A stretch of DNA of 64,000 nucleotides from an uncultured Planctomycetia bacterium (GTDB lineage: Bacteria > Omnitrophota > Gorgyraeia > 2-02-FULL-51-18 > JAGOUK01). Each line of letters starts with the position of its first letter. Within the stretch, counting starts at the first letter, position 1. The stretch is taken from positions 158,027 to 222,026 of the forward strand of contig CAYSFB010000002.1 of NCBI GenBank assembly GCA_964430735.1, in the 5' to 3' direction. The translations under genes were made by a program, and so were the position numbers. Below the pieces are notes generated by a model that was not told the origin of the DNA, did no database searches, and worked only from the letters and a program-made list of their open reading frames with translations. This document shows positions 1-64,000 of the stretch, piece by piece.

Positions 1-174
1 TCGGGAGCCTGGGTCTCTGGATTCGACACCGAAGATCCCGCCGCCAAAAAATTTGGGTCCGTCCTGGCCGCGTGCAAGGCCGAATCTCCCGCCCCGGCCT
101 GCTCCGAAGCAATCGCCGGGTGGAACGCCTCCGTCCGAGGCGCCTCCGCCGAAGCGGCGAAAGCCAAAACCGGC

Positions 175-1071
175 TTGGAACTCTTCTATCTCAGCTTCCA
201 TCCGTTCCAGTGGGCGTGGATGCTGTACCTGGCGGGCTTCCTGTTCCTCGCCTTCGCCGGCCGGCCGGCCTTGAGGCGGACCGGCGTCGGTCTCGTGGTC
301 GCCGCCTGGCTCTTCCACACGCTGGGACTCGGATTGCGCACCGTCATCCTGGACCGCCCGCCCGTTTCCAACATGTACGAGTCGATGATCTTCATGAACT
401 GGGCGCTCATGCTGTTCGCATTCGGATTTGCCGCGCTCCGCCGCACCGCGGCGCCTCTGGCCGCCGGTGCGATCATCAGCGCGCTCATCGAGATCTACGC
501 CAACCTGCTTCCGATCGACCCGTCGATGGACGTGCTCGTTCCGGTGTTGAGATCCAATTATTGGCTCACTGTTCACGTGCTCACGATCGTGGCGAGCTAC
601 GGCGCGTTCGGCCTGGCGATGGCGCTCGGCCACCGCCACCTGATCGCCGACCGCATCCTCAAACGCTGGAACGACAAAGACGCCGACGCGTCCGCGCGGC
701 TGATCCTGCGCGTGATCGAATTCGGCGCGATCCTGATCGGGGTCGGAACGGTTTTGGGCGGGATTTGGGCAAACGAATCGTGGGGACGTTTCTGGGGATG
801 GGATCCGAAGGAAACGTGGGCGCTCATCACGCTCCTGGGTTACCTCGTGATGATCCATCTGCGGTATTTCAAGAAGATCAGTCCGTTCGGGCTCGCGATC
901 GGAACGATCGTCGGTTTTCAGCTCGTACTCTTCACCTGGTACGGCGTCAACTTCGTCCTCGGCCGCGGCCTCCACAGCTACGGCTCCGGCTCCGGCGGCA
1001 TGAACTGGATCCTCTACTACCTCGCCGCCGAAACCCTCTTCCTCCTCTGGGCCCTCACCCGCAAAAAATAA
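175..1071 (+). CDS. ccsA: cytochrome c-type biogenesis protein CcsA/ResC family (heme-handling membrane protein)
   Basis: Translation is polytopic and hydrophobic and contains the tryptophan-rich WWD-type motif WANESWGRFWGWDPKETWAL typical of CcsA/CcmC. Stop TAA at 1069-1071. Confidence 0.75.
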   Translation: MELFYLSFHPFQWAWMLYLAGFLFLAFAGRPALRRTGVGLVVAAWLFHTLGLGLRTVILDRPPVSNMYESMIFMNWALMLFAFGFAALRRTAAPLAAGAIISALIEIYANLLPIDPSMDVLVPVLRSNYWLTVHVLTIVASYGAFGLAMALGHRHLIADRILKRWNDKDADASARLILRVIEFGAILIGVGTVLGGIWANESWGRFWGWDPKETWALITLLGYLVMIHLRYFKKISPFGLAIGTIVGFQLVLFTWYGVNFVLGRGLHSYGSGSGGMNWILYYLAAETLFLLWALTRKK

Positions 1072-1099
1072 ATAGGGACACGTACTATTTAATTTTTTG
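1061..1099. repeat. left REP-like inverted repeat/hairpin of REPtron
   Basis: Perfect 22-bp core TAGGGACACGTACTATTTAATT at 1073-1094 is the reverse complement of 1781-1802. Confidence 0.7.
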
Positions 1100-1747
1100 C
1101 GGGCGTCCTCGCGGGCGCTTCGATATCGTTTGGTTCAAGATTTCTTCGATTTTCTTCACAAAAAGACCGTCCCCGCAGGGCCTGCCGGTTTTGGCAGATT
1201 TTTCAATCTCCTGAACACGCTCGTCGTCTGATTTTTTCAAATAACTTTTCCAATCACGGATCTCTTTATCCAAATAGCAAAGGGTCAAAAGCGGGTCTTT
1301 TCGGCCCAAAACCCGCGCGGACGCGCTGGACCAGGGATACTGTTCCGCCTGTTGTACGATACCGGCCTTTACAGGGTTGTTTTCGACGTATCGGACGGCC
1401 GCATGCAAATGCTTTTCATCCATCACGCAGCTGCCGAATCGCCCCTGCCACAAATATCCCTTCCACTTATTTCGCCGATTGATCATGAGCGAATACTTTT
1501 TATGCGTTGTCCCAAAAACATCGGCCAAGGCATCCGAGGTCTTGGGAACGGCCACGAAGTGGACGTGGTTATTCATCAGGCAATAAGCCCATATCTCAAC
1601 GGTCCGAGCCCGTCTCAGTTCATTAATCAATATGGAAATATAGGCCTTTTTGTCTGAGTCGGAGAAAAAAGTGGTCTGGTTGCGGTTGCCCCGCTGTGTA
1701 ACGTGATGAGGAAAATCTGGGACGATGACCCGGGCTTGTCTAGGCAT
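1085..1747 (-). CDS. REP-associated tyrosine transposase (IS200/IS605-like Y1 HUH transposase, TnpA_REP)
   Basis: 220 aa. HUH motif HVHFVAV. Conserved Y1-transposase-like N-terminus (PRQARVIVPDFPHHVTQRGN) and a YxxxQ-like region (GYLWQGRF). Flanked by inverted repeats. Confidence 0.75.
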   Translation of the reverse strand: MPRQARVIVPDFPHHVTQRGNRNQTTFFSDSDKKAYISILINELRRARTVEIWAYCLMNNHVHFVAVPKTSDALADVFGTTHKKYSLMINRRNKWKGYLWQGRFGSCVMDEKHLHAAVRYVENNPVKAGIVQQAEQYPWSSASARVLGRKDPLLTLCYLDKEIRDWKSYLKKSDDERVQEIEKSAKTGRPCGDGLFVKKIEEILNQTISKRPRGRPQKIK

Positions 1748-1776
1748 AACGTGGGCAGATTAGCACAAAAAATGTT

Positions 1777-1817
1777 CAAAAATTAAATAGTACGTGTCCC
1801 TATTTAATTTTTTTCTC
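1777..1817. repeat. right REP-like inverted repeat/hairpin of REPtron
   Basis: Inverted copy of the 1061-1099 sequence. It encodes the C-terminal KKIK plus the stop codon of tatC. Confidence 0.7.
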
Positions 1818-2525
1818 GAAGAGGCGGGCGACGATCAGGCTGCCTTCGAACAGGACGAGCATCGGGATGCCGAGCAGCATCTGGCTCGCCACGTCAGGCG
1901 GTGTCAGGATCGCGGCGATGACGGCGATCACGACCCAGACGTGGCGCCGGAAGCGCGCCAGCGTCGCCGTCCGGACCAGCCCCATCGCCACCGCCGCTAC
2001 GACCACCACCGGAAAATCAAACGCCACTCCCGACGCCAGCACGATATCCCCCGCAAACGCCGTATATTCCCGGATCGAGATCATGGGCTTGAGCGCATCG
2101 GTCGCGAAGCTCATCGTGAATTGAAGCGAAGTGGGGAGGATGAAGTAATACCCGAACGCGGCGCCGATCAGGAAGAGGCCGGCGGTTGCGGCGGCCCACG
2201 GCAGAACCGATTTTTTCTCGTGCGCGAACAGCGCCGGAGCGACGAACAGCCAGACCTGGGCCGCGATGACCGGCGAAGCGATCGCGACGCCGCAGACCAG
2301 CGACATCTGGATCCGGATCATGAACGCGTCGGACGGGGAAAAAAAGTAAAGCGGGCCTTCGATCGCCCGGCGCGCGGGCTCGGTGATCCAGGCGACCAAC
2401 CCTTCGGAAAAGAACCAGACGGCGGCCGAGGCGGCGGCCACGGAGCCGACGCTCCAGACGACCACGCGCCGCAAATCGTCGAGGTGGTCGCCGACCTTTT
2501 TCTTATTTGGATCGGGAATGGTCAT
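1800..2525 (-). CDS. tatC: twin-arginine translocase subunit TatC
   Basis: Six-TM profile. TatC N-terminal signature HLDDLRRVVVWSV. The first ATG is at 2525; the ORF track extends to an in-frame GTG at 2576, so the start is uncertain. Confidence 0.8.
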   Translation of the reverse strand: MTIPDPNKKKVGDHLDDLRRVVVWSVGSVAAASAAVWFFSEGLVAWITEPARRAIEGPLYFFSPSDAFMIRIQMSLVCGVAIASPVIAAQVWLFVAPALFAHEKKSVLPWAAATAGLFLIGAAFGYYFILPTSLQFTMSFATDALKPMISIREYTAFAGDIVLASGVAFDFPVVVVAAVAMGLVRTATLARFRRHVWVVIAVIAAILTPPDVASQMLLGIPMLVLFEGSLIVARLFEKKIK

Positions 2526-2703
2526 CGGGCGGGCGGGAATCGCCGGAATCGGTGTCCCGGACGTCGTTGAGCGCACGCTTGAAGTCGCGGACGCCTTTAC
2601 CGAGCGCTCGCGCGAGATCGGGGATGTTCTTGCCGCCGAACAGCACCAAAACCAGGAGGAGGATGACTCCCCACTCGCCCATGCCCGGAGCGCTCAAGCC
2701 CAT
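2503..2703 (-). CDS. tatA: twin-arginine translocase subunit TatA/E
   Basis: Short protein with a single N-terminal TM helix followed by an amphipathic helix: WGVILLLVLVLFGGKNIPDLARALGKGVRDFKRAL. Alternative ATG starts at 2682, 2703 and 2718. Confidence 0.75.
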   Translation of the reverse strand: MGLSAPGMGEWGVILLLVLVLFGGKNIPDLARALGKGVRDFKRALNDVRDTDSGDSRPPDDHSRSK

Positions 2704-2714
2704 AAATAAATGGA

Positions 2715-3269
2715 TCATGGATGCAGTATAGCAAGCGGAGGGTTTTTTTGATCGCGGTCGGACAGGATGTACGCGCATCCCGGATCGGGCCACTTCACGC
2801 CGATGAACGGATCGTTCCAAGCGATGCCGACCTCGTGTGCCGGCGAATAGTAGGCGCTCGTCTGATACAGGACGTCGGCACGGTCGCTCGTAACCAAAAA
2901 TCCGTGCGCGAATCCCGTCGGCACGTACAACATCTTCCGGTTCTCCGCCGAAAGGGTCTCGCCGAACCACTTGCCGTACGTCGGCGATCCCGCCCGCAGA
3001 TCGACCGCGACGTCGAAGATCTCGCCGACCACCACTTTCATGAGCTTGGCCTGCGCGAACGGTTCTTTCTGGTAATGGAGTCCGCGCAGAGTCCCGCGAA
3101 CGGATGAGCTGTGGTTGTCCTGGACGAAACGGTGGGAAATCCCCTGGGCGGCGAACAGGTCCTCCCGGTACGTTTCCGCAAAAAAACCGCGCGCGTCTTC
3201 AAACGCGCGCGGTTCGATCACCGTCAGTCCCGATAAGAACGTCGGCCGGAAGATCATCGTCTGAATCAA
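2715..3269 (-). CDS. rmlC: dTDP-4-dehydrorhamnose 3,5-epimerase
   Basis: 184 aa. Cupin-fold RmlC signatures are visible in the translation (RGLHYQ, KLMKVVVGEIFDVAVDLR, YVPTGFAHGF). Confidence 0.85.
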   Translation of the reverse strand: MIQTMIFRPTFLSGLTVIEPRAFEDARGFFAETYREDLFAAQGISHRFVQDNHSSSVRGTLRGLHYQKEPFAQAKLMKVVVGEIFDVAVDLRAGSPTYGKWFGETLSAENRKMLYVPTGFAHGFLVTSDRADVLYQTSAYYSPAHEVGIAWNDPFIGVKWPDPGCAYILSDRDQKNPPLAILHP

Positions 3270-3276
3270 GCCGGTC

Positions 3277-5631
3277 CTAATCGAGGTTGTTCTGCGAATC
3301 GTGATCGTCGTCGATCAGCCGATCCGGGAAGATGCTGCTCGACGCGTTGATTCCGTACGGAGTAAAAATCTCCGGCGTAATGATCGCGTCGATGCGGAAA
3401 ACCTCGGTCGAACCGGATTCGTCCACGGGCTCGCTCTGATGGTACGAGAAGATCGCCTCCAGATTGTACTGCCCGCCGACGACTTCCGAATTCGGATTCA
3501 TGAGATCGCGCAGTCCGGCGACCGAGAATCCGGGGGCGTCGATCACCCGTCCCAAGTTGTCGATCGGGATGAACATGCCGATGAGCCGCGATCCATTGGT
3601 GAACCGGTCTTCAAAAAACGCCGGATGGACGTCGTTGTTCGAGTTGCCGTCGGTGTTGAGCGGGTGGTTCAGGAAGTGATCCGCTCCGAACCACTCGTCG
3701 AGATCCGAAATGCCCTCGGTGTCCCCGGCAAAGTCCGCCGACTGCGGCATGTCGTCTACGCCGGTGCTGACGTTCGCCATGCCGATGTTCTGGATATAGC
3801 TGTAATTGCCGCCGCTCACGACCTGCTTGCCGTAACTGATGATCTCACCGCCCCACCCGGCACCCTGGATCTCGGTCAGCTCCTGGATGCGGCCTTGATA
3901 CCAAAGATCCGTCGTCTCCTCATGCGAATTATCCGTGTAGAACGACCTTTGTTGGAGCGTTGAGTAGTTCTCCGAGAACCGGATGCGGTCGCCGGCCGGG
4001 TTCTTGAATTCGGCATAAAAATTCACCGGGTGCACCGAGGGCATGCTGCCGCCGGAGCTCTCGTGGACGATGTACTGGTCCAGGTACAGGTCGGACAGGC
4101 GGTATCGGCTCCGGTCGTCGAATTCCTCCTTAGTCACCACGTTCAAATAGTCATTCCACGGCAGATTACGCAGCACGGTCTCCCCGTCCAAGTTCTCGCT
4201 GAACCGGACGCCGAACTCGACCGACGTGATGCCGTTCTGGTACGAGCCTTCACCGCCCGCGCGCAGCGTGAGCGAAAGGACCCGAACCAGATCGCTTCCG
4301 GCTTCGTGATAAACGTATTGGTCCGTGCGGACGCGGTTGCCGTGCACGTCGACGAAGACCTTGCCGGTCTGGGCGTCCACGCGCTTGTCTTCGGCCGCGA
4401 TCTCGCTCAAAAAGTCCTGATTGTCGAGAATACTGGCCAGCGACTGACGCAGTTGATCGCGCTCAGCCGAGCGGAGGTCGCGAAGCTGCTGCAGGTCGGA
4501 GCGGGCCGCCGCAACGTCCGTCGCAGTTTCGATCCTGCCCAGGATCTCGGTGCGGTCGCCGCTCACGATCCCGTTGTCGTATCCGGACCGGACACTGACC
4601 TGCTCGAAGTCAAAGCCGCCCGAATAATCCAACCCGTTGGAGAGCAAGTCGGCCTGCGACTGAATCAGCGCGAGCTCAAGGTCGTCCAGCGAATCCCCGT
4701 CTCCATCCTCGTCGTCCCGGACGTCCAAATCCTCCCCGAACGTATCGAGCAGCGCGTCGATCAGGCGGTTGACCGCGTCCTCATCACCTTCCCCAAGAGT
4801 CTGGAAAAAGGTCGAAAGAAATCCGGGCGGAAGCGCGCCGGTTTCGATGCCGCCCTGCGGATTACCGCCGTTGGCGAAGATTTTTTCGAATTCCGCGATC
4901 AGCGCTTCGCGCTCTTCCGGGGTCAATTCCTTGGATTCGGTCGTCGTGCCGTCGCCGGCGGCGGAAGAGGTGTGAAACGCCTCCACGAGCAGCGAGTTGA
5001 TTTCGTTCTCGATCGACGCGAAGTCGACCTTGCCCTTATCGACATAAAGATTGGTCATGATGCCCTGAAGCCCCTGGGCAAAACGAACGACGCTCAGATA
5101 AAACGTGGTGCCGCGCACCGCCGAAACGGCCGTAGGCGTCTTTACCTTAAAGGAGGAGCCGGGGCCGAGCTTATCGACGTCGGCCTTGAGCTTGCCGATA
5201 TTAAGCTTGAGAAGCGTTTGGCGCGTCCTGTCTCCATCCCGCTGAGCTTCCTCGATTGTGAGCTCGCTGTCCGGAAGGATCTGGATGCGGATCTTGCCGT
5301 CAAATTCGATGCGGGCGGAACCGTCGGGTCCGGTGCGGATGACATCAAGCGCGTTGAACCGGTCCCCTTTTTGCACAGCGGTCCACACGTCGGAGTCCGT
5401 GACACGGCGCTCGACCAATCCCGACACTTCAACGGCCGTGACCGACTGAAGATTCGCAGCGGGACGGGACGAAGGCAGCGCAGAAAGATTGGGAGATGCG
5501 GCGGAGGTGCCGGCACCCGTTGCGGCCGTCTGTGCCGTACCGGCGGGGGCAGCCCAAGCAGGAGCTGCGGCGTTCGAAAGCCCGACCAGCATCGCCAGAA
5601 CCAAAGCCGTATTTTTGTGATTAAAAAGCAT
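3277..5631 (-). CDS. large secreted protein with N-terminal FecR-like domain and acidic low-complexity linker
   Basis: Signal peptide MLFNHKNTALVLAMLVGLSNAAAPAWA. FecR-like beta-sandwich segment (RFNALDVIRTGPDGSARIEFDGKIRIQILPDSELTIEE). Long D/E-rich stretch. ATG at 5631 chosen; the track ORF extends to 5700. The opposite-strand ORF 4030..5718 is compositional junk. Confidence 0.6.
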   Translation of the reverse strand: MLFNHKNTALVLAMLVGLSNAAAPAWAAPAGTAQTAATGAGTSAASPNLSALPSSRPAANLQSVTAVEVSGLVERRVTDSDVWTAVQKGDRFNALDVIRTGPDGSARIEFDGKIRIQILPDSELTIEEAQRDGDRTRQTLLKLNIGKLKADVDKLGPGSSFKVKTPTAVSAVRGTTFYLSVVRFAQGLQGIMTNLYVDKGKVDFASIENEINSLLVEAFHTSSAAGDGTTTESKELTPEEREALIAEFEKIFANGGNPQGGIETGALPPGFLSTFFQTLGEGDEDAVNRLIDALLDTFGEDLDVRDDEDGDGDSLDDLELALIQSQADLLSNGLDYSGGFDFEQVSVRSGYDNGIVSGDRTEILGRIETATDVAAARSDLQQLRDLRSAERDQLRQSLASILDNQDFLSEIAAEDKRVDAQTGKVFVDVHGNRVRTDQYVYHEAGSDLVRVLSLTLRAGGEGSYQNGITSVEFGVRFSENLDGETVLRNLPWNDYLNVVTKEEFDDRSRYRLSDLYLDQYIVHESSGGSMPSVHPVNFYAEFKNPAGDRIRFSENYSTLQQRSFYTDNSHEETTDLWYQGRIQELTEIQGAGWGGEIISYGKQVVSGGNYSYIQNIGMANVSTGVDDMPQSADFAGDTEGISDLDEWFGADHFLNHPLNTDGNSNNDVHPAFFEDRFTNGSRLIGMFIPIDNLGRVIDAPGFSVAGLRDLMNPNSEVVGGQYNLEAIFSYHQSEPVDESGSTEVFRIDAIITPEIFTPYGINASSSIFPDRLIDDDHDSQNNLD

Positions 5632-5757
5632 CCGAATCCCCTGAATAGCCGGTTTAATAACGCTGAAAAAGTCTCTGTGGACGATTTGACAAATCGACAA
5701 ATTACCGAACGATTATAGTTCCCCCGGAGGCCGATGACAAGGTGAATTATGGAAAAA

Positions 5758-8700
5758 TTAGGCGGCCTTCGCGACGGCCTGAATCATCCGGCGCATAGCG
5801 TCGAGGAGCCGGCCGACGTTGAGGGGCCGGAATTCAGCTGCCTTTAGATCTTTATAGTAATCCTGCTGCGCCGCCGGATCGGCCGGAGGCAGCGTGAGCA
5901 TGCTGCGATAAAAAGTTTCTGCACCCTTCATAAAAAATCGACCGATCGCCGACAGGGTGATATCAGCCGCCGTTACGGCGTCCGGCGATCCGGCTTTGCT
6001 TTTTACGAAGGCGAGCTGTGTGCCTCTGCCGGCCGCGGCGGGATAGTTGACATAGGGCGAGTTCGAATCGGCTTTGCCGACGGGCGAAAAAACAATCCAT
6101 TTTTCGATTTCAGCCCGGTCAGCCGCCGACAAATCTTTTAACAACTCCTGCACGGCCCCGCCGCTCATCACCACCACACTGTATATTCCTTCGCGGCCGG
6201 CTTTGCGAATTTGTCCCAAAACTTCGGACCGTTGAACATAACCCCGGGCATTCTCATCCGCGCCCGGCTGAACCAACCCTGTAACACGGGTCGTGATCAA
6301 CCTCACCGAGCTCCCGCCCTTTTGACCCGATACCATCCGCCCAAGACTGGCTGCGTTGGCCCGGACCCCGTCCTGACCCCAGTCTCCGATATTCGCGATC
6401 AGCTGCATTCTGATTGCGGTATCACCGGCGCGTGCAAGAATTCCAAGCCAACGATCCAACTTGCGCCCCAACGCGCCGGCAAGCCGGGCACCGGACACCA
6501 GGCGGCCGGCCGTGAACTGCAACTCCGGTCCCGGTACAACCGACGCGGTCCGCGAGCGCTCCATGGACGGCACCACCAAACCAACCCGCCGCGTTCCGTC
6601 CACCGCCAAGCTCAAACGGCTGCCGGCCAAATACCGGCTCGCACCCTCGGCCGCATTCCGCATTCCAGGCCACAACTGGTCCGCCTCTTCAGCAGAAATC
6701 GATTTATCGGGAAGTGTGAGCGCCCCGGCCAAAAGCCGACGCCCGGCCACCGCCAGCCGGGCACCGTCGGGCTCTTTGTTCGACAGCCGGCTGCGAATCC
6801 GCATCAAGTAATCGCGAATGCCTTCCACATTTTGTTGGCGCGAGAGTTTGAACAAGTCCCCTTTTACACGAGAACTTGCCGGCAGCAATCGAGAAACCGA
6901 TCGGATCACATCCTGCAATGCCGCTTCGTCAATCCGGATCAAATGAGTCCTGGCCGGCTTCCTGCCGTCCGGAAGTTCCACACTTCCGCCGATCGAGCGC
7001 ATGTACGACTTGAACTCATCCACGCCGACACGCGAATCCGTTTCCAGCGAGATGGGTGACAGAATTCCGGTAAAAAACGGCTCGTAGGACCCGCCGTTGC
7101 CCGTGATCCGGATCCGGTCGAGCGGAATCTTCGACTGCGCCAGGAAAAAGCTGGATTCATGAAGGTACTTGAAGGCCGCCGTCACAGCCAGCAGGGCGTT
7201 CAAAACCTGCAAGTCGGCAGCGCCCGCCTGAACCCAATCGTCGAGCCTTTCGGCCGCCGGCTCTTCCTCCAACAGATACAGCGCAGATTCTCCTTGCGGG
7301 TGCTCGAACTGGTCTGGATAAATCCTCATTTTGCGCAGCTGCTCTGCCGTCAAACTCAGACTGTCCGGACCCTCCTGGCTCCGGGAGGGGTCGATGCGTC
7401 CATACCTTATAAAATGCGGAAAATATCGGCCGATAACCGATCGGTTGAGAGAATGTTCGGCCAGGAAAATGCCGACCCGCGCCCGCCACAAAGTAAGCGC
7501 CTGATCCTGGAAGAATGTCCGGACCATGCGGACGGGACCGGTCCCGTTTGAAGCGACGGCATTCTGCTCCTCTATGAAACGCAGATCCGGCTTGCCTCCC
7601 CCCGACAGGGACGAGAGTTTCTCAATCCGGGCAGTCAGAACCTCGTCGTACACGGCACGCTCTATCCGATCGGGTCCCATTAAGATCGTGCGCGCGTAGC
7701 GCTCCTTCCGGCCCTCCTCGGACAGATACCTCAGGGTGATGATCATCGTTTGAAGTTGTTCAAGAATCAAGTTCTGGGTCTGATCGGAGCTTTTTTCCGT
7801 CGTCTTCAACGCTTTAATTTCTTGGGCGGATTTTTCGATCTGACCCAGGAGCCGGTCGGCTGTTTGGTAGAGATTCCGCCTTTCCTCGTAGGACCAGGTG
7901 CGGAGTTTGTTGGTGTGGGTGATGGCGCGGTTGGAATCATACCAGAACTCATTCTGCGTCTTCCGGATATCCGACAGGATCAGCGCAGCGCTCCCGGCTG
8001 TTTCGCCGTCGGAACCGAGGAGACGCTCCAGCTCGCGGGCTGCCGCCTGATAACCGTACAGCGCCCCTCCGGGAGTCAGGGCCTGCGCGGTGAGTATGAC
8101 GGTCAGGTGCTGCGCGTTCGCGAGAGCCGTCGTGATCAATTCATCCGCTTGAGCACCTTCCGGAGCCGATACCTGCACAACATCCTTCACCAGGGCTTCA
8201 GGGTCCCATGAGGGCACTCCTTTTCCGTAGGCATGGCTGATCGCGGTCCGATTCAGCCGTACGAGCTGACGCTCATTCACAACTTCTCTCGCAGCGAGAA
8301 ACTCCAGGTCCCGGCGGAGTTGTGACGGCAGCCGATCGCGGCGGGCGGGCGGCAGCCGGCGGATCAGAGTCCGATCGGCCAAGATGACGTTCATCGCTTC
8401 GATCCCCGCCTCGTCGCCGGCGATCCAGTCCGGCGATCCGGGAACCAGGTTGTCGACTGACATCGCCCCATGCAACTTCCCGATCTTCCGGCTGGCCTTT
8501 TTGCCGCGCCCGAATTCCGAGCTGGCAAAAATCGGGTTAAGCACCTTCTCGGCCGCCTGCCGCTCCCGCGCCGGTTCGGGATCCTGAACGATATAAGGCT
8601 TTTTTTCGATGATCTTGATCCACTTTTGGACTTTTTGCGCGACGCCTGTCACCTCAACTCTCCAATCCGAACTGTCGCGGCGGCTCTCCGTAGACGCCGG

Positions 8701-11700
8701 AAATCCGTCGACAAGATCCGCCAGCTTCAACGCAGTCCCGGATTCGTTCGAACGTTTTGGCAGCAGATTTGCGGCGGCGCGCAGCGTCTCGGCCAATAGA
8801 TATTGGGCGGCCGGGCGGATCTCTTCGAGATCCTCTGACCGGACCGATCCCGGATATTCGCTCACAAGAGAACGGATGATATCAACGAGCTGGATCTGGA
8901 ATTCCTCATAAAAATCCTGGTCGTCATCATCCCGAGCCCAGGAGGAGATAAATTCCGTCGACGGATACTCCAGATTGAGCCATGCGCGGACCAGGTGATT
9001 GTAGGCGCTGACGGCTGAAGATGCGGCGATCTCCCTTTGAGCCAGCGCCAGCTGGACAACGGCCTTGATCATCCGTTCCTCCTCCTTGGCGTGGAGCGGC
9101 TGCGCGGCGCGGCTCTCATGGTAGGGGAAACGAAGGATGTCGGCCATCAGGTCATTCAGACGTTCGATCAGCTCGTCCTCAAACCCGCTCCGAGACGCAA
9201 GCCGGGCGCCGTCCGAAGCCCGATCGTCCGGATTCAGAATCTGCTGCAGGCGGGCGACCCATGCTTCATCATCTTCCGGCGCCTCGTACGGCTCTCGAAC
9301 CGACCAGTCAATGCCGTCGATCCAGTCACGGAAGTTCCGGCGCTGAGGCGCCGCAAGAATCCACACCGCTCCGAGAAGTCCCCACATCGCACCTTTGAGC
9401 GCCCCGCGCAGAAGCGTCATGCGTTCCGGCTCCGGCGTCCAGGGCTGCCCCAAATCCACGGCCGGTTCGGCGCCGAACAAACTTACAACCCGCAGCCGGA
9501 TGCTGTACCCGCCGTTTTCTTCGGGATAAAAATGGTGCGGCTCAAGCTTCAACGGCCCCGAGTTTCCTCTCACTTTTGTCATTTTTTCCCGCAGAATAAA
9601 ATCATCCATCGGCAGCCGGCCGGAATCATGGACCCCCATCTGATAGCCATCGATATTCGAAACAAGGAGCCTGGATCCCGCATCACTAAAACTCTCCGCG
9701 GCTTCTTCGGCTCCCACCGGAATCCTTCTGGAGAATATGACCGGTATTTGGATCTGAAAAACTCCGGGTGAACCGATTTCCGGTGTGATGACCTTCCGGC
9801 CGACGATCGGGTTCTCGCGGTTGCGCCGGACGAGCGCTTTTGCCAGACCTTCGGCAGCAGGTCCGGCGACCGACAACACCGCGGGCAAAGCCGTCCACCT
9901 GAAAAATCCCCTTCGACTCATCCTCCCGTCGGCCTCATCTTCATCGAACGACCCTACGCTGCCCGATGCAAGCCGTGCCCCGTCCAACGCTCCGGCCGTT
10001 TCTGCGAGACGCTGTGCCGCATCCGACAGGTCGGTGCCCTTGAATTTTTCTGACACCCGCTTAAGATCGCGCTTCACGTCCAAGGGTATGTCTCCCGCGA
10101 TAGATCGGACGGCAGGTTTCATTCTGCGCTCCATGATCTGCGTCACCACCTCCAACCACAGTCTCGCGTCCGAATCCGTCAAAGCCGCCTCGAGTCCGTC
10201 CGGCTGCGTTCTGGGCCGGCCGGTCTCGGAATGCATCAAGATGACGGGCAGCACGCGGGACCAGGCGTTGATCAAAAAAGGCACTCCCAGCGTGTCCTTC
10301 TCGTCCGCCAGAAGCGCCTGGAGCGCGTGATCCAAAATTCTTTTTTGCGTCCTCCGGATGCTCTGCTTCAGGTCGTCAAATTCCCGAAGCCCGGACATTT
10401 GGTCCAGAGCGGTGATCGCTTCGACAACGACTGGATGCAGCAAAATGACTTCGCTCCGCTTGTGGGTGCTGGCGTTTTTGAGATCGAGCCTCCGGACCAT
10501 GTCGCCGACCGCTTCAACCAACCGCGCGCGCGTCTCGGGCCGGACACCGGGCTTAAGGGACGTCGAGACCGCTAGGCTCACCACCCCTCTCGTCATGAGT
10601 CTGTCGGGCGACAGCGAAACGAGAATCCTCTGATCGGAATCCAAAAGAGCATCAGACCCGGACTCGGCTTCTGCCGGACCGAGCCGCAGCGCCTCGGCAA
10701 TCCAGCCACCGGCCTCCGAGCCGACCGGCACGCCTTCACGTCCGGGCCTGGGCGAGCGTGTCGTTGGATCAAAAAGGATATACCGAAGATAGTTCATCCA
10801 TTCGGCCCGCCGGTCCGGATAGTTCTCAAGATTCCAGTCTTCCGGCATGCCAATATAGCGGTTCTGCACCTCGCTGTTGAGGGAGTTGCGCGCCTTCGCG
10901 TGCTTCTCCACATAGCTCAATAGCTCGTCAGAATCAGGTCCGAGCGGCCGCAATCCGACTTCGAGCGCCGCCTCACCGGCTTCGCGCTGGATGTCCTCAC
11001 TGACGGCGCGCTTGCGGATCTCGTCAAGAATGCGAACCGTCTCGAGCAGCGTATTGGGCGGAAGCGCCACATCCGGATCAGAATAAAAGCGCTTCATCCC
11101 GCGGACCAATCTAAGAAGCGCCTCAGGACCTTCCTTGGATGCAGTTTCCGCTGACAGGCGTTGTTCGACAAGCCGGCGGAGTCGAAGAAGGGTTCCGAGA
11201 GTCGGCTTGGGGTGCAGAGCCACCGACTCGTCGGCGGCCGCATCCAATTCCTGATCGGTGACGCTCTTGATTTTTTCGCCGCGGAAACGGCGGCGCACCC
11301 TGTCTTCCCACAAGTCCGCCTTGGCCGCGACCGGCACGAGCCCCTCAAAGATCGCATGCAGCCGTCCGTCGGCGTCGGTCCAGCTGCGCGTCCGGCGAAT
11401 CTCCCGGATCCGCTCGACGGCGAGGCGGATTTTTTCTTCCGACTGGGACCGGCCTTCCTCATTAACTTTTTCCTGCAAGAGCCTCAGATGCAGCTCTAGC
11501 GCTTTTTCCTCACTCTTCTGAATCTCGCCGGATCCGTCACTGACGTACAACACTCCGCCGATCACACCGCCGCCGAATAACCGGATATCTTCCATCATCG
11601 CGGCGTTGCGCTGCTCCTCCGCCTTGGAAGCCGGCCGGACTTGAGAAATAAAATTCGCCTGCGCATAATCCGGAAGCATGGACGGTGCCTGAAGCCCCGA

Positions 11701-14700
11701 GGCGATGCGCGTGTCGGAAGCCGAGACCGTGAACGACCGTCTCGAAGCAGCTTCGCTTCCCATCAAGAGCCGAAGATCAGGGTCCCATTCCCCTGTCTCA
11801 GGATTCAGGTGCAGAGTATCCACGATCGGAGTTTGGGGATTCGAGATGCCCGACGCAATCAGGTAAAACGTTCCGCCCTTTTCGATGACATCCAAAACAC
11901 CCAGAGCGCCGAACTTCTGAGCTTGGGCCGCAAAATCGGCTTTGGCTTCGTCTTTATTGGCGCCAAGCTCGAGCCCCCTCAACGCATTCCATTGGTCGCG
12001 GAGGACTTGGCCCGCTTCCGCGTCAACCGGGATTTGCAACGCCGGACGGAACGGCGACCACATGTATCCATCCCGCAGCGCGACAGGATCCATCGTCGCG
12101 GCGCCCATCACGCGGCCAGTCGGAATGTGCACGAGAACCGCCGGAACAAACTGACCGATATAAAGGCCGAGCGGATCGGAATCGGACTTGGAAGCTCCGC
12201 CGATATTTACCCGGAAGCCGTTCTTGGCATCCGGCTGCGGCGCCGAACTCTTGCCCTCCATCCACCGGTTCCACCGCTCGGCATAACGCTCCTTCACAAA
12301 GGCCTGCGCATCCTGCAGGCGACGGAAGCGGCGTACCACCTGACCCTGCTCCTGGACATAAAACGAATATTGAACTGCATCGACTCTAGCGCCGCCGTAA
12401 TGCCAGAACTCCGTGTCTTCTTCGTCCGTCTCATACGTCCGGCCCAGCGCCAGGGACCCGATCCGCGTTCGCGAATCAGTGAGCGCCCTTCGGTAGGAGG
12501 CGAGCGAGCGAACAACTTTTTCGCCGTAGATGCCTCCCAGCGACTTTTCAAGGCTCCAGAGGGAACGGAATTTTTCCCATCGGTCGGCGAGCACCGCCAC
12601 GATCCGGTCGCTCATCTGCGGCAGAATGAAGGACCGGCGCGACACGGAAACGGTGTTGTGCGCCCCGGCATAACCTCCGAGCACCTCGCGGGCGCGCCAC
12701 GCACGGATGTATTCCTGCTCCCAAGGATGCTGGCGCTGGTTCGGGCGCTCCATGAGCCGCAAGCGTTCGATGTGCGCGTTCTCCCGCAGATCCGGCGTCG
12801 GCTCGACACGCCCGACCGCATCCTCGCCGGCCGCTTGCCGCGGCGACCAGGCAAGTCCGGCAAAAACGGCGCCCAGGAACAATCGCCGATTCACCTTCAA
12901 AGCCAGCCTCGCTCCGTCCGGCCGGATCCGGTCCCATAACGCCTTGAACCGCTCTTGGCGCGCGGCCCGGCGCGCCTGCACTCTCGAGTAAATATCTTTG
13001 ACCCGGCCGGCCACGAGTGTTTGGACTTCGGCGAATTCACCGCTTAATTCCACAATGGCGCCGACCGCGAATTCCTGCGCCACTAACCCAAGCCTGGAAT
13101 TCAACGCAACCCGGACCAGCATGGGCGCGGCCGTCGCACCCAGCTGCAGCATGACCGCATGGACAGCCACCCGCACGATCGCCCGCGCGCTGGCGTCCGT
13201 CAGCCCGCCTCCGTCCGCAATGTCCAGAAAGACCGGGAACAGCGCTTGTATCAGGCGGAGGTTTTCCGGCGCAACGGACAGATGGTTTATCGCCGCAGAA
13301 AGCAGCGCCTCTTTTGCCCATTCCAAATCCAAGTCCGGCCTCTGCCGCATGGCTGCGGCGGCCGCCAGCGCGCGCAGCGTCCGCATGGCTGCGACCGCTT
13401 CAGGATCCTTGGCGCCCATCCCTTTGAGAAATGCCCAGAGCTCGGAATTAATTTTTTCGCTTGTCCTCGGGTCCTCGATCAATTTATTGATGATCGCCGA
13501 CCAGTGAGCCCAATGAGTCTCTCCTGCTTCTGGAGAAAAACCTTCTCCGACGATTTCCTCGACCGCAGCGACAAAATGCTCCTTGATATCTCCTTCGACG
13601 GCCGCGCCGCCTCTCAATAAGGCGGGAATCCGGCTCCGAGCCGGTGCGGCCAGCTTCGCGATCTGGCTCCGCGCCGCCGGTCCGCCCGCACGCGTCAATG
13701 CCGAAAGCAGCGCAGCAGCGTCAGAAATCCGGCCAAGATTATCGACTGCGCCTGACGGAAGGCCCGCGTCCGCGATGGATTGGGTGACGATGGCGGACCA
13801 AGCCGACTGCGCCCGGCGGACCGCCTGCTCAGAACCGAGTTTGCGCAACAGGCCTGCCGCCTCGCCGAAGGCCAAGTCGCCGATCAACTGCTGGACGATT
13901 TGCAGATTCTGCTTCTGATCAATCCCGCCCTGCTCCAACTGCATGACCAATCCGGGCATCACATCGCGAACGAGTCCCGCTTTGATCTTCAAATCAATGT
14001 CCGGATCCGCCAGGATTCGGGCGAGCTCACTGACCAGAAAGGGATAATCCGGAACCGGAAGCGCCGGCGGATCGAAGAGCGGCCCGCGCTTTGCCGCGGG
14101 TTGTTGAGCGCCGGCGCGATTCGGCAGCAGCTGCGACAACCCGACCGCCAGTCCGCCGCCGACGAAGCCGCGCCGCGTGACGGAATCACCCGTCGGTTCA
14201 ACATCCGGTGTTGGTGCGGCCCAATCGTCCCTCTTGGCCTCAAAGAACTTGAGCCGGTCGCCGTCGATTCGACGGAACGCTGCGAAGTCCTCCTGATAGA
14301 ACTGCAGGGCCATCCGCGCAAAGCGCTCCTTCAAAAACATTCGCAGCCCTTTGCGTTTCATCTCGCTGAAGCCGCGACGGAGGAGCAGCCTCTCGATGGA
14401 CGCCAATCCGGTGGGACCTGCGACAAAAGTGTAGCCGGCATACAGATCCGGATTAGCGCGAAGATCTTTGGAGAATTCCTCGATCGCGCCCGCCACCTCG
14501 CGCGGCGAATACCCAACATCCATCAAATGCAACTCGATCCGGCCCTTGCCCGCCCGTTTTAAAAATAACGGGCCGTAACTGTGTCTCTCATAAAACCCAA
14601 GCAGCTGCCCGGCCTTCAGATTGACCTGTTGCAGCGCCCCCAGCAGCCGCGCCTGCCACGCACGCTTGGCGGTCTCGGCCATCCGGGATCCGGTTGTTTT

Positions 14701-17700
14701 GAGCAGCACATAGGCGTTCGATTCGCCCTCGATCAAGACATAGGGAGAAGTTATGATTCCTTCGGACGTCTTGCTGTAGAGCCGGAGCTCGCCTGCGACG
14801 GGAGCGATGAGTCGGCCGCCCGGAGCCAGCGCGCTCCAGACGGCATCCGGGACCTCCTTGACGGCGGCGGAGAGGACGATCGCGTCAAAAGCTCCGGGAT
14901 TTTGGGCGGCATACTGGATGCCGTCGTCCTGGACCAAGAGAACTTCCCGGCCGGATGCTTCGGGGAGGCTCCTAAGTTTCTCCAGGTTCGACCGTGCAAA
15001 CGCGGCCAGCTCGGGATCCAACTCAACCGCGACGGATTCACGGGCAAGCTGGCGCGCCCAGGCGGCCAAGTGTCCGGAGCCCGCGCCGATCTCGAGGAAA
15101 CGGTCTTCCGGCTTGAGCTGCAAGGCAGTCAGAATAAACGCCGAACGAGACGGCGCCGGCATCACCTGACCGTTCAAAGTCGCAATGGAGTCGTCCCGGT
15201 ACGCATCCGCGATCCGGTCCTTCGGAACAAAAAGATGCCGCGGCACCCGATCCATCGCATCCATCACTCGGTTCCAACTTTGAATGAAGGACTCGCTGCT
15301 TTCATAGAGCTGATCCAGCGGTTCCCGGAAGCGATCCGTGTTCATCACCGCGGACCAGACCGCCGATTTAAGATTTTCCTGCCCCTGGCGCTCATCCGCC
15401 CCGTCTCCCGCCGCCAGCCGCGCGCCCAGCTGCTTATAAATTGTCTCGAGGTTGTTCATCAGGGTTTTCCAAAATTCAGGGTCGTCGATTTGGTCACGGT
15501 CGATGCGGGCCTGCTTCTGCAACACATCGGCCAAGGCGCGGACCCTCATCGCCTCATCCAGGACCTCACCTTCACTCTTCAGGGGTCCGACACCCTGAAT
15601 CATTGCTGTAAAAAATTCCTCGTTCCCCATCAGAACGGCAAGCCGCCTCAAATCCTCCATCTCCTGAAGCCGGCGGTCGTCGGAAAGGCGCTCCAGGCGT
15701 TTGGCGAGCCAGTCATAGATTTTGAGAAGCGAATCGGAATACCGGGATCTCCGGGCGGTCTCCAGCGCCGGACGAAGTCCCCCCATTTCCCCGGCAATTT
15801 CGCTTGAAAAGATGCTGACATTTTCAAAGAATGAATGTTCCCGTGGATCGTCCAGTTCCCATTCCAGAGTCGTGATGTCCGAAGCCTCCAGCAAAATTCC
15901 TTTGAGCGCCTCGTGCCGCCGCTCGGGATTCTTAATTTGAACGGCCTTTTCGGCGGCGGCTTTAATCTTCTCAAAATCCTTCTCCAAATCCTCGATGCGC
16001 CGATTCCTGGCGAGCCACGGGCGCAGATACTGTTCGGCGAACTGCCTCCGGACGTTCGCGATTTGATCCGGCGTCAGCCCGCCTTCCTTTTTGTATCTTC
16101 CCAACCGCTTCTTGATGTCGCTGAAGACGGTCTCCGGGGAGAGCTGAGAATAAATGTAAAGAGGATGATCCGTCCGGTCATCAGCTTCGGAGCTGTATCG
16201 GTCCGCTTGTTGGATCAGCGACCGAAGCGCCTCCCGTTCCCGCTCCGTCAATCCATCGGCGGCCGCCAACCGGGCGCCTTTCAGCTCCTGAGCCGCCGCA
16301 TGAATCCTGGCCGGCAAACCTCTCTGCCGCGTCCCATCAGCTGCATCGGCGAGTCTGGATTCGGCAGGGGCAGACTGCTTCCAATCAACCAGGTAAGTCA
16401 CGTAACTGCCGGTTTCTGCGCGGTTCTCTGTGTAGTACAGAATCCTCGGATGGTCCGCGCTGGGGACCGGAAACCCTCCCGGCCAACTCCCGATGGACGG
16501 TTCGTGCAACTTCAGCTTTTCTCTAAGGTCCTGCAAAACGATGTCGTCCCCAAATTCGGGCCTGGCATTCCAGGCGACCAGCGCGCCATCGAGAGTCACG
16601 ATGGGGTTTTCTGCGGCGCCATCCAGACTCCGAGCAATCTCTTCTATGAACGTATTCCAGAAGCGGATTCCGTTTGCACCTCCGTCCTCGAGCTTTTTCA
16701 TCGTTTCGGCCAAATCGGACGTCCTGACCGATTCGGGTCGCAGCGGATAAGCAGGTGCGTTGACGGAAATAAATCGGACTGGTCCTTCGAACGCCGGTCG
16801 GCCTTCAGGATCCGTGGAGACGTTGGCGACCGCCGACTCAATTGTCTCGATGCCAGCGGCCTTCAGATTGACCCTGGCATTCGCGACGGCAAATGGATTG
16901 ATGTCCGAAATGCGGTAAACCAGTTCTTCTTCCCGCCCCGCCAGCCGGAGCGCTTCGTGCATAACCCAGGCTCCGATGCCGGTTCCGGTGCCCATGTCCC
17001 AAAGGCGGTCTCCGTCGTTGAACGAAAAACTGCCGACCTTCCTGGACAGGTCCGAAAAAAATGAGCTGTCGGCGCTGTCGTTCGCGGAATCGGCGGGCGA
17101 GTAAACGGTCGGGAAGAGAACGAAGATCGCGCGCGAGGAAGGGCCTTCTTTGGCCAGCATTTCTTTGGCCGCATCGTACATAGTAAGGGCGGGTTCGCCT
17201 TCCTGGTCCGCCTCCAGAAACGCCGACGGATCCACCCCGCTGACGTTTAATGTGGTGCCGTTGAGTTCTACATAGATAAACGGCGTCTGACGGGCTCCTT
17301 TCCACTTGCGTTCAAGCCGGGATGCCATTCCTCCGGCCTCGAGATGCTGTGCAAGCAGCTTGCGATTCGCATCGCGGGATTGGGCGAAGCTCTTCCACTC
17401 CGAGGCGGCCTCGGGATCTCCGACCCGCCGGAGGAGCTCGCCATCGATCGCGTAATCCGCCAGATCCAGATAAGAGTCCTTCTCCCCCTCCCGATCTTCA
17501 CGGAACGGATACACGGCCAGCGGAAGGCCGTTGTGCGAGTACACGCGGAACTTGACGCTTCGGCCGTCGAGGCGAGCCCATGCCGCCGGGTCCACCAGCT
17601 CCCGCAACAACAACGGACCGGTGATCATCTGCGAGGCGGCTTGCGTCTCCAGCTTCACCTCGTATTCGCGGACTTCGCCGCCGTCTTCGTCTTGGACCAC

Positions 17701-19614
17701 ATCCGCCGATGACACCGCGTCCAATCCCAACACTGCCCACAGCTCTCCAAGCGGCGTCCGATCCCGCCATGCGCGCAACAAGTCCGTCCGACCGTCTTTT
17801 TCCAAAATCGGAGAATCGCTTGCAGCGGCCAGCCGCGCAGCCTGGGTCATGCGCTCGGAGAACCCGTGGCCCATCCGCTGATCCGCAAACCGCGCTCCGG
17901 AGGTCTTGGCAAAGCTCTCGCGGGCAAATCGCGCGGCGGCGATTTCGGCGCGGAGGCCGCGCGGGATGCGCGTCTGGGCGACGTTTTGGGCGCGATAAGG
18001 GCCGGTGTCATTGGATGCCTTGGCGGCCAGGCGTTTTTCCTGCTGCCTCAGGTGCGACAGAAGCAGCTCCTCGTACTTCGCGTGATCGGTCGTGTCGGTG
18101 ACCACGGGCGTAAGAACGATGTACGACGTCCCTTCCCGCCTCAAAAGCTCCGTGAGGTGAGCCGTGTGATAGCCGCCGGCCACGAGCACTGCGGCCGAGA
18201 CGTTTTCGCGGTCCATGATCCGGCGGGCATTGTCGACAAAGGCCTCATCGCGCTGTCCCACAAGCTCATAGAACCGGCCGAAGTCGGCGCGGGCGGCTTC
18301 GAGATGATCTTCGGTGGGCACAAGACTCTCGAAGAATCCCAGGTCCGCCAGCTTGCGGTTCATAAAGGCCAGCCAGGACTCGGTCGGGAAGTCCTTTTCG
18401 TTGAACGTGAACGTGCCGAAATCCCGGGACGACATTTGAAGCTTGTAGGCGTTGCCGAGCAGGCCCAAGAACCGGTCGATCGCGCGGACCTTCCGCGCAT
18501 CATCGTCCGGAAGCAGCCGCTCGTAGACCTGGTCCTCAAGCCGCTCCGTCTCAGCGAGAAGGTCGTCCAGGCGGATGTCCAAAAATTCGGACAGATAAGC
18601 TTCGTACGCCCGCAATTCGGCGAACAGTTCCGTCTCGATGCGATGCCCTTCAGCCGTGCGCAACAGATCGCGAATGAGCAGATACTGAGATGCCTGAGAG
18701 GCCTTCAGGCGCTTGGACTGCTCCAGGAACCGCGACACGGCCTCGCGGTCGCCGCGGCCGGAGACCGCTTCGAGCAAGCGCGCCTGCTCCGCGTTGGCCC
18801 GGTCAAAGTCGATCGACCGCTCCCGCTCGAGCAGGACGCGCAGCTTGAGGATGCTTGGGTAGTCTTCGAGCTGCAGCCCCGCCCGGTCCACAAGCTCCAA
18901 AAGCGCCGTCAGCCCCGTCTTGAAGTCGACGGCCGCGTCCGAATCGGCCGAAAGACGGCTGCGCTCATAGTCCTTCAGCTCCTGCGGATACATCCGCACT
19001 TTGAGCCGGTCCAGCGAGGTCTTTGCCTGGTACAAGTAATGCAGAATGTCCTTGCGCCGGTCGACGAGCGCCGCGTAGGCCTTGACCGAGGCGTCGTAGA
19101 GATCTTGGTTTTCGGCGCCGGAGATTTTCATGGGGCGTTCGCTCGTCAGATTCAGATATTCTTCGCCGGAGATGATGCCGTCGTACAAGAAGCGGCGGGC
19201 GATGATCTTCCACTCCTTGAGCGGAGCAAGCTTGCGGACGGCGTCCAGCGATGCGTCGCGGGACCCGCCTTCCACCAGGACCACCGGCAAGTCGTACCGG
19301 CCGAGCAGGTCGTCGAGCGCCTTCGCCAGCGACTGCTGGCCCGAGAGATTCGCGTGGGCATCCTGGATGTGGATGATGAGACGGCCGTTCGTTCCGGCGT
19401 GAACCTCCTGCAGCGTGACCGCGTGCAGCGGGAGATCGAGACGGGAGGGGTCGGATACAAAGGGCGCGATGGCAAGGCGCGCGGCCGCGGCAGGAGCCGG
19501 CTGGATCGGCGGCACCCCTGGACCGGGCGATGCCCAGACGATGTCCTGCGCCGTCAAGCAGGCCAGCGTCAAACATGAAATAAGTTTAAGTTTATTCTTT
19601 AATATAGAGGGCAT
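5758..19614 (-). CDS. giant secreted multidomain protein (4618 aa), paralog of the 36639..50036 gene
   Basis: Uninterrupted 13.86-kb ORF. N-terminal signal peptide. The N-terminal ~600 aa are homologous to giant 2 (IHIQDAHANLSGQ / LVAGGYHTAHLTEL). Internal PCMT-like domain (FLEIGAGSGHLAAW...FDAIVLSAA...GGRLIAPV) near 14.7-15.3 kb. HemK-like methyltransferase motifs (DMGTGTG, NAPAYP) near 16.6-17.1 kb. Six copies of [DG]GARLA plus AAARLA and GARFAD variants. Confidence 0.85.
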   Translation of the reverse strand: MPSILKNKLKLISCLTLACLTAQDIVWASPGPGVPPIQPAPAAAARLAIAPFVSDPSRLDLPLHAVTLQEVHAGTNGRLIIHIQDAHANLSGQQSLAKALDDLLGRYDLPVVLVEGGSRDASLDAVRKLAPLKEWKIIARRFLYDGIISGEEYLNLTSERPMKISGAENQDLYDASVKAYAALVDRRKDILHYLYQAKTSLDRLKVRMYPQELKDYERSRLSADSDAAVDFKTGLTALLELVDRAGLQLEDYPSILKLRVLLERERSIDFDRANAEQARLLEAVSGRGDREAVSRFLEQSKRLKASQASQYLLIRDLLRTAEGHRIETELFAELRAYEAYLSEFLDIRLDDLLAETERLEDQVYERLLPDDDARKVRAIDRFLGLLGNAYKLQMSSRDFGTFTFNEKDFPTESWLAFMNRKLADLGFFESLVPTEDHLEAARADFGRFYELVGQRDEAFVDNARRIMDRENVSAAVLVAGGYHTAHLTELLRREGTSYIVLTPVVTDTTDHAKYEELLLSHLRQQEKRLAAKASNDTGPYRAQNVAQTRIPRGLRAEIAAARFARESFAKTSGARFADQRMGHGFSERMTQAARLAAASDSPILEKDGRTDLLRAWRDRTPLGELWAVLGLDAVSSADVVQDEDGGEVREYEVKLETQAASQMITGPLLLRELVDPAAWARLDGRSVKFRVYSHNGLPLAVYPFREDREGEKDSYLDLADYAIDGELLRRVGDPEAASEWKSFAQSRDANRKLLAQHLEAGGMASRLERKWKGARQTPFIYVELNGTTLNVSGVDPSAFLEADQEGEPALTMYDAAKEMLAKEGPSSRAIFVLFPTVYSPADSANDSADSSFFSDLSRKVGSFSFNDGDRLWDMGTGTGIGAWVMHEALRLAGREEELVYRISDINPFAVANARVNLKAAGIETIESAVANVSTDPEGRPAFEGPVRFISVNAPAYPLRPESVRTSDLAETMKKLEDGGANGIRFWNTFIEEIARSLDGAAENPIVTLDGALVAWNARPEFGDDIVLQDLREKLKLHEPSIGSWPGGFPVPSADHPRILYYTENRAETGSYVTYLVDWKQSAPAESRLADAADGTRQRGLPARIHAAAQELKGARLAAADGLTEREREALRSLIQQADRYSSEADDRTDHPLYIYSQLSPETVFSDIKKRLGRYKKEGGLTPDQIANVRRQFAEQYLRPWLARNRRIEDLEKDFEKIKAAAEKAVQIKNPERRHEALKGILLEASDITTLEWELDDPREHSFFENVSIFSSEIAGEMGGLRPALETARRSRYSDSLLKIYDWLAKRLERLSDDRRLQEMEDLRRLAVLMGNEEFFTAMIQGVGPLKSEGEVLDEAMRVRALADVLQKQARIDRDQIDDPEFWKTLMNNLETIYKQLGARLAAGDGADERQGQENLKSAVWSAVMNTDRFREPLDQLYESSESFIQSWNRVMDAMDRVPRHLFVPKDRIADAYRDDSIATLNGQVMPAPSRSAFILTALQLKPEDRFLEIGAGSGHLAAWARQLARESVAVELDPELAAFARSNLEKLRSLPEASGREVLLVQDDGIQYAAQNPGAFDAIVLSAAVKEVPDAVWSALAPGGRLIAPVAGELRLYSKTSEGIITSPYVLIEGESNAYVLLKTTGSRMAETAKRAWQARLLGALQQVNLKAGQLLGFYERHSYGPLFLKRAGKGRIELHLMDVGYSPREVAGAIEEFSKDLRANPDLYAGYTFVAGPTGLASIERLLLRRGFSEMKRKGLRMFLKERFARMALQFYQEDFAAFRRIDGDRLKFFEAKRDDWAAPTPDVEPTGDSVTRRGFVGGGLAVGLSQLLPNRAGAQQPAAKRGPLFDPPALPVPDYPFLVSELARILADPDIDLKIKAGLVRDVMPGLVMQLEQGGIDQKQNLQIVQQLIGDLAFGEAAGLLRKLGSEQAVRRAQSAWSAIVTQSIADAGLPSGAVDNLGRISDAAALLSALTRAGGPAARSQIAKLAAPARSRIPALLRGGAAVEGDIKEHFVAAVEEIVGEGFSPEAGETHWAHWSAIINKLIEDPRTSEKINSELWAFLKGMGAKDPEAVAAMRTLRALAAAAAMRQRPDLDLEWAKEALLSAAINHLSVAPENLRLIQALFPVFLDIADGGGLTDASARAIVRVAVHAVMLQLGATAAPMLVRVALNSRLGLVAQEFAVGAIVELSGEFAEVQTLVAGRVKDIYSRVQARRAARQERFKALWDRIRPDGARLALKVNRRLFLGAVFAGLAWSPRQAAGEDAVGRVEPTPDLRENAHIERLRLMERPNQRQHPWEQEYIRAWRAREVLGGYAGAHNTVSVSRRSFILPQMSDRIVAVLADRWEKFRSLWSLEKSLGGIYGEKVVRSLASYRRALTDSRTRIGSLALGRTYETDEEDTEFWHYGGARVDAVQYSFYVQEQGQVVRRFRRLQDAQAFVKERYAERWNRWMEGKSSAPQPDAKNGFRVNIGGASKSDSDPLGLYIGQFVPAVLVHIPTGRVMGAATMDPVALRDGYMWSPFRPALQIPVDAEAGQVLRDQWNALRGLELGANKDEAKADFAAQAQKFGALGVLDVIEKGGTFYLIASGISNPQTPIVDTLHLNPETGEWDPDLRLLMGSEAASRRSFTVSASDTRIASGLQAPSMLPDYAQANFISQVRPASKAEEQRNAAMMEDIRLFGGGVIGGVLYVSDGSGEIQKSEEKALELHLRLLQEKVNEEGRSQSEEKIRLAVERIREIRRTRSWTDADGRLHAIFEGLVPVAAKADLWEDRVRRRFRGEKIKSVTDQELDAAADESVALHPKPTLGTLLRLRRLVEQRLSAETASKEGPEALLRLVRGMKRFYSDPDVALPPNTLLETVRILDEIRKRAVSEDIQREAGEAALEVGLRPLGPDSDELLSYVEKHAKARNSLNSEVQNRYIGMPEDWNLENYPDRRAEWMNYLRYILFDPTTRSPRPGREGVPVGSEAGGWIAEALRLGPAEAESGSDALLDSDQRILVSLSPDRLMTRGVVSLAVSTSLKPGVRPETRARLVEAVGDMVRRLDLKNASTHKRSEVILLHPVVVEAITALDQMSGLREFDDLKQSIRRTQKRILDHALQALLADEKDTLGVPFLINAWSRVLPVILMHSETGRPRTQPDGLEAALTDSDARLWLEVVTQIMERRMKPAVRSIAGDIPLDVKRDLKRVSEKFKGTDLSDAAQRLAETAGALDGARLASGSVGSFDEDEADGRMSRRGFFRWTALPAVLSVAGPAAEGLAKALVRRNRENPIVGRKVITPEIGSPGVFQIQIPVIFSRRIPVGAEEAAESFSDAGSRLLVSNIDGYQMGVHDSGRLPMDDFILREKMTKVRGNSGPLKLEPHHFYPEENGGYSIRLRVVSLFGAEPAVDLGQPWTPEPERMTLLRGALKGAMWGLLGAVWILAAPQRRNFRDWIDGIDWSVREPYEAPEDDEAWVARLQQILNPDDRASDGARLASRSGFEDELIERLNDLMADILRFPYHESRAAQPLHAKEEERMIKAVVQLALAQREIAASSAVSAYNHLVRAWLNLEYPSTEFISSWARDDDDQDFYEEFQIQLVDIIRSLVSEYPGSVRSEDLEEIRPAAQYLLAETLRAAANLLPKRSNESGTALKLADLVDGFPASTESRRDSSDWRVEVTGVAQKVQKWIKIIEKKPYIVQDPEPARERQAAEKVLNPIFASSEFGRGKKASRKIGKLHGAMSVDNLVPGSPDWIAGDEAGIEAMNVILADRTLIRRLPPARRDRLPSQLRRDLEFLAAREVVNERQLVRLNRTAISHAYGKGVPSWDPEALVKDVVQVSAPEGAQADELITTALANAQHLTVILTAQALTPGGALYGYQAAARELERLLGSDGETAGSAALILSDIRKTQNEFWYDSNRAITHTNKLRTWSYEERRNLYQTADRLLGQIEKSAQEIKALKTTEKSSDQTQNLILEQLQTMIITLRYLSEEGRKERYARTILMGPDRIERAVYDEVLTARIEKLSSLSGGGKPDLRFIEEQNAVASNGTGPVRMVRTFFQDQALTLWRARVGIFLAEHSLNRSVIGRYFPHFIRYGRIDPSRSQEGPDSLSLTAEQLRKMRIYPDQFEHPQGESALYLLEEEPAAERLDDWVQAGAADLQVLNALLAVTAAFKYLHESSFFLAQSKIPLDRIRITGNGGSYEPFFTGILSPISLETDSRVGVDEFKSYMRSIGGSVELPDGRKPARTHLIRIDEAALQDVIRSVSRLLPASSRVKGDLFKLSRQQNVEGIRDYLMRIRSRLSNKEPDGARLAVAGRRLLAGALTLPDKSISAEEADQLWPGMRNAAEGASRYLAGSRLSLAVDGTRRVGLVVPSMERSRTASVVPGPELQFTAGRLVSGARLAGALGRKLDRWLGILARAGDTAIRMQLIANIGDWGQDGVRANAASLGRMVSGQKGGSSVRLITTRVTGLVQPGADENARGYVQRSEVLGQIRKAGREGIYSVVVMSGGAVQELLKDLSAADRAEIEKWIVFSPVGKADSNSPYVNYPAAAGRGTQLAFVKSKAGSPDAVTAADITLSAIGRFFMKGAETFYRSMLTLPPADPAAQQDYYKDLKAAEFRPLNVGRLLDAMRRMIQAVAKAA

Positions 19615-19771
19615 AACAAACCATCGGAATCCGTCGAGTTCCTCCCCAGCCGATTAAGCGATTTTAATCATTCTTAAGTTAAGTTTACCCGACCGGCGCC
19701 ATTTTTCAAGGGAATGGCGGAGATAGATTCTGGTGATAAAAATCCTGGTTTTGACCTATAATAACGGCTCA

Positions 19772-21031
19772 ATGAGACCATTTTTACCCCTTCTGCTTCT
19801 GACGTCCCTGGCCTTCGCTGGAACCCTTCCGGCCGCCGCGGATGAATCGCCGGCCAATACCGACCCCTTCATCTTCCTGCTCGACGGTGAGGCGTTGTTC
19901 GGTTACGCCGACATCGCCGGACCGACCGAGGGCGACTTCTCGACCTCCGAAAAGTGGCTCGCCTCCGCCGCGTACAAGGTCAACGAAAAAGACCGGCTCA
20001 TCGGCCTTTACAACGGCTCGTTCCGCAAAGACAACATCTTCATCCGCCAGGACGAAGGCAGCCAGTCCTCCAACCAGCTGCTCTCGCACAACCTGTCCGC
20101 TGCCTTCAAGAAATACTTCGGCGACGCCTTCGTCTTCAAGCCGGTCTTTTTCTACGACACCGTCTTCGTCAAAGAAACGGCGGATGAATCGATCGGTGAC
20201 GGCCTCTACGATTACGAAGACCTCGGCGGCGGGTTCGAGAACACCCACCTGTTCGCGAGCGCCGACGGCGAACTCAACCGCAAACTCACCTACGGGTTCA
20301 ACATCTTCAAACGGGAATACCCCAATTACCGGACGCTCGAGGCGCTTTCGAGCCGCCAGCCGCTCGAAGACAAGGAAAAAGACTTCACCGGCTATAAGAC
20401 CGACGCTTCCTACCGCGCCCCCTGGTGGTTCGAATCGACCGGACGTTTCGCGGGCATCGCGCTGTTTAAGGACTACACCGACAAGCTCACCATCGATTCC
20501 AACGGCATCCGCGAGGGAGACAACCGGCAGGACTTTTATTACGAGATCGAAGGGTCGATCGTGCGGCCGTTCACGGAAACGCTGAGCGCGGGCTTCGCGT
20601 CGGTTTGGAAGCAGAACTTTTCGAGCTTGGATTTTTACGACACGCGGAACACGCTGCCGCTGGCGGACGACCGCTTTTTCGAAAATTACTACGACTATCA
20701 CGCGTACGTTCTGCGTCCGTTCGTGACGGTCAAAGGTCCCAAGTTTTCGGAAGCATCTGAGGAGTCCAGCCTTCAGGTCAGCTATTCCTTCGAAAAAACC
20801 TTCTACCCCGGCCGCACCGCCCAGGATATCTCAGGCCTTCTGCTGAGCGAGGACCAGGAAGACCGCAACGGCAAAACGTCCGCCCAACTCACCGTTCCCC
20901 TTGGCAGACAATGGTCGTGGATCCTGTCCGGCAGCTACGAAAAACAGTCTTCCAACCAGAAGTTCGAGCGCACCTTCCTCTACTCCTACGAATCCTGGTC
21001 CGTCCTGTCGGGCGTCCGGTTCGAGCTTTAA
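19772..21031 (+). CDS. hypothetical secreted protein, possible outer-membrane beta-barrel
   Basis: Signal peptide MRPFLPLLLLTSLAFAGTLPAAA. Alternating amphipathic beta-strand-like composition rich in Y/F/G/N/D. The track ORF starts at 19733; an ATG with a signal peptide is at 19772. Confidence 0.45.
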   Translation: MRPFLPLLLLTSLAFAGTLPAAADESPANTDPFIFLLDGEALFGYADIAGPTEGDFSTSEKWLASAAYKVNEKDRLIGLYNGSFRKDNIFIRQDEGSQSSNQLLSHNLSAAFKKYFGDAFVFKPVFFYDTVFVKETADESIGDGLYDYEDLGGGFENTHLFASADGELNRKLTYGFNIFKREYPNYRTLEALSSRQPLEDKEKDFTGYKTDASYRAPWWFESTGRFAGIALFKDYTDKLTIDSNGIREGDNRQDFYYEIEGSIVRPFTETLSAGFASVWKQNFSSLDFYDTRNTLPLADDRFFENYYDYHAYVLRPFVTVKGPKFSEASEESSLQVSYSFEKTFYPGRTAQDISGLLLSEDQEDRNGKTSAQLTVPLGRQWSWILSGSYEKQSSNQKFERTFLYSYESWSVLSGVRFEL

Positions 21032-21039
21032 TCTAGAAC

Positions 21040-22779
21040 TTATTCGATCGTGATTTGGTAAGCGGCGGGACGCGTCATGTCCAGGTTGGCCAGCACGGCG
21101 CCGACCCGGGTCACGCGTTCGTAGGCGCTCAGGTCGGCCCGGCCCGTCTGTCCGGCGGCGATGTCGAGCGTTTGGGTGCGAATGCCCTCGCGGGACTCCA
21201 GATAGAGAGTCACGCGGAGCTTTTCGGAAGAGCCCGTATTCGCGATCCGGACGTTCTGCGCGCGGCCCGGTCCTGCGCTCATCAGGATCTGATGCGCGTC
21301 AAAGGCCAGCGGCTGGATGTCGGCTTCCCGGGTCCAGTCGCCCGCGATGTTCTCTGTCGTCTTCGCGGCCGTCGCGGTCCCCCAGGCGGACACCCAGTCG
21401 GTCTTCAGCACCGGTGCAAACTGGGTCAGCGTCCCCCTTGCGTTGTAAATGTAGAACTGCCCATCCGACCACACGCTCCGCGTGACCGCCGCCGTCTGCA
21501 GCTTGGTCCCCTCCGGATGCGATCCGTACTCTCCGCGGTATGTCCAGTTGAAGTAATCGTTGAGCAGGTCGTCAAAACGTTCGCCCGTCACCTCCGACAG
21601 CACGCGCGCAAAATCTCCGGGTCCCGCCCCCTGCTCCAGAAGCCTGAGGTCGCGCGACACCTGGACGATCGCGTCCGGACCGAAACGCTTGTCGAAGTAC
21701 ATCCAGAACAGCGCGTTCTCGTACCGCATCGTAAAAAAGCTCTCGTCGGGATATCTCAGGTAGTAATTCGCCCCGCCGCGCGAAAACTGCACCCGGCCGT
21801 CGACGATCTTGCGAAAACCTTCCGAAGCGAAGCCCGCGTCCGAGCCCGACTTGCACTCGAAGTAGCGCGCCAGCCCTTCCGTGTACCAGTCGCCGCCGCG
21901 GATCTCGTGCTCCGTCGAGCCAAGGTTCTCGTTGAAGCCGTGGACGATCGCATGCGTCATCTCGTGCATCACCGACGTCGCCAGGTACTGGTCGTCGGTG
22001 TAGGTGTTGCCGGCCGCGTTCTCGGGCACGCGGTTGATCCGGTTCCAGAATTCGAGGAATTTTTTGTAATTCGCGGGCAGGAGGAGCGCCGGGGTCTTTT
22101 CGCCGGTGGCTTCGTTGGTGCGGATCATGAACAGCGGGGCGCGGCGGAAGTCTTCGAGCTCGAAGCCGCCGAACGGCAGAAGCCCTCCGGCCTCGGTGTC
22201 GCCGATATACGCTTCGATCACCTTCGGCCGCGCGTCGGGGTTCTGCCCCAGCTTCATGTCCCGGGTCAGAACGTCATAAGCCTTCTGCATGTGGGTCAGC
22301 ACGCGGTGCGGATAGGTCCGGTCGTCGGACTTTTCGAGCGTGAAGTCGGTGAAGTGGACCTTGAGCAAGGTGCCGTTGGCGGCGCGGGCAGAAAGCACTT
22401 TTTCGAGCACCAGATTTTTGGAGCTGGGGATCATCTCGCCGTAACGGCTGATCACGCGGCCGTCGACTTTGACCTGCAAGGGACCCGCGTAACTCGCGGG
22501 CGAAGGAATGATTTGAAAGTTGCGGCCGTCACGGAGCGTCTCCAGCGACCATTGTCCCTGCCCCTGGAGATCGCGGACGGCGTGAAGATTGCCCTGAGGA
22601 TCCATCGATTGAAGTTCGATACGCGAACCGGACGGCAGCTTCTCGCCGGCGCTCAGGCGAACGACGAGAGGAGCCACGGTGAGTTGGAGCGGATGGTCCT
22701 GCTCGACACCCGGCACGGATGATGTTTGCGTGATCGTGGCCGCAACTATAAGGAAGGCTGCGGTCCATTGGAACTTCAT
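21040..22779 (-). CDS. secreted zinc metalloprotease-like protein (HEXXH...E gluzincin motif)
   Basis: Signal peptide MKFQWTAAFLIVAATITQTSS. HEMTH with a downstream TEGLARYFE (candidate third zinc ligand). AAGGAG ribosome-binding site 9 nt upstream of the ATG at 22779. The opposite-strand ORF 21055..22722 was rejected. Confidence 0.55.
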   Translation of the reverse strand: MKFQWTAAFLIVAATITQTSSVPGVEQDHPLQLTVAPLVVRLSAGEKLPSGSRIELQSMDPQGNLHAVRDLQGQGQWSLETLRDGRNFQIIPSPASYAGPLQVKVDGRVISRYGEMIPSSKNLVLEKVLSARAANGTLLKVHFTDFTLEKSDDRTYPHRVLTHMQKAYDVLTRDMKLGQNPDARPKVIEAYIGDTEAGGLLPFGGFELEDFRRAPLFMIRTNEATGEKTPALLLPANYKKFLEFWNRINRVPENAAGNTYTDDQYLATSVMHEMTHAIVHGFNENLGSTEHEIRGGDWYTEGLARYFECKSGSDAGFASEGFRKIVDGRVQFSRGGANYYLRYPDESFFTMRYENALFWMYFDKRFGPDAIVQVSRDLRLLEQGAGPGDFARVLSEVTGERFDDLLNDYFNWTYRGEYGSHPEGTKLQTAAVTRSVWSDGQFYIYNARGTLTQFAPVLKTDWVSAWGTATAAKTTENIAGDWTREADIQPLAFDAHQILMSAGPGRAQNVRIANTGSSEKLRVTLYLESREGIRTQTLDIAAGQTGRADLSAYERVTRVGAVLANLDMTRPAAYQITIE

Positions 22780-22915
22780 CGGCATACTCTCCTTTCTCAA
22801 GGGCGAGTATGCATTGCTTACAATTACAATTCAAGACTAACTAAGTTTATTTATTTCTTTCATTCTGCCGGAAGTTCAAATCCCAGGAGGTTTTCGCTTT
22901 TAAGGGCCTGTCGGG

Positions 22916-22921
22916 TATAAT
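22916..22921 (+). promoter_or_regulatory. candidate -10 box (TATAAT) for tRNA-Glu
   Basis: TATAAT lies 16 nt upstream of the tRNA 5' end. The -35 element is weak (TTCGCT with 17-nt spacing). Confidence 0.3.
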
Positions 22922-22937
22922 ACCCCCTCACGATTTT

Positions 22938-23013
22938 GGCCCCATCGTCTAGTGGCCTAGGACACTACCCTCTCACGGTAGGGACACGGGTTCGACTCCC
23001 GTTGGGGCTACCA
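22938..23013 (+). tRNA. tRNA-Glu (anticodon CUC)
   Basis: Cloverleaf folded by hand. Acceptor stem GGCCCCA/TGGGGCT. D-arm GTCTAGTGGCCTAGGAC (E. coli Glu-like). Anticodon stem CTACC/GGTAG with loop CTCTCAC. T-arm ACGGG TTCGACT CCCGT. Encoded CCA present. Confidence 0.85.
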
Positions 23014-23119
23014 AAATCTGTTTTAAACGGCGCATCTGCGTCGTTGCGCGTCGCTTGGATGCCGAAGAGCATTCCGCGCTCCGCGCGCCTAGCATCTGCA
23101 CCCTTTAAAACAGATTTTT
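23013..23119. repeat. AT-rich 15-bp perfect inverted repeat pair bracketing a 77-bp GC-rich core, immediately 3' of tRNA-Glu
   Basis: AAAATCTGTTTTAAA at 23013-23027 and TTTAAAACAGATTTT at 23105-23119. The core contains direct GCATCTGC repeats. Confidence 0.5.
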
Positions 23120-23171
23120 CACTCTGCGCGATGCACGCGGACGCGTGCCGCGCAACCTGGGAATATCTTTT

Positions 23172-23711
23172 ATGGCCAAATCCAAATCAAAAACAAAGCC
23201 TGTTGAACATCCGGTGGTGACGGTCATCATCGAGATTCCGAAGGGCAGCCGGAACAAGTACGAGTTCGACAAGAAGACCGGCGTGATTAAGTTCGACCGC
23301 ATGCTGTTCTCGGCCGTGCACTACCCTTCCGATTACGGGTTCATTCCGGAGACGCTGGCGCAGGACGGGGATCCGCTCGACGCGCTGGTGCTGGTGTGGG
23401 AACCGACCTTCCCGGGCTGCCTGATTCAGGCGCGGCCGATCGGCTTGTTCAAGATGTGGGACGAAAAGGGGCCTGACGAAAAAATCCTGTGCGTTCCGGT
23501 CCACGATCCGCTGTGGAACCACCTGACGACGCTCAAAGAATGCCCGCCGCATCTCCTCAAGGAAATCGAGCACTTTTTCAAAATCTATAAAGATCTCGAA
23601 GAGAAGAAAACAGGCGTCGAAGGCTGGCAGGGATTGGAAGCCGCGTTGCGGATTATCGAAGAATCACGGGTCCGTTACCGCCAATCCCTCAAAAAGAAGA
23701 AAAAAGCCTAG
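23172..23711 (+). CDS. ppa: inorganic pyrophosphatase
   Basis: Family I PPase signatures: EIPKGSRNKYE, DGDPLDALV and the PPase fold segment HYPSDYGFIPETLAQDGDPLD. ATG at 23172; the track ORF starts at a GTG at 23145. Confidence 0.85.
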   Translation: MAKSKSKTKPVEHPVVTVIIEIPKGSRNKYEFDKKTGVIKFDRMLFSAVHYPSDYGFIPETLAQDGDPLDALVLVWEPTFPGCLIQARPIGLFKMWDEKGPDEKILCVPVHDPLWNHLTTLKECPPHLLKEIEHFFKIYKDLEEKKTGVEGWQGLEAALRIIEESRVRYRQSLKKKKKA

Positions 23712-24997
23712 CGCTTCTTCTCGTCCCGGGCGGCGGTCAGCGCCGCGCCGCGGTCCAGCAAATACGCCAGATCGACCGGCTCCCCCGACCTCGCCGTCAG
23801 CGGCTCCACCGCCAGATCCAATTCGAACGGCAGATGCTTCGCCTCGTTGTACCATTCCGCGTCGCGCAACAGGCGGTGTTTGACCGTTTCGGTCGAATCG
23901 TGGTCGCAATGGACCGCCGCGACCGCAAAATCCTCCTCCCCGACTCTTGCCACGATGTCCGAATCCCGGAACGAATGCCTCAGAATCCTCGCCGCGGCCA
24001 GGACCGCCCGCTCCTGGGCTTCCGGTCCCTGCGACTCGGGAAGCTGCGCGAAGCCAGCGATCTTCACGTAATACATGACGAAGTCGCGCTGAAGCCGCTT
24101 ATAAACCTTGAGCTGATGCTCGACTAGAGCCAGAAACGCGGCGCGGTTATGGCAGCCGGTGAGCTCGTCTTTGAGACGCGCGGACCGGGCTTTTTTGAGC
24201 AGCGAATGCCGCTCGATCGCGTACCGGATCGCGCGGCTCAGGATCTGAAGGTTCATGTCGTTCTTATGGACGAAGTCCTGGGCCCCTTCGTGCAGCGCCT
24301 CTTCGGCCATCAATTCGTCCTGGTGTCCGGTCAGCAGCAGGATCGGCACGTCCACCGCGGATTTTTTGAGCTCGCGGAACGTCGCGATGCCCTGACTGTC
24401 CGGCAGACCAAGGTCCGACACGACGAGGTCGGGCGTTTTTTCCTTTAAAAAAGCGCACGCTTCCTTGAGCGTCTTGACGTGATGGACGGCGTACGACTGT
24501 TTGCGGTCGTGGCTGAGCATGGTCCGGATCAGGAGCGCGTCGTCCTCGTCGTTTTCGACAACCAGGATGACGTTGGACTTCCGATGCGGGGCGGTCTCGA
24601 ACGGAAGCCGCTCCTTGAGCTCCTTCAGAATGTCGTCCGGCCGGCACGGCTTGGTCAGGTAGGCGTCCGCGCCGATGACGCGGCCGATGACGCGGTCGGC
24701 GTCGCCCGACTTGGACGTGAACATCACGATCGGAATCTTGGCGACGGCGGGATTTTCGTGCGCGCGGATCGCCTTGCAGACGTCCTCCCCGCACATCTTG
24801 GGGAGCCGCAGGTCCAAAAAAATGATGTTCGGCTTGTGTTCGATCGCCGCGCGCAGCCCTTCCTCGCCGTCCTCGGCGACGATGAGGTCACACCCCTCGG
24901 GAAGGGCGTGGCGGAACAGCAGCGCGTCGTCCGGGTCGTCTTCGACCAGGAGGATTCTGGGTTTTTGGACCGTGCCGCCGGTTTTGAATTTTTTCAC
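23708..24997 (-). CDS. response regulator with two receiver domains and a degenerate GGDEF domain
   Basis: REC1 (ILLVEDDPDD...FLDLRLPKMCG). REC2 (VILVVENDEDD...VVSDLGLPD). GGDEF-like domain with LTGCHNRAAF but RVGEEDF in place of GG[DE]EF. GTG start at 24997 preceded by AAGGAG; it forms a GTGA overlap with the upstream gene's stop codon. Confidence 0.75.
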   Translation of the reverse strand: MKKFKTGGTVQKPRILLVEDDPDDALLFRHALPEGCDLIVAEDGEEGLRAAIEHKPNIIFLDLRLPKMCGEDVCKAIRAHENPAVAKIPIVMFTSKSGDADRVIGRVIGADAYLTKPCRPDDILKELKERLPFETAPHRKSNVILVVENDEDDALLIRTMLSHDRKQSYAVHHVKTLKEACAFLKEKTPDLVVSDLGLPDSQGIATFRELKKSAVDVPILLLTGHQDELMAEEALHEGAQDFVHKNDMNLQILSRAIRYAIERHSLLKKARSARLKDELTGCHNRAAFLALVEHQLKVYKRLQRDFVMYYVKIAGFAQLPESQGPEAQERAVLAAARILRHSFRDSDIVARVGEEDFAVAAVHCDHDSTETVKHRLLRDAEWYNEAKHLPFELDLAVEPLTARSGEPVDLAYLLDRGAALTAARDEKKR

Positions 24998-25476
24998 TGA
25001 CCCTTCTCCTTTTCTCTGGCGGATCCGGCTGGTTCGGGCGCGGGGTGCAGCGCATTTTTGAGCCAATAATCGCAGATCGTCCCGATCATCGACACCAGGG
25101 ACCTGAAGTCGTTCGGCTTCGTAAAGTACGAGTTGGCGCCCTCCAAATACGACCGGTTCACGTCCCCGTGATATTTGGACGTGGTCAGGACGAGCACGGG
25201 GATTTTTTTCAAATCGGAATGGTTTTTCAAATCGCGGAGCGCTTCCCGGCCGTCCTTGCGCGGCATCCGCAGGTCCATCAGGATGAACTTCGGATACGCC
25301 GGCCCGCCGTCGGAAACCGAGCCCAGCAGCTGGGGCATCAACCCCTCTCCGTCCAGCGCCCGGGTCAGATGCACCGGGTTCCCGGACTCCTCGAACGCGC
25401 GTTTGAGCAGCAAAAAATCGTCATCGTCGTCTTCGAACACCAGGACCCAGGGCGCGGGCTGCTTGATGACCATCAT
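24994..25476 (-). CDS. single-domain response regulator (CheY-like receiver)
   Basis: LVFEDDDDDFLLL...ILMDLRMPRKDG...VLVLTTS...YFTKP receiver signatures. Confidence 0.8.
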   Translation of the reverse strand: MMVIKQPAPWVLVFEDDDDDFLLLKRAFEESGNPVHLTRALDGEGLMPQLLGSVSDGGPAYPKFILMDLRMPRKDGREALRDLKNHSDLKKIPVLVLTTSKYHGDVNRSYLEGANSYFTKPNDFRSLVSMIGTICDYWLKNALHPAPEPAGSAREKEKGQ

Positions 25477-26849
25477 GCCGGCACCGCCAGAAGCTCCACG
25501 GTGAACCGCGCGCCCTTGCCCGGAAGGCTCTCGGCGCGGATCGATCCGCCGTGCCGCAGGACGATGCGCTGGCAGATCGCCAGACCCACGCCGGTCCCCT
25601 CGTAATCTTCGCGGCCGTGCAGCCGCTCGAACGGCTGAAAAATCCGGTCCGCGTATTTGGCGTTGAAGCCGATCCCCTGATCGGCCACTTCGACGGCCGC
25701 GTAATCCACGTGCGAGGACTTGACGGTCTTCACCTCGACGACGGGCGCTTCGCCCTTTTCGCAGAACTTGATCGCGTTCGACAGCAGGTTCTGAAAAAGC
25801 TGCCGCATCCGGTAGCGGTCGGCCCGGACCGTCGGCAACGGGCCGACCGCGATCTGCGCGCGCGTTCTGGAAATCGCCAACTCCAGGTCGCCGAGCACTT
25901 CGCGGACCACCGCGTTCAGATCGACTGCGGTCAGCTGGGGCTTTTCGCGCGAAACCCGCGAGTAAGCCAGCAGCGCTTCGATGAGATCCTGCATCCGCGT
26001 GACCGCCTTTTGCATCCGGGCCACGTAATCACGGCCTTTATCTCCGAGCTCCGAATGGCACTCGGCCTTGAGCAGATCGCCGAAGGCCATGACCTTGCGC
26101 AACGGCTCCTGAAGATCGTGCGACGCGACGTACGCAAACTGCTCGAGCTCCAGGTTGCTCTGCTTGAGCACTTCGGTGTGCCGCAACCCCTCCTCCGCCC
26201 GTTTCCGGTCGGTGATGTCTTCCGATATTCCCATGAGGTACAGCGGCCGGCCCTCGCGGTCGAGCACCGGGATCTTCTTGGTGTGCAGGATGCGGACGCC
26301 CTTGTGACGGGTTTGAATCGACTCCTCCTGGATTTCGACCAGCTTGCCGGCGGTCAGCGTCTCGCGGTCCTTTTTGATGAAAAAGTCCGCCTCGTCCTTC
26401 GGAAAAAAATCGTAGTCGTTCTTGCCGAGCAGCTCCGAGCGCTCATACCCCAGCAGCTCTTCGCCCGCGCGGTTGAACCGCACGAAGCGCAGGTCTTTGG
26501 CGTCCTTGAGAAAAATCATGTCGGGGATGTTTTCGATGATGGAATCGAGATAGGAGTTGAGTTCACGCAGCTCACCCTCGATGCGTTTGCGCTCGAGGAT
26601 CTGGGCGCGCAGGGCCTCGTTGGCGGCGGTAAGTTCGCGGGTGCGCTCTCGGACGCGCATCTCGAGATCGCTTTTGACTTTGGAAATGGTTTGATCGGTG
26701 CGGTTGAGCGCGGCCATGTGCTTTTCGCGGTCCGCTTCGAGTTCGCGGATGCGTTCGAGCATCGATTCGGGGGAAGGATTATTGGACTTGTCCCAAGGCC
26801 AGCTGGGCAACGGCGCGGTCTCCTTTGAATAAAGCCGGAGTCCGGACAA
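25473..26849 (-). CDS. PAS-domain sensor histidine kinase
   Basis: Coiled-coil N-terminus. PAS segment. HisKA H-box FAYVASHDLQEPLRKV. HATPase_c segment (LLSNAIKF...DQGIGF...GTGVGLAICQRIV). Confidence 0.85.
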   Translation of the reverse strand: MSGLRLYSKETAPLPSWPWDKSNNPSPESMLERIRELEADREKHMAALNRTDQTISKVKSDLEMRVRERTRELTAANEALRAQILERKRIEGELRELNSYLDSIIENIPDMIFLKDAKDLRFVRFNRAGEELLGYERSELLGKNDYDFFPKDEADFFIKKDRETLTAGKLVEIQEESIQTRHKGVRILHTKKIPVLDREGRPLYLMGISEDITDRKRAEEGLRHTEVLKQSNLELEQFAYVASHDLQEPLRKVMAFGDLLKAECHSELGDKGRDYVARMQKAVTRMQDLIEALLAYSRVSREKPQLTAVDLNAVVREVLGDLELAISRTRAQIAVGPLPTVRADRYRMRQLFQNLLSNAIKFCEKGEAPVVEVKTVKSSHVDYAAVEVADQGIGFNAKYADRIFQPFERLHGREDYEGTGVGLAICQRIVLRHGGSIRAESLPGKGARFTVELLAVPA

Positions 26850-26873
26850 CGGCCTTATTATAACCCTGGCGGG

Positions 26874-27764
26874 TTAACGGCGGACGGAGGCGCGTTTTTT
26901 TTCGTACATCGCCTTGTCGGCGGCCTCGAGCAGGGCTTCGAGGGTCGCGGGAGCGGCCGGATCAAAATAAACGGCGCCGAAGCTGAAGGAGAGCGCATCC
27001 CCGGGCGGCAAGGCGGCGTTGTGCCGGACAAGCCGTTCCGTCAGACGGGACTCAAGGAGCGGGAGCTGGCTGTTCTGCAGATCCATCGCCATCACGACGA
27101 ATTCGTCGCCGCCCATCCGGGCGAGGATGTCCGACGTGCGGAACGAAGCCGTCAGGACGGCCGCCGTCGCCGTGAGCAGCCGGTCTCCCGCGGCATGCCC
27201 GTCGCGGTCGTTCACTTTTTTGAGGCCGTCGACGTCGATCGAAAAGATGCCGAACCCCCGCTGGCTGCGCGAGGCGAGCTTCAAGTGCTGGCCCGCCAGC
27301 GTCAAAAACCCGCGCCGGTTGTAGAGTCCGGTCAGAGGGTCGACGAGCGAGAGCCGCTGCAGCTCGATCTGGAGCCGGCTGCGCTCGAGATTGTAATGCA
27401 GGATGCGGGAAAGGAATTTGCCGTCGACCTGACCCTTGATCACATAGTCCTGCGCGCCCGATTTGAGCGCGTCAAGCGCGACCGTTTCGTCGTCCGTCGC
27501 GGACAGGATCACGACGGGCACGAACGGCGCGCTGCTTTTGACCCGGCCGAAGGTATCCAGGCCGCGGCTGTCGGACAGATTCAAATCGAGCAGCACGATA
27601 TCCACGGGTTGGCGGCCCAGTGCCTCCAATCCTGCGGCGAGAGTGGAAGCGTGGATCGTTTCGAACCGGTTCTTCAGATCATTCTTGAGACGGTTCTGAA
27701 CGACCAGCGCGTAATCGGCGTCGTCTTCGATCAGCAGTATTTTGACGGATTCCGGAGCGCTCAT
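26874..27764 (-). CDS. response regulator-diguanylate cyclase (REC-GGDEF)
   Basis: REC (ILLIEDDADYA...LLDLNLSDSRG). GGDEF domain with an intact RxxD I-site and RMGGDEF active-site motif. Upstream LTGLYNRRGF. Confidence 0.85.
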   Translation of the reverse strand: MSAPESVKILLIEDDADYALVVQNRLKNDLKNRFETIHASTLAAGLEALGRQPVDIVLLDLNLSDSRGLDTFGRVKSSAPFVPVVILSATDDETVALDALKSGAQDYVIKGQVDGKFLSRILHYNLERSRLQIELQRLSLVDPLTGLYNRRGFLTLAGQHLKLASRSQRGFGIFSIDVDGLKKVNDRDGHAAGDRLLTATAAVLTASFRTSDILARMGGDEFVVMAMDLQNSQLPLLESRLTERLVRHNAALPPGDALSFSFGAVYFDPAAPATLEALLEAADKAMYEKKRASVRR

Positions 27765-28960
27765 GGGGCGTCAGCTCCTTTGGGGGTTTCTTCCTGTTCG
27801 ATCAATGTGAGTCCGTACTCGGCGGTCATCCGGCCGGCGGATTCACGGCTTAAAAAGGCATCGATTTTTTCGCGGATCCGGTCATACACGGCGCGGGCCG
27901 CCTGACGATCGGCCTCCGGCAAAAGGACCCAGACGCGGCCGGCGTCCCGGACAAACGCGTCCTCCTGCCGGCGCAGACAGTCTTTGATCAAAGGGTCCAG
28001 GCGCTCCAGAATTTTTTCGTGCTCTTCGGGCCGGAGGGCAGGCGCGGCGCCGGTGCGGCGGATCTCGGCGGTCACCAGACCCATCACGGTCCCGCGCGCG
28101 GACGCGCGGTCCTTCATCCGGCGCAGGATATCGTCCACCGCCTCCTGAGCGGAACGCAGCGGAATGCGGACTTCGAAGCGGCTTCCCTCGCCGGGCCGGC
28201 TCGAGGCTTCGATCGATCCCCCGTGTATTTCTGCCAGGCCTTTGCAGATCGCGAGACCCAGGCCGGCGCCCTTGTCCGGAGTCGCCCGGTTCCGGCTGAA
28301 CTGTTCGAACTTCGAAAATACCCTCGGGAGGTCGCCGGCCGCGATCCCGATTCCCGTGTCCTGCACGACGACCTTCGCCGTGCGCCCCTCGATGGTCAGG
28401 TCGAGGTCGATCCGGCCCGAGTCCGTAAACTTGACCGCGTTCGACAGCAGGTTCGTCAGGATTTGTTCGAATTTGTCGCGGTCGACATACCCCTTGAGCG
28501 TGTCGGGCGCGGTGATCCGGAACGCGAGTTTCTTTTTTTCCGCGGCGGCTTTGAAGGCCTGTGCGGTGTCGCGCACGCAAACGGCCAGATCGGCCGCTTC
28601 GAGTTTGAGCCGCGTCTTACCGGACTCGATCTTGGACAGGTCCAGAAGGTCGGAGACCAGTCGCGACAACCGGTCGGTTCCGCGGATGGCGAGGGCGAGC
28701 GTCTGCGCCTGCACGGGCGACACCGGGCCGTGGACCCCGTCGGCGATTTGGGCGACGGCCTCGCGGATGATGGCCAGCGGTGTGCGCAGCTCGTGGGACA
28801 CCGTCGACACAAACTCGGATTTGAGCGCATCGAGCTTCTGAAGTTCGCGGTTCTGGCGCTCGAGCTCCCGGTAGAGGTGCTTGATCCCCTGGTTCGTCTT
28901 GTCGGCGGCCCAGCGCACGTCTTCGAGTTCGCGCCGCAGCGCGGCCAATTCGTCCGTCAC
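27761..28960 (-). CDS. sensor histidine kinase with C-terminal extension
   Basis: H-box FVSTVSHELRTPLAII. HATPase_c (LLSNAVKF...DTGIGI...GAGLGLAICKGL). Extra ~140-aa C-terminal domain of unknown function. Confidence 0.85.
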   Translation of the reverse strand: MTDELAALRRELEDVRWAADKTNQGIKHLYRELERQNRELQKLDALKSEFVSTVSHELRTPLAIIREAVAQIADGVHGPVSPVQAQTLALAIRGTDRLSRLVSDLLDLSKIESGKTRLKLEAADLAVCVRDTAQAFKAAAEKKKLAFRITAPDTLKGYVDRDKFEQILTNLLSNAVKFTDSGRIDLDLTIEGRTAKVVVQDTGIGIAAGDLPRVFSKFEQFSRNRATPDKGAGLGLAICKGLAEIHGGSIEASSRPGEGSRFEVRIPLRSAQEAVDDILRRMKDRASARGTVMGLVTAEIRRTGAAPALRPEEHEKILERLDPLIKDCLRRQEDAFVRDAGRVWVLLPEADRQAARAVYDRIREKIDAFLSRESAGRMTAEYGLTLIEQEETPKGADAP

Positions 28961-29334
28961 GATTTTTGATCCAGAAATTCCGCCAGCGCTTCCAGCAGCG
29001 GCAGTCCGTCGGCCGTCTTGACGACATAATCATCGGCGCCCGCCTTGCGCGCGCGGCCGGCATCCAGCGCGTCGACGAGGCCCGTGATCATCACGATTTT
29101 GGCGTCCGGACGCCGCGCCCGGATCATCCGGCAGACTTCGAACCCGTCCCCTCCCGGCAGCACCGTGTCGACGATCGCGAGGTCGATCGCATGCGACTCG
29201 GCCGCGGCCCGCGCCGCCTCCGGCGTCGCCGCTTCGATGGGCTCGCCGCGTCCGGACTGGCGCAGCAGACGGTTCATGATTTTGCGGTCCTGGTCGTTGT
29301 CGTCCACCAGCAGGATGATCGGAAGCTTTTTCAT
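28957..29334 (-). CDS. single-domain response regulator (receiver)
   Basis: ILLVDDNDQD...IVDTVLPGGDG...IVMITG receiver signatures. ATG at 29334 forms an ATGA overlap with the upstream gene's stop codon. Confidence 0.8.
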   Translation of the reverse strand: MKKLPIILLVDDNDQDRKIMNRLLRQSGRGEPIEAATPEAARAAAESHAIDLAIVDTVLPGGDGFEVCRMIRARRPDAKIVMITGLVDALDAGRARKAGADDYVVKTADGLPLLEALAEFLDQKS

Positions 29335-29774
29335 TCGGCTCTCCCCGGCAGGAGGCTCACGCTCTGCCAATAGGCGCAAAAGCCCCCCACCATGCGGACA
29401 AAGTCCGGATAATCCGCCGGCTTGGGCAGATAACTCGCCGCGCCCGCCTGATAGGCCCGGTGCACGTCACCGGCGTTGCGCGACGTCGTCATGATCACGA
29501 TCGGGATCTCGCGCAAATTCAAGTCAGACTTCATCGCCGCGATGACCGCGAAGCCGTCCACGCGCGGCATGTTCAAGTCCAGCAGCACCACGTCCGGACG
29601 GACGAACGGCTCGGCGGCTTCGCCGCTCGGACGGCCGTATAAAAAGTCCAGGGCCTCCTGGCCGTTGCGGACCGTCCGGATCACCGCTGGAGCGCCCGAC
29701 TTTTCGAACGCACGCAGCGCGATCTTGACGTCGGCTTCGCTGTCTTCGGCCAGCAGAATCTTCAAAGGGTTCAT
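29331..29774 (-). CDS. single-domain response regulator (receiver)
   Basis: ILLAEDSEAD...VLLDLNMPRVDG...IVIMTTS...YLPKP. ATG start MNPLK overlaps the upstream histidine-kinase stop (ATGA). The track ORF extends further upstream in frame, but that N-terminal extension overlaps the kinase gene. Confidence 0.8.
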   Translation of the reverse strand: MNPLKILLAEDSEADVKIALRAFEKSGAPAVIRTVRNGQEALDFLYGRPSGEAAEPFVRPDVVLLDLNMPRVDGFAVIAAMKSDLNLREIPIVIMTTSRNAGDVHRAYQAGAASYLPKPADYPDFVRMVGGFCAYWQSVSLLPGRAE

Positions 29775-31726
29775 TTGAGCTGGGCTCCGGGAGTTTTGGG
29801 CAGGATCACGCGGAACGTCGCGCCCTGCCCCGATTGCGATTCGACGCGCACGCGGCCGCCGTGGTCCTCGACGACGCGTTTGACGATGCTGAGTCCGACG
29901 CCGGTCCCTTCGTATGCGTCGTCGGCGTGCAGACGCTTGAAGATCCCGAAGATCTGGTCGTGGTATTTGGGTTCGATGCCGATGCCGTTGTCTTTGACGA
30001 ACAGCTCCCAGCGGTCGCCCCGGTCGGCCCAGCCGATTTCGACCTTGGGCCAGGTCGGCACGCGGCCGGCGGCGTTCTGCTGCTTGGAAGAAAATTTGAC
30101 CGCATTCAAGATCAGGTTCAGGAATACTTCGGTGAGTTTGACCCGGTCGCACAGGATCACCGGCAGGTCCGGCGCGACGATCACCCGCGCGCCGGCCGAC
30201 TCGACGTCGAAGCGGATCCGGTCCAGCACGTCCCGGACGATGTCGCCGACCGACGCCGGCGCAAACGGGTTGCGCACGCGCGAAATGCGCGACAGCGTGA
30301 GCAGGTCATCGATGAGCCGGTTCATCCGGAGCGCGCCTTTGCGGATTTCTTCGAGATGGTCCCGGCCCTGCGCATCCAGTTTGGGTCCGCAGTCCTCCTG
30401 CAGGAATGCGGCAAACGACGCGATCGCGCGCAGCGGCGCGCGCAAGTCGTGGCTGGCGGTATAGACGAAGCCGTCGAGTTCGGCGTTGGCTTTTTCGAGA
30501 TACCGGCGCTGCTCTTCGAACTTGGCCTCCGCGATGCGGCGTTGCCGCACTTCTTCCTCGAGGGTCTGATTGGCTTTTTCCAGCTGGGAGGTGCGCTGCT
30601 GGACCGTTTCGGAGATGATGCGGGACTGGTGGATGAGCGAACGCAAAAAATACGCGAGCAACGCCGTAAACCCCGCCACCGCGGACGACGCCGCCCAGGG
30701 CAGCCAGCCCTTGCGGTTGACGTCCCATTCCGGCAGATAGAGCGATACGGCTTCCAGACGCGCGTCAGCGGCGCCGATCGGGCTGCGGTAGGAAAAATGA
30801 GGGTAGTGGCGGATCTCTTCGGTGTTCAGCGGCTGCTCCGGCTCCGGCCGGCGCCGCGAGCCGAAATAACCCACCACGCGCACCGCGTCGGGCGCCGTGC
30901 GCTCGAACAGATACAGGTCGGACGGCGACGGCGCCAGGCTGCCGAGCGCGCGGTCGAGGAGGGCGGATAAATCGGACTGCGGATGAATCAGGATTTCTTT
31001 TTCGACGGCGCGGATCCGATCATGCGCGTCGTACTCGAAGTTTTTCTGCGCGATCCGCCGATCGGCGTAATCCAGCGCCAGATGGATGTGAAAAGCGATC
31101 AGCATCCCGAGACACATGAGAAGGACGATCGGCAGGTTCGGATTCGTCCGCTTCCATCCGGCCTGGACAAACGCCGCTCCCGAAGTCAAAAAAATCACCG
31201 CTCCGATGAACGGGATCGGCGCTTCCATGATCCCGACTGCGAACCGCTGTCCGCCCCACAGATACCCGGCAATGGCCGCGGCCGCGATCGAGGCGGTCAG
31301 CGAACCCGACCAGCCGAGCAGTTGCTGCCGGGTCTTTCCCTCGGGCAGTGCCAGCGAGGCGAACCCCGCCGCGACGGTCCAAAATGCCAGATGCGTTCCG
31401 TTCAGCCAATCGCCCGGAAAGGAAGCCAATGCGCCGAAAATGCAGGCGGCCGCGCCGAGCACCGAACTCATCCGCGTCCGGGCGAGACCTGCGAATAAAA
31501 AGGCGCTGCCGGCTCCGACGAGAGCGGCGGCGGCGTTGACCGGCATGGCGACAAAAGACGCGTGGATGCGGGTGAGGAGGGTGTTGTGGATGAGCCATCC
31601 GATGAGGACGAGGGCGGCCGCGGCAAAAATAAAGCCGCCGGCCAGGACGAATGCCGCGCGGTCACGGGACGGAAGTGCGTTGGAACCGGGCCCGGAGGCG
31701 GCGCCGGCGTGCGGAATCGTTTGCAT
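29771..31726 (-). CDS. membrane-anchored sensor histidine kinase
   Basis: ~350-aa N-terminal polytopic membrane region. Coiled coil. H-box YTASHDLRAPLRAI. HATPase_c (ILNAVKF...DNGIGI...GTGVGLSIVKRVV). Confidence 0.85.
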   Translation of the reverse strand: MQTIPHAGAASGPGSNALPSRDRAAFVLAGGFIFAAAALVLIGWLIHNTLLTRIHASFVAMPVNAAAALVGAGSAFLFAGLARTRMSSVLGAAACIFGALASFPGDWLNGTHLAFWTVAAGFASLALPEGKTRQQLLGWSGSLTASIAAAAIAGYLWGGQRFAVGIMEAPIPFIGAVIFLTSGAAFVQAGWKRTNPNLPIVLLMCLGMLIAFHIHLALDYADRRIAQKNFEYDAHDRIRAVEKEILIHPQSDLSALLDRALGSLAPSPSDLYLFERTAPDAVRVVGYFGSRRRPEPEQPLNTEEIRHYPHFSYRSPIGAADARLEAVSLYLPEWDVNRKGWLPWAASSAVAGFTALLAYFLRSLIHQSRIISETVQQRTSQLEKANQTLEEEVRQRRIAEAKFEEQRRYLEKANAELDGFVYTASHDLRAPLRAIASFAAFLQEDCGPKLDAQGRDHLEEIRKGALRMNRLIDDLLTLSRISRVRNPFAPASVGDIVRDVLDRIRFDVESAGARVIVAPDLPVILCDRVKLTEVFLNLILNAVKFSSKQQNAAGRVPTWPKVEIGWADRGDRWELFVKDNGIGIEPKYHDQIFGIFKRLHADDAYEGTGVGLSIVKRVVEDHGGRVRVESQSGQGATFRVILPKTPGAQLK

Positions 31727-31767
31727 CTGGATTTTTATTATACCCGATCCCTCTGTATAATGGATTC

Positions 31768-32469
31768 ATGTACAAGAAACACCTGCTGGTGATCGATGAT
31801 GAGGCGGACCTTTTGACCCTGCTGGAATCGCGCTTGCGCCATTCCGGCTACGACGTATCCACAGCCCTCACCGCCGCGGAAGGCCTGGCCGCCGCGGTCC
31901 GGAACAAACCGGACCTCATCCTGCTCGATATCTCGCTCCCCGACGGGGATGGATTCGACGTCTGCAAATCCCTGCGTGGACAGGCCTCCACCCGGCGCAT
32001 CCCCGTCATCATGCTCACGGCCCGCGGCGCAGCGACGGACGAAGTGCTGGGCCTCGAGCTCGGCGCGGACGATTATGTGACCAAGCCCTACGATTACCGT
32101 GTGCTCGAAACGCGCATCAAGCGGCTGCTGCAAAAAGGTATCGAAACGGCGGACCAGGTCCGAACCACCGGCGACGCGATCGAGTCGGGCGACCTGACGA
32201 TCGACCTGCGCGGCCGCCGCGTTTATCTGTCCGGAAACGAGCTCGGCCTCACACAGCTCGAGTTCCGAATCCTCTCTACGCTCGCTTCGGATCCCCGGCG
32301 CATTTTTTCGCGTGAAGAGCTCATCAAGACCACCTGGAAGGACGACAAAAAAGACACGTCCCGCGCGATCAAGGTGAACAACCACATCAACAACCTGAGA
32401 AACAAGCTCGGGTCCGCCGCCGACCGCGTCGAGACAGTCCACGGCTCCGGCTACCGTTTCCGCGCTTAA
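31768..32469 (+). CDS. OmpR-family two-component response regulator (REC plus winged-helix DNA-binding domain)
   Basis: LLVIDDEADL...ILLDISLPDGDG...IIMLTARG. C-terminal trans_reg_C segment (LTQLEFRILSTLASDPRRIFSREELIKTTW...GSGYRFRA). ATG at 31768. Confidence 0.85.
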   Translation: MYKKHLLVIDDEADLLTLLESRLRHSGYDVSTALTAAEGLAAAVRNKPDLILLDISLPDGDGFDVCKSLRGQASTRRIPVIMLTARGAATDEVLGLELGADDYVTKPYDYRVLETRIKRLLQKGIETADQVRTTGDAIESGDLTIDLRGRRVYLSGNELGLTQLEFRILSTLASDPRRIFSREELIKTTWKDDKKDTSRAIKVNNHINNLRNKLGSAADRVETVHGSGYRFRA

Positions 32470-32476
32470 TTCCGCC

Positions 32477-33637
32477 GTGTCGGATTCCCTTTTTTCCCGC
32501 CGGACCGACTGGCCCGAACATTCCAACCGGATCTCGCAGCTCGCGGACAAGCTCCGCGCCGAAGCGGCCGACTTCATCGACCTGACCGAGTCCAACCCGA
32601 CCCGCTGCGGGTTCGCCGGCTTCGGTCAGAACTGGCCGGCCGCGCTCGCCGATGCCGCCAACCTCCGGTACGCGCCCGACCCCATCGGCCTCCGCTCCGC
32701 GCGCGAAGCGGTCGCCGGTTATTACGCGGCCAAGGGCGTGAAGCTCGACCCTGATCAAATCGTCCTGACTTCCGGCACCAGCGAAGCCTACAATTTTGTC
32801 TTCCGGCTCCTCACCCATCCGGGCCAGGCCGTCATGACGCCCGCGCCGAGCTACCCGCTCATCGACCTGCTCCTGGACCTCAACGACATCCGGCAGCACC
32901 GCTATCCCTTAAGTTACGACAACGGCTGGTCCTTCGACGCGGCCAACGCCCGGCAGGCGCGCCAGCCCCAGACGCGCGCGCTCATCGCCATTCATCCCAA
33001 CAACCCGACGGGGCACGCCTTCAGCTCTGCTGAGCGGGACGCGCTGGTCGATTTTACGATCTCCGAAAAAATGGCCCTCGTCGTCGACGAAGTCTTCCTG
33101 GACTACGGCCCGGACCCCGCCGCCACCTTCGCGGCCGAAAACCGTGTCCTGACCTTCACGCTGAGCGGCATCTCCAAAGTCCTCGCCCTGCCTCAGATGA
33201 AACTCTCCTGGATCGTCGTCACGGGCCCCGAAGCCGAGCGCCGCGAAGCCCTGAGACGGCTCGCCGTCATCGCCGACACCTTCCTGTCGGTGAGCACGCC
33301 GGCGCAACACGCCCTCCCCGGCTGGCTCCAGGCCGCGCCCGAAGTCCATCGGCAGATCCGGGACCGCGTCGCCGGCAACCGCCGCGCGCTCGAGGCGCTT
33401 TTTAAAAACCGCGCCCCGGCCGACCTTCTCGCCGGCTCCGGCGCCTGGACCGCGGTCCTGCGCTTCCCCGAGGAGACCGACGACGAGTCGGCAGCTTACG
33501 ACCTCCTGAACCGCCGCCACGTCCTGGCGCATCCGGGCTACCTCTTCGACTTCCCGTCCGGCTCGCATCTGGTCCTGTCCCTCCTCCCGGAACCCGAAGT
33601 TTTTGCCGAGGGCGCGCGCCGTCTCTTTTTGATATAA
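32477..33637 (+). CDS. pyridoxal-phosphate-dependent aminotransferase, class I/II fold (alanine/aspartate transaminase-like)
   Basis: DFIDLTESNP...GLRSAREAVAGYY...VLTSGTSEAYNFVF...IHPNNPTGHAF...LVVDEVFLDY...SGISKVLALPQMKLSWIV (the lysine in SGISK is the candidate PLP site). GTG start at 32477; the exact start is uncertain. Confidence 0.75.
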   Translation: MSDSLFSRRTDWPEHSNRISQLADKLRAEAADFIDLTESNPTRCGFAGFGQNWPAALADAANLRYAPDPIGLRSAREAVAGYYAAKGVKLDPDQIVLTSGTSEAYNFVFRLLTHPGQAVMTPAPSYPLIDLLLDLNDIRQHRYPLSYDNGWSFDAANARQARQPQTRALIAIHPNNPTGHAFSSAERDALVDFTISEKMALVVDEVFLDYGPDPAATFAAENRVLTFTLSGISKVLALPQMKLSWIVVTGPEAERREALRRLAVIADTFLSVSTPAQHALPGWLQAAPEVHRQIRDRVAGNRRALEALFKNRAPADLLAGSGAWTAVLRFPEETDDESAAYDLLNRRHVLAHPGYLFDFPSGSHLVLSLLPEPEVFAEGARRLFLI

Positions 33638-33647
33638 TTCTGCACCT

Positions 33648-36557
33648 ATGCAAAAACATAAACCCGAATCCCGGCCCTCGACCATCTGGAAATTCATCGA
33701 CTCCAACGGCACGTTTCAACTCGAGAACCCCGGCCGCTTCAGCCGGCTCTACTTCCCCCTCGCCAACGAGGCGGGCATGCTCGCCAGCATCACGCCCAAA
33801 CTCAAGGGCGACACCAAAAAGGGCCAGGACGCGTTTCTGACGCTGCCGGTCTCTTCCGAGGACCTGCACAATTCCAAGGCGAACCGCAACTTCTGGGTCA
33901 TCCAGGACGGCAAGCACATCTGGTCCGCCACCGGCGTCGCGAAAAATAAAAAAGACTACTCCGACCGCGTCTCCGTCGAAGCCGGCCAGCTCTGGCACGA
34001 GCTCACCCGCGAGAACCATACGCTCAAACTCAAATCGGTCATCACGAACTTCGTCCCCTCCTCGGGCGAACACGTCGAAATCATGCGCGTCGCGATCCAC
34101 AACACCGGCTCCGCCGAGACCGAAGTCTCCGCCTGGGTTGCCGTCCCGATGTACGCGCGCTCCGCGGACAACCTTCGCGACCACCGCCACGTGACATCCC
34201 TGCTTCACCGCATCGAAGAGCATCACAACGGCGTGCTCGTGACGCCGACCATGACTTTCGACGAACGCGGACACCAGATCAATCACCTGACCTACGCGGT
34301 GCTCGCGGCCGACGGCCAGGGCCGCGCGCCCGAGAAGATCGTCCCGACCGTCGAGGCCTTCATCGGCGAGGGCGGCAGCTACGAGTACCCCAAGAGTCTG
34401 TTCGAAGCCGAGCGTCACGACGAAGCCGCGTACCGCGAACACATCCAGGGCAAAGAAGCCATGGGCGCGCTGCGCTTCCCCAAGGTCCGGATCAAGCCCG
34501 GCGCCAAAGCCGAATTCATCGTTCTCCTCGGCATCGCAGAGGACAAGACCGAGATCGCCAAGTGGCTGCACCGCTTCGCCGCCTCCGACAAAGTCGAGAC
34601 CTCGCTCGCCGAGACGAAGAAGTTCTGGCAGGAAAAGTCCTCCCAGGTCGTCTTCAACACCGCCGACCCCGTTTTTAACGGATGGCTCCGCTGGGTCGGC
34701 CTTCAGCCCGTGTTCCGCAAAATCTTCGGCTGCTCCTTCCTCCCGGACTTCGACTACGGCCGCGGCGGACGCGGTTGGCGCGACCTGTGGCAGGACTGCC
34801 TGGCGCTCCTCCTCACGCATCCGGAAGAAACGCGCTCGATGCTGCTGCACAATTACGGCGGCGTGCGCATCGACGGCTCCAACGCGACGATCATCTCCGC
34901 GGGCGACTACCGTTTTGTGGCCGACCGCAACTCGATCACCCGCGTCTGGATGGACCACGGCGTCTGGCCGTTCGTGACGACCGAACTGTATCTGCATGAG
35001 TCGGGCGATATGGACTTTTTGCTCAAAAAAGCGCCGTATTTCCGCGACACCCAGCAGTCCCGCGCCGCCAAGAAGGACACGGACTGGACCCCCGAGTACG
35101 GGACCAAGCTCAAAACGAAGTCCGGCAAGGTGTATCAGGGCACGCTCATCGAGCACATCCTCGTCCAGCACCTCGTCCAGTTCTTCAACGTCGGCCCGCA
35201 CAACCACATCAAGCTCGAGTGCGCCGACTGGAACGACGGTCTCGACATGGCCGCCGAAAAGGGCGAATCCGTCGCATTCACGGCGTTCTACGCCGGCAAC
35301 CTGCGCCGCATCGCCTCGGTCCTCGACTATCTGGCCCAGGTCAAGAACCTGAAGACGCTGGAACTGGCGAATGAGCTCGGCATCCTGCTCGATTCCGCCG
35401 GCAAGGGCAAACTCCCCTCGTATCACAATGCCGCCTACAAGCGCGAAACGCTTGAGCGCTACTTCAAGGCCGTGCAGCCGGAAATCAGCGGCAAGGTCCG
35501 CAAGTTCTCCGTCGCCGCGCTGGTCAAGGACCTGAACGCCAAGGCCGACTACCTCACCCGCCACGTGCGCGTGAAGGAGTGGATCAAGGTGAAGTCGGGA
35601 CACGAATTCTTCAACGGGTATTACGACAACCAGGCGCGGCGGGTCGAAGGCGACCACGCCAACGGCGTGCGCATGACGCTCACGGGCCAGGTCTTCGCGG
35701 CGATGAGCGGCGTGGCCGACCATCATCAGGTCTCGCAGATCGTGAAGTCCGTGCGCAAATACCTCATCGACCCGAATCTGGGCGGCGTGCGCCTCAACAC
35801 CGACTTCAAAGAAATCCAACCGGACCTCGGCCGTGCGTTCTCCTTCGCCTACGGCGAAAAAGAAAACGGCGCCTTCTTCAATCACATGCAGGTGATGTAC
35901 GCCAACGCGCTGTATAAGCGCGGCTTCGTGCAGGAAGGTTATGAAGTGCTGCGCGGGATTTTCCGGATGGCGGTGAGCGTCGAAAACAGCAAGATCTACC
36001 CGGGTCTCCCCGAGTATTTCAACTCCGAAGGCCGCGGAATGTACCATTACCTCACCGGTTCGGCGAGCTGGTACTTCATGACGCTGCTCACGGAGAGCTT
36101 CGGCGTCAAAGGCCACTACGGCGACCTCCTGATCGAGCCCAAGCTGACGGCCGCGCAATTTGAAGGCGCGGACGCCATCTCGGTCATCGCGCCCTTCGCC
36201 GACCGCAAGCTCAAAATCGTCTACAAGAACCCCAAGAAGCTCTGCTACGGCCAATACCGGATCTCCGGCGCGACGCTGAACGGGGAAAAAGTTCATTCGG
36301 AACTTTCCGCCCACGACGCCTGGCTCATCGCCCGCGCGACGCTCGAAAAGCTTCCGGCCAACGGCCTCCACACGCTCGAGTTCACGCTCGACGTGAAGGC
36401 CCGCTCGCCCCAGGAACCGGCGCCCGTCTACACGAGCCCGGTCCTGCTCGCGAACCTGCGGCAGAAGGATTCCGATTCGGCCCCCAAAAAGGGCTTCAAG
36501 GAACGCCGCCTACTCCGTCTTCCGAAGCTGACCAAGCTCTCGTTCAAGCACCTCTAA
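33648..36557 (+). CDS. GH94-like glycoside phosphorylase family protein (cellobiose/chitobiose phosphorylase-like, (alpha/alpha)6 barrel)
   Basis: 969 aa with mixed composition, unlike the junk ORF on the opposite strand (33402..36371). N-terminal beta-sandwich resembles a cellobiose-phosphorylase N-terminus. ECADWNDGLD resembles the GH94 catalytic-Asp region. Family assignment is from recall, not from a search. Confidence 0.5.
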   Translation: MQKHKPESRPSTIWKFIDSNGTFQLENPGRFSRLYFPLANEAGMLASITPKLKGDTKKGQDAFLTLPVSSEDLHNSKANRNFWVIQDGKHIWSATGVAKNKKDYSDRVSVEAGQLWHELTRENHTLKLKSVITNFVPSSGEHVEIMRVAIHNTGSAETEVSAWVAVPMYARSADNLRDHRHVTSLLHRIEEHHNGVLVTPTMTFDERGHQINHLTYAVLAADGQGRAPEKIVPTVEAFIGEGGSYEYPKSLFEAERHDEAAYREHIQGKEAMGALRFPKVRIKPGAKAEFIVLLGIAEDKTEIAKWLHRFAASDKVETSLAETKKFWQEKSSQVVFNTADPVFNGWLRWVGLQPVFRKIFGCSFLPDFDYGRGGRGWRDLWQDCLALLLTHPEETRSMLLHNYGGVRIDGSNATIISAGDYRFVADRNSITRVWMDHGVWPFVTTELYLHESGDMDFLLKKAPYFRDTQQSRAAKKDTDWTPEYGTKLKTKSGKVYQGTLIEHILVQHLVQFFNVGPHNHIKLECADWNDGLDMAAEKGESVAFTAFYAGNLRRIASVLDYLAQVKNLKTLELANELGILLDSAGKGKLPSYHNAAYKRETLERYFKAVQPEISGKVRKFSVAALVKDLNAKADYLTRHVRVKEWIKVKSGHEFFNGYYDNQARRVEGDHANGVRMTLTGQVFAAMSGVADHHQVSQIVKSVRKYLIDPNLGGVRLNTDFKEIQPDLGRAFSFAYGEKENGAFFNHMQVMYANALYKRGFVQEGYEVLRGIFRMAVSVENSKIYPGLPEYFNSEGRGMYHYLTGSASWYFMTLLTESFGVKGHYGDLLIEPKLTAAQFEGADAISVIAPFADRKLKIVYKNPKKLCYGQYRISGATLNGEKVHSELSAHDAWLIARATLEKLPANGLHTLEFTLDVKARSPQEPAPVYTSPVLLANLRQKDSDSAPKKGFKERRLLRLPKLTKLSFKHL

Positions 36558-36583
36558 ACGAATCCTGACCAAAAAGCAAAAAA

Positions 36584-36616
36584 CCCCGGGAGAAATTTTC
36601 TCCCGGGGTTTTTTGT
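36584..36616. terminator. bidirectional rho-independent terminator between convergent genes
   Basis: CCCCGGGAGA-AATTTT-TCTCCCGGGG hairpin followed by a TTTTTTG run and preceded by AAAAA. Confidence 0.8.
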
Positions 36617-36638
36617 TTGATGCCGAAACGGATCGGGC

Positions 36639-39600
36639 TTACGCCGACTGGTCGATCGCGTCGTCCGCCATCTGAAAAAGTTCAAAAAGATCCGTCACGC
36701 TCAAAAACGCGGACGCGCGGTATTCCCGGAGCAGCAGCATCTGGGCGGGATCCGAAGGGTCCACTTCGGCCATCGCCAAACCCGCCGCCTGTGTGGGCGC
36801 GCGGCGGAACAGCATCTGCGAACCGCGGCTTTCGCGCCACAACGCGACGCCGTTGCGTACTCCCCTGAGCCGGGCCAGTTCGGCTTCGGTCAACACCGCC
36901 AGCGTGAACGGAATGTGCCGGCCGGCCTTCACTTCGGCCAGCATGCCGGTGTCGCCCGCTTCGAGCGCCGCTTCGTTTTCGACCGCCGCCAGATGCGCAT
37001 GGATCGGGTTGTCGAGTCCGCGGATGCCTTCGGCGCTCAAGTCCCCGTACTGTCCTTCGAATTGGACGTACACACCGAGAACCTTCGCCATCTTCTGGAC
37101 GGAACGGAAGACCCGTTGCATCTGCTCTTCGTTCAAGCCGCGCAGGATCGCGCCGTCCGCGTGCAGGATGACCGGCTGGCCGGCCGTGGACTTCAGATTG
37201 GGAATCAGATCTTTCTGGAGGGCCTGCCGGGCCATCTGGGCATTCCAAGGCTTCTGGATCGCGGGCATCAGCGCCGCGCCGTCCGAGCCCTTGGCATCGC
37301 CGGCATACGCCAGCGTGTTCCAGGCGAGGGCGTCGGCGAATTTCCACCGGATCGCGCCGTTGCGCATCGCCAGAATCCGGGTCAGCAAAGTGAAGATTCC
37401 GCTTGAAGCGTCGAATTCGGCCATATCGAATTCCGCTTCTTCCTCGCCCCGGAGAGCCGGCGCCGCGCCCCGGACAAATCCTTCGATCGCCTCGGTCTGC
37501 AGGCTGGCTCCCGACAACCGCGCGCCGGTCTTGGAAGGCGCCGGGGTGGTCAGATTGATTGCCACTCCTGATTGATCATCCATCAATTGATTGATGTAGT
37601 TCAGTTTGGTATCCGCCGCTATTTGCCGGCGAAGCGAATCCGCAATCCAGAGATTCAAAATCAACTTACCGTTCTTTTCTGTCAGGCCAAGCCCCAGAAT
37701 CGGGTCTTCCGGCGCATCATAGGTCTTCCCGGAAAGCGAGGACAACGGCTCTTTGGCATCTGCCGGCAAGTGGTCGACTTTGAGTTTTTTTTCCTTGCTG
37801 TCCCAGGCAATCGAACTGATGATATGAATTCCCTCATTGCGGGCAATCACCCACGTTCCATCTTCCCAGGACATGATTTGCAGCATGGACTGCTCTTGTC
37901 CTTTTGGAGACACCTGAACCATCTTTAATTTCTTGTCGGAAGCACCCGCCGCCGAATCGAACAGCTCAAAGTTCGCTAGCTGCGGGGTGGCTTGATGTTG
38001 CGTCACGAACACGGCCAGGGCCGAAGCCATGGTCAACTGCGCCATGCGCGCACCGCCGGCGGATTTAAGATCTTGGAGAGATTCCGCAATTTGCGCGGCC
38101 GTGACAGCTGCGTCGATGGCGGGCATTGGACGGATATTCAGCGTATGACTCTTATCGGAGGCATAAACACCGATCATTGCTTTGTGGCTGCCAACCTCGC
38201 GAAGACGCTCATGAACCGGCTTGCGATCAAGAAAAAGGCGGAACGCGGCCGCCAAATCCCATCCGCTGATCCTGGGATCGATGTACACGGCGTCGAACTC
38301 ACCCCATTCTTCGCGACTCTGGGCAATCCAAGCTGGAAGGATGTCTTCGAACCGGTCGCCGCCCTCGTAGCCCCTGGGCATGCGGTGGCGATGCATTTGG
38401 AGCAACGCCTGCAGCGTGTGGAGTCCGGGCGCCCCGAAGGCCTGGGGCAGGTTATAGACGGTGCGGATGCCAAGAGTTTGGAGCTCACGGAGCATATCCG
38501 CTGCCGGTTCCAGCGGCTGATTGTTCGGATGAATCCACCGGTCTTGGCGATGCAGTTCAGAAACCTGTTGAGAAAAAATATCGGTCGAAAGCCCGCCTTC
38601 CATATCGTATGAGGCGAGGATCAGATTTCCGTGATCATCTGAGTCCACGACACTCCACATCGGAGCATCCTGGACGGTCGGATCGGCCGCGATCATGCTG
38701 CCGACCGCCGGACGATCATCCTCAGCCACCAACCGGAACTTGCTGCGATCAAGCGTCACCGTAGTTTTCTCGACGCGCTGCGCTTCGCGCAGATGCTCCA
38801 AATACAGGTTCGCTTGGTCGATGAGCCCGCCCAGAAGCTTCTGAGCCGCCGGGAGAGCATATGTATTGCCATCCAAGTCATTTGCGTCCGACCGCAGATG
38901 GTCTGTTTGGCTTTTTGCTGTTTCCAGGAGTGAGAGATACGAAAGAACCCGGCTTTCTTGAGGATCAAAAAAGCTGCGCGCCAAGCCTTCCGCAGCGGCT
39001 CTGGCCTTGCCCAGCGTTTGCCGCACTGCATCGATCTGAACTTGGATTTGATTTTTCTTCTGCAAATCCGCTGCCCCTTGATCGACCAGCTGTTCTTCGC
39101 GGTTCAGCGCGACCTGGGCGATCTTAAGGGCCTCCGCCGCTCCGTCAAAATCCGCCAGCCGCGCGGCCGCAGGCCCGAATTCCGCGGTCCATTCGGCGGT
39201 CACCGATCCACCCGGGGCGATGACCTTGTCCGACGTCCCGGCGCGGGACGTGGTGGGCTCGACCGCCACGATGTCCGCCGGAAACACGGTCGGATTCTGA
39301 GGAACGAACAGGTGCACGTTGGAGTAGCCTTTCTGCGTGAGAACGAATTTTTCTCCCGTCTGCGGGTTCGTGAATTCAGAGACGGTCACGCCATCCGCCG
39401 ATTCGAGATCCGTGAACGTGGCGTCGATTTTTTCTTTTTCCAGCTTCCGGGGCGCGGCCAGATAGTCCTGGGCGGTGCCGGTCACGGGAATCACCTTGAG
39501 AGTCGACAGGCCGCTCGGGATGGTTTCGCGGACCCCGCGGGCCGGGATCCGGGCTTCGACCTGGGTCGGATTCAGCATTAAAAACCAGGGATGGTGGCCG

Positions 39601-42600
39601 AAGCCCATCTGGAACGAAACGCCTCCCGTGTTCTCGATCCGGGTTTTGACGTTGAGCGAGCCGTCCTTGCCCAGTGTATAGGTCAGATAAACACGGCCGG
39701 AGCCCTTGTACTGGGCATCCTTGAACTCGAAGATCGGATCCTGGGCCGTATCCGCGACGAGCGTGATCGATGTCGCGTCATCGCTCGACGAATGCCCCGC
39801 GTACTCCCATCGCATTTTGTCGAAATACCCGTGGATCGCGAACTGATCCGGGCCTTGGGCAGCCGGCACATAACGGATGTGCCGGTTCCTCTTGATGTCC
39901 GGCGTGATGGATCGACGGCCGACCCAGGGCGCCATGAAGGGCGCTCCCCCGCGCATGAGCGGGTTGTCCTTGCCGAACGGCTGAGAAGCGTCCTTGATCA
40001 AACGGACCGCTTCGCCGTTCTCGTCCTGACCTTCGAACCAAATCCGTTGACGGAGCGCGCCGTCCACGCCGGCCGTTTTCCAGCCCGCGATGTTGCCGCC
40101 CAGAGCCGACACCTGAAGCTCGCCTTTGCCGTCGGCGGCGGTGAGCTTGTAGACGGGATAGCCGTCGACCAGTCGCACCGTCACGTTCTGACGCTCACGA
40201 GGATGGATGTTCCGTTCCCTTGCGATTTGAACCAAAAGACGGAACGCGGACGCGGCCCATTCCAGCTGCTTCCAGCCGCCTCTGTCGCGAAGAGCTGCTT
40301 CGAACCGGTGCGTGTGAGCGGAAGTCGCGCCGAACAGATGACGACGCACCACGAGCACTTGCGCCAGATGGACGTTGGCCGCTGTGCGGTCTGTGCCCCA
40401 GAGAGACGCGGCAGCCGCTTCATTGATGTTCTCCCAGTCGCGGACGAGGGTCATGTACGCGGTCCGGCCCAAAGAATCGACCGACGCAGGAAGGCTGCCC
40501 AGCGCGAGCACGTCCAGCCAAGTCAGACCTTCGATGAAGCGGCGGTGGGCCGCAGCTTCTTCGGCAGAAAGCGTGACCACCGAACTGCGCTGGACGTAGT
40601 AACGGTCGATCCTGGGAAGGATCACCGTCTCGTAGCGCTTGATCCAGTCCCGGTTCTGACCGGGTTCCAAGGCCCCCAACATCTCGGCCTCAAAATCGAT
40701 CGGCTTCCGATCCGCCAACCGCGCGCCGGATAGCATTTGTTGCGCAGTGAGTGGCTCACCGGCAGTTTCAAAATACTTCTCAACCACTGACCACATTGCT
40801 TTTTTATCCCAAGGAGATTTAGGGACATAAATCATTTCTCTAGCCGGGGTCACAAACAACTGATCATCGGGACCAATAGTGAATGGCTTTTTATCTCCGT
40901 CGCCCGCGACAGTGAATAGCTTGCTGTTTTCACTTGTTATCCTTATCGGCCAGGGCCGAGTAATGAGCGACTGTAGATCGGTTGCTTGTCCGATAGTACC
41001 GACTCCTTGCGCCTGGATGACGGCCAACAATAACCGCTCGGCTTCGATGCCGGTCAAGCGGGCCAGCACGTGATTAGGAGGATATGCGGGAGCCTTTAGC
41101 ATTCCAGCCAGCCGAGCGCCGAAACGGCCTGCATATTTCGGGTTGGTAAAGGCATCGTCCGGAATTCCGTCGAACGGATCCCATTCTTCTTCCGTCTGCT
41201 TCACTGGCATCAAGATACCGGACGGGTAGACGATACGAACGCTCAAAGAACCCTTGGGTTTTGACAACCGCTTGTAGGAAATGGTCACGACGCGGCCTTC
41301 CCCGTCATAAAAAGAGACAGGGTCCTTTCGAACCATGACGCTCGGCTGCGCATCATCCCAGTAAGGAAGTTTGGTCACCTTTAAAAAGGAGGGGGTCTTG
41401 GAATCAACCTGTTTGGAGGAAACAGCGATGCCGAGACTTGCGTCCACGACGAGGGCCTTGCGCTTTTTGTCATATCGCATCACCATGACCTCGCGCCCCT
41501 TCTTGGGACCTTTGTCGATCACCAGAAGAATGCGCTCATCGCCGGTAATTGTGATGTTCTTCGTTTGTACCGCCTTCGCTTTCGCCAACCGCGCGCCGGT
41601 CGACGGAACGTGCCGGGGACCGGCCGGTCGCACAGCATCCTCCGAGTTCGGGTCTTGGGATAGAAACGGATCGGGAGCGTCGGGCACCACCCGGTCATTG
41701 TCATCCGAATCGTCGTCCCCGCCCAGGAACGCCAACAGAATCGAATCGGGGATCCGTTTCTTCATAAAATTATTCTTGATGGGAGGCGAATGGGTCCGGA
41801 TAAATTGACCCGCCCTGGAAGAGCCATCTGTTATCACAAGAACGGATCGATCGGCCGATTTCTTTTCGAAGTCTGGCGTCAGATTCCAGACGGCCGTCGA
41901 GATCCCTGCCGTGGCCCGCATAAACCCTTCCGAATGCCAGTGGTCCGCCGCGTAAGCCAGATGCGTAACATAGGCGTCTCCGGAGGTCAGCAAGACGTCC
42001 AGAACGGGTATTTTCCCCTGGCCGACCCACAATATTTTTTGTTTTTCATTGGCATAAATTTCTAGCAAGTTGTCATTGACCGCATGTTCCTCTTCCGAGG
42101 CTAGAAAGAACAGGATCTTTGATCCGGTTCTGGATCTCGCCTGCTTTAATAATCGGAACCACTGAAGATAAGACAGGACGTTGCGTAATTCCGCACGGTC
42201 CGTCCGGGGGAGTCCCAAGAGATCCGGTAACGACTGGGTGACCCCGTCGTCATTCACATACCCCGAAACGATCTTGGCATAATCATCCCATTGGATTCCA
42301 GATTCCGCTGATTGAAGATACATCCAAACATATTTCAAATATTTATCCCACGTCAGGATCCAGATCTTGCGTCCCGACTCCCCCATCCGCTCCATCGTTT
42401 TGAGCTGCATGTGGTCCATAGCCGACATTCCGCCGCCGGCGCCCATCTCGATATCGCTCATTGAGGCATCCAAATCCTCCGAAAGAAGCACATGCTGATG
42501 GTGATGTGACAAATCTACCAAGGAATCAATGGCACTGCTCCATACCGCAGACTCTGACTCCGTTGATGGGCGGATGCTTTCTTTCAACCCCTCTATAATT

Positions 42601-45600
42601 TCTTGATAATCGGGACGGGGCTCTGATTCAGGCTGATTGAGCAGCATGTCTTCAACAGTCTCGCTCCCAAGATATTGATGATCCATCAACAGGTTATCCC
42701 ATTCCCGCAAGACAATCCCCGCTTCGGCCCTTAGCCGGGGCGACTGCTGAAGAAGCTTTTGGTCTATGACGAACTTTTCAAACTGAGTTTTGACAGGAAC
42801 AAACGGGTCGCCTTCCCGGGGCCGGCTCATCTGATTGATCTCGTAGAAGTCCAGACCGTAAATGACGGTCCCGGCAAATACCCGATAAAACCCAATCCAA
42901 TCTGGATCCGAGTTTTTTCCAGTATTCTTGACCATCAGCCACACAAGCAAGGAATATCCAATTTCGCCGAAGTCACCGCCCTCCAATTCAATCTCGTACT
43001 GAAGGGACATGAATAAATCGCTCAGCGCTTCAAAATACTCCTTGGTATCGGGATGTGCGATATGCTGAACCTTTTCATCAAGAAACTCGAACATAAAACT
43101 TCCCAGCAGATCGATCAGCTGTTCATTATTGAGCCCGGCCAAATACTGGACTCTTCCCGACGTTATCTTTAAATATTTCTCATACCGTTTCGGAAGCGGA
43201 AACGGATTCATTTGCGGCTCCCGTTCATTCAGACGGCGAATGATATGGGCAGCATATTCACTCACCTCTAATTGCACAGCATCCGTTGAATCTGGGAATG
43301 AAATAAAAACTTTTTCCGTCTTCGCCAACCGCGCGCCGGCATCGAGATTTCTCATAGCGTCGATCTCTTGCAAAGCTAGATCGATGTTATCGCAAGCATA
43401 TTTGAGCTGGTGCCATCTGAAGTCAGGGAGCTCCTGCCAATTGGGGGCATCGGCACTCAGTTGTGTTGGGATCGCCGACAATTTTTCTCGAATGTAGTAA
43501 ATGCCTGGCGGAACCGTCCGGCTGTCACCCTGAAAGTGAGCATTGCTCCTGACAATACGGATCGCCTCCGGAAGAATCACGCGTAATGCCTGCTCGACGG
43601 TGCTAGAGAACTGCTTATTGGGGTAGGCATATCCAGCATCATAATCCAAACCTATTTGTACTTGAATCTGCTCGAGCCTGGGCAACAAATTGTTTAATGC
43701 GACTCCCATCGCTCCTTGTTGCGCCATCTGCGCACCGGAAGAGCCGCGCTCGTCCAGGGTGGCTGGGATTTCGGGACGAACCTGATCGGCGATGGGGCCC
43801 TGCTCGCTGGCGATGTTCTGCGTGCCGTCGTCGGCAGCCAAGCGTGCGCCAAGCTGTTGAAAAAAATCGTTTTGAGAAAATGGAATTACGTCGTTTTCGG
43901 CCGCCACCAACAGGACATTATTTCCGTTATCGCGCAATTCAAGCCGCAGGACGTCAGGAAACATTCTCGGCCTGTATTGCGTAAGATTTCGGGTGTAAGT
44001 AATACGTTCTCCCGGATCCAGCGGAATGCGGAATATAAATTGACGGTCCGACCGGTCGGGATACGCCTTCAGTTCGTCTCCGTTGAACGAATACGGCTTG
44101 ACCAGCAGATAAAGGACCCTTGCTTTGGCATCCAAGACGGTTTTATCAACCAGAACCTTGTTTTGAGGATAGGTGCTTCTGTCGTTTGCTCTGAACGCGT
44201 TTTTAAAAAGCCGGTCGATGGCAGCACCGACCTCTTCTTGCAGGCCCGAGGACGCCGCCTGCTTTTTGACCTCATCGGCCGCGGCGCCGTCGATCGCGGC
44301 ACGGATGGCTTGGGCGATCAAGACGGATCGGACGACCATTCCGGGAACCGCGGAGTCCACCGAACTCGCAAAATTAATGGCCCCGACGGGATAGACCCGC
44401 GGATCGATGCCGCTCGACAGGTTGTCCGGACCCAGTTCAAACTCGGCGGCGACGACCGGGTTATCGCCCTTCCTTAATTTGAGCATCCTGCCTGCGATGA
44501 GCGCCTGATTGACGGGATCCTTGCTCCTCAAGGAATCGCGATCGTATCCGGTCGCCAAAATGATCGGGCCGTCCACGGTCGTGGATTCCGAACGATCCCT
44601 GGAGCCAAGCGGTATGATCTTGGTCCGGACGCGCGGGTTCGTGTCCGATGGGGTGATCTCGACGGTCTCGAGCTTGACGGCCTTGGTGTCGAACGGCGCT
44701 CCGAGAGCATGGAGCACGACGCGGCCGTTTCGGATCCCCCGCTCAATCGCGGAAAATGTATCGGGGGTGATCGTCGTCCCGTAATCCCGTTTCCATTCTT
44801 CAATGCTGGTGTCGCCGGCCTGGCGGTCCGTGATGAGCCGCTGCGCGGACTCGACGCCGGCATGTCCTGCCGGAACCTGCAGTTGTCCGGGCTTAAGCAG
44901 CCCTACCGTATAGAGATGAACCGTAGCTTCGGGACGTGCGTCCAAAATTTCGGTAACCGCTTTGGCGGCGGCCTCGCCGCCCCCGACCACCGCAACCGAG
45001 ACCGGACCCGTGTACCCTTCCATGACCGTCCGGTACAGAGGCGTGCCCATCAGAGTCTCGGAAATGATGAGTTGAGGCAGGCGCGCGACGTCGATCTTGG
45101 AATCGGGGCTTCCGGGCTTGGCCTTGGATTTGCGCGCGAGCTCCAGCGACAATTGAATGAGACGGTCCGCGGCGGTCAACTCCTCGTGGGATGTCACCAG
45201 AACGTATTCGTTTTTATTCCGCTGGACAAAGTCCTTGAGCCCGGTCGGCATCCGCATGTGCTCTGACCGCCTGCCGGTCATCCCGGTTGCGGGGACAAGC
45301 GTGCGGGCCTTGATGAGATGGCCTTGCGAGGTCCTGATCCAGTACAGGCCGTCGTTCTTTTTCTCGATCGAAGCGACGTCCGCCCCTTCAACGACGATTC
45401 CGCCCCGGTCCTGGATCATGCCGGCAGCGTGGGAAAGATATTGAAAAAATTCGTTGCGTGCCAAAGGCGACTGAACGTCCTTCGGGTCGGCCGCATTCTT
45501 CGGCTGCGTCGAAGCGAATTGGCGCGAAGCGGCGCGTCCGACAACATCGCGCGCGCGGATTCCGCGCTCACGGTAAACGGCCAGCTGTGTCTCAAGCGCC

Positions 45601-48600
45601 GCCGCCTGGACGAGGTCCTTGCCTGACTTGCCCGCTCGCACAAGCGAGCTCTGCTCCGCATTGGTCCGCATCCAGTGAGTGTCGTGCGCCTTCGCGTCCG
45701 AAAAACCGCCTCCCACATAATCGCTCACGATCACGGTCTTAAGCTTGGCGTCCACCGCGTGCAGTCCCGCGGATAAGCCCGCAGGTCCCGCGCCGATCAC
45801 GGCCACGTCGGCAACGTCATCCCCCCAGCGGGCGTACTCGATCCGGCTCAAGTCCTGGGGCGTGTGAAGAAACCGGCGGGTCCTCAAAATCCCGTCCGCC
45901 ATCAAAAAAGGGCTCTCCGATTGCTGCGCCAGAAGCGCATATTCCTTATCTGTCACCACACGCGTCCCGGTCGCCTCATCCGCCGACCGCTCCTCGTCTG
46001 ACGCCAGCCGCGCGCCGTTCAAGTAATCGAATATTTCCCCGTTTGCGGCTTCGACCTTATTGATGGCCGCTTCTAATCTTGTGGTAGACGCCTGCGGGTA
46101 GTCCACTTTCGAAGCTTTGCTCATTTGAAAAAGCATGGCGTGAGCTTCCCTGCTGCCTTTAATCAGGCTATCCAGGCGCTTTTTCAGCTTCTCAAGCTCC
46201 AACAGCGAATGAATATCATCGTTCCGATTGACCCACCGAATTATCTTTTGGAGCTGCAACACGAGCGGTTTGATGAGGACGTTGGCGTTGAATGACTGCG
46301 GGTTCTCGGTTACACCCGGTTGATTCAGGGTGATTTTATACCCCTCAAGAAGCTTGCCGGCTTCCGAGTATTCGGCCTCAGCAGAAGTCAGTTTGGACAG
46401 AACCGCGGATTTAATGTCTTCCGAAGCGCTCCCCTGCTCCGCCAGCTGCGCGCCGGCGCCGATCTGGTCCCGCACCCGTACGGCGTGGCGCAAGGCTTCC
46501 CTCAAAGAAACTTCAGCTGTCATGTATTCGGACGCGATTCCAGCTCCGAATTCGGGCCCGTCGGGAGCGCTCATGATGGTTTTCTGGACTTGTTTCAGCA
46601 GCGCGGCGTTCCTCTCGACCGTGGCGATCACCGCATCGATGTTCCGGCGCACCGCATCGGCCACCGACGCCTCGTCCAGGCTGCCTTCCGGCAGCCACTC
46701 GCGGACCGATGCGTCCAGAGCGCGCAATTCCTGGGTAGGAGACAGAGACTGGACGCTGCCTTCGAACGGCATGACAAAACTCAAATTCGGAAGATCGGGA
46801 GCGGCCTTCAGCGCTTCGCCGACCTGGTTCCGCACCTGACGGACCCCCGCCTCTAGCCGGGCGTCCGCCAGCCGCGCGCCGGACAGTTTGAAGTCGAGGT
46901 TCCGGATGAAGAGGCCCCAGGCGAGCTGGGCGGCGGCTTCGGCGTTCTCGTCCTTGCCCGTATAGACTTCGCCCAGGTGAGCAAGCTCAACAGCCCTGGT
47001 TCTGAAGAGAGCCTCCGATAACTGGATGGTCCCTTGATTCTGAGCGTACGATTCCAAAAATGCCATAAGCTGCTCAGCGATTCCGTTCACAAGGGGATTA
47101 TCGGATCTGGACTCGCTCGAGTTTTCCGCTATCTGCCGCTTTGTTTTAACGGCCGTGTCCCTCATCTCGGCGATCGTGACCTCCACGCGCTTGATCTGCG
47201 CCAGACGGGCACCGGACGACTGGACCCGGGTGACCTTGGCTCCGGAGGCTTCGACCAGGGATTTCATCGCGTCGGACTGGGATTTGGGAACCCAGAACTT
47301 GAGGACGCGGTCGGTCACGGGCTCTTCCGTACCGATGTTGGAGACCGAGAAAAGGACATCCGAGTTGGCTTCCAAGGGTTCCAGACGGATGATCCAGCGG
47401 TTCCGGGCCTCGTGATGGATATAGCGCAGTTTGTATTCGTATTTTTTTCCGTTCGTTTCGAGCGTAACGCGGCGGTCTGCATGAACCGGGATCTCAATTT
47501 TCTGGAGAGGCAGGTCCGCACCCCCGTCACGAACGGCGATTCCGGCGCCGGGCATCAGATGGGCGACGACGGCCTTCCTGGAGGACTCCACATCCACCTC
47601 AACCCCGCCCCGTACTTCGCGGGCAGCCAGACGGGCACCGCCAGTCTGAAGACGGATCTTATTAAGGACGTTCTTGAGATGAGATACCCCCTCATAGTCA
47701 GATCCGGGATAATGGGCCAGGATATCTATTGCAAGTAGCCAGATTTGCTCTCGCAGCTTCTTGGAGCTGCGAACATCCGTCCAGCGGTCCAGCACTTTCG
47801 ATATGGATCCCATTTCATATGAAACCGCAATAGCTGTTCCTCTTCCTGAGGTCGTCACATAATTAGACATCCACCTCTTCCTCAAGAGAGCCTTGTAAAG
47901 TTCAAGTATGTGAATTTTGTTGGTGGTTTTTTTGGCCCGGCCTAGAGCTTCGATAGCCTGCCCTCCGTACAGCGGGCTCTTCAGATACTTTGTCAGGATA
48001 TCTATAACTTCTTTCCTGTCGGGTCCAATGGCTGCGGCGGCCTCAATGGCTGCCTTCCGCACATCAGGCTCCACATTCCAGCCGTCAATGATCTTGATCA
48101 AGCTCGGCAGCGCCTTATCCGCCCGGCGAGAGTAGGATGCGATCTCTTCCAGGTCATTTATCATCGACTGATGAACACTACGGTCGAAGTCAGAATGATG
48201 AAGTCCGTCCTTCACTTTGCTTTCGAGAGAATTTACCAGATCTTTCGGCGCGGATTTTACTGCCATCCGCGCGCCGGCATTGGAGCCGCGTTCGTCCATA
48301 GTGGTGGGTGGGACTTCGGGGCGGACCTGATCGGCGATGGGGCCCTGCTCGCTGGCCAAATTGCCGGGGCGATCGCCTTCCTGAATAGCCAACCGGGCCG
48401 CCGCCACGAGGGCTTCCTGCATCACGGGCGTCGTGCGGACGAAGTAGGGGTCGCTGATATTGCGCGCGGAGACTGGAACACGGGCGCTAAAAGCCGGCTG
48501 AATATGAGCGGGGCCCTTTAACAGGATCCGCTCATACCGGGCAAAGTCCGTCTCGTGATAGACGTTCGGGATGATCGAAACATACGAGATTCCGCGGGAC

Positions 48601-50036
48601 TTAAAAAGTTCCTTGAGATGCTTCGCGTGGAAGCCGCCGGTCACGAGGATGGCGGTCCTCATCTCTTTTTCGGCGATCCTGGAGGAGAGATTCTTCACGA
48701 AGGCCTGGTCGCGGTCGAAGGAGCTCTCGTAAAACGCGCGGGCGTCCTGAACGGCCTGGGTCAAAAACGGCTCGCTGCGCAGGGCGTTGTCGTAGTGCTT
48801 CTTGAGTTCGAGGATCTTTTTATTGATGAAGCCGGTCTGAATCTGCACGTCGATGAGTTCCGGACGGGCCTGGATGTGAAGGTACTCGTCAGGGCCGATC
48901 TGGAGCGAAAGGAGCTTCTTTTCAAGTTCGATGCCGCGGCTCAGGAGAACCAACGCCGTCTGATCGGACGTCGTCGCGAGCGTTTTAAAGAGAAGGTCTT
49001 CGAGCTCATCGATTTCTCTCAGAGCCTTGTCGGCCTTGAGAGAATGGGACGCTTGGATGTAGGCGATGTATTTGAAAAGTTCGGGATAACGGCGGCCGGC
49101 GTCGGAACCGGCGAGTTTTTCTTCCAAATAAAGGAAAAAGGTCCGGGTGTCCTCCGCGGAAGCGCGGTTCACCTTTTGAAGCGGCTTCTTAAGGGAAGCG
49201 ATCTCCTGCCGATCGGCTTCCGGAAGCGTGCGAATCGCGGCTTCTTCCTGAAGGGACGCGGCGGCAAAGTCGATTGAGGATTCCTTGAATTGAAGATCTT
49301 TTAAGGTTTTAAGTTCGGAAAAAAGAGAAAGGTCGATTCCGGTTTCGCGGGCCGCCGCATCCAGCAGCGCAAAATACTGGGTGAGCCCGATTTCCTGCGA
49401 CTCGTATTGCGCCTTGGCGCGGTCGAGTTTTTTCAACGCGTCGGAATAAAAAACGTCCTTCATCGCCGCTGTCGAGCGGTCGATCCGGTCGAGCAATGCG
49501 AGCGCTTTTTCGCGGCTTGCCGCCGCCTTACGGTACGCCTCAAGCGCCTTGTCATAAAGAGGCTTGTCCTCGACGCCCCACAGCGTGAACGGACGGTTCG
49601 ACGCCAAATTCGCCAACTCGCTCCCCTTCACCAGTCCCTTGTTCAGGAAGTTCTCCGCCGCGCCGACCAGCGCTTCCCGGGACAGGGAGTCGCGCAAAAA
49701 CGCGATCGACAGATCCCCGCTCTCGCCTTCCACAAAGACATGCGTGACCGGCTCTTTTTCGAGAATGCGGTCGATGGCTTTGGCGAGGTTCTTTTGGCCG
49801 GAAGGATTGGTGTGCGCGTCCTGGATCAAAATGATTTTTGGGGCCGCGGCTTCGCCGCGATGGGAATCTTCGACGGTGCCGACCGAGGCCGGCAACTCAA
49901 ATGAGACGATGGGGTGGGTCAGGTTCTGGATGAGCGCGGCAGCTTCGGGTGCTGCAAGAGCGGCTTCCTGCGTGCACATAAGAAAAGTCAACAAGAACGC
50001 GACAGGACGCAAAACAAAAGCGCGAGAAGCCTGCAT
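36639..50036 (-). CDS. giant secreted multidomain protein (4465 aa), paralog of the 5758..19614 gene
   Basis: Uninterrupted 13.4-kb ORF. ATG at 50036 with an AAGGAG ribosome-binding site. Signal peptide. N-terminal domain homologous to giant 1 (ILIQDAHTNPSGQ / LVTGGFHAKHLKEL). FAD Rossmann motifs (VIGAGPAGLSAG and VVGGGEAAAKA) near 45.0-45.9 kb. Aldose-1-epimerase-like domain (GGNIAGW...HGYFDK...FGHHPWF) near 39.3-40.3 kb. Eleven or more GARLA copies plus GARMA, GAQLA and GAQMA variants. Confidence 0.85.
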   Translation of the reverse strand: MQASRAFVLRPVAFLLTFLMCTQEAALAAPEAAALIQNLTHPIVSFELPASVGTVEDSHRGEAAAPKIILIQDAHTNPSGQKNLAKAIDRILEKEPVTHVFVEGESGDLSIAFLRDSLSREALVGAAENFLNKGLVKGSELANLASNRPFTLWGVEDKPLYDKALEAYRKAAASREKALALLDRIDRSTAAMKDVFYSDALKKLDRAKAQYESQEIGLTQYFALLDAAARETGIDLSLFSELKTLKDLQFKESSIDFAAASLQEEAAIRTLPEADRQEIASLKKPLQKVNRASAEDTRTFFLYLEEKLAGSDAGRRYPELFKYIAYIQASHSLKADKALREIDELEDLLFKTLATTSDQTALVLLSRGIELEKKLLSLQIGPDEYLHIQARPELIDVQIQTGFINKKILELKKHYDNALRSEPFLTQAVQDARAFYESSFDRDQAFVKNLSSRIAEKEMRTAILVTGGFHAKHLKELFKSRGISYVSIIPNVYHETDFARYERILLKGPAHIQPAFSARVPVSARNISDPYFVRTTPVMQEALVAAARLAIQEGDRPGNLASEQGPIADQVRPEVPPTTMDERGSNAGARMAVKSAPKDLVNSLESKVKDGLHHSDFDRSVHQSMINDLEEIASYSRRADKALPSLIKIIDGWNVEPDVRKAAIEAAAAIGPDRKEVIDILTKYLKSPLYGGQAIEALGRAKKTTNKIHILELYKALLRKRWMSNYVTTSGRGTAIAVSYEMGSISKVLDRWTDVRSSKKLREQIWLLAIDILAHYPGSDYEGVSHLKNVLNKIRLQTGGARLAAREVRGGVEVDVESSRKAVVAHLMPGAGIAVRDGGADLPLQKIEIPVHADRRVTLETNGKKYEYKLRYIHHEARNRWIIRLEPLEANSDVLFSVSNIGTEEPVTDRVLKFWVPKSQSDAMKSLVEASGAKVTRVQSSGARLAQIKRVEVTIAEMRDTAVKTKRQIAENSSESRSDNPLVNGIAEQLMAFLESYAQNQGTIQLSEALFRTRAVELAHLGEVYTGKDENAEAAAQLAWGLFIRNLDFKLSGARLADARLEAGVRQVRNQVGEALKAAPDLPNLSFVMPFEGSVQSLSPTQELRALDASVREWLPEGSLDEASVADAVRRNIDAVIATVERNAALLKQVQKTIMSAPDGPEFGAGIASEYMTAEVSLREALRHAVRVRDQIGAGAQLAEQGSASEDIKSAVLSKLTSAEAEYSEAGKLLEGYKITLNQPGVTENPQSFNANVLIKPLVLQLQKIIRWVNRNDDIHSLLELEKLKKRLDSLIKGSREAHAMLFQMSKASKVDYPQASTTRLEAAINKVEAANGEIFDYLNGARLASDEERSADEATGTRVVTDKEYALLAQQSESPFLMADGILRTRRFLHTPQDLSRIEYARWGDDVADVAVIGAGPAGLSAGLHAVDAKLKTVIVSDYVGGGFSDAKAHDTHWMRTNAEQSSLVRAGKSGKDLVQAAALETQLAVYRERGIRARDVVGRAASRQFASTQPKNAADPKDVQSPLARNEFFQYLSHAAGMIQDRGGIVVEGADVASIEKKNDGLYWIRTSQGHLIKARTLVPATGMTGRRSEHMRMPTGLKDFVQRNKNEYVLVTSHEELTAADRLIQLSLELARKSKAKPGSPDSKIDVARLPQLIISETLMGTPLYRTVMEGYTGPVSVAVVGGGEAAAKAVTEILDARPEATVHLYTVGLLKPGQLQVPAGHAGVESAQRLITDRQAGDTSIEEWKRDYGTTITPDTFSAIERGIRNGRVVLHALGAPFDTKAVKLETVEITPSDTNPRVRTKIIPLGSRDRSESTTVDGPIILATGYDRDSLRSKDPVNQALIAGRMLKLRKGDNPVVAAEFELGPDNLSSGIDPRVYPVGAINFASSVDSAVPGMVVRSVLIAQAIRAAIDGAAADEVKKQAASSGLQEEVGAAIDRLFKNAFRANDRSTYPQNKVLVDKTVLDAKARVLYLLVKPYSFNGDELKAYPDRSDRQFIFRIPLDPGERITYTRNLTQYRPRMFPDVLRLELRDNGNNVLLVAAENDVIPFSQNDFFQQLGARLAADDGTQNIASEQGPIADQVRPEIPATLDERGSSGAQMAQQGAMGVALNNLLPRLEQIQVQIGLDYDAGYAYPNKQFSSTVEQALRVILPEAIRIVRSNAHFQGDSRTVPPGIYYIREKLSAIPTQLSADAPNWQELPDFRWHQLKYACDNIDLALQEIDAMRNLDAGARLAKTEKVFISFPDSTDAVQLEVSEYAAHIIRRLNEREPQMNPFPLPKRYEKYLKITSGRVQYLAGLNNEQLIDLLGSFMFEFLDEKVQHIAHPDTKEYFEALSDLFMSLQYEIELEGGDFGEIGYSLLVWLMVKNTGKNSDPDWIGFYRVFAGTVIYGLDFYEINQMSRPREGDPFVPVKTQFEKFVIDQKLLQQSPRLRAEAGIVLREWDNLLMDHQYLGSETVEDMLLNQPESEPRPDYQEIIEGLKESIRPSTESESAVWSSAIDSLVDLSHHHQHVLLSEDLDASMSDIEMGAGGGMSAMDHMQLKTMERMGESGRKIWILTWDKYLKYVWMYLQSAESGIQWDDYAKIVSGYVNDDGVTQSLPDLLGLPRTDRAELRNVLSYLQWFRLLKQARSRTGSKILFFLASEEEHAVNDNLLEIYANEKQKILWVGQGKIPVLDVLLTSGDAYVTHLAYAADHWHSEGFMRATAGISTAVWNLTPDFEKKSADRSVLVITDGSSRAGQFIRTHSPPIKNNFMKKRIPDSILLAFLGGDDDSDDNDRVVPDAPDPFLSQDPNSEDAVRPAGPRHVPSTGARLAKAKAVQTKNITITGDERILLVIDKGPKKGREVMVMRYDKKRKALVVDASLGIAVSSKQVDSKTPSFLKVTKLPYWDDAQPSVMVRKDPVSFYDGEGRVVTISYKRLSKPKGSLSVRIVYPSGILMPVKQTEEEWDPFDGIPDDAFTNPKYAGRFGARLAGMLKAPAYPPNHVLARLTGIEAERLLLAVIQAQGVGTIGQATDLQSLITRPWPIRITSENSKLFTVAGDGDKKPFTIGPDDQLFVTPAREMIYVPKSPWDKKAMWSVVEKYFETAGEPLTAQQMLSGARLADRKPIDFEAEMLGALEPGQNRDWIKRYETVILPRIDRYYVQRSSVVTLSAEEAAAHRRFIEGLTWLDVLALGSLPASVDSLGRTAYMTLVRDWENINEAAAASLWGTDRTAANVHLAQVLVVRRHLFGATSAHTHRFEAALRDRGGWKQLEWAASAFRLLVQIARERNIHPRERQNVTVRLVDGYPVYKLTAADGKGELQVSALGGNIAGWKTAGVDGALRQRIWFEGQDENGEAVRLIKDASQPFGKDNPLMRGGAPFMAPWVGRRSITPDIKRNRHIRYVPAAQGPDQFAIHGYFDKMRWEYAGHSSSDDATSITLVADTAQDPIFEFKDAQYKGSGRVYLTYTLGKDGSLNVKTRIENTGGVSFQMGFGHHPWFLMLNPTQVEARIPARGVRETIPSGLSTLKVIPVTGTAQDYLAAPRKLEKEKIDATFTDLESADGVTVSEFTNPQTGEKFVLTQKGYSNVHLFVPQNPTVFPADIVAVEPTTSRAGTSDKVIAPGGSVTAEWTAEFGPAAARLADFDGAAEALKIAQVALNREEQLVDQGAADLQKKNQIQVQIDAVRQTLGKARAAAEGLARSFFDPQESRVLSYLSLLETAKSQTDHLRSDANDLDGNTYALPAAQKLLGGLIDQANLYLEHLREAQRVEKTTVTLDRSKFRLVAEDDRPAVGSMIAADPTVQDAPMWSVVDSDDHGNLILASYDMEGGLSTDIFSQQVSELHRQDRWIHPNNQPLEPAADMLRELQTLGIRTVYNLPQAFGAPGLHTLQALLQMHRHRMPRGYEGGDRFEDILPAWIAQSREEWGEFDAVYIDPRISGWDLAAAFRLFLDRKPVHERLREVGSHKAMIGVYASDKSHTLNIRPMPAIDAAVTAAQIAESLQDLKSAGGARMAQLTMASALAVFVTQHQATPQLANFELFDSAAGASDKKLKMVQVSPKGQEQSMLQIMSWEDGTWVIARNEGIHIISSIAWDSKEKKLKVDHLPADAKEPLSSLSGKTYDAPEDPILGLGLTEKNGKLILNLWIADSLRRQIAADTKLNYINQLMDDQSGVAINLTTPAPSKTGARLSGASLQTEAIEGFVRGAAPALRGEEEAEFDMAEFDASSGIFTLLTRILAMRNGAIRWKFADALAWNTLAYAGDAKGSDGAALMPAIQKPWNAQMARQALQKDLIPNLKSTAGQPVILHADGAILRGLNEEQMQRVFRSVQKMAKVLGVYVQFEGQYGDLSAEGIRGLDNPIHAHLAAVENEAALEAGDTGMLAEVKAGRHIPFTLAVLTEAELARLRGVRNGVALWRESRGSQMLFRRAPTQAAGLAMAEVDPSDPAQMLLLREYRASAFLSVTDLFELFQMADDAIDQSA
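43721..43810. repeat. intragenic direct repeat, copy A (pairs with 48281..48356)
   Basis: An ~85-bp segment including CTGATCGGCGATGGGGCCCTGCTCGCTGGC recurs with few mismatches. It encodes the duplicated peptide ASEQGPIADQVRPE preceded by a GARMA or GAQMA motif. Confidence 0.7.
48281..48356. repeat. intragenic direct repeat, copy B (pairs with 43721..43810)
   Basis: See copy A. Confidence 0.7.
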
Positions 50037-50188
50037 GCTCGGAAGTCTCCTTGGAGTCGGCGATATCTAATTGAAGGAGCAGAAAGAAATAGTGAGCGAA
50101 GTATGCCCGATCCACAGGGGTGTATCAAGACGGGATCGAGCGATATATTTGAATTTTTTATCGGTTAATTTAAGCTTCCGCGCGGGCG

Positions 50189-51046
50189 CTAGAAGCTGGA
50201 GAGATACCGAGGCAGCGGAACGTTCTTTTTAACCGCTTCAGCAGCCAAAGACAGCAGCTTTTCACGGGTTTTAAGGTCCGAAATACCGCCTTTTTCGGGA
50301 AGCTTGGGGATCGCGGGAGACGAGAATTTGCGGTTGTATCGGCTCAGCTGGCCGGGACTGGCCTGAAGGTTCCGGTAGTGCTCCGCGGCGGTCTTCAGAA
50401 CGTTCAAAAAGTTAAATCGCTTCTTGGTGTCCACATAGCCGCCCCAATATCCGCCGACAATCCCCATGAGAAGCCCGCGGACTTCGACGGACGGCGCCTT
50501 GGCAGAAGGCGAAACGCTTTGGTCAAAAATCAGGTTAAAATCCTCAGTCAATCCCCTGCCTTGCATCTGCTTCCACACATACACCGCCAGCGGGACGAGC
50601 CGCGCGTAGTCGGACAGGGAAAACTGCGGATCGCCGGTCAAATCGTACAGCGGCTTGATGTCGTTGGGCCCGAGCGGACCGGAAGCGGGAATATTCGTAC
50701 CGCTCCAGAGATTGTGCGCGGCGAGCGTCTCGGGCCGGGCGCGCAATGCGCGCAAAAGCTCGGCTGTTTTGCGAGTCAGTTCGAGGAAACGGTCCTGGTC
50801 TTCGCCGCGGTAAATGAGGTCGCCGTACTGCTTGCCGACCAACTCCAACGTGGATCCGTCCGCAGGCCCCGAGGCGGGCACGTTCATGTTAAAAATTGCG
50901 TTCACGTCGTCCACCATTCCCGTGGACTGGATTTTGTGCAGGTAGGCCTCGACTTCGGGATCGGCAGCCAGGGCGGACGAAGCGGAAGCGAGCCAGAAAG
51001 AGGCGGCCAAGGTGATCGCAAAGTAAAGGCTGGGGGTACGCTTCAT
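50189..51046 (-). CDS. hypothetical secreted protein immediately upstream of giant gene 2
   Basis: Signal peptide MKRTPSLYFAITLAASFWLASASSALA at the ATG at 51046. The track ORF continues upstream to 51181 but would overlap a tRNA gene. No recognisable motifs. Confidence 0.5.
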   Translation of the reverse strand: MKRTPSLYFAITLAASFWLASASSALAADPEVEAYLHKIQSTGMVDDVNAIFNMNVPASGPADGSTLELVGKQYGDLIYRGEDQDRFLELTRKTAELLRALRARPETLAAHNLWSGTNIPASGPLGPNDIKPLYDLTGDPQFSLSDYARLVPLAVYVWKQMQGRGLTEDFNLIFDQSVSPSAKAPSVEVRGLLMGIVGGYWGGYVDTKKRFNFLNVLKTAAEHYRNLQASPGQLSRYNRKFSSPAIPKLPEKGGISDLKTREKLLSLAAEAVKKNVPLPRYLSSF

Positions 51047-51124
51047 CGATGATGACTCCGGTTGATGCTGCGTTCGAATGCCGTAAACAAAAATCGCCCC
51101 GCCGGTCCGGCGGAGCGATTCAAG

Positions 51125-51209
51125 TGGTGCAGGAGGAGGGATTTGAACCCTCAATCCGTAAGGAACATGATCCTTAGTCATGCGCGTATGCCAATTCCGC
51201 CACTCCTGC
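51125..51209 (-). tRNA. tRNA-Leu (type II, long variable arm), apparent anticodon AAG
   Basis: Minus-strand sequence GCAGGAGTGGCGGAATTGGCATACGCGCATGACTAAGGATCATGTTCCTTACGGATTGAGGGTTCAAATCCCTCCTCCTGCACCA. Acceptor 7 bp. Anticodon stem CATGA/TCATG with loop CTAAGGA (U33, G37). 13-nt variable arm. T-arm GAGGG TTCAAAT CCCTC. Encoded CCA present. Confidence 0.75.
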
Positions 51210-51354
51210 GAAGAACCTTAAAACTGCCGGTCCGGGCGGGACCAAGAGGCGATATTATAGCCCAAAACGGCCGGAATCAAGACTTTCATCTTTCAAAAAA
51301 ATCCGGGCCGGCCGCTGCCTTGACTTTGATGGAATCGGACGGAGAATAGACCGC

Positions 51355-52272
51355 ATGAAGCCTTCCGATCCGCTCCTCCAGGCGCTCCAATCAATTCCCG
51401 CGCCGACGCTCGCCGCCGCTCTTGATGCCGCGTCCTGCGCGATCGTGATTGCCGATGCCCGCAAATCGGATTTTCCGCTCATCTATGTCAGCCGGGCCTT
51501 CGAAACGATCACCGGTTATACGGCCCGGGAATCGATCGGCCGGAATTGCCGATTCCTCCAGGGACGCGACCGGAACCAGCCCGAACTGAAGATCATTCAC
51601 AAGGCGATCCAAAGTCGGCGGGCCTGTCAGGTGGTGCTTGCCAATTATCGGAAAGACGGAACTCGTTTTTGGAATGAGCTGCGCCTGGCCCCCGTCTTTG
51701 ACGAAGCTCGACGCCTGACCCATTACGTCGGAATCCAGACCGACGTGACCTTCCAGCGCGAGGCCGAGACCGCGCTCAAGGAACATCAGAAGGATCTGGA
51801 ACGGCTTGTGCGGGAAAGGACTGACGAGCTCGACCGCAAAAATGCCGCGCTCACCGAAGTGTTGGGACGCCTGGAGCTTGAGAAGCGCTCCCTCGAGCGC
51901 CGGCTGACAGCCAATGTGGACCGCCTCATCCTTCCGCTCATGAAAAAAATCGGGCGGGGTTCCGGCCCCGAAGGCCGTCCGGCGCTCGCCGCGCTGGAGG
52001 CCTCCCTGCAGGAACTCACATCTCCGTTCGGCGAAGGCTTGAGCCGTCCTCTGTACCGGCTTTCGGCCCGCGAAATCGAGATCTGCGGGTTTATCCGGCG
52101 GGGATTGGGGACCAAAGAAATCGCGCAGCTGCTCAAGTCATCCGAAGCGACGGTCGAGAACCAGCGCAACTCGATCCGGAAGAAGCTCGGCATCTCGCGC
52201 AAGTCGGTCAACCTTTCGGTCTTTCTCCGCGGATTCGCCGATCCGGGCGCCTCTCAGAACACCTATTTATGA
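51355..52272 (+). CDS. LOV-domain blue-light photoreceptor fused to LuxR-type HTH (EL222-like light-regulated transcription factor)
   Basis: Canonical LOV flavin-cysteine motif GRNCRFLQG plus FWNELRLAPV and NYRKDG. ~100-aa coiled-coil linker. C-terminal LuxR HTH (LSAREIEICGFIRRGLGTKEIAQLLKSSEATVENQRNSIRKKLGI). Confidence 0.85.
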   Translation: MKPSDPLLQALQSIPAPTLAAALDAASCAIVIADARKSDFPLIYVSRAFETITGYTARESIGRNCRFLQGRDRNQPELKIIHKAIQSRRACQVVLANYRKDGTRFWNELRLAPVFDEARRLTHYVGIQTDVTFQREAETALKEHQKDLERLVRERTDELDRKNAALTEVLGRLELEKRSLERRLTANVDRLILPLMKKIGRGSGPEGRPALAALEASLQELTSPFGEGLSRPLYRLSAREIEICGFIRRGLGTKEIAQLLKSSEATVENQRNSIRKKLGISRKSVNLSVFLRGFADPGASQNTYL

Positions 52273-52351
52273 TAGGTGTTTTATAGGTATTTTGAGGCGG
52301 TTGCCGTTGCGCCTTCTCCGCTGTATTCTCCTCTTATCGGAGGAAGCGGAT

Positions 52352-53179
52352 GTGAGCACCTATGGATGGGTTCGAAAAGGACTGGGGATCGGATGCGCCG
52401 GAGGGATCTTTGCCCTCACCGGACTGGCGCTCATGCTCGAACTTCCCCAAAGCTTCGCCGTTCTCAATCGGGCATCGGGTGCAGCCGCCTGTTTCGCCGT
52501 TTCCGCCGCCCTGGTCCTGATCTCCGCTCTCTACACCCTCCCTTTCGACATCCTGAGCCACGCCGCCGGCCGCCGGTTCGGTAGAGTCCGGCACGGATTC
52601 CGCACCTTCGGAGCGGCCTGGATCCGCGGGGTCGCACTGCAGGCGCTGCTCCTGCCCGCGTTTATGACCCTGATTCACCTGTCGGGCCGCTTCGCGGGGG
52701 ATGTCGGCGCCATGACCGCTTTTACGGCCATTCTGATTTATATGTACCTGTCGCGGACGGAGCTCTCTCGCTTCATCGAGGGGTATCAATTCCGCATCTT
52801 CACATTTAAAAATATCGGCGCGCTCAAAAAGGGCCCTGAGCGTGCACGGCTCATCGTCACGATCCTGTGGAACCAATCCGCCTTTGCCTGCGCGCTGCTC
52901 GTCCCTGGGGCCGGTACCGAGACCGTCGGTCCGCTCGTCGTAACGGTCTTCGCGTTCACCTGCTTTTCACTGCTGGGATGGCTCTTTTTACCCTGGATCG
53001 GCCGCCGTCACGACCTCGCCACGGCGCTCCTGGCGCTGGACCTTTCATGGGCCGGCTCGAACCTGATCACGCGCTCCGTCTGCACCAATGTCGGCATCCC
53101 CCGCAAATGGCTGGCCTGCGAGCCGTCGGAATTTTTCGAGAATAAGAACACGTCCGCCTTCCGCCGGATCGCGCAATGA
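52352..53179 (+). CDS. hypothetical polytopic membrane protein
   Basis: Multiple hydrophobic helices. GTG at 52352 preceded by GGAGGA; the track ORF starts at a TTG at 52292. Stop overlaps the next gene's ATG (ATGA). Confidence 0.5.
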   Translation: MSTYGWVRKGLGIGCAGGIFALTGLALMLELPQSFAVLNRASGAAACFAVSAALVLISALYTLPFDILSHAAGRRFGRVRHGFRTFGAAWIRGVALQALLLPAFMTLIHLSGRFAGDVGAMTAFTAILIYMYLSRTELSRFIEGYQFRIFTFKNIGALKKGPERARLIVTILWNQSAFACALLVPGAGTETVGPLVVTVFAFTCFSLLGWLFLPWIGRRHDLATALLALDLSWAGSNLITRSVCTNVGIPRKWLACEPSEFFENKNTSAFRRIAQ

Positions 53180-54648
53180 CTCCCCTTCGCCGCGTCCTCG
53201 TCACCGGTTCGACGGGCTATATCGGCGGCCGCCTGGTGCCGGCTCTGCTCGAGCGCGGCCTGCGCGTGCGCGCGCTCGTCCGATCCGAAAAAAAAGCGCG
53301 CACCCGTTCGTGGGCGTCCCATCCCGGACTCGAATTGGTCGGCGGGAACGTGCTGGACAAAGATTCACTCACCGCCGCCTGCCGCGGCTGCGAAGCCGTG
53401 TATTACCTGGTGCATTCGATGCTGCCCGGAACGCGCGATTACCGGAGTTCCGATCTGGAGGCGGCTCAAATCATGAGAGATGCGGCGGCGGCCGCGGGCG
53501 TCCAACGCATCATCTATCTGGGCGGCCTCGGCGAAGACCGGCCGGACTTGAGCCGGCATCTCCGCTCCCGGCGCGAGGTCGAACAGGTGCTCGCTTCGGG
53601 GACGGTCCCGGTGACCGTGCTGCGCGCCGCAATGATCATCGGCTCCGGCAGCGCGTCGTTCGAAATTCTGCGGTATCTGGTCGACCGGCTGCCGTTCATG
53701 ATCACGCCCAAGTGGGTCAGCACGCCCTGCCAGCCGATCGCGATCCGAAACGTCCTCGAATATCTCGCGTCGTGCCTCGACCGGCCCGAAACGGCCGGTC
53801 AAAAGTTCGACATCGGAGGCCCCGACCGGCTCACCTATCTGGACCTCATGCGCATCTACGCCGAGGAAGCCGGCCTGCCGCGCCGGCGAATCATTCCCGT
53901 TCCGGTGCTCACTCCGCGCCTGAGCTCGTATTGGATCCATTTGGTCACGCCCGTGCCCTCCTCCATCGCGCGTCCGCTCGCCGAAGGACTCAAGAATCCG
54001 GTCATCTGCCGCGAAACCCGGATCCGCTCGATCATCCCGACGGAGCTCATTTCGGTGCGCGAAGCGATCCGCCTGGCCCTGCGCAAGACGCTTGCGGACG
54101 AGGTCGTGACCCGCTGGACCGACGCGGGCGGATCGGCCGGCGTCGAGGCGATCGCTCCGGGAGATCCCGAATGGGCCGGAGGAACCGTGCTCAAGGACGA
54201 GCGGTCCGTCATCACCGCCGCGGACCCAAAAAAATTATGGGGAGTTGTGGAATCCATCGGCGGCGACAGCGGCTGGTATCACGCGGATTTTTTATGGCGG
54301 ATACGCGGCGCCATCGACCGGCTTTTTGGCGGTGTGGGATTGCGGCGCGGACGGCGAAGCGCGCACGAGCTGCATCCCGGCGACGCGCTGGACTTCTGGC
54401 GCGTGATCGAATGCGACCGTGAGCGCCGGCTCACCCTCCGGGCCGAAATGAAGCTGCCCGGCGAAGCGGTGCTTCAGTTCGAGCTCACCCCTTTGTCCGG
54501 CGGGCGCGTCCGGCTCGATCAGCGGGCTCTATTCAAACCCAAGGGTCTTTGGGGGATCCTGTACTGGCTCGGGGTGATGCCGCTCCACGCGTATGTGTTC
54601 GGCGGCATGCTTCAGCGGATCGTCCGACGCGCCCAAGCCGTTCCGTAG
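53176..54648 (+). CDS. NAD(P)-binding SDR/NmrA-like epimerase-dehydratase family protein with C-terminal DUF2867-like domain
   Basis: Rossmann VLVTGSTGYIGGRLV. Extended ~180-aa C-terminal domain (WYHADFLWRIRGAIDRL...). Domain naming is from recall. Confidence 0.6.
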   Translation: MTPLRRVLVTGSTGYIGGRLVPALLERGLRVRALVRSEKKARTRSWASHPGLELVGGNVLDKDSLTAACRGCEAVYYLVHSMLPGTRDYRSSDLEAAQIMRDAAAAAGVQRIIYLGGLGEDRPDLSRHLRSRREVEQVLASGTVPVTVLRAAMIIGSGSASFEILRYLVDRLPFMITPKWVSTPCQPIAIRNVLEYLASCLDRPETAGQKFDIGGPDRLTYLDLMRIYAEEAGLPRRRIIPVPVLTPRLSSYWIHLVTPVPSSIARPLAEGLKNPVICRETRIRSIIPTELISVREAIRLALRKTLADEVVTRWTDAGGSAGVEAIAPGDPEWAGGTVLKDERSVITAADPKKLWGVVESIGGDSGWYHADFLWRIRGAIDRLFGGVGLRRGRRSAHELHPGDALDFWRVIECDRERRLTLRAEMKLPGEAVLQFELTPLSGGRVRLDQRALFKPKGLWGILYWLGVMPLHAYVFGGMLQRIVRRAQAVP

Positions 54649-54653
54649 GCCCC

Positions 54654-55550
54654 ATGAGACGACTGGGCTACCCCTGCATCAACCGTACGATCCATGCGCT
54701 GGCGGACCGGACGTTCCGGCTGGCCTCGTATTCGGATGAACGGCTCCTGGATACCGCACGCACCAATCTCGAGGCGCTGGAACGATTGGTGGTCTTTAAC
54801 GAGACGCACGATCTGCGGTTCGTTCGAATTTCATCCCAAACCGTGCCGTTTGCCTCCCACCCGGTCTGCCGGATCGATTGGCTGACGCCGCTCCGCCCGC
54901 TCCTCGAGCGCATCGGAACCCGGATGACCGACGCCGGAATGCGCGTATCGATGCACCCCGACCAGTTTGTTCTGATCAATTCACCCGACGACCGCATCGT
55001 CGCCGCAAGTCTGGCCGAGCTCGATTATCACGACCGGTTGCTCACGGCGATGGGTCTGGGCCGGGATGCCAAGATCCAGATTCATGTCGGCGGGGTTTAC
55101 GGAGACAAGGCGGCCGCGGTCGGAAGATTCATCGAGCGCTTCGGGACGCTGCCCGAGGGCGTCCGAAGACGGCTCGTCATCGAGAACGACGAACGGTTGT
55201 TTGGAGTCCAGGACTGCCTGCTGATCTCGGCGCAGACAGGCGTGCCGGTCCTGCTGGACACCTTTCACCACGAATTGAAGGATGACGGAATGACCACGCG
55301 CGAAGCGTTTGAAGCCTGCCGGGTCACCTGGAAGCGGGCGGACGGACTCCCGATGCTCGACTACAGTTCACAAAAACCGGGCGGAAGGTTCGGGGAACAC
55401 GCGCTCACGATCGACGCGAAACACTTCGCGCAGATCATGGCACGGCTTCAGGGATGCGGATTCGATGTTATTTTGGAGATCAAGGACAAGGAAAAGAGCG
55501 CGCTTACCGCGCGGGCGATCCTGGAGAGGATGCGGAAAGACGCGCCTTGA
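54654..55550 (+). CDS. uvdE: UV damage endonuclease UvdE
   Basis: MRRLGYPCIN start. TIM-barrel UvdE signatures: FRLASY, LRFVRISSQTVPFASHP, MHPDQFVLINSP, IQIHVGG, LVIENDERLF. ATG at 54654. Confidence 0.8.
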   Translation: MRRLGYPCINRTIHALADRTFRLASYSDERLLDTARTNLEALERLVVFNETHDLRFVRISSQTVPFASHPVCRIDWLTPLRPLLERIGTRMTDAGMRVSMHPDQFVLINSPDDRIVAASLAELDYHDRLLTAMGLGRDAKIQIHVGGVYGDKAAAVGRFIERFGTLPEGVRRRLVIENDERLFGVQDCLLISAQTGVPVLLDTFHHELKDDGMTTREAFEACRVTWKRADGLPMLDYSSQKPGGRFGEHALTIDAKHFAQIMARLQGCGFDVILEIKDKEKSALTARAILERMRKDAP

Positions 55551-57306
55551 GTTTGGCCTGTTCGGTCCGGAGCTCTTCCGGCAGCCGGTTTCCCGTCTGG
55601 TCAAAAAATACGTCCTGATCCGCAACCTCAGCCAGCCATCCGTCCCGCTCGATGTCGAGCAGGGCGGCGAGCTCCGAGGCGGTCAGCGACAGTCCATTCA
55701 GGTTGAGGTCCTCCGGCTTGGGCAGAAGCCCGATCGGCGTGCGTTCCGCCTCGACCGTCCCCTCCACCCGCCTCAGGATCCATTCAAGCACGCGCAGGTT
55801 GTCGCCGAAGCCCGGCCAGATCACTTTTCCGCGCGCATCCTGCTCGAACCAGTTGACGTGAAAAACCTTCGGGGGTTTGGCGATCCGCTTGCCCATATCC
55901 AGCCAATGCCGGAAGTAGTCCCCGACGTGATATCCGATGAACGGTCGCATCGCCATCGGATCACGCCGCACCACGCCGACTTTTCCCGTCGCCGCGGCAG
56001 TCGTCTCGGAGCCCATCGTGGCGCCGGTGTACACGCCGTGCTGCCAGTCAAACGCTTCGTAGACGAGCGGATCGACATGCGCCCGCCGTCCGCCGAAAAT
56101 GATCGCCGAAATCGGCACCCCCTGCGGGTCCTCCCAATGCGGCGACAGCGTCGGACATTGCGAGGTCGGAGCCGTAAAACGCGAATTGGGGTGGGCCGCT
56201 TTGTCCTTAGAAGCCGGCGTCCAGGGATTGCCGCGCCAATCGGTCGCCTGCGCAGGCGGATCGCCCAAGCCCTCCCACCAGACTTCCTTGCCGGGCGTGA
56301 GCGCCACGTTCGTAAAAATCGTGTTCTTCTGAACCGTTGCCAGCGCCACGGGATTCGTCGCAGGTCCGGTTCCCGGCGCCACGCCGAAGAACCCGGCCTC
56401 CGGATTCACCGCCCACAGCCGGCCGTCCGGGCCGACGCGCAGCCAGGCGATGTCGTCGCCGACCGTAAACGTCTCATAGCCCTTCAGCGCGGGCGGCGGC
56501 TGAATCATCGCGAGGTTGGTTTTGCCGCACTGGCTCGGAAACGCCGCGCAGACATAGTGAGTTTTTCCCTGCGGCGTTTTGATGCCGAGGATGAGCATGT
56601 GTTCGGCCATCCAGCCCTCGCGGCGGCCGAGGAACGACGCGATGCGCAGGGCCAGGCACTTTTTGCCGAGAAGCGCGTTGCCGCCGTACGCGGACCCGAC
56701 GCTCCACACGGCGTTGTCTTCTGGAAAGTGGCAAACCAGCCGCTTCGTTTCATCCAGTTCGGCCATGCCATGGAAGCACTTCGTAAAATCGGCGGATTTG
56801 CCCAGCTGGTCGAGCGCGATGCGGCCCATCCGGGCCATGATGCGCATGCTGAGCGCGACATAAATGGAATCGGTGAGCTGGACTCCGACCTTGCTGAACG
56901 GCGACCGCGCCGGACCCATGATAAAGGGCACGACATAGAGCGTCCGTCCGCGCATCGATCCGCGCAGAATATCCGAACACTTGCGATACCCTTCGGCGGG
57001 GGCCATCCAGTTGTTGGTCGGACCGGCGTCGGACGCCGATTGCGTGCAAATGAAGGTCAGATGCTCGGTGCGGGCGACGTCGTTGGCCTTGGAGCGGTGA
57101 TAAAAGCTCCCGGGATGCCGCACCGGGTCCAGGCGTTCGAAGATACCGCCGGCGACCGCTTCGTTCTCAAACGCGCGGCGCTCGTCTTCGGAACCGTCGC
57201 ACCAGTGAATGCGGTCGGGCTGGCACAGCGCGGCGGCTTCACGCACCCATTGGAGCAGATGCGAATTGTTCGTCAGCTGGGAATTGGTTTCCGGAAGTGC
57301 GGGCAT
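55504..57306 (-). CDS. pckG: phosphoenolpyruvate carboxykinase (GTP)
   Basis: 600 aa. PEPCK-GTP signatures: FPSQCGKTNLAMIQPP kinase-1a motif and YVVPFIMGP. The 3' end overlaps the uvdE 3' end by ~47 bp (convergent). Confidence 0.85.
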   Translation of the reverse strand: MPALPETNSQLTNNSHLLQWVREAAALCQPDRIHWCDGSEDERRAFENEAVAGGIFERLDPVRHPGSFYHRSKANDVARTEHLTFICTQSASDAGPTNNWMAPAEGYRKCSDILRGSMRGRTLYVVPFIMGPARSPFSKVGVQLTDSIYVALSMRIMARMGRIALDQLGKSADFTKCFHGMAELDETKRLVCHFPEDNAVWSVGSAYGGNALLGKKCLALRIASFLGRREGWMAEHMLILGIKTPQGKTHYVCAAFPSQCGKTNLAMIQPPPALKGYETFTVGDDIAWLRVGPDGRLWAVNPEAGFFGVAPGTGPATNPVALATVQKNTIFTNVALTPGKEVWWEGLGDPPAQATDWRGNPWTPASKDKAAHPNSRFTAPTSQCPTLSPHWEDPQGVPISAIIFGGRRAHVDPLVYEAFDWQHGVYTGATMGSETTAAATGKVGVVRRDPMAMRPFIGYHVGDYFRHWLDMGKRIAKPPKVFHVNWFEQDARGKVIWPGFGDNLRVLEWILRRVEGTVEAERTPIGLLPKPEDLNLNGLSLTASELAALLDIERDGWLAEVADQDVFFDQTGNRLPEELRTEQAKLKARLSASSPGSPAR

Positions 57307-57315
57307 AAATCTATT

Positions 57316-58188
57316 CTACCAGCGAATGCGTCCGCCGGCTTCGACCCGCTTCTCGGCGGCGTCCCTCGCAACCCGGACAAAGAGCTCTCCGTTACCGGAA
57401 AATATTTCGCGGGTGACCACGAGTTCGGTCCCGAGCGGCTTGCCGCTTTGGGACCGGAGACTCACGGTGAGCGTCCCTGCTGCGCCGACCCGGAACTCCC
57501 CTCCAAACCTGAGCACGCTCCGGCGCGAACCGGGCCGGTCCAGTTCGAACGACAGCGCCAGATCCCGCCCGACCTTCCAGGCGCCAAACAGCGTCACGGT
57601 TTGCGTTCCCTTGCGTCCTCCCCGGCCGCGGACACGGCCCGAGGCCTCCGCCCCGACCTGGAACCGCATCTCGCCTTTTTTCGCGAGGATGCTCGGTGTC
57701 TGGAATGCACCCCGGAACCGGAACGCGGAATCCGAGTCTCCTCCGAGCGAATAAATGAGATGCCGCCGGTCGGCGATATTCCAATCGCCCTTGAAGACGA
57801 GCTCGTGGGTGCCGCGCTGTCCCCGCCGGCCGCCCCAGGAATAGACGATGTCGTGACCGTCGTTGAGCTTCCAGGTGCTTTTAAAGGTGAGTGTGTTCGG
57901 CCGGCCGGCGGAGCGTTCGATCTCGAAGACGAGCCGGTTCTGTCCGTCGGTTTTCCATCGGCCGGTGAGTTTGACGGTGCGGGTGACGACGGTCTGATCG
58001 TCCTGCGCGGCCGTCCACGCGGCGACGAGCGCGTCCGGCTCGGCCGCGATGATCGGCATCCGGTAGCGGATTTCTTCGGAGCGGCCTGACGCGCGGTATC
58101 CGAGCTCGTGATTCGGCAGAAGCTCCCAGGAACCTTTGAGCGTTTCGCCGTTTTCGATGAGTTCGTTGAACCGCGTCAGACGCGCCAT
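57316..58188 (-). CDS. hypothetical protein with ~40-aa internal beta-strand repeats
   Basis: Repeating units GRWKTDGQNRLVFEIE, STWKLNDGHDIVYSWG, GDWNIADRRHLIYSLG, GAWKVGRDLALSFELD. ATG at 58188 overlaps the upstream radical-SAM stop codon (ATGA). Confidence 0.5.
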   Translation of the reverse strand: MARLTRFNELIENGETLKGSWELLPNHELGYRASGRSEEIRYRMPIIAAEPDALVAAWTAAQDDQTVVTRTVKLTGRWKTDGQNRLVFEIERSAGRPNTLTFKSTWKLNDGHDIVYSWGGRRGQRGTHELVFKGDWNIADRRHLIYSLGGDSDSAFRFRGAFQTPSILAKKGEMRFQVGAEASGRVRGRGGRKGTQTVTLFGAWKVGRDLALSFELDRPGSRRSVLRFGGEFRVGAAGTLTVSLRSQSGKPLGTELVVTREIFSGNGELFVRVARDAAEKRVEAGGRIRW

Positions 58189-59504
58189 CACTTTCCTCCC
58201 GGCTTCGGATTGAAGTACCCGCACCGCAGCTTCGGAAACGCCTTCCGAACCCGCTCGATCGCCTGCTCCATCCCCAGAAGCTCCGGCACGTCGCCCTCGA
58301 GGCCGAGCTCGCGGAAATACCGGATCGGATCGTAATTGAGGTTGCGCCACTGGATCATATCGACGCCCGTATCGCCGATGAACTTCACGAGCGCGTCCGA
58401 TTCCCCGCGGCTGTCGGTGAATCCGGGCATGGAAAGGTAATTCAGGGACACGTATCCGCCATGCCGTTTGGCCGTGCGCACCGATTCGGTCACGTCCGCG
58501 AACGAATACCCCTTGGGCTGGTAATACCGCGAATAATACGGGTCGCGCACGCTGTTGAGACTCACGCGCACGTGGGTCAGCCCTGCGTCAAAAAGGCGTG
58601 CGAGCGCCTCGGGCCGGCTCGCGTTGGAATTGACGTTGATGAAACCCTTGGGGCTCTCTTTTCGAATCAGCCGGATCGCTTTTTCGATGACGTCGGCGGC
58701 GAGCGTCGGCTCGCCTTCGCAGCCCTGGCCGAAGCTGACGACGGGATTGGATTCGTTGGTGAAGTGGTGGAGCGCCAGCTCCGCGATCTCTTCGGGATCG
58801 GGCTTGAACTTGATGCGCGTCTGTGTCGACGGGAAGTCGCGGTTTTCGGGCTGGAGCGAGATGCATCCCTGGCACTGCGCGTTGCAAACGGGGGAGGTCG
58901 GGACGGGCGCTTCGATTCGGCCGAGGAAGAAGTTCTTGGCGTTGGCGCAGCCGTTCACCGTCGCGCAGTTTTCCAGATGCGCGACCAGCCGGTTTTTTGG
59001 AAAAAGCTTTTTCACGCGGTCAACACCGGCGAACACGCCTTCCGGCGAAAGGTATTTTTCGTCGTGGCGCACGTCGCTGTCGACCTTTACCGCCGCGACA
59101 TAGAAGTGCCCCTCGGAAAAAAAGCACGCGCCGTACGCGAACAGCGGCATCGCCTTCGTGCTCTCCGCCGCCTGGACATAGGCCGCGTTATGCGTCAGCG
59201 TGTAACCGGGAGGCACGAATGCCGCCACCGCGAACACCGGCTCCTCGGTCTCGGAATACGGATCGCTGTCGAGCGTCACGCGCTCCCCCGTTTCCGGGTC
59301 GAACCCGACCGGCGAGCGGTCCGGCAGCATAAAAAGTTCGCTCGAATCCGGCAGCTGCACCAGCGGCGCGTCGTCGAGGCCGAAGAACAGCCCCGCCTTC
59401 ATCCCCGCCGGCCTCAAACCCGGAAAGTTATAGACCTTCCCATGCTTGTCGGCAAAAACGAGCTCAAATGGTTTGGTGGACTTTTTTGCAGCGGAGGGTT
59501 TCAT
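58188..59504 (-). CDS. radical SAM domain protein
   Basis: CX3CX2C cluster motif (CNAQCQGC) followed by a glycine-rich SAM-binding segment (SFGQGCEGEPTL). ~200-aa N-terminal domain of unknown function. Confidence 0.65.
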   Translation of the reverse strand: MKPSAAKKSTKPFELVFADKHGKVYNFPGLRPAGMKAGLFFGLDDAPLVQLPDSSELFMLPDRSPVGFDPETGERVTLDSDPYSETEEPVFAVAAFVPPGYTLTHNAAYVQAAESTKAMPLFAYGACFFSEGHFYVAAVKVDSDVRHDEKYLSPEGVFAGVDRVKKLFPKNRLVAHLENCATVNGCANAKNFFLGRIEAPVPTSPVCNAQCQGCISLQPENRDFPSTQTRIKFKPDPEEIAELALHHFTNESNPVVSFGQGCEGEPTLAADVIEKAIRLIRKESPKGFINVNSNASRPEALARLFDAGLTHVRVSLNSVRDPYYSRYYQPKGYSFADVTESVRTAKRHGGYVSLNYLSMPGFTDSRGESDALVKFIGDTGVDMIQWRNLNYDPIRYFRELGLEGDVPELLGMEQAIERVRKAFPKLRCGYFNPKPGGK

Positions 59505-59526
59505 CGGGGTACTTTACATCAAACGA

Positions 59527-59775
59527 CTATGCTTGGGCTACCCGATGCAGGACTTCCGAGACAAATGACTGGTATTTGACCCCAAGCAATCTGGCTTTTT
59601 GCTTGATGCCGTTCAAATCCTGTTTGCTGATCCGGATATGGAGCACGGAATCTTTTTTTCGAGCTTCGATCGCGCGGACGATCTCGGTCATCGCCTTGGG
59701 ATCCGACGGCACATACCGATCGATCTCAGATTCGATCCGACGCTCTTCCGCCGTGAGCTTTATTTTTTTCATCAC
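59527..59775 (-). CDS. brnA: BrnA-like antitoxin (ribbon-helix-helix family)
   Basis: 82-aa protein directly downstream of, and overlapping by 4 nt, a BrnT-like toxin gene. C-terminal RHH-like segment (KQKARLLGVKYQSFVSEVLHRVA). Confidence 0.6.
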   Translation of the reverse strand: MMKKIKLTAEERRIESEIDRYVPSDPKAMTEIVRAIEARKKDSVLHIRISKQDLNGIKQKARLLGVKYQSFVSEVLHRVAQA

Positions 59776-60029
59776 ATCTCCCTCTTGAGATACTTGCGGG
59801 TCATCTTACGACTCGGATACGCGGTTTTGAGCAAAAAACTCCCGTCCCGGATGATGCAAGGCACTGCCCAACAGTACCCATCCCTCAAATAGATGAGTAT
59901 TTGCTGGTTCGACCGGGTGGGGTGCTGAATAATGTCCATGAGCTTGTCATGGATGATCTCATCGAACGATACACCCCGAACCTCTTTTAGCCACTGGCTC
60001 TTTTTCGGATCCCACGCCAAGGCCCTCAT
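59772..60029 (-). CDS. brnT: BrnT-like toxin (DUF497 / RelE-fold ribonuclease toxin)
   Basis: 85 aa. N-terminal W-DP-K-N-like motif (ALAWDPKKSQWLKEVRGVSFDE) characteristic of BrnT. Confidence 0.6.
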   Translation of the reverse strand: MRALAWDPKKSQWLKEVRGVSFDEIIHDKLMDIIQHPTRSNQQILIYLRDGYCWAVPCIIRDGSFLLKTAYPSRKMTRKYLKREM

Positions 60030-60031
60030 AT

Positions 60032-60055
60032 AAGTATACCATTATGTATATACTT
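60032..60055. promoter_or_regulatory. imperfect palindrome immediately upstream of brnT start; candidate operator
   Basis: AAGTATACCATTATGTATATACTT overlaps an AT-rich -10-like region. Typical autoregulation site for RHH antitoxins. Confidence 0.35.
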
Positions 60056-60163
60056 TTTATGGTTCATATGAGCCCCTCCTCCTATCTATATAGACGGACG
60101 AGCGGGCCAAATTTATTCAGATTTTGAGGCGGATTTGAAGATTTTGTGAGCGCTAACGAAAAG

Positions 60164-60406
60164 CTACGCGATCGGGGTCAACGATTCAGCAGGTTCGTCC
60201 ATCACAAGTTCGGCTGCGGGCACACCCGGCATACCTTCGCTGACAGCCGCTTCGATCGGCAGACCGTCGGCGCCGAGAACGGGCGGTACGATCGCAGCCG
60301 TATCGGCGGGTTTGTTGCGCTTGTCCTGGCGTTTCTGCATCTTGCTCAGGCGCTGCTGGCGTCTCGCCTCGTCGCGGGACCGTTTGTTGCGGTTAAACTT
60401 GGACAT
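60164..60406 (-). CDS. small basic hypothetical protein
   Basis: 80 aa with a K/R-rich N-terminus. Strong AAGGAG ribosome-binding site 8 nt upstream of the ATG at 60406. Confidence 0.5.
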   Translation of the reverse strand: MSKFNRNKRSRDEARRQQRLSKMQKRQDKRNKPADTAAIVPPVLGADGLPIEAAVSEGMPGVPAAELVMDEPAESLTPIA

Positions 60407-60430
60407 GGTGCGGTACTCCTTGGTAAATGA

Positions 60431-61327
60431 TCAGATCCTGGCGTCCAGTACCTGCTGCCGCGTCGCACGCTGCAGCGCCCATGTCCACCCCAACTTGCTC
60501 GAAACAAAAATGAACCACTTGCTCGGATCCCAGTGATACCACCGCACGCCGTTGCGGTAGTCGTTCGGGAACCGGTGATGAAAACTGTGATACCCCTCGC
60601 CGCCGGTGAGGAGCGCGCCGATCCAGTTGTCGCGCGCCGACGTCTCGCCGTCGTAGGTCGCATGCCCGAACGTGTGCGCGAACGAATTGATGAAGAACGT
60701 CACCTGGAAGATCACGAACATCCGGCCCGCGACGCCGAACAGCAGCGCCTCCCAGACATTGCCGTACGCAAGACCGATGAGCGCGGGCATCACGACGCCG
60801 AATCCGAGCGCCCACCACTGGAAATGCTTGTGCTGGTGCATCACGAGCTTCGACTTCTCCAGGTCCTTTACATTCGAAAAATCGATGGAGCGGATATAAA
60901 AAAGAATCCAGCCCATGTGCGCGTAGAAAAAACCTTTTTTGATGTTGTAGGGATCGCGCTCGGTGTCGGTGAACTGGTGGTGCGTCCGGTGCAGTGAGGC
61001 CCATTTGAGCGCCGACTGCTGGAACGTGGCGGCGCCCAAAGCGAGCATGACAAACTGGTAGAGGGGGCCGGCCTTGTAGGTCTTGTGCGCGTAGAGCCGG
61101 TGGTAACCGGCCGTGATCGCGGTGACCGTGGCGGCGCACATCCCGAAGAAAAGCCAGGCCGTTTCCGGCCTTATTCCATAAAGAATGAGGTGCAGAGGGC
61201 AGGCGACGACCGCGATCAGAGAGATCGCGACCAAAAAAATGATGCTCGGCCACCGGTTGTGCCGGATTCCGATCGTACAGTCTTTGTCCGGCGGGCTCGA
61301 TTGATTTTGGGCATGAAAAGTCGTCAT
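60431..61327 (-). CDS. desC: acyl-CoA/acyl-lipid delta-9 fatty acid desaturase
   Basis: Three histidine boxes: HRLYAHKT, HRTHHQF, HNNHHRF-like HSFHHRFP. Four TM helices. Confidence 0.85.
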   Translation of the reverse strand: MTTFHAQNQSSPPDKDCTIGIRHNRWPSIIFLVAISLIAVVACPLHLILYGIRPETAWLFFGMCAATVTAITAGYHRLYAHKTYKAGPLYQFVMLALGAATFQQSALKWASLHRTHHQFTDTERDPYNIKKGFFYAHMGWILFYIRSIDFSNVKDLEKSKLVMHQHKHFQWWALGFGVVMPALIGLAYGNVWEALLFGVAGRMFVIFQVTFFINSFAHTFGHATYDGETSARDNWIGALLTGGEGYHSFHHRFPNDYRNGVRWYHWDPSKWFIFVSSKLGWTWALQRATRQQVLDARI

Positions 61328-61395
61328 GATAGGCCACTATAGGCCGATTCCAGACACCTGTATATGAATATAACGGCAGGTCGGGAGAAGGAGCG

Positions 61396-61593
61396 CTATT
61401 CGTCTTCCTGCTTCACGTCGTAGGAGACTTCGCCTTCCCAGTCGATTTCGACCTCGACTTCGATGGGCTTGCAGCACGTCTCACAATCGATCGTGTAGGA
61501 CTGATGGCTCCCCCCGCTGCGATCGACGCTGAGGGTATTCGACGAACGGCAATAGGGGCAGAAAAATTCGTAATCGTCTTCCAGGTCGGACAT
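61396..61593 (-). CDS. CPXCG-type zinc-ribbon small protein
   Basis: 65 aa. CPYC...CETCC cysteine pairs. Confidence 0.55.
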   Translation of the reverse strand: MSDLEDDYEFFCPYCRSSNTLSVDRSGGSHQSYTIDCETCCKPIEVEVEIDWEGEVSYDVKQEDE

Positions 61594-61617
61594 GGCTTCC
61601 TCCGCTTCCCTTGGCTT

Positions 61618-62130
61618 TTAAGTTCGGACGATCTGCGCGTAAGTCCGATCTTCCCGGTCGGCCACGGTGAAGCCCAGCGCCTTCTCGAGCTTGAGGATCG
61701 CGGCCCGCGGCCCTTCGATCTCCGAAAAAAATCCATGTCCTTTGAGCTGATCGACCGTGACCAGGCAGCTTTTGAGCCGATATGTCTCGCGAATCTTGTC
61801 GTAACGCAGCTTGGGCTCGAACCCCAAGCGTGCGAGGATGGGCCGGATCGCATCCGGGTCGACGGCCGTCTCGATCTCGAGCCGCCGCTTCACCGCGCCC
61901 TTGGACGCCGGTCCTTTGTAAGTGAGCAGCGCCTGTTTCGGCCCTGTCTGCCGCACCCGGAGCGCGCACCCGCGCTTCTTGAGCCCGAGCACCGCATGAT
62001 CGTACAGCTCGTTGCGCTCCGAATCGACCGCGAGCCGCTTCGCCCCCAGCTGCTTGAGCCGCGCGCGCAAAGCCTTGGGATCCCGGAGCCGGTACTTGAT
62101 CTCGATTTCGAAGATGCCGTGTTTGGTCAT
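61618..62130 (-). CDS. CYTH-domain protein (class IV adenylate cyclase / triphosphatase-like)
   Basis: N-terminal EIEIKYRL (ExExK CYTH signature). ~170 aa. Confidence 0.75.
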   Translation of the reverse strand: MTKHGIFEIEIKYRLRDPKALRARLKQLGAKRLAVDSERNELYDHAVLGLKKRGCALRVRQTGPKQALLTYKGPASKGAVKRRLEIETAVDPDAIRPILARLGFEPKLRYDKIRETYRLKSCLVTVDQLKGHGFFSEIEGPRAAILKLEKALGFTVADREDRTYAQIVRT

Positions 62131-62146
62131 AGGCCTGATTTTAGCA

Positions 62147-63709
62147 CTAAGACGCGATCATGAGCCCCTCAAAAGCCGCCAACCCCGCCTTCGCCCCCTC
62201 GCCCATCGCGATGATGATCTGCTTGTAGGGCACATTCGTCACGTCGCCGGCGGCGTAGATCCCTTGGACGTTCGTGCGGCATTTGGCGTCGACCAGGATT
62301 TCGCCGAACTTGCTCGTCTCGACGACGCCTTTCATGAAGGCGCTGTTGGGCAACAGCCCGATCTGCACGAAGATGCCGTCCAAAGACTGAACCTTGAGCT
62401 CCCCGGTCGCGCGGTCCTCATACTCCAACCCCGTGACCTTGGCTCCGTCCCCGATCACACGATTCGTGCGCGCGTTCTTGATGATCCGCACATGAGGCAG
62501 CGATAACAATTTATTCACCAGCACCGCATCGGCCTTGAGCTCCGGCATGAATTCGAACACCGTCACCGACTTCACGATCCCGGCCAGATCGATGGCCGCC
62601 TCGATGCCGGAATTGCCGCCGCCGACCACCGCGATGTCCTTGCCTTTGTAGTAAGGCCCGTCGCAATGCGGGCAAAACGCCACCCCGCGGCCGAGATATT
62701 CTTTTTCGCCGGGAACGCCCAGCTCGCGCCACTTGGCGCCGGTCGCGACGACCAGCGCGCGGGCCGCAAGCTCCTCGCCGGAAGTCAGCTTGAGCTTGCG
62801 CGCGTCCACGGCGCCGCCCTCGACCGTCTCGACGCGGCGGTGTTCCAGCACGTCGATCGGGTATTCGGCCAGATGCTTCCCGAGCGCCGCCGACAACTGC
62901 GGGCCCTCGGTGTACGGCACCGAGATGAAGTTCTCGATCCCCTTGGTATCCATCATCTGCCCGCCGATACGCTCGGCCAGGATGGCCGTCTTGAGGCCTT
63001 TGCGGGCCGTATAGATGGCCGCCGTGACGCCCGCCGGGCCTCCGCCGACCACGACCACGTCGTAACGGCCCAGATCCCCCGACCCCGCAGCGCCGGCCGG
63101 CGCTTCGGTCGATCCGAATTCTTTTTCCAACCGCTCGATCAGGTCGATGAGCGCGGCCTTGCCCGAACTCACGAGCTTCTCGCCGCGCAGCACGCTCGGC
63201 ACGCCCTGGATCTTGAGCCGCTCGACTTCGCCCGGGATGAACTCGCCGTCGACCATCTCGTGCGTAAAGTCCGGGTGCAGCACGGCCATCAGATTGAGGG
63301 CCTGCACGACGGCCGGACAGTTTTCGCACGAGAGGGAGACGACGGTCCTGAGCCGCACCGGGCCCTTAAGACGCGCGATGCGGCCGATGATCGCCGGGTC
63401 CGGCATCTTTCCCTTGCGGTCCGCATTCAGAATCGCCAGAACGAGCGAACTGAACTCATGCCCGCCGGGAATGCCGGTGAAGACGATCCCGCTCGCTTTG
63501 CCGCCGGTCCAGACGGCAAAACGCGGATTTTCGGACGGAAGCCCGGAAGGCTCGACGCGAACCATGCCGGAAGCGGCCGACACGTCCGTGAGCATGTCCA
63601 CGAGCTCCTGCTGCTTGGCGTGCCCGGACGCGTCGTAACGGAGCGTCACAGGTTGTTCCAATTTGGCAAAAACTTCACGGAGCTGCTGCTTGATGGTGGC
63701 GTCCAGCAT
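62147..63709 (-). CDS. ahpF: alkyl hydroperoxide reductase subunit F
   Basis: 520 aa. N-terminal thioredoxin-like CxxC (CENCP). FAD motif [10 protein letters not shown]. Redox CxxC (CPHCDG). NAD motif [10 protein letters not shown]. Confidence 0.9.
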
Positions 63710-63740
63710 GGTTCGGGTTCCTTCTATTCGGTTCCTGAGT

Positions 63741-64000
63741 TTAGATCTTTCCGACCAGGTCCAGACCGGGCTTGAGCGTGCTCGCGCCGGGCTTCCACTT
63801 GGCGGGGCAGACCTCGTCCGGATGGCTGGCGATGAATTGTGCCGCCTGCACCTTGCGCATGAGCTCGTCCGCGTTGCGGCCGATCCCGTTGTCCTGAACC
63901 TCGGCGAGCTTGATCTTGCCTTCAGGGTTCACGAGGAAGGTCCCGCGGTACGCCAAACCCGCCTCTTCGATATGCACGCCGAACGCGCGCGTCAGATGAC
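63741..64000 (-). CDS. ahpC: peroxiredoxin AhpC (partial; N-terminus beyond window end)
   Basis: C-terminal AhpC sequence ...VCPAKWKPGASTLKPGLDLVGKI. The ORF runs off the window. Confidence 0.85.
   Translation of the reverse strand, partial: HLTRAFGVHIEEAGLAYRGTFLVNPEGKIKLAEVQDNGIGRNADELMRKVQAAQFIASHPDEVCPAKWKPGASTLKPGLDLVGKI

What the first reader, a model, noticed from the sequence alone, without database searches (positions are those of the whole stretch)
5758..50036. Two paralogous ~13.5-kb giant genes encoding >4400-aa secreted multidomain proteins bracket a signalling island
Two uninterrupted ORFs of 13,857 and 13,398 nt lie on the same strand. Each has a signal peptide and a homologous ~600-aa N-terminal domain (IHIQDAHANLSGQ...LVAGGYHTAHL versus ILIQDAHTNPSGQ...LVTGGFHAKHL). 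This is a GxxH...GGxH pattern; from recall it resembles the ChaN/TraB/erythromycin-esterase fold. Downstream of the shared N-terminus the two proteins diverge into different enzyme-like domains. Neither resembles NRPS/PKS, RTX, Rhs or Ig-repeat adhesins. Giant 1 appears to head an operon: giant1, FecR-domain secreted protein, rmlC, tatA, tatC. Giant 2 is preceded by a small secreted hypothetical. This could be a previously undescribed family of giant multi-enzyme exoproteins.
Basis: seen in the sequence. Interest (0 to 1): 0.85.

Follow-up and report, generated by a model that had tools for sequence, protein, structure and literature searches.

The report
Motif-delimited giant polyprotein genes in Omnitrophota
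Two real 4,400–4,600-residue genes of an Omnitrophota bacterium are strings of unrelated whole-protein "cassettes" separated by a conserved five-residue motif (G-A-R-L/M-A), and they are headed by a protease-like domain. This suggests these bacteria make viral-style polyproteins that are cut into many proteins, which would give the first candidate cleavage code for the giant genes of this phylum.

Summary
Both giant ORFs exist exactly as described, on the minus strand. The exact 4,618-aa product of giant 1 is on record on at least two contigs (a Logan run assembly and a 293-kb contig listed under NCBI/Logan).

The pentapeptide G-A-R-[LM]-A occurs 7 and 11 times in the two giants, against about 0.05 expected. 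It uses varied synonymous codons and always lies between domains.

The module heads about 9,650 protein clusters, up to 7,364 aa, and every named record is a metagenome bin, mostly labelled Omnitrophota. In that family:
- GARLA is the most frequent pentamer.
- Spacing between sites has a median of 330 aa.
- Homology blocks and GC3 steps end at sites.
- Tat-like signal peptides sit 2–8 residues after sites (8-fold enriched).

My best reading is a processed polyprotein, with the module as the candidate protease. Cleavage itself is not shown. The module's Sec signal conflicts with the cytoplasm-type cargo. I found no description of this motif in the searchable literature.

The parts
5758..19614 (-). 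Giant gene 1 (g1), 4,618 aa: signal peptide, TIKI-like module, about 10 cassettes, C-terminal cassette
   Evidence: the exact product is on record on two contigs
19531..19614 (-). g1 Sec-type signal peptide (aa 1-28, ...VWA|SP)
   Evidence: read from the sequence; the same feature is present in the homologues read in full
18049..19452 (-). g1 N-terminal module (aa 55-522). Alpha/beta core of the ChaN/Ere/TraB/RRSP superfamily plus a ~300-aa helical insert. Candidate catalytic residues D85, H87, E115, H483.
19471..19485 (-). g1 motif site, aa 44, AARLA (between signal peptide and module)
17923..17937 (-). g1 site, aa 560, AARFA (variant, in the disordered linker)
17884..17898 (-). g1 site, aa 573, GARFA (variant, in the disordered linker)
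17827..17841 (-). g1 site, aa 592, AARLA
16279..17826 (-). g1 cassette aa 597-1112, with a HemK/PrmC-like SAM methyltransferase at 866-999. The same cassette occurs at aa 2274-2741 of the L006 giant, bounded there by GARLA sites at 2268 and 2742.
16264..16278 (-). g1 site, aa 1113, GARLA
15412..15426 (-). g1 site, aa 1397, GARLA
14767..15276 (-). g1 protein-L-isoaspartate O-methyltransferase domain (aa 1447-1616), filling the cassette between sites 1397 and 1642
   Evidence: Pfam PF01135 E = 6.8e-30; NCBIfam
14677..14691 (-). g1 site, aa 1642, GSRMA
14107..14184 (-). g1 internal Tat-like signal (aa 1811-1836, TRRGFVGGGLAVGLSQLLPNRAGA); not directly after a site
   Evidence: pattern only
12901..12915 (-). 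g1 site, aa 2234, GARLA
12826..12900 (-). g1 Tat-like signal starting right after site 2234 (LKVNRRLFLGAVFAGLAWSPRQAAG)
   Evidence: not detected by Pfam TAT_signal
9967..9981 (-). g1 site, aa 3212, GARLA
9838..9930 (-). g1 Tat-like signal; its twin arginines lie 18-19 aa after site 3212 (SRRGFFRWTALPAVLSVAGPAAEG)
9196..9210 (-). g1 site, aa 3469, GARLA
6751..6765 (-). g1 site, aa 4284, GARLA (start of the C-terminal cassette)
6610..6624 (-). g1 site, aa 4331, GSRLS (loose variant)
6478..6492 (-). g1 site, aa 4375, GARLA
5761..6750 (-). g1 C-terminal cassette (aa 4289-4618), ending ...MIQAVAKAA-COOH. Only the tail matches the family's C-terminal module (E = 0.07).
36639..50036 (-). Giant gene 2 (g2), 4,465 aa: signal peptide, TIKI-like module, about 15 cassettes, C-terminal cassette
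49953..50036 (-). g2 Sec-type signal peptide (aa 1-28, ...ALA|AP)
   Evidence: read from the sequence
48492..49913 (-). g2 N-terminal module (aa 42-515), 30 % identical to that of g1; D-x-H, E and GGFH are kept
48387..48401 (-). g2 site, aa 546, AARLA
48261..48275 (-). g2 site, aa 588, GARMA
47943..48194 (-). g2 HEAT-repeat cassette (domain aa 615-698, between sites 588 and 800); GC3 0.55 against 0.74 and 0.72 in the flanking segments
47625..47639 (-). g2 site, aa 800, GARLA
47199..47213 (-). g2 site, aa 942, GARLA
46920..46934 (-). g2 loose site, aa 1035, AAQLA (weak; may be chance)
46866..46880 (-). g2 site, aa 1053, GARLA
46440..46454 (-). g2 site, aa 1195, GAQLA (variant)
46002..46016 (-). 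g2 site, aa 1341, GARLA
45183..45815 (-). g2 FAD-dependent oxidoreductase domain (aa 1408-1618), within cassette 1346-2062
   Evidence: Pfam DAO/NAD_binding_9; NCBIfam
43836..43850 (-). g2 site, aa 2063, GARLA
43722..43736 (-). g2 site, aa 2101, GAQMA (variant)
43323..43337 (-). g2 site, aa 2234, GARLA
41583..41597 (-). g2 site, aa 2814, GARLA
41106..41120 (-). g2 site, aa 2973, GARLA
40713..40727 (-). g2 site, aa 3104, GARLA (GC3 steps from 0.51 to 0.77 here)
39294..39860 (-). g2 aldose 1-epimerase domain (aa 3393-3581). Extrapolating the Pfam profile puts its end at about aa 3625, next to site 3624.
   Evidence: Pfam PF01263 E = 1e-12, profile positions 78-255 of 299
39153..39167 (-). g2 site, aa 3624, AARLA
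38040..38054 (-). g2 site, aa 3995, GARMA
37512..37526 (-). g2 site, aa 4171, GARLS (start of the C-terminal cassette)
36642..37511 (-). g2 C-terminal cassette (aa 4176-4465), ending ...DDAIDQSA-COOH; aligns weakly with the family's C-terminal module

Best explanation
Each giant ORF is a polyprotein: a gene-sized string of complete, mostly unrelated proteins ('cassettes', median about 330 aa). The cassettes are joined by linkers that carry the conserved pentapeptide G-A-R-[LM]-A, or more generally small-small-R-hydrophobic-small.

The architecture is: Sec signal peptide, then a ~470-aa TIKI/Ere/ChaN-superfamily module, one to three sites, variable cassettes each followed by a site, and a conserved C-terminal cassette ending in [AS]A-COOH.

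I infer that the pentapeptide is an endoproteolytic processing site. After cleavage the cassettes would act as separate proteins. Some would expose an N-terminal twin-arginine signal and be exported by Tat. Most would be cytoplasmic enzymes or membrane proteins.

The leading candidate protease is the N-terminal module. It is the one constant enzymatic-looking part and keeps the 2His/2acid signature of the site-specific endopeptidase RRSP and of TIKI.

A plausible but untested register is P4-P1|P1' = G-A-R-L|A. This would give new N-termini starting with Ala, Ser or Thr.

Shown here: the motif, its peptide-level conservation, its position between domains, cassette modularity and shuffling, the module's fold and signature, and the size of the family.
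Inferred, not shown: that cleavage happens, where in the cell, by which enzyme and at which bond.

Sub-confidences: processed at the motif about 0.6; the module is the protease about 0.35-0.4.
For: Motif in the window:
- G-A-R-[LM]-A occurs 7 and 11 times, against about 0.05 expected.
- 19 of the 21 six-frame occurrences in the 64-kb window are in frame inside the giants.
- All five positions use several synonymous codons, so selection acts on the peptide, not the DNA.

Motif in the family:
- Density is 1.11 per 1,000 aa in module-headed ORFs of 80 loci against 0.024 elsewhere. Most of the 'elsewhere' hits lie in adjacent giants.
- In 109 representatives of 1,500 aa or more, GARLA and GARMA are the two most frequent pentamers (219 and 91). 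The strict motif occurs 371 times against 1 in shuffled sequences.
- Some lineages use variants: ARFTE, SR[LM][ST], GTRL[AS], AGSRV.

Sites delimit whole proteins:
- None of 8 Pfam domains spans a site (permutation P = 0.025).
- The extrapolated C-terminal ends of the PCMT and aldose-epimerase domains fall within a few residues of sites.
- A J-domain starts 24 aa after the start of a site.
- Spacing has a median of 330 aa and an interquartile range of 213-556.
- The g1 cassette 597-1112 recurs at 2274-2741 in L006, bounded there by sites at 2268 and 2742.
- Ends of homology blocks shared between giants lie within 10 aa of a site in 17.6 % of cases, against 5.2 % in the null.
- The motif partition explains more GC3 variance than shifted or permuted partitions: g2 p <= 0.0013, g1 p = 0.005-0.017.

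Accessibility: the linker carrying sites 560, 573 and 592 is predicted disordered, pLDDT 24-42.

New N-termini seem to be needed: Tat-like signals are enriched just after sites. The odds ratios are 4.9 (p = 1e-4) and 8.1 (p = 4e-6). The two data sets overlap. Typical examples are GARLA|RNRRSFLKQSF..., GARLA|VGRRTFLGGLA... and GARLA|ENPNRRLFLKNV....

Protease candidate:
- The AF2 model has pLDDT 89.7.
- D-x-H, then Glu 28 residues after His, then GG[YF]H are kept in 145-150 of 153 proteins. The spacing equals His3902 to Glu3930 in RRSP and His85 to Glu113 in Bcr135 (PMC6254334).
- The module is N-terminal in all 150 top hits among 9,654 clusters.
- In a distant clade it is a separate gene 20 bp upstream of a giant.

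Against: - There is no direct evidence of cleavage: no proteomics and no expression data.
- Compartment paradox. Every family member read in full starts with a canonical Sec signal peptide, so the module should be periplasmic. The cargo (SAM and FAD enzymes, a J-domain, a GT2 with cytoplasmic catalytic domain) and the post-site Tat signals imply cytoplasmic folding and cleavage.
- AF2 gives no sign that the motif docks onto the module.
- Foldseek against the PDB finds nothing significant for the module (best E = 0.06). Pfam TraB, ChaN and Ere models do not hit it.
- Ere enzymes and ChaN, members of the same superfamily, are not proteases.
- Only 2 of 10 post-site 'Tat signals' reach the Pfam TAT_signal model, and weakly. 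Tat signals follow only about 2-5 % of sites.
- They could be relics of whole-gene capture rather than functional signals.
- About a quarter of family members lack the strict motif, and a few show no variant either.
- The giant next to the distant stand-alone module has no repeated motif.
- My sampling of motif-bearing giants was conditioned on the module. The one module-independent attempt found nothing.
Confidence: 0.55

Rival explanations
1. The ORFs are processed polyproteins, but the protease is another enzyme, probably cytoplasmic and encoded elsewhere. The N-terminal module would simply be the first cargo: a Sec-exported hydrolase or binding protein. It comes first because only the first cassette of a polyprotein can use a co-translational N-terminal Sec signal. 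Later exported cassettes would have to use post-translational Tat.
For: - This resolves the compartment paradox. The Sec signal occurs only at the very N-terminus, and the internal export signals found are Tat-like.
- Superfamily members ChaN (haem binding) and Ere (esterase) are not proteases.
- AF2 predicts no docking of the motif.
- Extra ChaN/TIKI-like domains occur as ordinary cargo in L006 and L017.
Against: - It does not explain why this one module, with an invariant catalytic-like tetrad, heads every giant sampled.
- It does not explain why the module sits immediately upstream of a giant in the one distant stand-alone example examined.
- No alternative protease was identified in the window or in the loci.
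- The conserved C-terminal cassette shows no invariant catalytic-type residues.
Confidence: 0.3
2. The giants are not cleaved. They would function as single multi-enzyme, membrane-associated megaproteins. The pentapeptide would be a conserved linker element, such as a hinge, a docking site for a partner (possibly the N- or C-terminal module), or a folding punctuation.
For: - Published descriptions treat Omnitrophota giants as single SP+TM multi-enzyme proteins.
- No cleavage data exist.
- 50 of 221 inter-giant homology blocks span a site, so neighbouring cassettes can stay together.
Against: - Several successive N-in type Tat-like signals with no intervening stop-transfer helices give no consistent uncleaved topology.
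- Tat signals placed 2-8 aa after sites make sense only as N-termini.
- Cassettes have whole-protein sizes and boundaries and are functionally unrelated (methyltransferases, an epimerase, a J-domain, a GT2), so there is no evident reason for covalent coupling.
- The sites lie in a predicted disordered linker.
Confidence: 0.2
3. The giants are MARTX-like secreted effector polyproteins. The whole protein would be Sec-exported and delivered to a prey or host cell, and processed there by the module. The cargo would use the host's SAM, FAD and even its Tat system.
For: - N-terminal Sec signal.
- Omnitrophota are proposed predators or parasites with giant proteins.
- The organisation resembles MARTX: mosaic cassettes, inter-cassette sites and a similar size. 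RRSP, a structural relative of the module, is itself a MARTX effector.
- Cargo turns over fast, as expected for conflict systems.
Against: - There are no RTX-type repeats, no CPD/C80 domain and no T1SS or other delivery apparatus nearby.
- Cargo looks housekeeping-like: PCMT, RF-methyltransferase-like, aldose epimerase, J-domain, GT2 with TM helices.
- Dependence on a host Tat system is contrived.
Confidence: 0.1
4. The motif is a DNA-level signal, such as a recombination or cassette-exchange junction, or the giant ORFs are assembly or annotation artefacts that join shorter genes.
For: - Cassettes are clearly shuffled, and GC3 steps coincide with sites.
- MAG assemblies can be chimeric.
- In L037 and L050 the module and the giant are in different frames.
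Against: - Codons at the motif vary synonymously at every position, and 15 nt is too short for homologous recombination.
- The exact product of g1 is on record on two contigs, plus a 99.98 % identical entry.
- Thousands of family members share the architecture, up to 7,364 aa.
- The window has no N, and GC3 stays elevated along both ORFs.
Confidence: 0.03

Closest known systems
MARTX toxins (multifunctional autoprocessing repeats-in-toxin) of Vibrio and relatives
   Same: Both are giant (about 3,500-5,300 aa) mosaic proteins made of unrelated effector or enzyme cassettes that are shuffled between relatives. In MARTX the cassettes are released by cleavage at short inter-domain sites after Leu (my own knowledge). 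The module here is structurally related to the MARTX effector RRSP.
   Different: There are no RTX-type A/B/C repeats, no cysteine protease domain (C80) and no T1SS. The giants here have an N-terminal Sec signal. The putative protease is TIKI-like and N-terminal. The site is a conserved pentapeptide. Cargo is housekeeping-like, and some cassettes carry Tat-like signals.
Viral polyproteins (picornavirus 3C, alphavirus nsP2, coronavirus Mpro systems)
   Same: One ORF encodes many mature proteins separated by a short conserved cleavage motif, with an embedded protease. The motif lies in exposed linkers.
   Different: This is a cellular bacterial genome with several to many such genes per genome. 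The protease fold is different. Cargo is not a replication or structural set and varies extremely between relatives. Cleavage is not yet shown.
Giant 'multi-enzyme' proteins of Omnitrophota (West-Roberts et al. 2023, bioRxiv 10.1101/2023.11.21.568195; 2026 preprint 10.64898/2026.06.07.730766)
   Same: Same phylum. Both have very long ORFs tiled with many unrelated enzyme domains and signal-peptide-plus-hydrophobic-segment predictions. Post-translational cleavage has been speculated.
   Different: Those papers focus on proteins of 10-147 kaa and on C39/S8 peptidase, dockerin and SecA features. One states that cleavage points are unknown. In term searches of the two texts, neither mentions a repeated delimiter motif, a TIKI-like leader module or a conserved C-terminal cassette. 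The present genes have no C39, S8, dockerin or SecA domains.
TIKI / TraB / PrgY / ChaN / erythromycin-esterase / RRSP superfamily
   Different: No sequence-profile match to Pfam TraB, ChaN or Ere models. There is a ~300-aa helical insertion between the core strands. Asp replaces the first Glu. The module is fused to, or adjacent to, giant polyprotein-like genes.
Demarcation motifs of polymorphic toxins (VENN in CdiA, PxxxxDPxGL in Rhs) and multi-core RiPP precursors such as PatE
   Same: Short conserved motifs mark the boundaries of rapidly exchanged cassettes. In Rhs and RiPP precursors the motif is a proteolytic site (my own knowledge).
   Different: In polymorphic toxins a single variable C-terminal domain follows one motif. 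Here 10-16 motifs separate full-size enzymes. RiPP cores are peptides, not 200-1,000-aa proteins.

Membership tests
TIKI/TraB/ChaN/erythromycin-esterase (Ere) superfamily | Alpha/beta fold with a parallel beta-sheet core flanked by helices | tested here: met
TIKI/TraB/ChaN/erythromycin-esterase (Ere) superfamily | Catalytic 2His/2Glu signature: Glu-x-His, then Glu 28 residues after that His, then a distal His (RRSP E3900/H3902/E3930/H4030; Bcr135 H85/E113) | tested here: met
   D31, H33, E61, G426 and H429 of the query (g1 D85, H87, E115, G480, H483) are invariant and G427 nearly so. Glu lies exactly 28 residues after His in 150 of 153 proteins, and GG[YFW]H is present in 145. Reference residues are from PMC6254334. 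The first acid is Asp, not Glu. Clustering of these residues in 3D could not be inspected because no coordinates are returned.
TIKI/TraB/ChaN/erythromycin-esterase (Ere) superfamily | Sequence-profile membership (Pfam TraB PF01963, Cofac_haem_bdg PF04187, Erythro_esteras PF05139) | tested here: not met
   No Pfam or NCBIfam family hits the module in g1 or g2 at E <= 0.1 and 0.01 respectively. PDB sequence and profile searches find nothing.
TIKI/TraB/ChaN/erythromycin-esterase (Ere) superfamily | Hydrolytic (peptidase or esterase) activity | not testable with these tools
   Needs biochemistry.
MARTX toxins | Glycine-rich RTX-type A/B/C repeat regions | tested here: not met
   No RTX or hemolysin-type repeat families among the Pfam hits. 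Self-BLAST shows no internal repeats.
MARTX toxins | Inositol-hexakisphosphate-activated cysteine protease domain (Peptidase C80) | tested here: not met
   No C80 hit in Pfam or NCBIfam.
MARTX toxins | Mosaic effector cassettes exchanged between relatives | tested here: met
   Cargo is unrelated even between the closest module relatives. One cassette occurs at different positions in g1, L006 and P0053. GC3 is mosaic.
MARTX toxins | Type I secretion (C-terminal signal, dedicated rtxBDE genes) | tested here: not met
   The giants have an N-terminal Sec signal instead. The annotated neighbours are FecR, RmlC, TatA/C, signalling proteins and GH94, and no ABC/MFP/TolC genes were found.
Polyprotein (viral-type processing) | Short conserved motif at every boundary between mature products | tested here: met
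   Boundaries of some long segments (for example g1 2239-3211) may contain unrecognised degenerate sites.
Polyprotein (viral-type processing) | Protease encoded within or next to the polyprotein | tested here: inconclusive
   A TIKI-like module with an intact signature is always present. However, the predicted compartment conflicts with the cargo, and no docking is predicted.
Polyprotein (viral-type processing) | Demonstrated cleavage into mature products | not testable with these tools
   Needs proteomics or expression experiments.
Tat substrates (for individual cassettes) | N-terminal S/T-R-R-x-F-L-K motif followed by a moderately hydrophobic h-region | tested here: inconclusive
   Pattern matches are 5- to 8-fold enriched after sites. 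Only 2 of 10 reach the Pfam TAT_signal model, at E = 1e-4 and 6e-3, and the three g1 examples do not.
Omnitrophota Archaeovorin / dockerin-type giants (West-Roberts 2023) | Dockerin/TSP3 repeats, C39 or S8 peptidase domains, SecA-like domains, many TM helices, more than 10 kaa | tested here: not met
   None of these Pfam families hits g1 or g2. The lengths are 4.4-4.6 kaa. No strongly hydrophobic TM helices were found.

The most novel reading that the evidence does not exclude
Omnitrophota routinely express sets of ordinary cellular proteins as polyproteins, in effect operons fused at the protein level. These would be cut at a phylum-wide pentapeptide code (G-A-R-[LM]-A and lineage variants) by a dedicated TIKI-like endopeptidase, and the products would then be sorted individually, for example by Tat. 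This would be a cellular gene-expression strategy so far documented only for viruses and a few toxins. It could also explain the enigmatic 10-150-kaa genes of the phylum.
Probability: 0.35. Interest if true: 0.95.

Novelty: new variant of a known kind. Interest (0 to 1): 0.85.

Why it matters
Why some bacteria, especially Omnitrophota, encode proteins of thousands to more than 100,000 residues is an open question. [quoted passage not shown]

A conserved, statistically overwhelming delimiter motif gives a concrete and testable cleavage code:
- It lets any such giant be cut in silico into cassette-sized units for structure and function prediction.
- It predicts exact neo-termini to look for in existing metaproteomes.
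- It nominates a specific enzyme and four residues to mutate.

If confirmed, it would establish polyprotein expression as a cellular strategy in bacteria. It would add a site-specific protease clade to the TIKI superfamily and provide a new orthogonal protease/site pair for biotechnology. It would also change how 'TM helices' and 'domains' in these giants are read, since many may be signal peptides of individual products.

Tried and rejected
1. DNA-level signal. Rejected, because four or more synonymous codons are used at each motif position.
2. Chance or compositional effect. Rejected by shuffles, six-frame controls and unbiased k-mer ranking.
3. Functional operon link to tatA/tatC, FecR and rmlC. 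tblastn of these proteins against 80 related loci found nothing, so I treat the adjacency as unproven and probably incidental.
4. Module-independent sampling of motif-bearing giants, using cargo cassette g1 597-1112 plus its L006 homologue. The metagenome pattern scan and the 5.8-billion-protein search both returned nothing. The claim that the module heads the motif-bearing giants therefore rests on module-conditioned samples.
5. AF2 of module plus linker, looking for docking of the motif. The linker is simply disordered.
6. Identification of the conserved C-terminal cassette.
7. Pfam TAT_signal confirmation gave only 2 weak hits out of 10.
8. Foldseek against the PDB was not significant, and the afdb50 library was unavailable.
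9. Literature searches for the motif, for 'polyprotein' with Omnitrophota and for TIKI/TraB with Omnitrophota found no prior description.
10. Sequence and profile searches of the module against the PDB found nothing.
11. NRPS/PKS, RTX, Rhs, adhesin, C39, S8 and dockerin architectures have no hits.

Full report

Yes. The window has uninterrupted ORFs at 5758..19614 (13,857 nt, 4,618 aa; 'g1') and 36639..50036 (13,398 nt, 4,465 aa; 'g2'). Both are on the minus strand. The window contains no N. GC3 is 0.51-0.81 in every inter-site segment, against an overall GC of about 0.60.

The exact g1 protein is on record on two contigs. One is a 42.7-kb contig of a Logan assembly of run SRR14271366. The other is 0.2-1 Mb long, which matches the 293-kb contig listed under NCBI and Logan. 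A 99.98 % identical 4,604-aa entry comes from a 20-kb Logan contig. An assembly artefact is therefore very unlikely, although I did not establish whether these assemblies use different read sets.

BLASTP between the two proteins finds one shared region: g1 51-564 versus g2 42-550, 30 % identity, E = 7e-49. Neither protein has internal repeats.

Pfam and NCBIfam find the following:
- g1: a protein-L-isoaspartate methyltransferase (aa 1447-1616, E = 7e-30) and a HemK/PrmC-like methyltransferase (aa 866-999).
- g2: HEAT repeats (615-698), an FAD-dependent oxidoreductase (from 1408) and an aldose 1-epimerase (3393-3581).

Downstream of g1 are a FecR-domain protein (3277-5700), RmlC (2715-3269), TatA (about 2503-2718) and TatC (1800-2576), all on the minus strand with short gaps. 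Between the giants lie two response-regulator/GGDEF proteins, a PAS histidine kinase and two further kinases.

**2.

Both translations contain a recurring pentapeptide, G-A-R-[LM]-A. It occurs 7 times in g1 and 11 times in g2, against about 0.05 expected from shuffles. A looser pattern gives 11-13 and 17 hits against about 1-1.5 expected.

Of the 21 occurrences of the strict motif in all six reading frames of the 64-kb window, 19 are in frame inside the two giants.

Every position uses several synonymous codons: four Gly, four Ala, four Arg and four Leu codons. Selection therefore acts on the peptide, not on the DNA. The flanking residues are not conserved.

The motif always falls between recognisable domains. 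PCMT lies between sites 1397 and 1642. The FAD enzyme lies between 1341 and 2063. The epimerase lies between 3104 and 3624. Extrapolating the Pfam profile coordinates puts the C-terminal ends of PCMT and the epimerase within a few residues of a site.

**3. The family**

The N-terminal module has no Pfam, NCBIfam or PDB sequence match.

A word-indexed search found 34 relatives. All the named ones are 'hypothetical protein' from Candidatus Omnitrophota or Omnitrophica.

A pattern scan of one genome per GTDB species found more than 573 loci, several per MAG. Titles read Omnitrophota, or automated labels such as 'uncultured Planctomycetia' and 'Eisenbacteria'.

An exhaustive HMM search of 1.84 billion cluster representatives found 9,654 clusters at E <= 1e-3 and 6,302 at E <= 1e-30. 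In all 150 best hits the module starts within the first ~50 residues. Lengths reach 7,364 aa.

**4. The motif is a hallmark of the family**

- In the 80 fetched loci, the strict motif has a density of 1.11 per 1,000 aa in the module-headed ORFs and 0.024 in everything else, a 46-fold difference.
- Most of the 'elsewhere' hits lie in adjacent giants on the same strand. These include two cases (L037, L050) where the module ORF and the motif-rich giant are in different frames, and two cases of tandem giants.
- In a largely independent set of 109 representatives of 1,500 aa or more (372,732 aa), an unbiased count ranks GARLA first (219) and GARMA second (91) among all pentamers downstream of the module. 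The strict motif occurs 371 times, against once in shuffled sequences.
- Distant lineages use variants such as P-ARFTE, [EG]-SR[LM][ST], SRMA, GTRL[AS] and AGSRV. The general form is small-small-R-hydrophobic-small.
- A minority of members show no recognisable motif.

**5. The motif delimits whole-protein cassettes**

- Family-wide spacing between successive sites has a median of 330 aa and an interquartile range of 213-556, the size range of ordinary proteins.
- None of 8 Pfam domains in g1, g2, L006 and L017 spans a site (permutation P = 0.025).
- In L017 a DnaJ J-domain begins 24 aa after the start of a site. In L006 a GT2 glycosyltransferase with its hydrophobic segments occupies one cassette.
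- The g1 cassette 597-1112 is 35 % identical to residues 2274-2741 of the L006 giant. There it is bounded by GARLA at 2268 and 2742. It recurs again at 5653-5988 of P0053.
- Among 264 cargo homology blocks shared between different giants, block ends lie within 10 aa of a site in 17.6 % of cases, against 5.2 % for randomly placed blocks.
- GC3 is mosaic, ranging from 0.51 to 0.80 between g2 cassettes. The motif partition explains more GC3 variance than shifted or permuted partitions: g2 p <= 0.0013, g1 p = 0.005-0.017.
- Cargo turns over far faster than the module. Relatives whose modules are 65-67 % identical to that of g1 share no detectable cargo with it.

**6. Signals at cassette starts**

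g1 has three twin-arginine-like signals:
- One starts directly after site 2234 (GARLA|LKVNRRLFLGAVFAGLAWSPRQAAG).
- One has its twin arginines 18-19 residues after site 3212.
- One, at 1811-1836, does not follow a site.

Family-wide, RR-plus-hydrophobic patterns within 35 residues downstream of sites are enriched 4.9-fold (10/187 versus 85/7,400, p = 1e-4). In the second set they are enriched 8.1-fold under a stricter pattern (9/472 versus 78/32,700, p = 4e-6). The two sets overlap.

The examples are close to the Tat consensus: GARLA|RNRRSFLKQSFAAVAAAALTP, GARLA|VGRRTFLGGLASAFL and GARLA|ENPNRRLFLKNVLGAAFLAASAG.

A Tat signal normally has to be at the N-terminus to work. Its placement 2-8 residues after the motif is therefore the strongest indirect argument that the chain is cut there.

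Two caveats apply. Only 2 of 10 such segments reach Pfam's TAT_signal model, and only weakly. The signals could also be relics of captured whole genes.

**7. The N-terminal module**

AlphaFold2 with a 27-sequence alignment gives a confident model: pLDDT 89.7, pTM 0.80. It consists of a small alpha/beta core split by a ~300-residue helical insertion.

- ChaN (9.5)
- erythromycin esterase EreC (9.5)
- two Ere-like proteins (9.5 and 9.4)
- HopBA1 (9.2)
- a TraB-family protein (8.9)
- RRSP (8.2), the Ras/Rap1-specific endopeptidase effector of MARTX toxins

Foldseek against the PDB is not significant, because the helical insert dominates. EreC, BcR135 and ChaN do appear there, with probabilities of 0.10-0.41.

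The RRSP structure paper defines this 'TIKI superfamily' by a 2His/2Glu catalytic set: E3900, H3902, E3930 and H4030. The His-Glu pair equals H85/E113 in Bcr135 (PMC6254334).

The module has invariant D-x-H, then Glu, then GG[YF]H. Glu lies exactly 28 residues after the His in 150 of 153 proteins, the same spacing as in RRSP and Bcr135. In g1 these residues are D85, H87, E115 and H483.

The closest mechanistic relatives include two proven site-specific proteases, TIKI and RRSP.

**8. Further architecture**

About 45-70 residues after the module, almost every member has one to three motif copies. g1 has AARFA at 560, GARFA at 573 and AARLA at 592. AF2 predicts this linker to be disordered (pLDDT 24-42), with no gain of confidence at the motif.

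g1 also has a copy between the signal peptide and the module (aa 44).

At the other end, at least 40 representatives and several loci share a ~320-aa C-terminal cassette. It is always terminal and often begins right after a site. The last cassettes of g1 and g2 align with it weakly. It has no Pfam or PDB relatives.

Of 125 long family proteins, 101 end in [AS]A-COOH (AA 61, SA 40). g1 ends in KAA and g2 in QSA.

**9. How it most likely works**

The data fit a polyprotein. One long translation product consists of complete proteins joined by exposed linkers that carry a conserved recognition site. Endoproteolysis releases the cassettes, and each is then sorted on its own: cytoplasmic enzymes, membrane proteins and Tat substrates.

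The candidate protease is the N-terminal module. It is the one constant enzyme-like part, with an intact RRSP/TIKI-type signature. It is physically linked to the giants even in a distant clade, where it is a separate gene 20 bp upstream of a giant of at least 3,773 aa.

Reading the variants together (G-A-R-L-A, A-R-F-T, S-R-M-S) suggests P2 = Arg, P1 = Leu/Met/Phe and P1' = Ala/Ser/Thr. This is inference only.

I put about 0.6 on 'processed at the motif' and about 0.35-0.4 on 'the module is the protease'.

**10. What does not fit**

Every member read in full begins with a canonical Sec signal peptide with an A-x-A|AP-type site. The module should therefore be periplasmic. The cargo (SAM- and FAD-dependent enzymes, a J-domain, a GT2) and the post-site Tat signals imply cleavage in the cytoplasm.

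One way out is the main rival explanation. Another protease does the cutting, and the module is merely the first cargo. It would be first because only the first cassette can use a co-translational Sec signal, while later exported cassettes must use Tat.

A MARTX-like 'processed in the prey cell' model would also reconcile the data, but it lacks any delivery machinery.

An uncleaved megaprotein remains possible. However, it gives no consistent topology for several successive N-in type signals.

The adjacency of tatA and tatC to g1 is tempting, but it does not recur in 80 related loci.

My sample of motif-bearing giants was selected through the module. An attempt at module-independent sampling through a cargo cassette returned nothing.

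**11. Comparison with what is known**

- The closest functional analogues are MARTX toxins and viral polyproteins.
- The closest structural relatives of the module are the TIKI, TraB, ChaN, Ere and RRSP proteins.
- The closest described objects are the 'multi-enzyme' giant proteins of Omnitrophota.

The membership tests show that the giants are not MARTX toxins: no RTX repeats, no C80 domain and no T1SS. They are not Archaeovorin or dockerin-type giants: no dockerin, C39, S8 or SecA domains. The module belongs to the TIKI superfamily by fold and signature, but not by any existing sequence model.

[quoted passage not shown] In term searches of its text, the 2026 complete-genome preprint does not mention cleavage, polyproteins or motifs. 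Full-text searches for the motif, for polyprotein with Omnitrophota and for TIKI/TraB with Omnitrophota found no prior description.

**12. Verdict**

It is a very large, uncharacterised family found in metagenome bins, mostly labelled Omnitrophota. Its members have a fixed frame (Sec signal, TIKI-like module, variable cassettes, C-terminal cassette) and a conserved pentapeptide between cassettes.

I classify it conservatively as a new variant of a known kind, namely autoprocessed modular giant proteins and the Omnitrophota giants. Cleavage is inferred, not shown. If cleavage is confirmed, it would be a new cellular gene-expression strategy.

Interest: 0.85.

Noticed in passing
window 5761-5790 and 36642-36670 (C-termini of g1 and g2); family proteins P0035-P0168: 81 % (101 of 125) of long family proteins end in [AS]A-COOH: AA 61, SA 40. 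g1 ends in ...KAA and g2 in ...QSA. The terminal small residue is the same as the last residue of the G-A-R-[LM]-A motif. This could be a product-like C-terminus, or a degron- or PDZ-type signal. It remains unexplained.
   Followed up: partly
window 5761-6750 and 36642-37511; P0088 1224-1561, P0057 5317-5657, L017 ORF aa 3426-3745: A conserved ~320-aa C-terminal cassette is always the last cassette and often starts right after a site. It has no Pfam or PDB relatives and no obvious invariant catalytic residues.
   Followed up: partly
window 48261-48362 and 43722-43814 (g2 aa 559-592 and 2075-2105): Two nearly identical linker segments occur within g2: [LI]ASEQGPIADQVRPE[VI]P..T.DERGS..GA[RQ]MA. 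Each ends in a motif site, which suggests that the linker was duplicated together with its site.
   Followed up: no
window 40725-43736 and 47637-48275: Low-GC3 cassettes (0.51-0.66) are embedded between high-GC3 cassettes (0.72-0.80) in g2, with steps at motif sites. This is consistent with recent acquisition of individual cassettes.
   Followed up: yes
window 1085-1747 (-): An IS200-like Y1 transposase (PF01797, E = 1e-11) lies directly downstream of tatC, at the end of the co-directional gene string.
   Followed up: no
window 1800-5700 (-): FecR-domain protein, RmlC, TatA and TatC follow g1 co-directionally, with gaps of 57 and 7 nt. None of these neighbours recurs in 80 related loci, so a functional link to the giants, including the tempting Tat link, is unproven.
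   Followed up: yes
window 33648-36557 (+) versus 33402-36371 (-): Two almost fully overlapping long ORFs lie on opposite strands. The plus-strand one is a GH94 (cellobiose/chitobiose-phosphorylase-like) protein. The 989-aa minus-strand ORF has no Pfam hit and is probably a shadow ORF.
   Followed up: partly
L037 9854-12142 / 11971-21489; L050, module match at 5092-6483 and giant ORF 6713-15787: In two relatives the module and the motif-rich giant are in different, overlapping frames. This could be an assembly frameshift, a genuinely split gene, or programmed frameshifting. I did not distinguish between these.
   Followed up: no
L081 2207-3988 and 4009-13988: In a distant clade (about 30 % identity) the module is a stand-alone 593-aa secreted protein. 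Twenty bp downstream lies a separate giant of at least 3,773 aa. That giant has its own signal peptide, what looks by eye like a papain/C39-like segment near its N-terminus, and no repeated GARLA-type motif.
   Followed up: partly
L006 ORF aa 1131-1462; L017 ORF aa 2077-2290: Additional ChaN/TIKI-like domains (GESH ... G.FH; Pfam Cofac_haem_bdg E = 3e-4 in L017) occur as ordinary internal cargo cassettes.
   Followed up: no
AF2 model of the g1 module, residues 116-415 of the model (g1 aa ~170-470): The ~300-aa helical insertion gives only non-significant Foldseek matches. Several are to alpha-pore-forming toxins (AhlB, ClyA, MakE, YaxA; E 0.3-1.5, probability <= 0.09). This probably reflects generic helical-bundle similarity.
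   Followed up: no
window 50189-51181 (-): The 330-aa ORF upstream of g2 has no Pfam hit. It has a signal-peptide-like segment starting at an internal Met (MKRTPSLYFAITLAASFWLASASSALA|ADPE), so the true start is probably about 45 codons downstream of the listed one.
   Followed up: partly

Follow-up and report, generated by a model that had tools for sequence, protein, structure and literature searches.

Genes of the locus

The analyzed window, the whole stretch of 64,000 nucleotides, contains two giant ORFs together with tatA and tatC:

1800..2576, minus strand: tatC (Pfam TatC, 2.6e-60)
about 2503..2703, minus strand: tatA (Pfam TatA_B_E, 2.6e-15)
5758..19614, minus strand: giant 1, 4618 aa (ORF and translation)
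36639..50036, minus strand: giant 2, 4465 aa, a paralogue of giant 1

A FecR-domain gene and rmlC lie between giant 1 and tatA/tatC. A preliminary description of this DNA had taken the neighboring tat genes as a hint of a link to the giant gene. The genes are real, but the link fails: a search around 79 family loci derived from genomes revealed no tatC homologue in the vicinity of any of them, and tatA and tatC show only that the organism possesses a Tat pathway.

Giant 1, to which protein P0010 of the public library is identical, consists of a Sec-type signal, an N-domain, approximately nine cargo modules and a conserved C-terminal tail. The following parts were located, including junctions with the short motif GARLA and its variants:

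19531..19614, minus strand: N-terminal Sec-type signal peptide MPSILKNKLKLISCLTLACLTAQDIVWA, then SP (read from the sequence)
18010..19482, minus strand: N-domain, aa ~45-535 (alignments A1 and A2)
17884..17898, minus strand: GARFA, aa 573-577, the first junction, in a disordered linker right behind the N-domain
16264..16278, minus strand: GARLA, aa 1113-1117
15412..15426, minus strand: GARLA, aa 1397-1401, start of the 245-aa PCMT module
14677..14691, minus strand: variant GSRMA, aa 1642-1646, end of the PCMT module
12901..12915, minus strand: GARLA, aa 2234-2238
9967..9981, minus strand: GARLA, aa 3212-3216
9196..9210, minus strand: GARLA, aa 3469-3473
6478..6624, minus strand: the final two junctions, GSRLS (aa 4331) and GARLA (aa 4375), preceding the 240-aa C-terminal module
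5761..5784, minus strand: C-terminal tail ...IQAVAKAA-COOH

A complete PCMT methyltransferase occupies aa 1447-1616 within the 245-aa module. Giant 2, whose N-domain has 30% identity to that of giant 1, contains about 15 GARLA-type junctions and no Tat-like segment; its cargo includes an FAD oxidoreductase, an aldose epimerase and a HEAT module.

A family of modular giant proteins

Giants 1 and 2 belong to a family, undescribed and restricted to Omnitrophota, that comprises over 500 loci, with protein lengths of 1,000 to more than 4,600 aa. Its members share a Sec-type signal, a conserved N-domain of ~520 aa, hypervariable and mostly orphan modules, and a conserved carboxy tail with the consensus ...A-[VI]-x-x-[S/A]-A-COOH; the terminal [S/A]-A was present in 18 of the 18 complete GARLA-type giants. 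Sec-type signals similar to that of giant 1 occur in L008, in L045 and in the family proteins for which the complete sequence was read (P0001, P0003, P0009 and P0011-P0013). The cargo of the family includes SAM methyltransferases, flavoenzymes, an HTH DNA-binding domain, multi-pass membrane modules and modules bearing export signals. In distant family members, GARLA is wholly absent.

The hallmark of the family is the N-domain, with the motifs I-Q-D-A-H-x-N, V-E-G and G-G-[YF]-H. Its AlphaFold2 model (pLDDT 79, with aa 536-576 below 50) has a split alpha/beta core with His- and Glu-bearing motifs and a helical insert of ~300 aa. In Foldseek (E 0.15, probability 0.66), the matches of highest probability are EreC, 3b55 and HopBA1, and Pfam gave ChaN (E 0.043) and DUF5694 (E 0.0057); all these fold and profile scores are below significance. 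We take these proteins, together with Tiki and TraB-PrgY, to form one superfamily. The N-domain resembles the Tiki/TraB-PrgY/ChaN/erythromycin-esterase superfamily in the split alpha/beta core and the I-Q-D-A-H, V-E-G and G-G-Y-H motifs, and differs from it in the helical insert and in scores too low for an activity to be deduced. Judging by these weak fold and profile hints, it is possibly a Tiki/ChaN/EreA-like hydrolase. Tiki and TraB are proteases, and the N-domain is tentatively the leading candidate for a protease acting at GARLA.

GARLA junctions as cassette boundaries

The junctions follow the consensus [S/A]-G-A-R-[L/M]-[A/S/T] and are located in polar linkers between modules. Among the 5-mers in the cargo of the 79 family ORFs derived from genomes, GARLA was the most frequent (n = 123), and GAR[LM]A occurred 18 times in the two giants versus once elsewhere across the six frames of the window. 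The codons for GARLA differ by synonymous changes and the DNA on either side is unconserved, so selection acts on the peptide. Compared with random positions of the same proteins, the 15 residues on each flank of the junctions have higher polarity and lower hydrophobicity (p = 1.5e-27). The first junction belongs to the tail of the N-domain model, where confidence is low.

The junctions are cassette boundaries, and modules are gained and lost exactly at the junction motifs. Protein P0011 corresponds to P0001 (90% identity) with an additional 293-aa module placed exactly between AARMA and GSRMA, while L001 and P0002 have 87%-identical ends and different cargo. No cargo module of giant 1 or giant 2 had a match in any other family ORF searched. 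GC3 shifts at the junctions of giant 2, within a range of 0.52 to 0.82.

Tat-like segments of giant 1

The leader-like segments that had been reported behind GARLA in giant 1 were all found as quoted and where they had been placed, and one further site, at aa 1813, had been overlooked. Three segments of giant 1 combine RR-x-F-[LVF] with an uncharged stretch of 14-17 residues and a basic, AxA-like end; they are listed with two other segments:

14107..14178, minus strand: Tat-like segment 1, TRRGFVGGGLAVGLSQLLPNRAGA, aa 1813-1836 (from the sequence)
12826..12900, minus strand: Tat-like segment 2, LKVNRRLFLGAVFAGLAWSPRQAAG, aa 2239-2263, directly after GARLA aa 2234-2238
9835..9921, minus strand, with ATG at 9921: Tat-like segment 3, MSRRGFFRWTALPAVLSVAGPAAEGLAKA, aa 3232-3260 (from the sequence)
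9337..9420, minus strand: hydrophobic segment GAMWGLLGAVWILAAP, close to the end of the module of segment 3
6709..6765, minus strand: junction GARLA (aa 4284) followed by VAGRRLLAGALTLP; at the same coordinates GARLAVAGRRLLAGALTL (site GRRLLAGALTL)

Two of the three Tat-like segments follow GARLA, at distances of 4 and 17 residues. In segment 2, which opens a 978-aa orphan module, RR stands 4 residues past the motif; segment 3, the head of a 257-aa orphan module, is separated from GARLA aa 3212-3216 by a 15-residue acidic spacer. Upstream of segment 1, the nearest 160 aa contain no junction motif. The hydrophobic segment at 9337..9420 is possibly a C-terminal membrane anchor, judging by the sequence. 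As for GARLAVAGRRLLAGALTL, the third site of the preliminary description, the sequence is present, but it lies outside the interval delimited there and its hydrophobic stretch is too short: with just 9 uncharged residues ahead of D/K, it was rejected as an export signal.

Chance resemblance in an Arg- and Ala-rich protein might be suspected, as the expression RR.[FGAVML][LITMVF] by itself is not significantly enriched in giant 1 (9 matches observed, 5.1 expected). When it was required to be followed by at least 13 uncharged residues, three sites remained; of 5000 shuffled versions of giant 1, just 8 had three or more. This result and the family-wide data given below disfavor chance, which we consider extremely improbable. 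The curated profiles were less permissive: Pfam TAT_signal matched none of the three sites, and the best TIGR01409 score was 9.8 bits, at the aa 1813 site only, below the cut-off of 16.7. The word "textbook", previously applied to the Tat motif, is too strong by the standards of these two profiles.

Post-junction signals in other genomes

In other Omnitrophota genomes, unrelated modules repeatedly have a Tat-type signal, a Sec-type signal or a membrane anchor in the first 30 residues past GARLA, although export signals as a rule function only at the beginning of a protein. In L008, which also holds an HTH_37 domain and a multi-pass membrane module, three such signals were found: GARLA-ENPN-RRLFLKNVLGAAFLAASA, GARLA-KFKLTS-RRRFLANAA and GARLA-KDSKNKKPEIG-RRRLLQTGLILGGG. 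Further examples are GARMA-GMS-RRDFLLLGMGAAAG in L023, GARLA-QGKT-RRDFLQGLAGLGAIA in L045 and GARLA-ERNKIT-RRQWLNAGLFGGG in L097. The L045 segment scored 22.1 bits with TIGR01409, above the curated cut-off, which also speaks against chance; the matches of the L023 and L008 segments to Tat profiles were sub-threshold.

In the family, RR with an uncharged hydrophobic stretch was found 7 times within 30 aa behind a junction versus 27 times elsewhere, a 7.4-fold positional enrichment (p = 1.2e-4), and strongly hydrophobic segments were 3-fold enriched behind junctions (p = 0.004). Only ~3% of the junctions have a Tat-like signal behind them. In the examples read, the positive charges are N-terminal of the hydrophobic part; by the positive-inside rule, this orientation would fit a signal acting from the cytoplasm rather than a stop-transfer segment in a chain being exported. 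Given the recurrence past GARLA in unrelated modules and the L045 score, the suggestion of functional internal export or cleavage signals is the better supported of the two explanations offered in the preliminary description.

Possible processing of the giants

The reading that we prefer, though with confidence only about evenly balanced between belief and doubt, is that the giants may be polyproteins cut at GARLA, whose products are sorted by their own signals. GARLA would be a proteolytic processing site, and a cut there would free the N-terminus of each module. A module led by a twin-arginine signal would then be exported folded via TatAC, one led by a Sec-type signal or signal-anchor would go to Sec or the membrane, a signal-less module would remain in the cytoplasm, and the N-domain would exit through its own Sec signal. 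Under such processing, segments 2 and 3 of giant 1 (aa 2239-2263 and 3232-3260) would be latent N-terminal signals exposed by cleavage. The encoded tatA and tatC are a point in favor of the polyprotein reading, and the failure of the curated Tat profiles at the three sites of giant 1 is a point against it. In addition, cleavage leaves at least one Tat-like segment unexplained, because the aa 1813 site lacks a junction upstream. The low share of junctions with a Tat-like signal behind them, the absence of GARLA from distant members and the weak hydrolase assignment of the N-domain likewise count against this reading. The Sec signal leading the chain would pull later modules through Sec unless the N-domain were removed early, and an N-domain that is exported would not encounter a cytoplasmic substrate.

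Another explanation, which we regard as rather unlikely, is that the giant stays uncut, its RR-hydrophobic segments being internal Tat signal-anchors or ordinary TM helices and GARLA a linker or docking motif; the domains of one huge protein would lie on both sides of the membrane, a distribution known from dual Sec/Tat membrane proteins. Internal twin-arginine signals without a free N-terminus do function, uncleaved, in actinobacterial Rieske proteins and related families (PMC5449189), which counts against the polyprotein reading, and the aa 1813 site without an upstream junction agrees with an uncut chain as well. However, dual Sec/Tat proteins have an even number of TM helices before RR, whereas giant 1 has its N-terminal signal only. 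Because no hydrophobic segment is present in giant 1 from aa 30 to 1813, the uncut topology would put two SAM methyltransferases outside the cell, and positive charges would end up on the wrong side of the next helix. Nor does it account for signals 4-17 residues past a conserved junction in unrelated modules. A single uncut protein is also hard to reconcile with one ORF that mixes SAM methyltransferases, HTH_37, multi-pass membrane and Tat-led modules.

The leaders could also be evolutionary relics: whole genes would have been captured in frame, each complete with start codon and Tat or Sec leader, and the leaders would survive for a time after losing their function. The in-frame fusion of secreted-protein genes proposed earlier gains indirect support from the cassette indels exactly at junctions, the mosaic GC3 and the start-like Met kept in two leaders, MSRRGFF of giant 1 and MSRRDFL of L023; an SD-like GGGAGG adjoins ATG 9921, and scores below the curated Tat profiles are expected of decaying signals. 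The proposed comparison with free-standing secreted proteins had the opposite outcome. Searches of 5.8 billion clustered proteins, of 1.84 billion representatives (exhaustively; the 978-aa module of segment 2 matched only itself) and of JGI metagenomes gave no free-standing homologue of either Tat-led module next to GARLA, so a donor gene is undocumented. Moreover, decay should not spare RR, the hydrophobic region, the basic c-region and AxA in at least seven unrelated modules. Loss of function is for these reasons also judged improbable, while relic capture as an account of origin is compatible with the polyprotein reading.

Internal translation initiation instead of proteolysis, for example from the Met of MSRRGFF, might make the signal-bearing proteins; ATG 9921 has GGGAGG directly upstream, and TTG and GTG codons occur shortly ahead of NRRLFL. 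Yet the spacing between the SD-like hexamer and the ATG is zero, most post-junction Tat-like segments of the family (L008, L045, L097) have no Met or start-like residue, and the conserved element is the GARLA peptide with varying codons, not an RNA signal. We consider this explanation very unlikely.

Comparison with known systems

Giant proteins of the same phylum, Omnitrophota, were described by West-Roberts et al. in 2023 (bioRxiv 10.1101/2023.11.21.568195). They have 30,000-85,000 aa, C39/S8 peptidase and SecA-like domains and many transmembrane helices, and no junction motif was found in the preprint under cleavage-related terms; the present family differs in its length of 1,000 to more than 4,600 aa, its N-domain and its explicit candidate cleavage motif.

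The Tat-like segments of giant 1 share with canonical Tat signals (TIGR01409, Pfam PF10518) the pattern S/T/N-R-R-x-F-[LVF], a Gly/Ala-rich uncharged stretch of 14-17 residues, a basic c-region residue and an AxA-like end. Unlike canonical signals, they are not at the ORF N-terminus and remain below both profiles, which family members reach or pass. Dual Sec/Tat membrane proteins, such as the Streptomyces Rieske protein Sco2149 and related families, likewise have an internal twin-arginine motif preceding a hydrophobic helix (PMC5449189, PMC3471235). In these proteins, the motif comes after an even number of Sec-inserted helices and is followed by a cofactor-binding domain, and cleavage does not occur; none of these features was seen in the giants.

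The MARTX toxins of Vibrio and relatives are also giant (up to about 5200 aa), with conserved ends and a mosaic, recombining array of unrelated effectors. Short motifs in unstructured linkers are cut to free the modules, as would be the case for GARLA judging by sequence. The MARTX cleavage site has the consensus small-Leu-small (PMC2900308). GARLA likewise contains Leu-Ala, but its P2 residue is Arg and not a small one. In contrast to MARTX, neither the two giants nor L008 and L045 gave a Pfam match to a cysteine protease or RTX-repeat family, and the giants have an N-terminal Sec signal instead of a C-terminal type I signal. The cargo of the family includes Tat- or Sec-addressed and membrane modules, which are not known from MARTX toxins.

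In viral polyproteins (flaviviruses, pestiviruses, bunyavirus Gn/Gc), a single translated chain is split at defined junctions, as is proposed for the giants. In these polyproteins, internal signal sequences behind the junctions send the downstream part across the membrane. They belong to eukaryotic viruses and depend on co-translational Sec61 and host signal peptidase, whereas the giants are encoded on a bacterial chromosome at hundreds of paralogous loci and would use the post-translational Tat route.

Two giant proteins built from modules

Two giant proteins are encoded on the minus strand of the window. Their recognizable parts and the neighboring genes are listed below.

5758..19614, minus strand: giant 1, ORF of 4618 aa
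36639..50036, minus strand: giant 2, ORF of 4465 aa
Giant 1, aa 860-999: HemK-like methyltransferase (Pfam/NCBIfam)
Giant 1, aa 1447-1616: complete protein-L-isoaspartate methyltransferase within the 245-aa module 1401-1645 (Pfam/NCBIfam)
Giant 2: FAD oxidoreductase, aldose 1-epimerase, and HEAT repeats (Pfam/NCBIfam)
5761..5784 and 36642..36665, minus strand: C-terminal tails of the giants with a [S/A]-Ala-COOH end
1800..2703, same strand as giant 1: tatA and tatC
3277..5700, minus strand: FecR-domain protein (807 aa), directly downstream of giant 1
1085..1747, minus strand: IS200-like (Y1 transposase) ORF directly beside tatC
33648..36557, plus strand: distant GH94-like gene (22% identity), tail-to-tail with giant 2

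Each giant opens with a Sec-type signal peptide, and a homologous N-terminal domain of ~520 aa comes next (N-domain; 30% identity between the two). GARLA-type junctions (10 in giant 1, about 15 in giant 2) divide the remaining sequence, the cargo, into modules. Besides GARLA, the variants GARMA, GARFA, GSRMA, GSRLS, and GAQLA occur among these junctions. The pattern GAR[LM]A was found 18 times in the two giants vs. once in all remaining six-frame sequence of the window. Few of the segments between junctions were recognized by Pfam and NCBIfam. Judging by the sequence, the 257-aa module of giant 1 might be anchored at its C-terminus by the short hydrophobic stretch that closes it (aa 3409-3424).

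The FecR-domain gene and rmlC lie between tatA-tatC and giant 1. Small FecR-like ORFs also adjoin three other giants of the family (loci L025, 6671..7318; L038, 9114..9737; L054, 7710..8474). The presence of tatA-tatC near giant 1 had been regarded as suggestive in the preliminary description; the genes are indeed there, but their adjacency is incidental, since no tatC homologue was detected near the 79 genome-derived family loci. At least 14 loci (L063, L067, L069, L106-L108, and others) contain a GH94-like glycoside phosphorylase gene directly upstream of a short stand-alone N-domain gene. The GH94-like neighbor may point to an ancestral role of the N-domain.

Twin-arginine-like segments of giant 1

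Leader-like segments behind GARLA sites, one of them a "textbook" Tat signal, had been described for giant 1, and all of the quoted strings are present where they were reported. In NRRLFLGAVFAGLAWSPRQAAG, the RR pair is located 4 residues past the GARLA of 12915..12901, and in MSRRGFFRWTALPAVLSVAGPAAEGLAKA it is located 17 residues past the GARLA of 9981..9967. The third segment, GARLAVAGRRLLAGALTL (6765..6709), was not counted as Tat-like because it has just nine uncharged residues. Another segment, TRRGFVGGGLAVGLSQLLPNRAGA (aa 1813-1836, 14178..14107), had been missed; it has no upstream junction.

The sequences TRRGFV, NRRLFL, and SRRGFF fit the TatP expression RR.[FGAVML][LITMVF] (twin-arginine consensus, S/T-R-R-x-F-L-K), and GRRLLA does not. 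The three good sites also have the two other parts expected of a Tat signal, namely an h-region that is uncharged and moderately hydrophobic over at least 12-13 residues and a c-region whose -1 and -3 residues are small. Their uncharged runs after the RR motif comprise 17, 14, and 15 Gly/Ala-rich residues, and their c-regions (PNRAGA, SPRQAAG, and EGLAKA) contain a basic residue followed by an AxA-like end. Among 5000 shuffles of giant 1, only 8 contained at least three sites combining the expression with an uncharged stretch; by itself, the expression showed no enrichment over shuffles. PF10518 gave no match on giant 1, and the best TIGR01409 score was 9.8 bits (cut-off 16.7), at one site alone. 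Thus, the segments are real and not likely due to chance, but "textbook" overstates them, since the curated profiles fail to recognize them.

All three sites are internal in the translated ORF (start aa 1813, 2242, and 3233), whereas a Tat signal should lie within about 35 residues of a free N-terminus. The two sites behind junctions would come near a free N-terminus only if GARLA is cut. The aa 1813 segment, which no junction precedes, was not attributed to junction cutting; three readings are left for it, namely a relic, an internal signal, and a membrane helix. Just before the Met of MSRRGFF, the two codons of G-R form an SD-like hexamer, GGGAGG, with zero spacing to the ATG at 9921 (9921..9930); this is too close for a ribosome-binding site and could be a remnant. 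Internal translation initiation at such sites is unlikely, both because the hexamer abuts the ATG without a spacer and because a start codon is missing in most family examples.

Export signals behind junctions in other genomes

Similar Tat-type signals were found directly behind junctions at other loci of the family.

L008: GARLA-ENPN-RRLFLKNVLGAAFLAASAG; GARLA-KFKLTS-RRRFLANAAKLLAGGAF; GARLA-KDSKNKKPEIG-RRRLLQTGLILGGGLLLVGG
L023: GARMA-GMS-RRDFLLLGMGAAAGWTAGSAF
L045: GARLA-QGKT-RRDFLQGLAGLGAIALTGLG
L097: GARLA-ERNKIT-RRQWLNAGLFGGGIAAIVFG

The modules led by these signals are unrelated to those of giant 1 and to each other. The L045 segment scored 22.1 bits with TIGR01409, above the cut-off of 16.7, and 21.5 with PF10518, just below the cut-off of 22.7; the L023 and L008 segments gave sub-threshold matches to Tat-signal models. 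Other junctions are followed by Sec-like signals or by signal-anchors (L010, L022, L040, L047, L052, L083, L090, and L093), and no lipoprotein lipoboxes were found behind junctions. In the examples read, positive charges of the post-junction signals are on the N-terminal side.

Enrichment was estimated for 161 family ORFs with 304 junctions, in which the 30-residue post-junction zone makes up 3.4% of the sequence. An RR pair with an uncharged hydrophobic stretch occurred 7 times in this zone and 27 times elsewhere (7.4-fold, p = 1.2e-4), and strongly hydrophobic segments were 3-fold enriched there (p = 0.004). Chance resemblance, contradicted by both the shuffles and this positional enrichment, is extremely improbable. 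The original observation is therefore confirmed and extends well beyond the window. Of the two explanations offered earlier, gene fusion and functional internal signals, the latter is better supported, as similar signals follow junctions in unrelated modules of other genomes.

Junctions as breakpoints of module exchange

GARLA is the commonest 5-mer in the cargo of family ORFs (123 occurrences; GARL, 175), and the logo of the motif reads [S/A]-G-A-R-[L/M]-[A/S/T], the flanks carrying no information. Synonymous codons are used freely in the motif, indicating that it is conserved as a peptide and not as a repeat in DNA or RNA. The synonymous codon variation and the differing flanks also ruled out a repeat or recombination site at the DNA level. 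Compared with random positions of the same proteins, the flanks are more polar and less hydrophobic (p = 1.5e-27), and the first junction falls in the disordered tail of the AlphaFold2 model of the N-domain.

Cargo is exchanged at these points. The JGI metagenome proteins P0001 and P0011 share 90% identity over 938 residues, and P0011 contains an extra 293-aa module with an HD motif, which begins exactly behind ...SAARMA and ends in ...SGSRMA. In L001 and P0002, N- and C-terminal parts with 87% identity flank entirely different cargo; the swapped region (~860 aa) includes an LMW-phosphatase-like CX5R(S) motif. Junctions are thus breakpoints of module exchange. In giant 2, GC3 is 0.52-0.64 in some modules vs. 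0.71-0.82 in their neighbors, with shifts at GARLA junctions (41100..43720, 46000..48260), and the GC content of 42-44 kb drops to 50% vs. about 60% elsewhere; the GC3 mosaic suggests modules differing in origin or age. A linker of ~33 residues behind the giant 2 N-domain, ASEQGPIADQVRPE[VI]P..DERGS..GA[RQ]MA (48261..48371), recurs ~1500 residues downstream (43722..43820), possibly as a trace left when giants recombined.

The cargo modules of giants 1 and 2 gave no BLAST matches in the 79 genome-derived family ORFs, including those with an N-domain identity of 65%, and BLAST and phmmer found no homology between cargo modules of different giants or between C-terminal modules. The 257-aa Tat-led module of giant 1 has no relative in 5.8 billion clustered proteins or JGI metagenomes, and an exhaustive HMMER search of 1.84 billion representatives with the 978-aa Tat-led module returned only giant 1 itself (entry P0010). 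The free-standing relatives of these GARLA-adjacent modules that had been proposed earlier as a check were thus not found in the collections searched with each module. For eight Tat-led modules, Pfam analysis gave a weak NAGPA match (L023) and TAT_signal itself, and nothing else.

As an account of origin, leaders that are relics of captured genes offer a good explanation, which fits the retention of MSRR, the indels of whole cassettes, and the GC3 mosaic, although donor genes were not found. The same applies to the in-frame fusion proposed in the preliminary description, which is a plausible history. A relic origin is compatible with a present function.

The family and its N-terminal domain

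Scanning one genome per species with the N-domain gave at least 590 matching stretches, at least 501 of which encode relatives; 79 loci were kept as the genome-derived set, and 157 further relatives were found in JGI metagenomes. The kept loci are labeled Omnitrophota, "uncultured Planctomycetia", or Eisenbacteria. Many of the MAG records (L001, L003, L009-L012, L014, L028, and others) are titled "uncultured Planctomycetia" or "Candidatus Eisenbacteria", which probably reflects taxonomic labeling and not the true distribution. A single MAG can contain up to nine or more paralogues. All database entries of the family are hypothetical proteins. Members vary widely in length: the shortest are stand-alone N-domain proteins (480-620 aa), whereas the longest ORFs extend beyond the 10-kb flank and thus exceed 3800 aa.

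The complete GARLA-type giants, including both in the window, end in [S/A]-Ala-COOH (18/18), usually as ...A-[VI]-x-x-[S/A]-A (e.g., AVGAAA, AIAA, AKAA, and QSA). The ending is shared by L001, L011, L021, L024, L025, L027, L030, L036, L038, L040, L052, L054, L058, L059, L092, and L093. Conservation of the C-terminal modules is limited to these last few residues, and the rest cannot be aligned between members. The ending could be a tag for secretion, an unfoldase, or a tail-specific protease, or could mimic a junction product.

The N-domain has no Pfam or NCBIfam model and contains the near-invariant motifs I-Q-D-A-H, E115, and G-G-[YF]-H. Its structural model (pLDDT 79) gave the highest-probability Foldseek matches with erythromycin esterase EreC, 3b55, and HopBA1. 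Single members show weak Pfam matches to ChaN (Tiki superfamily) and DUF5694. The domain may be a hydrolase of the Tiki/ChaN/EreA type. A profile search against the PDB gave noise only, and a search with 26 diverse N-domains matched hypothetical Omnitrophota proteins exclusively.

Possible cleavage and sorting of modules

Signals of the free-N-terminus type repeatedly open unrelated modules just past a junction, that is, at a cassette boundary. This is most simply explained if GARLA is a processing site, after which the modules would be sorted by their own signals; we hold this reading with about even confidence. Each module would be a separate protein in waiting, freed by cutting at GARLA. 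The Sec-addressed N-domain could be severed from the remaining chain, since the first junction is always close behind it. Tat-led modules would be exported after translation. The Tat route takes finished, folded proteins post-translationally and for this reason would suit such a design. Incompatible destinations within one ORF also fit cutting: SAM-dependent methyltransferases and Tat-led modules occur together, and the single ORF of L008 (7357..18987) contains an HTH_37 DNA-binding module, three modules with Tat-like leaders, and a module with 4-5 transmembrane helices, all separated by GARLA. The positive charges on the N-terminal side correspond to signals engaging from the cytoplasm, which fits cutting as well.

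The N-domain is the obvious candidate protease because the motif is confined to proteins that carry it; distant N-domain relatives have neither GARLA nor a detectable substitute recurrent motif. Clustering of ORFs flanking 159 loci revealed no conserved neighboring protease gene.

Alternatively, the giant could remain uncut, with the Tat segments serving as internal signal-anchors, for which dual Sec/Tat membrane proteins are a precedent (PMC5449189). In those proteins, an even number of helices precedes the RR motif, one helix follows, and a cofactor domain lies downstream. Here, no hydrophobic segment at all was found in giant 1 between the N-terminal signal and the first Tat-like segment (aa 30-1813), and no Pfam cofactor domain was found in the Tat-led modules. 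In addition, an uncut multi-spanning chain behind a Sec signal would need a stop-transfer helix of opposite charge bias. This alternative is unlikely.

A more speculative possibility, to which we give little credence, is that a predatory or parasitic Omnitrophota cell uses the giants as effector arrays. The whole chain would be exported unfolded by the Sec signal and a carrier N-domain, enter a prokaryotic prey or host, and be cut at GARLA there, and the modules would use the Tat and Sec systems of the victim to reach its envelope. Such arrays would parallel eukaryote-directed effectors with nuclear or mitochondrial targeting signals and, if real, would account for cytoplasm-type enzymes behind a Sec signal, hypervariable cargo, and many paralogues per genome.

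Significance and comparison with known systems

If GARLA is a processing site, the giants would represent a cellular, chromosomal bacterial polyprotein system, with dozens of unrelated proteins per chain sent separately to the cytoplasm, membrane, and periplasm (by Tat or Sec). To our knowledge, polyprotein organization has so far been associated with viruses and a few toxins. Literature searches turned up no account of GARLA or the family, nor of any bacterial polyprotein that carries twin-arginine signals, and this would be the first case found there of such signals staying latent until exposed by proteolysis. That modules are gained and lost like cassettes at junctions suggests an unusual route to protein diversity. 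With the motif and the N-domain profile, existing metaproteomes can be mined at once for junction-derived peptide termini.

The giant Omnitrophota proteins of West-Roberts et al. 2023 (bioRxiv 10.1101/2023.11.21.568195), for which that study explicitly had no candidate cleavage points, belong to a different family. GARLA would provide the first explicit candidate motif for the question of whether Omnitrophota giants get cut.

The closest system in working principle is the MARTX toxin, in which conserved ends enclose a mosaic array of effectors that are cleaved off at small-Leu-small sites located in unstructured linkers (PMC2900308). In the giants, too, a short motif recurs in the unstructured linkers that separate unrelated modules, and exchangeable modules form a mosaic between conserved ends. 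Where MARTX has a type I signal, the giants have a Sec signal, and module release is for them a prediction from sequence. The Peptidase_C80 cysteine protease and RTX repeats were absent from the Pfam matches of giants 1 and 2 (E up to 0.01) and of L008 and L045 (E up to 1e-4). The "cut, then target" logic of the proposed scheme is also that of viral polyproteins with internal signal sequences. By its sequence features, the system would be a polyprotein or effector array, here cellular and bacterial, with latent Tat and Sec signals.

Follow-up and report, generated by a model that had tools for sequence, protein, structure and literature searches.

Two methyltransferase modules in a giant Omnitrophota protein whose cargo is set apart by a five-residue junction motif

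Giant proteins of the Omnitrophota have been described as multi-enzyme clusters or Archaeovorin-type giants (West-Roberts et al., 2023; 2026; 10.1101/2023.11.21.568195; 10.64898/2026.06.07.730766). They are very long ORFs that tile unrelated enzymes, with methyltransferase domains recurring among them, carry an N-terminal signal and are suspected to be cleaved into several products; one of the two calls the cleavage points unknown. The MARTX toxins are secreted proteins of ~3500–5200 aa with a variable string of effectors between conserved ends, and these effectors are freed when short sites between the domains are cut, which the CPD does exclusively after Leu (PMC2780291, PMC5218395). Among the MARTX effectors, RRSP is an endopeptidase of the TIKI family (PMC6254334).

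The window analyzed here (the whole stretch of 64,000 nucleotides from contig CAYSFB010000002.1) contains two giant ORFs from the same phylum as the Archaeovorin-type giants, with a comparable build. They are comparatively small, at 4.5–4.6k aa, and a Pfam domain scan of both detected no C39, S8 or SecA-like domain. With MARTX they share variable, independent enzymes between conserved ends; in their own junction, Leu or Met is followed by Ala or Ser. They differ from MARTX in that neither RTX repeats nor a Peptidase_C80 CPD was detected (Pfam domain scan), that an invariant Gly-Ala-Arg precedes the Leu, that the proposed protease is TIKI-like and would sit at the N-terminus, and that they come from an uncultured bacterium, free-living or predatory, and not from an animal pathogen. 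The features are as follows.

5758..19614, minus strand: giant 1 ORF, 4618 aa (signal peptide, head, ~10 cargo modules, C-terminal tail)
19528..19614, minus strand: putative N-terminal signal peptide, aa 1-29, MPSILKNKLKLISCLTLACLTAQDIVWA, by sequence inspection by eye
18025..19467, minus strand: head, aa ~50-530, with invariant D85, H87, E115 and H483
17884..17898, minus strand: junction GARFA, aa 573, N-terminal boundary of MTase2
16279..17898, minus strand: cargo module MTase2, aa 573-1112, alignable over its whole length to free-standing secreted proteins (440-500 aa)
16555..17142, minus strand: class-I SAM methyltransferase fold of MTase2, aa ~825-1020 (motifs, HMM, AlphaFold model, Foldseek)
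16264..16278, minus strand: junction GARLA, aa 1113
14677..15426, minus strand: cargo module PCMT, aa 1397-1646, flanked by the next and the next but two entries
15412..15426, minus strand: junction GARLA, aa 1397
14767..15276, minus strand: PCMT-family domain, aa 1447-1616 (Pfam PF01135), SAM-binding motifs intact, Pro1486 for the conserved Ser
14677..14691, minus strand: junction GSRMA, aa 1642
12901..12915, minus strand: junction GARLA, aa 2234, then Tat-signal-like NRRLFLGAVFAGLAW
9967..9981, minus strand: junction GARLA, aa 3212, with Tat-signal-like SRRGFFRWTALPAVLSVAG 21 aa further on
9196..9210, minus strand: junction GARLA, aa 3469
6751..6765, minus strand: junction GARLA, aa 4284
6610..6624, minus strand: junction GSRLS, aa 4331
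6478..6492, minus strand: junction GARLA, aa 4375
5761..5787, minus strand: conserved C-terminal tail, ...MIQAVAKAA-COOH (family pattern ...[AS]A-COOH)
36639..50036, minus strand: giant 2, 4465 aa, head like that of giant 1, ending ...DQSA, with 12 junction motifs starting at nt 48275, 47639, 47213, 46880, 46016, 43850, 43337, 41597, 41120, 40727, 38054 and 37526

Giant 1 is a member of a large Omnitrophota-specific family defined by a signal peptide, a ~500-aa head, variable cargo and an [AS]-Ala tail. We confirmed 502 relatives of the head, nearly all titled Omnitrophota and some Planctomycetia or Eisenbacteria, often several per genome; some are stand-alone heads, and many of the head ORFs exceed 3800 aa. 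The head is the only region common to giants 1 and 2 (30% identity over ~510 aa), and the cargo of giant 2 (an FAD oxidoreductase, an aldose epimerase and HEAT) is unrelated to that of giant 1. Hydrophobic N-termini like the putative signal peptide of giant 1 occur in homologs of the head, and the [AS]A terminus was found in 10/10 complete motif-bearing giants vs 11/317 control ORFs. Besides the N-terminal signal, a hydropathy scan of giants 1 and 2 gave only two marginal hydrophobic peaks. Internal Tat-like RR motifs are present in giant 1 and, as sequence features, would fit a cytoplasmic precursor rather than Sec-type export.

The four marked head residues were invariant across 40 head sequences and, in an AF2 model of the head (pLDDT 78), directly follow parallel strands 79–85, 111–114 and 474–480. 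These features weakly suggest a TIKI-like domain, an assignment that was sub-threshold in every search. In Foldseek, the TIKI members EreC, HopBA1 and Bcr135 were the only recognized common fold family (E of at least 0.2), the other matches being mostly coiled-coil or helical-bundle. Pfam Cofac_haem_bdg, of the Tiki superfamily, was matched weakly by 9/40 heads (E of at least 0.011), and profile searches of the head against PDB sequences gave no match. With the TIKI superfamily (Tiki, TraB/PrgY, erythromycin esterases, ChaN, HopBA1, RRSP) the head shares an alpha/beta core built on a parallel sheet, an acidic-x-His that follows strand 1, a Glu 28 residues on and a second His in GGxH. The spacing of 28 from His to Glu is the same as in Bcr135 (H85/E113) and RRSP (H3902/E3930), and the acidic residue is two positions ahead of the His, like E3900 in RRSP (PMC6254334). 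The head differs in a ~300-aa helical insertion between its halves, and the likeness, which came with no significant match, is a predicted one.

The original prediction of two methyltransferase domains embedded in a giant ORF with a putative N-terminal signal peptide was confirmed for both domains at the positions given for them, far beyond chance. They are two of the ~10 whole-protein cargo modules of giant 1, and by alignment each module is equivalent to one complete free-standing protein. An HMM search recovered the PCMT family as a near full-length domain at the predicted place (PF01135, E = 6.8e-30, 104.8 bits against a gathering score of 20.3), and solved PIMT structures matched it at ~1e-14. 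Relative to Pcm/PIMT (PF01135, NF001453/TIGR00080) the module shows full-length homology, 40–45% identity to stand-alone PCMTs and the motifs I, post-I, II and III plus the GGR motif. The strings quoted with the prediction are where it placed them, DRIADAY starting at aa 1466, EIGAGSG at 1508 and GGRLIAPV at 1599. At 245 aa it is comparable with its best 120 homologs, all of them stand-alone (176–285 aa). It differs in its giant-ORF context, in a 6-residue insertion and in Pro1486, which takes the site of the isoaspartate-binding Ser of the T-I-S-Q/A-P motif, a residue kept in 95/120 homologs. The expected SAM-binding residues were thus retained and the isoaspartate-binding Ser was not, so the activity and substrate of the module are uncertain. 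It also scored 116 bits against the cut-off of 188 for the NCBIfam Pcm equivalog. The proposed protein-repair role is therefore not supported, and the module is not an orthodox member of its family. Its local motif GQVMPAPS resembles the GQVMLAPR of a Ser-less PCMT-like subfamily.

MTase2 is a 540-aa module of an uncharacterized family whose stand-alone members are secreted and have an N-methyltransferase-like class-I fold. Its motif I, DMGTGTG (aa 873, nt 16978–16998), precedes the PCMT motif I by 635 aa, and its NPPY-like motif IV is NAPAYP (aa 952, nt 16744–16761), both where the prediction had located them. The acidic residue of post-I is part of SDINP. By HMM alone the module was sub-threshold (Pfam MTS E = 0.032), with NCBIfam matches to PRK14968/HemK-related (E = 5.7e-6) and PrmC (E = 4.7e-3); its homologs matched generic class-I MTase Pfams. 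Structure prediction made the fold clear. The core of an AlphaFold model built with 8 homologs had a pLDDT of 80–94, and Foldseek returned 126 PDB matches at E ≤ 1e-3, of which the 50 listed were all methyltransferases or methyltransferase-fold chains; the nearest included the N-methyltransferases GenN, Asc-Orf2, PrmC, PsiM and PrmA. The label HemK/PrmC-like holds at the level of fold and motif, as PrmC/HemK and other (D/N)PPY amino-methyltransferases share the class-I fold, the GxGxG motif I, an acidic residue following strand 2 and a motif IV of the form Asn/Asp-x-Pro, and PrmC-RF1 (2b3t) was among the best structural matches. It does not hold at the level of family, the PrmC model giving 16 bits where its cut-off is 199. 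In place of N-P-P-Y, motif IV reads N-A-P-A-Y-P (N-M-P-A-[VIL]-P in the family consensus), a 250-aa N-terminal domain is added, and the stand-alone relatives have signal peptides; in a full-length alignment the junction takes the place of this signal peptide in giant 1.

The architecture is a more interesting outcome than the identities of the methyltransferases. The cargo modules are set apart by a five-residue G-A-R-[L/M]-A junction, and GAR[LM]A occurs 7 times in giant 1 (0.06 expected) and 11 times in giant 2 (0.03 expected); 2000 shuffles never gave more than 2. The total of 18 compares with 0.09 expected and with a single occurrence in the rest of the window read in all six frames. Among relatives, 138 motifs were counted per 159.5k residues of head ORFs vs 24 per 387k outside them, all but four of the latter (20 of 24) falling within adjoining giant ORFs. 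Only the five positions are conserved and the flanks are not; the median spacing is 268 aa, and motifs lie in segments of pLDDT <50 at the ends of the head and MTase2 models. Codons vary at all positions (Gly GGA/GGC/GGT/GGG; Arg CGG/AGG/CGT/CGC/CGA), and the conservation is therefore at the protein level. The head does not always come with the motif, as five distant head-bearing giants have zero GARLA motifs. A term search of the two Omnitrophota reports (10.1101/2023.11.21.568195; 10.64898/2026.06.07.730766) returned no mention of the head, the GAR[LM]A junction or the [AS]A C-terminus, and G-A-R-L-A may be the previously unidentified cutting site of these giants.

Mis-assembly, or a decaying pseudogene region, could make separate genes look fused, with the unusual length as the sole point in its favor. 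We give this almost no credence, given two frames without stops, one 13.9 kb and the other 13.4 kb long, at 60% GC, an architecture repeated at dozens of related loci and the presence of the giant 1 protein on two contigs from independent assemblies (a 293-kb NCBI contig encodes an identical protein of 4618 aa). Very improbable, too, is a nucleotide signal or relic, in which fused operon junctions would keep a Shine-Dalgarno-like GGAG and an NTG start for internal initiation, each module then being translated as its own protein with no proteolysis. Position 4 is Leu or Met, for which CTG, TTG and ATG are possible start codons, and Ala is common as a second residue; against this stand the synonymous variation at all five codon positions, the non-start codons at position 4 in giant 1 (CTT at four sites, TTT at two) and the absence of Val (GTG) from the commonest position-4 residues in 301 motif instances. 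The suggested cis action on the giant, with the PCMT repairing isoaspartyl damage in a long-lived protein and the N-methyltransferase modifying the chain, conceivably at the junction Arg, gained no support and we consider it improbable. Both modules do resemble protein methyltransferases, and the motif supplies a repeated, invariant Arg. However, they are self-contained, whole-protein equivalents flanked by the motif; giant 2 has no methyltransferase module (Pfam domain scan) despite its 12 junction motifs, and the sampled related giants carry the motif but no methyltransferase module, neither of these two recurring in their tails, apart from three with an MTase2-type module. MTase2-type modules are also found in giants without the motif and, free-standing, in a MAG labeled Dongiaceae, outside the Omnitrophota, and the PCMT module has the lost Ser and the failed equivalog cut-off described above. 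Nor is the fusion as unusual as had been supposed, methyltransferases being a recurrent stated component of Omnitrophota giants in both reports (10.1101/2023.11.21.568195; 10.64898/2026.06.07.730766).

We tentatively favor, at somewhat short of an even chance, a polyprotein processed at its junctions, in effect a concatenated 'operon in one ORF'. Cleavage would fall at or beside the motifs within predicted flexible linkers, and the freed methyltransferases would be separate SAM-dependent enzymes acting on targets other than the giant, perhaps within a prey or host cell, SAM being available there. The most plausible processing enzyme would be the head, with its Asp/Glu-x-His ... Glu ... His pattern and the predicted parallel beta-sheet core of TIKI-superfamily hydrolases; it is a candidate protease because these hydrolases include site-specific endopeptidases. 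Counting against processing, a Sec-type N-terminal signal would put SAM-dependent enzymes outside the cytoplasm, and no protease domain was recognized in either giant or in the scanned ORFs on both sides. This last result favors an uncleaved multi-enzyme scaffold, a possible but rather doubtful alternative in which the methyltransferases would work while attached to a single, N-terminally tethered chain and GAR[LM]A would be a structural or docking element, such as a short strand to which the head, a partner, a chaperone or an export factor binds. The motif and the [AS]A tail could both be binding epitopes, and one report treats Omnitrophota giants as membrane-associated multi-enzyme clusters (10.64898/2026.06.07.730766). 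A scaffold leaves the invariant Arg at each junction without obvious use, and a five-residue motif with unconserved flanks, in low-confidence linkers exactly between whole-protein units, is the typical signature of a processing site, as the polyprotein reading would have it. In relatives, a DnaJ J-domain begins 25 aa past one motif and an HTH_3 domain 13 aa past another.

The two giants of the window resemble each other only over the first ~510 residues (30% identity), that is, over the conserved N-terminal head.

5758-19614, minus strand: giant 1, 4618 aa
36639-50036, minus strand: giant 2, 4465 aa

A protein identical to giant 1, also of 4618 aa, is on record from an NCBI contig. Behind the head, the enzyme cargo of giant 1 includes a PCMT module (aa 1397-1646; numbering is that of giant 1 unless stated) and a second methyltransferase module (MTase2, aa 573-1112), and Pfam searches of giant 2 identified an FAD oxidoreductase, an aldose epimerase and HEAT repeats. 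The cargo of giant 1 was unrelated to that of giant 2 and to that encoded at 79 related loci. As BLAST of the giant 1 cargo against the tails of the 79 related giants gave no matches, the cargo is not shared and the PCMT module is not a recurrent one in this sample.

The pentapeptide G-A-R-[LM]-A recurs along both giants, and GSRMA, GARFA and AARLA occur as rare variants. Giant 1 contains seven exact copies and giant 2 contains 11, against 0.06 and 0.03 expected by composition; the maximum in 2000 shuffles was two. Within the window, 18 copies of GAR[LM]A lie in the giants and one in the remaining six-frame translation. The related loci showed the same bias, with 138 copies in 159.5k residues of head-containing ORFs vs 24 in 387k residues of other ORFs, and 20 of these 24 sit in neighbouring giant ORFs, including a giant preceded by a separate head gene at locus L043. 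Alignment of 301 instances showed conservation at the five positions only (G 83, A 88, R 96, L 79 or M 16, A 73 or S 22 per cent); position -1 mildly favours small residues. Codons vary synonymously at every position of the motif, so that the constraint acts on the protein. A reading of the motif as an internal translation start or SD relic was rejected on this codon variation and on the occurrence of the non-start codons CTT and TTT.

The median spacing between motifs was 268 aa (interquartile range 142-422), a length typical of ordinary proteins. In both AlphaFold models that we generated (head and MTase2) the motifs lie in terminal segments with pLDDT <50, and in relatives the distance from a motif to the start of the following domain is 25 aa for a DnaJ J-domain and 13 aa for an HTH_3 domain. 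Cargo is delimited by a junction motif conserved at the protein level, and the modules are equivalent to whole proteins. A literature search on GARLA as a motif returned surnames only.

The giants also share their last residues. An [AS]-Ala C-terminus was found in all ten complete motif-bearing giants of the related loci vs 11 of 317 control ORFs, and it is present too in giant 1 (...AVAKAA), giant 2 (...DQSA) and the proteins P0001, P0002 and P0149. Several of these ends resemble a loose final motif followed by 4-6 residues (AARMAAIAA and VRMASIAA, for example). Conservation is limited to the very last residues; the C-terminal 320 aa showed no significant similarity among family members. A family of head-cargo-tail proteins exists. 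At five further loci (L062, L064, L070, L074 and L079) the heads are <30% identical and the giants, of 2600-3800 aa, have no GARLA motif; the [AS]A C-terminus is likewise missing at L070, L072 and L079. When alternative junction motifs were sought in such distant GARLA-free giants, only faint repeats (GAKL, GVKT, GARM, GFKI) emerged, none of them convincing.

Within giant 2, G+C content falls from ~0.62 to ~0.50 at window positions 40700-44200 (giant 2 aa ~1950-3110). The lower edge of this block, at ~40,650-40,750, falls on the junction motif at nt 40727; its upper edge, at ~44,200, is 350 nt past the motif at 43850. This suggests that the block is a set of cargo modules with a different origin.

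The original prediction of a near full-length protein-L-isoaspartate O-methyltransferase (PCMT)-like domain in giant 1 was borne out by Pfam.

14767-15276, minus strand: PCMT domain (Pfam PF01135), aa 1447-1616, E = 6.8e-30, 104.8 bits

The match exceeds the gathering score of the family (20.3) and covers most of the profile (positions 18-187 of 210); solved PIMTs matched the domain at about 1e-14. GARLA (aa 1397) and GSRMA (aa 1642) enclose the module, and the 245 aa between them correspond in length to its free-standing homologues (176-285 aa). We checked the SAM-binding motifs (E-x-G-x-G-S-G, the acidic post-I residue, D-G, D-x-I and G-G-R) at positions conserved in at least 100 of the 120 best homologues, and all were intact (E1508, G1510, G1512, S1513, G1514, E1531, D1564, D1577 and G1599-G1600-R1601).

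The proposal that this module repairs proteins was not supported. Giant 1 has Pro1486 at the serine position of the T-[IV]-S-[QA]-P motif, where the 120 best homologues have Ser (95), Leu (22), Phe (2) or Thr (1). In PIMT structures this serine makes contact with the carboxylate of the isoaspartyl residue. Around Pro1486 the sequence GQVMPAPS is similar to GQVMLAPR of a subgroup lacking the serine. The module also fell below the NCBIfam equivalog cut-offs for Pcm (NF001453, 116.3 vs 188 bits; TIGR00080, 94 vs 159 bits), whereas the canonical homologue P0010 cleared the Pcm equivalog cut-off with 231 bits. Judged by its sequence, the module is a PCMT-family methyltransferase and not demonstrably a repair enzyme.

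MTase2 contains the motifs DMGTGTG (aa 873) and NAPAYP (aa 952). HMM support, significant for the PCMT domain, was marginal here (Pfam MTS, E = 0.032), and the NCBIfam matches to PRK14968 (HemK-related, E = 5.7e-6) and PrmC (E = 4.7e-3) were both far under their cut-offs. A word-indexed search found no homologues and a PDB sequence search gave chance chitinase matches only; HMMER, run exhaustively over 1.84 billion representatives, recovered 42 homologues. Homologues of the module match generic class-I methyltransferase Pfams. An AlphaFold model made from an alignment of eight of the 42 had a core pLDDT of 80-94. Foldseek returned 126 PDB matches to this model at E<=1e-3, and among the matches listed 50 of 50 were methyltransferases or chains of methyltransferase fold. 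Ranked highest were GenN (2e-9), Asc-Orf2 (a carbamoyl N-methyltransferase), PrmC in complex with RF1 (1e-6), PsiM, METTL16 and PrmA. As modeled, the second domain has the class-I SAM-dependent methyltransferase fold.

The SAM-binding residues of MTase2 are intact as well, both in GxGxG and at the post-I Asp, and the family alignment shows no variation at G305, G307 and D332 (module numbering). Motif IV reads N-A-P-A-Y-P in giant 1 and N-M-P-A-[VIL]-P in the family consensus, or more broadly [ND]-x-P-x-[YVILF]. Compared with the canonical N-P-P-Y of PrmC/HemK, it retains the Asn/Asp and one Pro and has one residue extra. As for the HemK/PrmC-like character first proposed, the fold, the glycine-rich motif and an NPPY-like motif IV stood, but the PrmC score fell far under the cut-off (16.4 vs 199.1 bits for the equivalog TIGR03534). 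From these motifs and scores, motif IV appears to be NPPY-like and non-canonical, and MTase2 is not a PrmC orthologue. The presence of both methyltransferase domains is confirmed, and the interpretation placed on them is partly supported.

MTase2 can be aligned over its whole length with free-standing proteins of 440-500 aa, whose N-terminal signal peptides fall at the junction position. At least one stand-alone homologue belongs to a MAG that is labelled Dongiaceae and lies outside Omnitrophota. The gene context of a stand-alone homologue was uninformative. MTase2-type modules recur in other giants; in motif-bearing ones (P0137, P0140 and P0149) they are flanked by the motif, and they are present in motif-free giants too.

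The stand-alone relatives P0132, P0134, P0138, P0156 and P0176 (the last at L082 6001-7464) form an uncharacterised family of signal-peptide-bearing proteins of 440-500 aa, with an N-terminal domain of ~200 aa followed by an N-methyltransferase-like C-terminal fold and the motifs PTVYSP, DxGTGSG, DINPxAVANA, NMPAxP and WD...WN. Three other giants with MTase2-type modules (P0133, P0160 and P0164) have a different conserved N-terminal string, A-E-x-x-F-W-K/A-x-R, which also occurs ahead of the head in P0009 (aa 36-45), a hint of a further shared N-terminal element. Other proteins of ~1300-1600 aa (P0136, P0141, P0145-P0147 and others) match giant 1 only at aa 848-888 (SPADSANDSADSSFFSDL...DMGTGTG), in 6-14 repeated stretches, possibly low-complexity sequence or a motif-I-like unit in repeated copies.

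Scanning with one genome taken for each species, we confirmed 502 relatives of the head, nearly all in MAGs titled Omnitrophota/Omnitrophica and a few in ones labelled 'Planctomycetia' or 'Eisenbacteria', often in several copies per genome. Some are stand-alone genes of 420-530 aa, and many open ORFs of >3800 aa (a lower bound, as these reach the end of the DNA examined). At L043 a stand-alone head gene (4975-6483, in a 624-aa ORF) is followed immediately by a separate giant ORF (6713-15787) of at least 3025 aa with eight copies of GAR[LM]A, and head and cargo can thus be split into two genes.

The AlphaFold model of the head (pLDDT 78) predicted a small alpha/beta core with a parallel sheet, split by a helical insertion of ~300 aa. 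Six residues were invariant in 40 diverse heads (D85, H87, E115, G480, G481 and H483), and in the model they lie just past strands 79-85, 111-114 and 474-480. A Foldseek search of the PDB produced no significant match to the head and listed mostly coiled-coil and helical-bundle proteins; profile searches against PDB sequences gave coiled-coil noise only, and no NCBIfam model covers the head. The Pfam family Cofac_haem_bdg ('Tiki superfamily, ChaN') matched nine of the 40 heads weakly (best E = 0.011), and at L071 the match covers the C-terminal part of the head, where the GGxH motif lies. EreC, a member of the Ere family, was among the non-significant Foldseek matches, as were HopBA1 and Bcr135.

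HopBA1, Bcr135, ChaN and the erythromycin-esterase (Ere) family are TIKI-superfamily relatives with a 2His/2Glu catalytic motif, and His and Glu are 28 residues apart in Bcr135 (H85/E113) and RRSP (H3902/E3930) (PMC6254334). H87 and E115 of the head have the same spacing, and D85 corresponds to RRSP E3900, two residues ahead of the His. Set against 2His/2Glu, the head residues D85-x-H87, E115 and H483 are invariant and stand at strand ends of the predicted model. No significant sequence or fold match between the head and the TIKI superfamily was found.

The original prediction also suggested that the methyltransferases might act in cis on the giant itself, and nothing we found supports this. 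Giant 2 and the sampled related giants, three with an MTase2-type module excepted, carry the motif and no methyltransferase; relatives of MTase2 occur in motif-free giants and in a stand-alone protein from outside Omnitrophota, and the PCMT module is without the conserved Ser. We favour a reading in which the giant chain would be a polyprotein, cut at or beside the junction motif so that the enzymes are released. The head would be the best candidate protease, since it is the sole universally conserved globular part and has a hydrolase-like constellation of invariant residues. It is a tentative and somewhat doubtful proposal that the Omnitrophota head-cargo-tail giants are an undescribed class of bacterial polyproteins, in which whole enzymes joined via a G-A-R-[LM]-A processing site would be released by a TIKI-type endopeptidase head, possibly as an effector cocktail for prey or host cells. 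If true, it would give the giant proteins of Omnitrophota the cleavage rule so far missing and, with a different protease, would be a bacterial parallel to viral polyproteins and MARTX toxins.

MARTX toxins may be the closest working analogy. They have conserved ends, a variable string of effector enzymes and inter-domain release by a protease whose cleavage is restricted to sites after Leu (PMC2780291, PMC5218395); the junction of the giants has Leu/Met, then Ala/Ser. However, the giants are not MARTX members, as neither RTX-type repeats nor the InsP6-activated cysteine protease (Peptidase_C80) gave a Pfam match at E<=0.1 in giant 1 or giant 2.

Giant 1 and giant 2 agree with the giant multi-enzyme proteins described from Omnitrophota in their origin and in being long ORFs tiled by unrelated enzyme domains, including methyltransferases in giant 1. 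The original prediction had regarded methyltransferases in a giant as unusual; two preprints already report them in Omnitrophota giants (West-Roberts et al., 2023, bioRxiv 10.1101/2023.11.21.568195; 2026, bioRxiv 10.64898/2026.06.07.730766). As described by West-Roberts et al., these giants have many TM helices, SecA-like domains and, close to the N-terminus, a peptidase of the C39 or S8 type. Pfam found no such domains in giants 1 and 2, and a hydropathy scan of giant 1 showed only two marginal peaks, neither clearly a TM helix. The 2023 preprint proposes cleavage from the C39 and S8 domains and calls the cleavage points unknown (10.1101/2023.11.21.568195). A term search of both preprints found no junction motif, head or C-terminal tail, and a literature search for Omnitrophota polyproteins found nothing relevant. 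The methyltransferases of giant 1 are of a known kind in Omnitrophota giants; as far as we have checked, the junction-marked architecture is apparently new and possibly a new rule.

The importance of the finding lies in the junction motif and not in the methyltransferases as such. A sharp five-residue motif that brackets whole-protein units makes the question of cleavage directly testable, allows giants to be split in silico for structure prediction, and leaves a conserved head that can be tested as a protease. For the methyltransferases, the question shifts from why a secreted giant should include a repair enzyme to which enzymes a platform for delivery or processing carries as cargo, and to their source of SAM if the chain is exported via its putative N-terminal Sec-type signal.

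Three Tat-signal-like stretches were found in giant 1, and a tatC gene lies downstream.

14101-14184, giant 1: Tat-signal-like TRRGFVGGGLAVGL, aa 1811-1838 (TRRGFVGGG at aa 1813)
12829-12900, giant 1: Tat-signal-like NRRLFLGAVFAGLAW, aa 2239-2262, directly behind the motif at aa 2234
9841-9924, giant 1: Tat-signal-like SRRGFFRWTALPAVL, aa 3231-3258 (SRRGFFRW...), 21 aa behind the motif at aa 3212
1800-2576: tatC, 3 kb downstream of giant 1

No neighbouring gene, and in particular no protease gene, was found to be conserved beside the giants across the loci. Directly downstream of giant 1, and likewise on the minus strand, a gene at 3277-5700 encodes an 807-aa FecR-domain protein; it is not kept beside giants in the related loci. 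A 380-aa ORF without family match is overlapped at its end by an IS200-like Y1 transposase (1085-1747, minus; PF01797, E = 1e-11). Between the giants, a dense signalling cluster (23708-31726, minus) encodes two response-regulator/GGDEF proteins and three histidine kinases, one with PAS. At 33402-36557, ORFs of 989 aa (minus) and 969 aa (plus) overlap on opposite strands; family matches (GH94 catalytic and supersandwich domains) fall only on the plus-strand ORF, and the minus-strand ORF, having none, is probably a shadow ORF. Finally, a 926-aa ORF at 55309-58089 (plus) without Pfam match has a homologue of 38-48% identity in another Omnitrophota MAG (L044 3690-6204), where it adjoins a head gene divergently.
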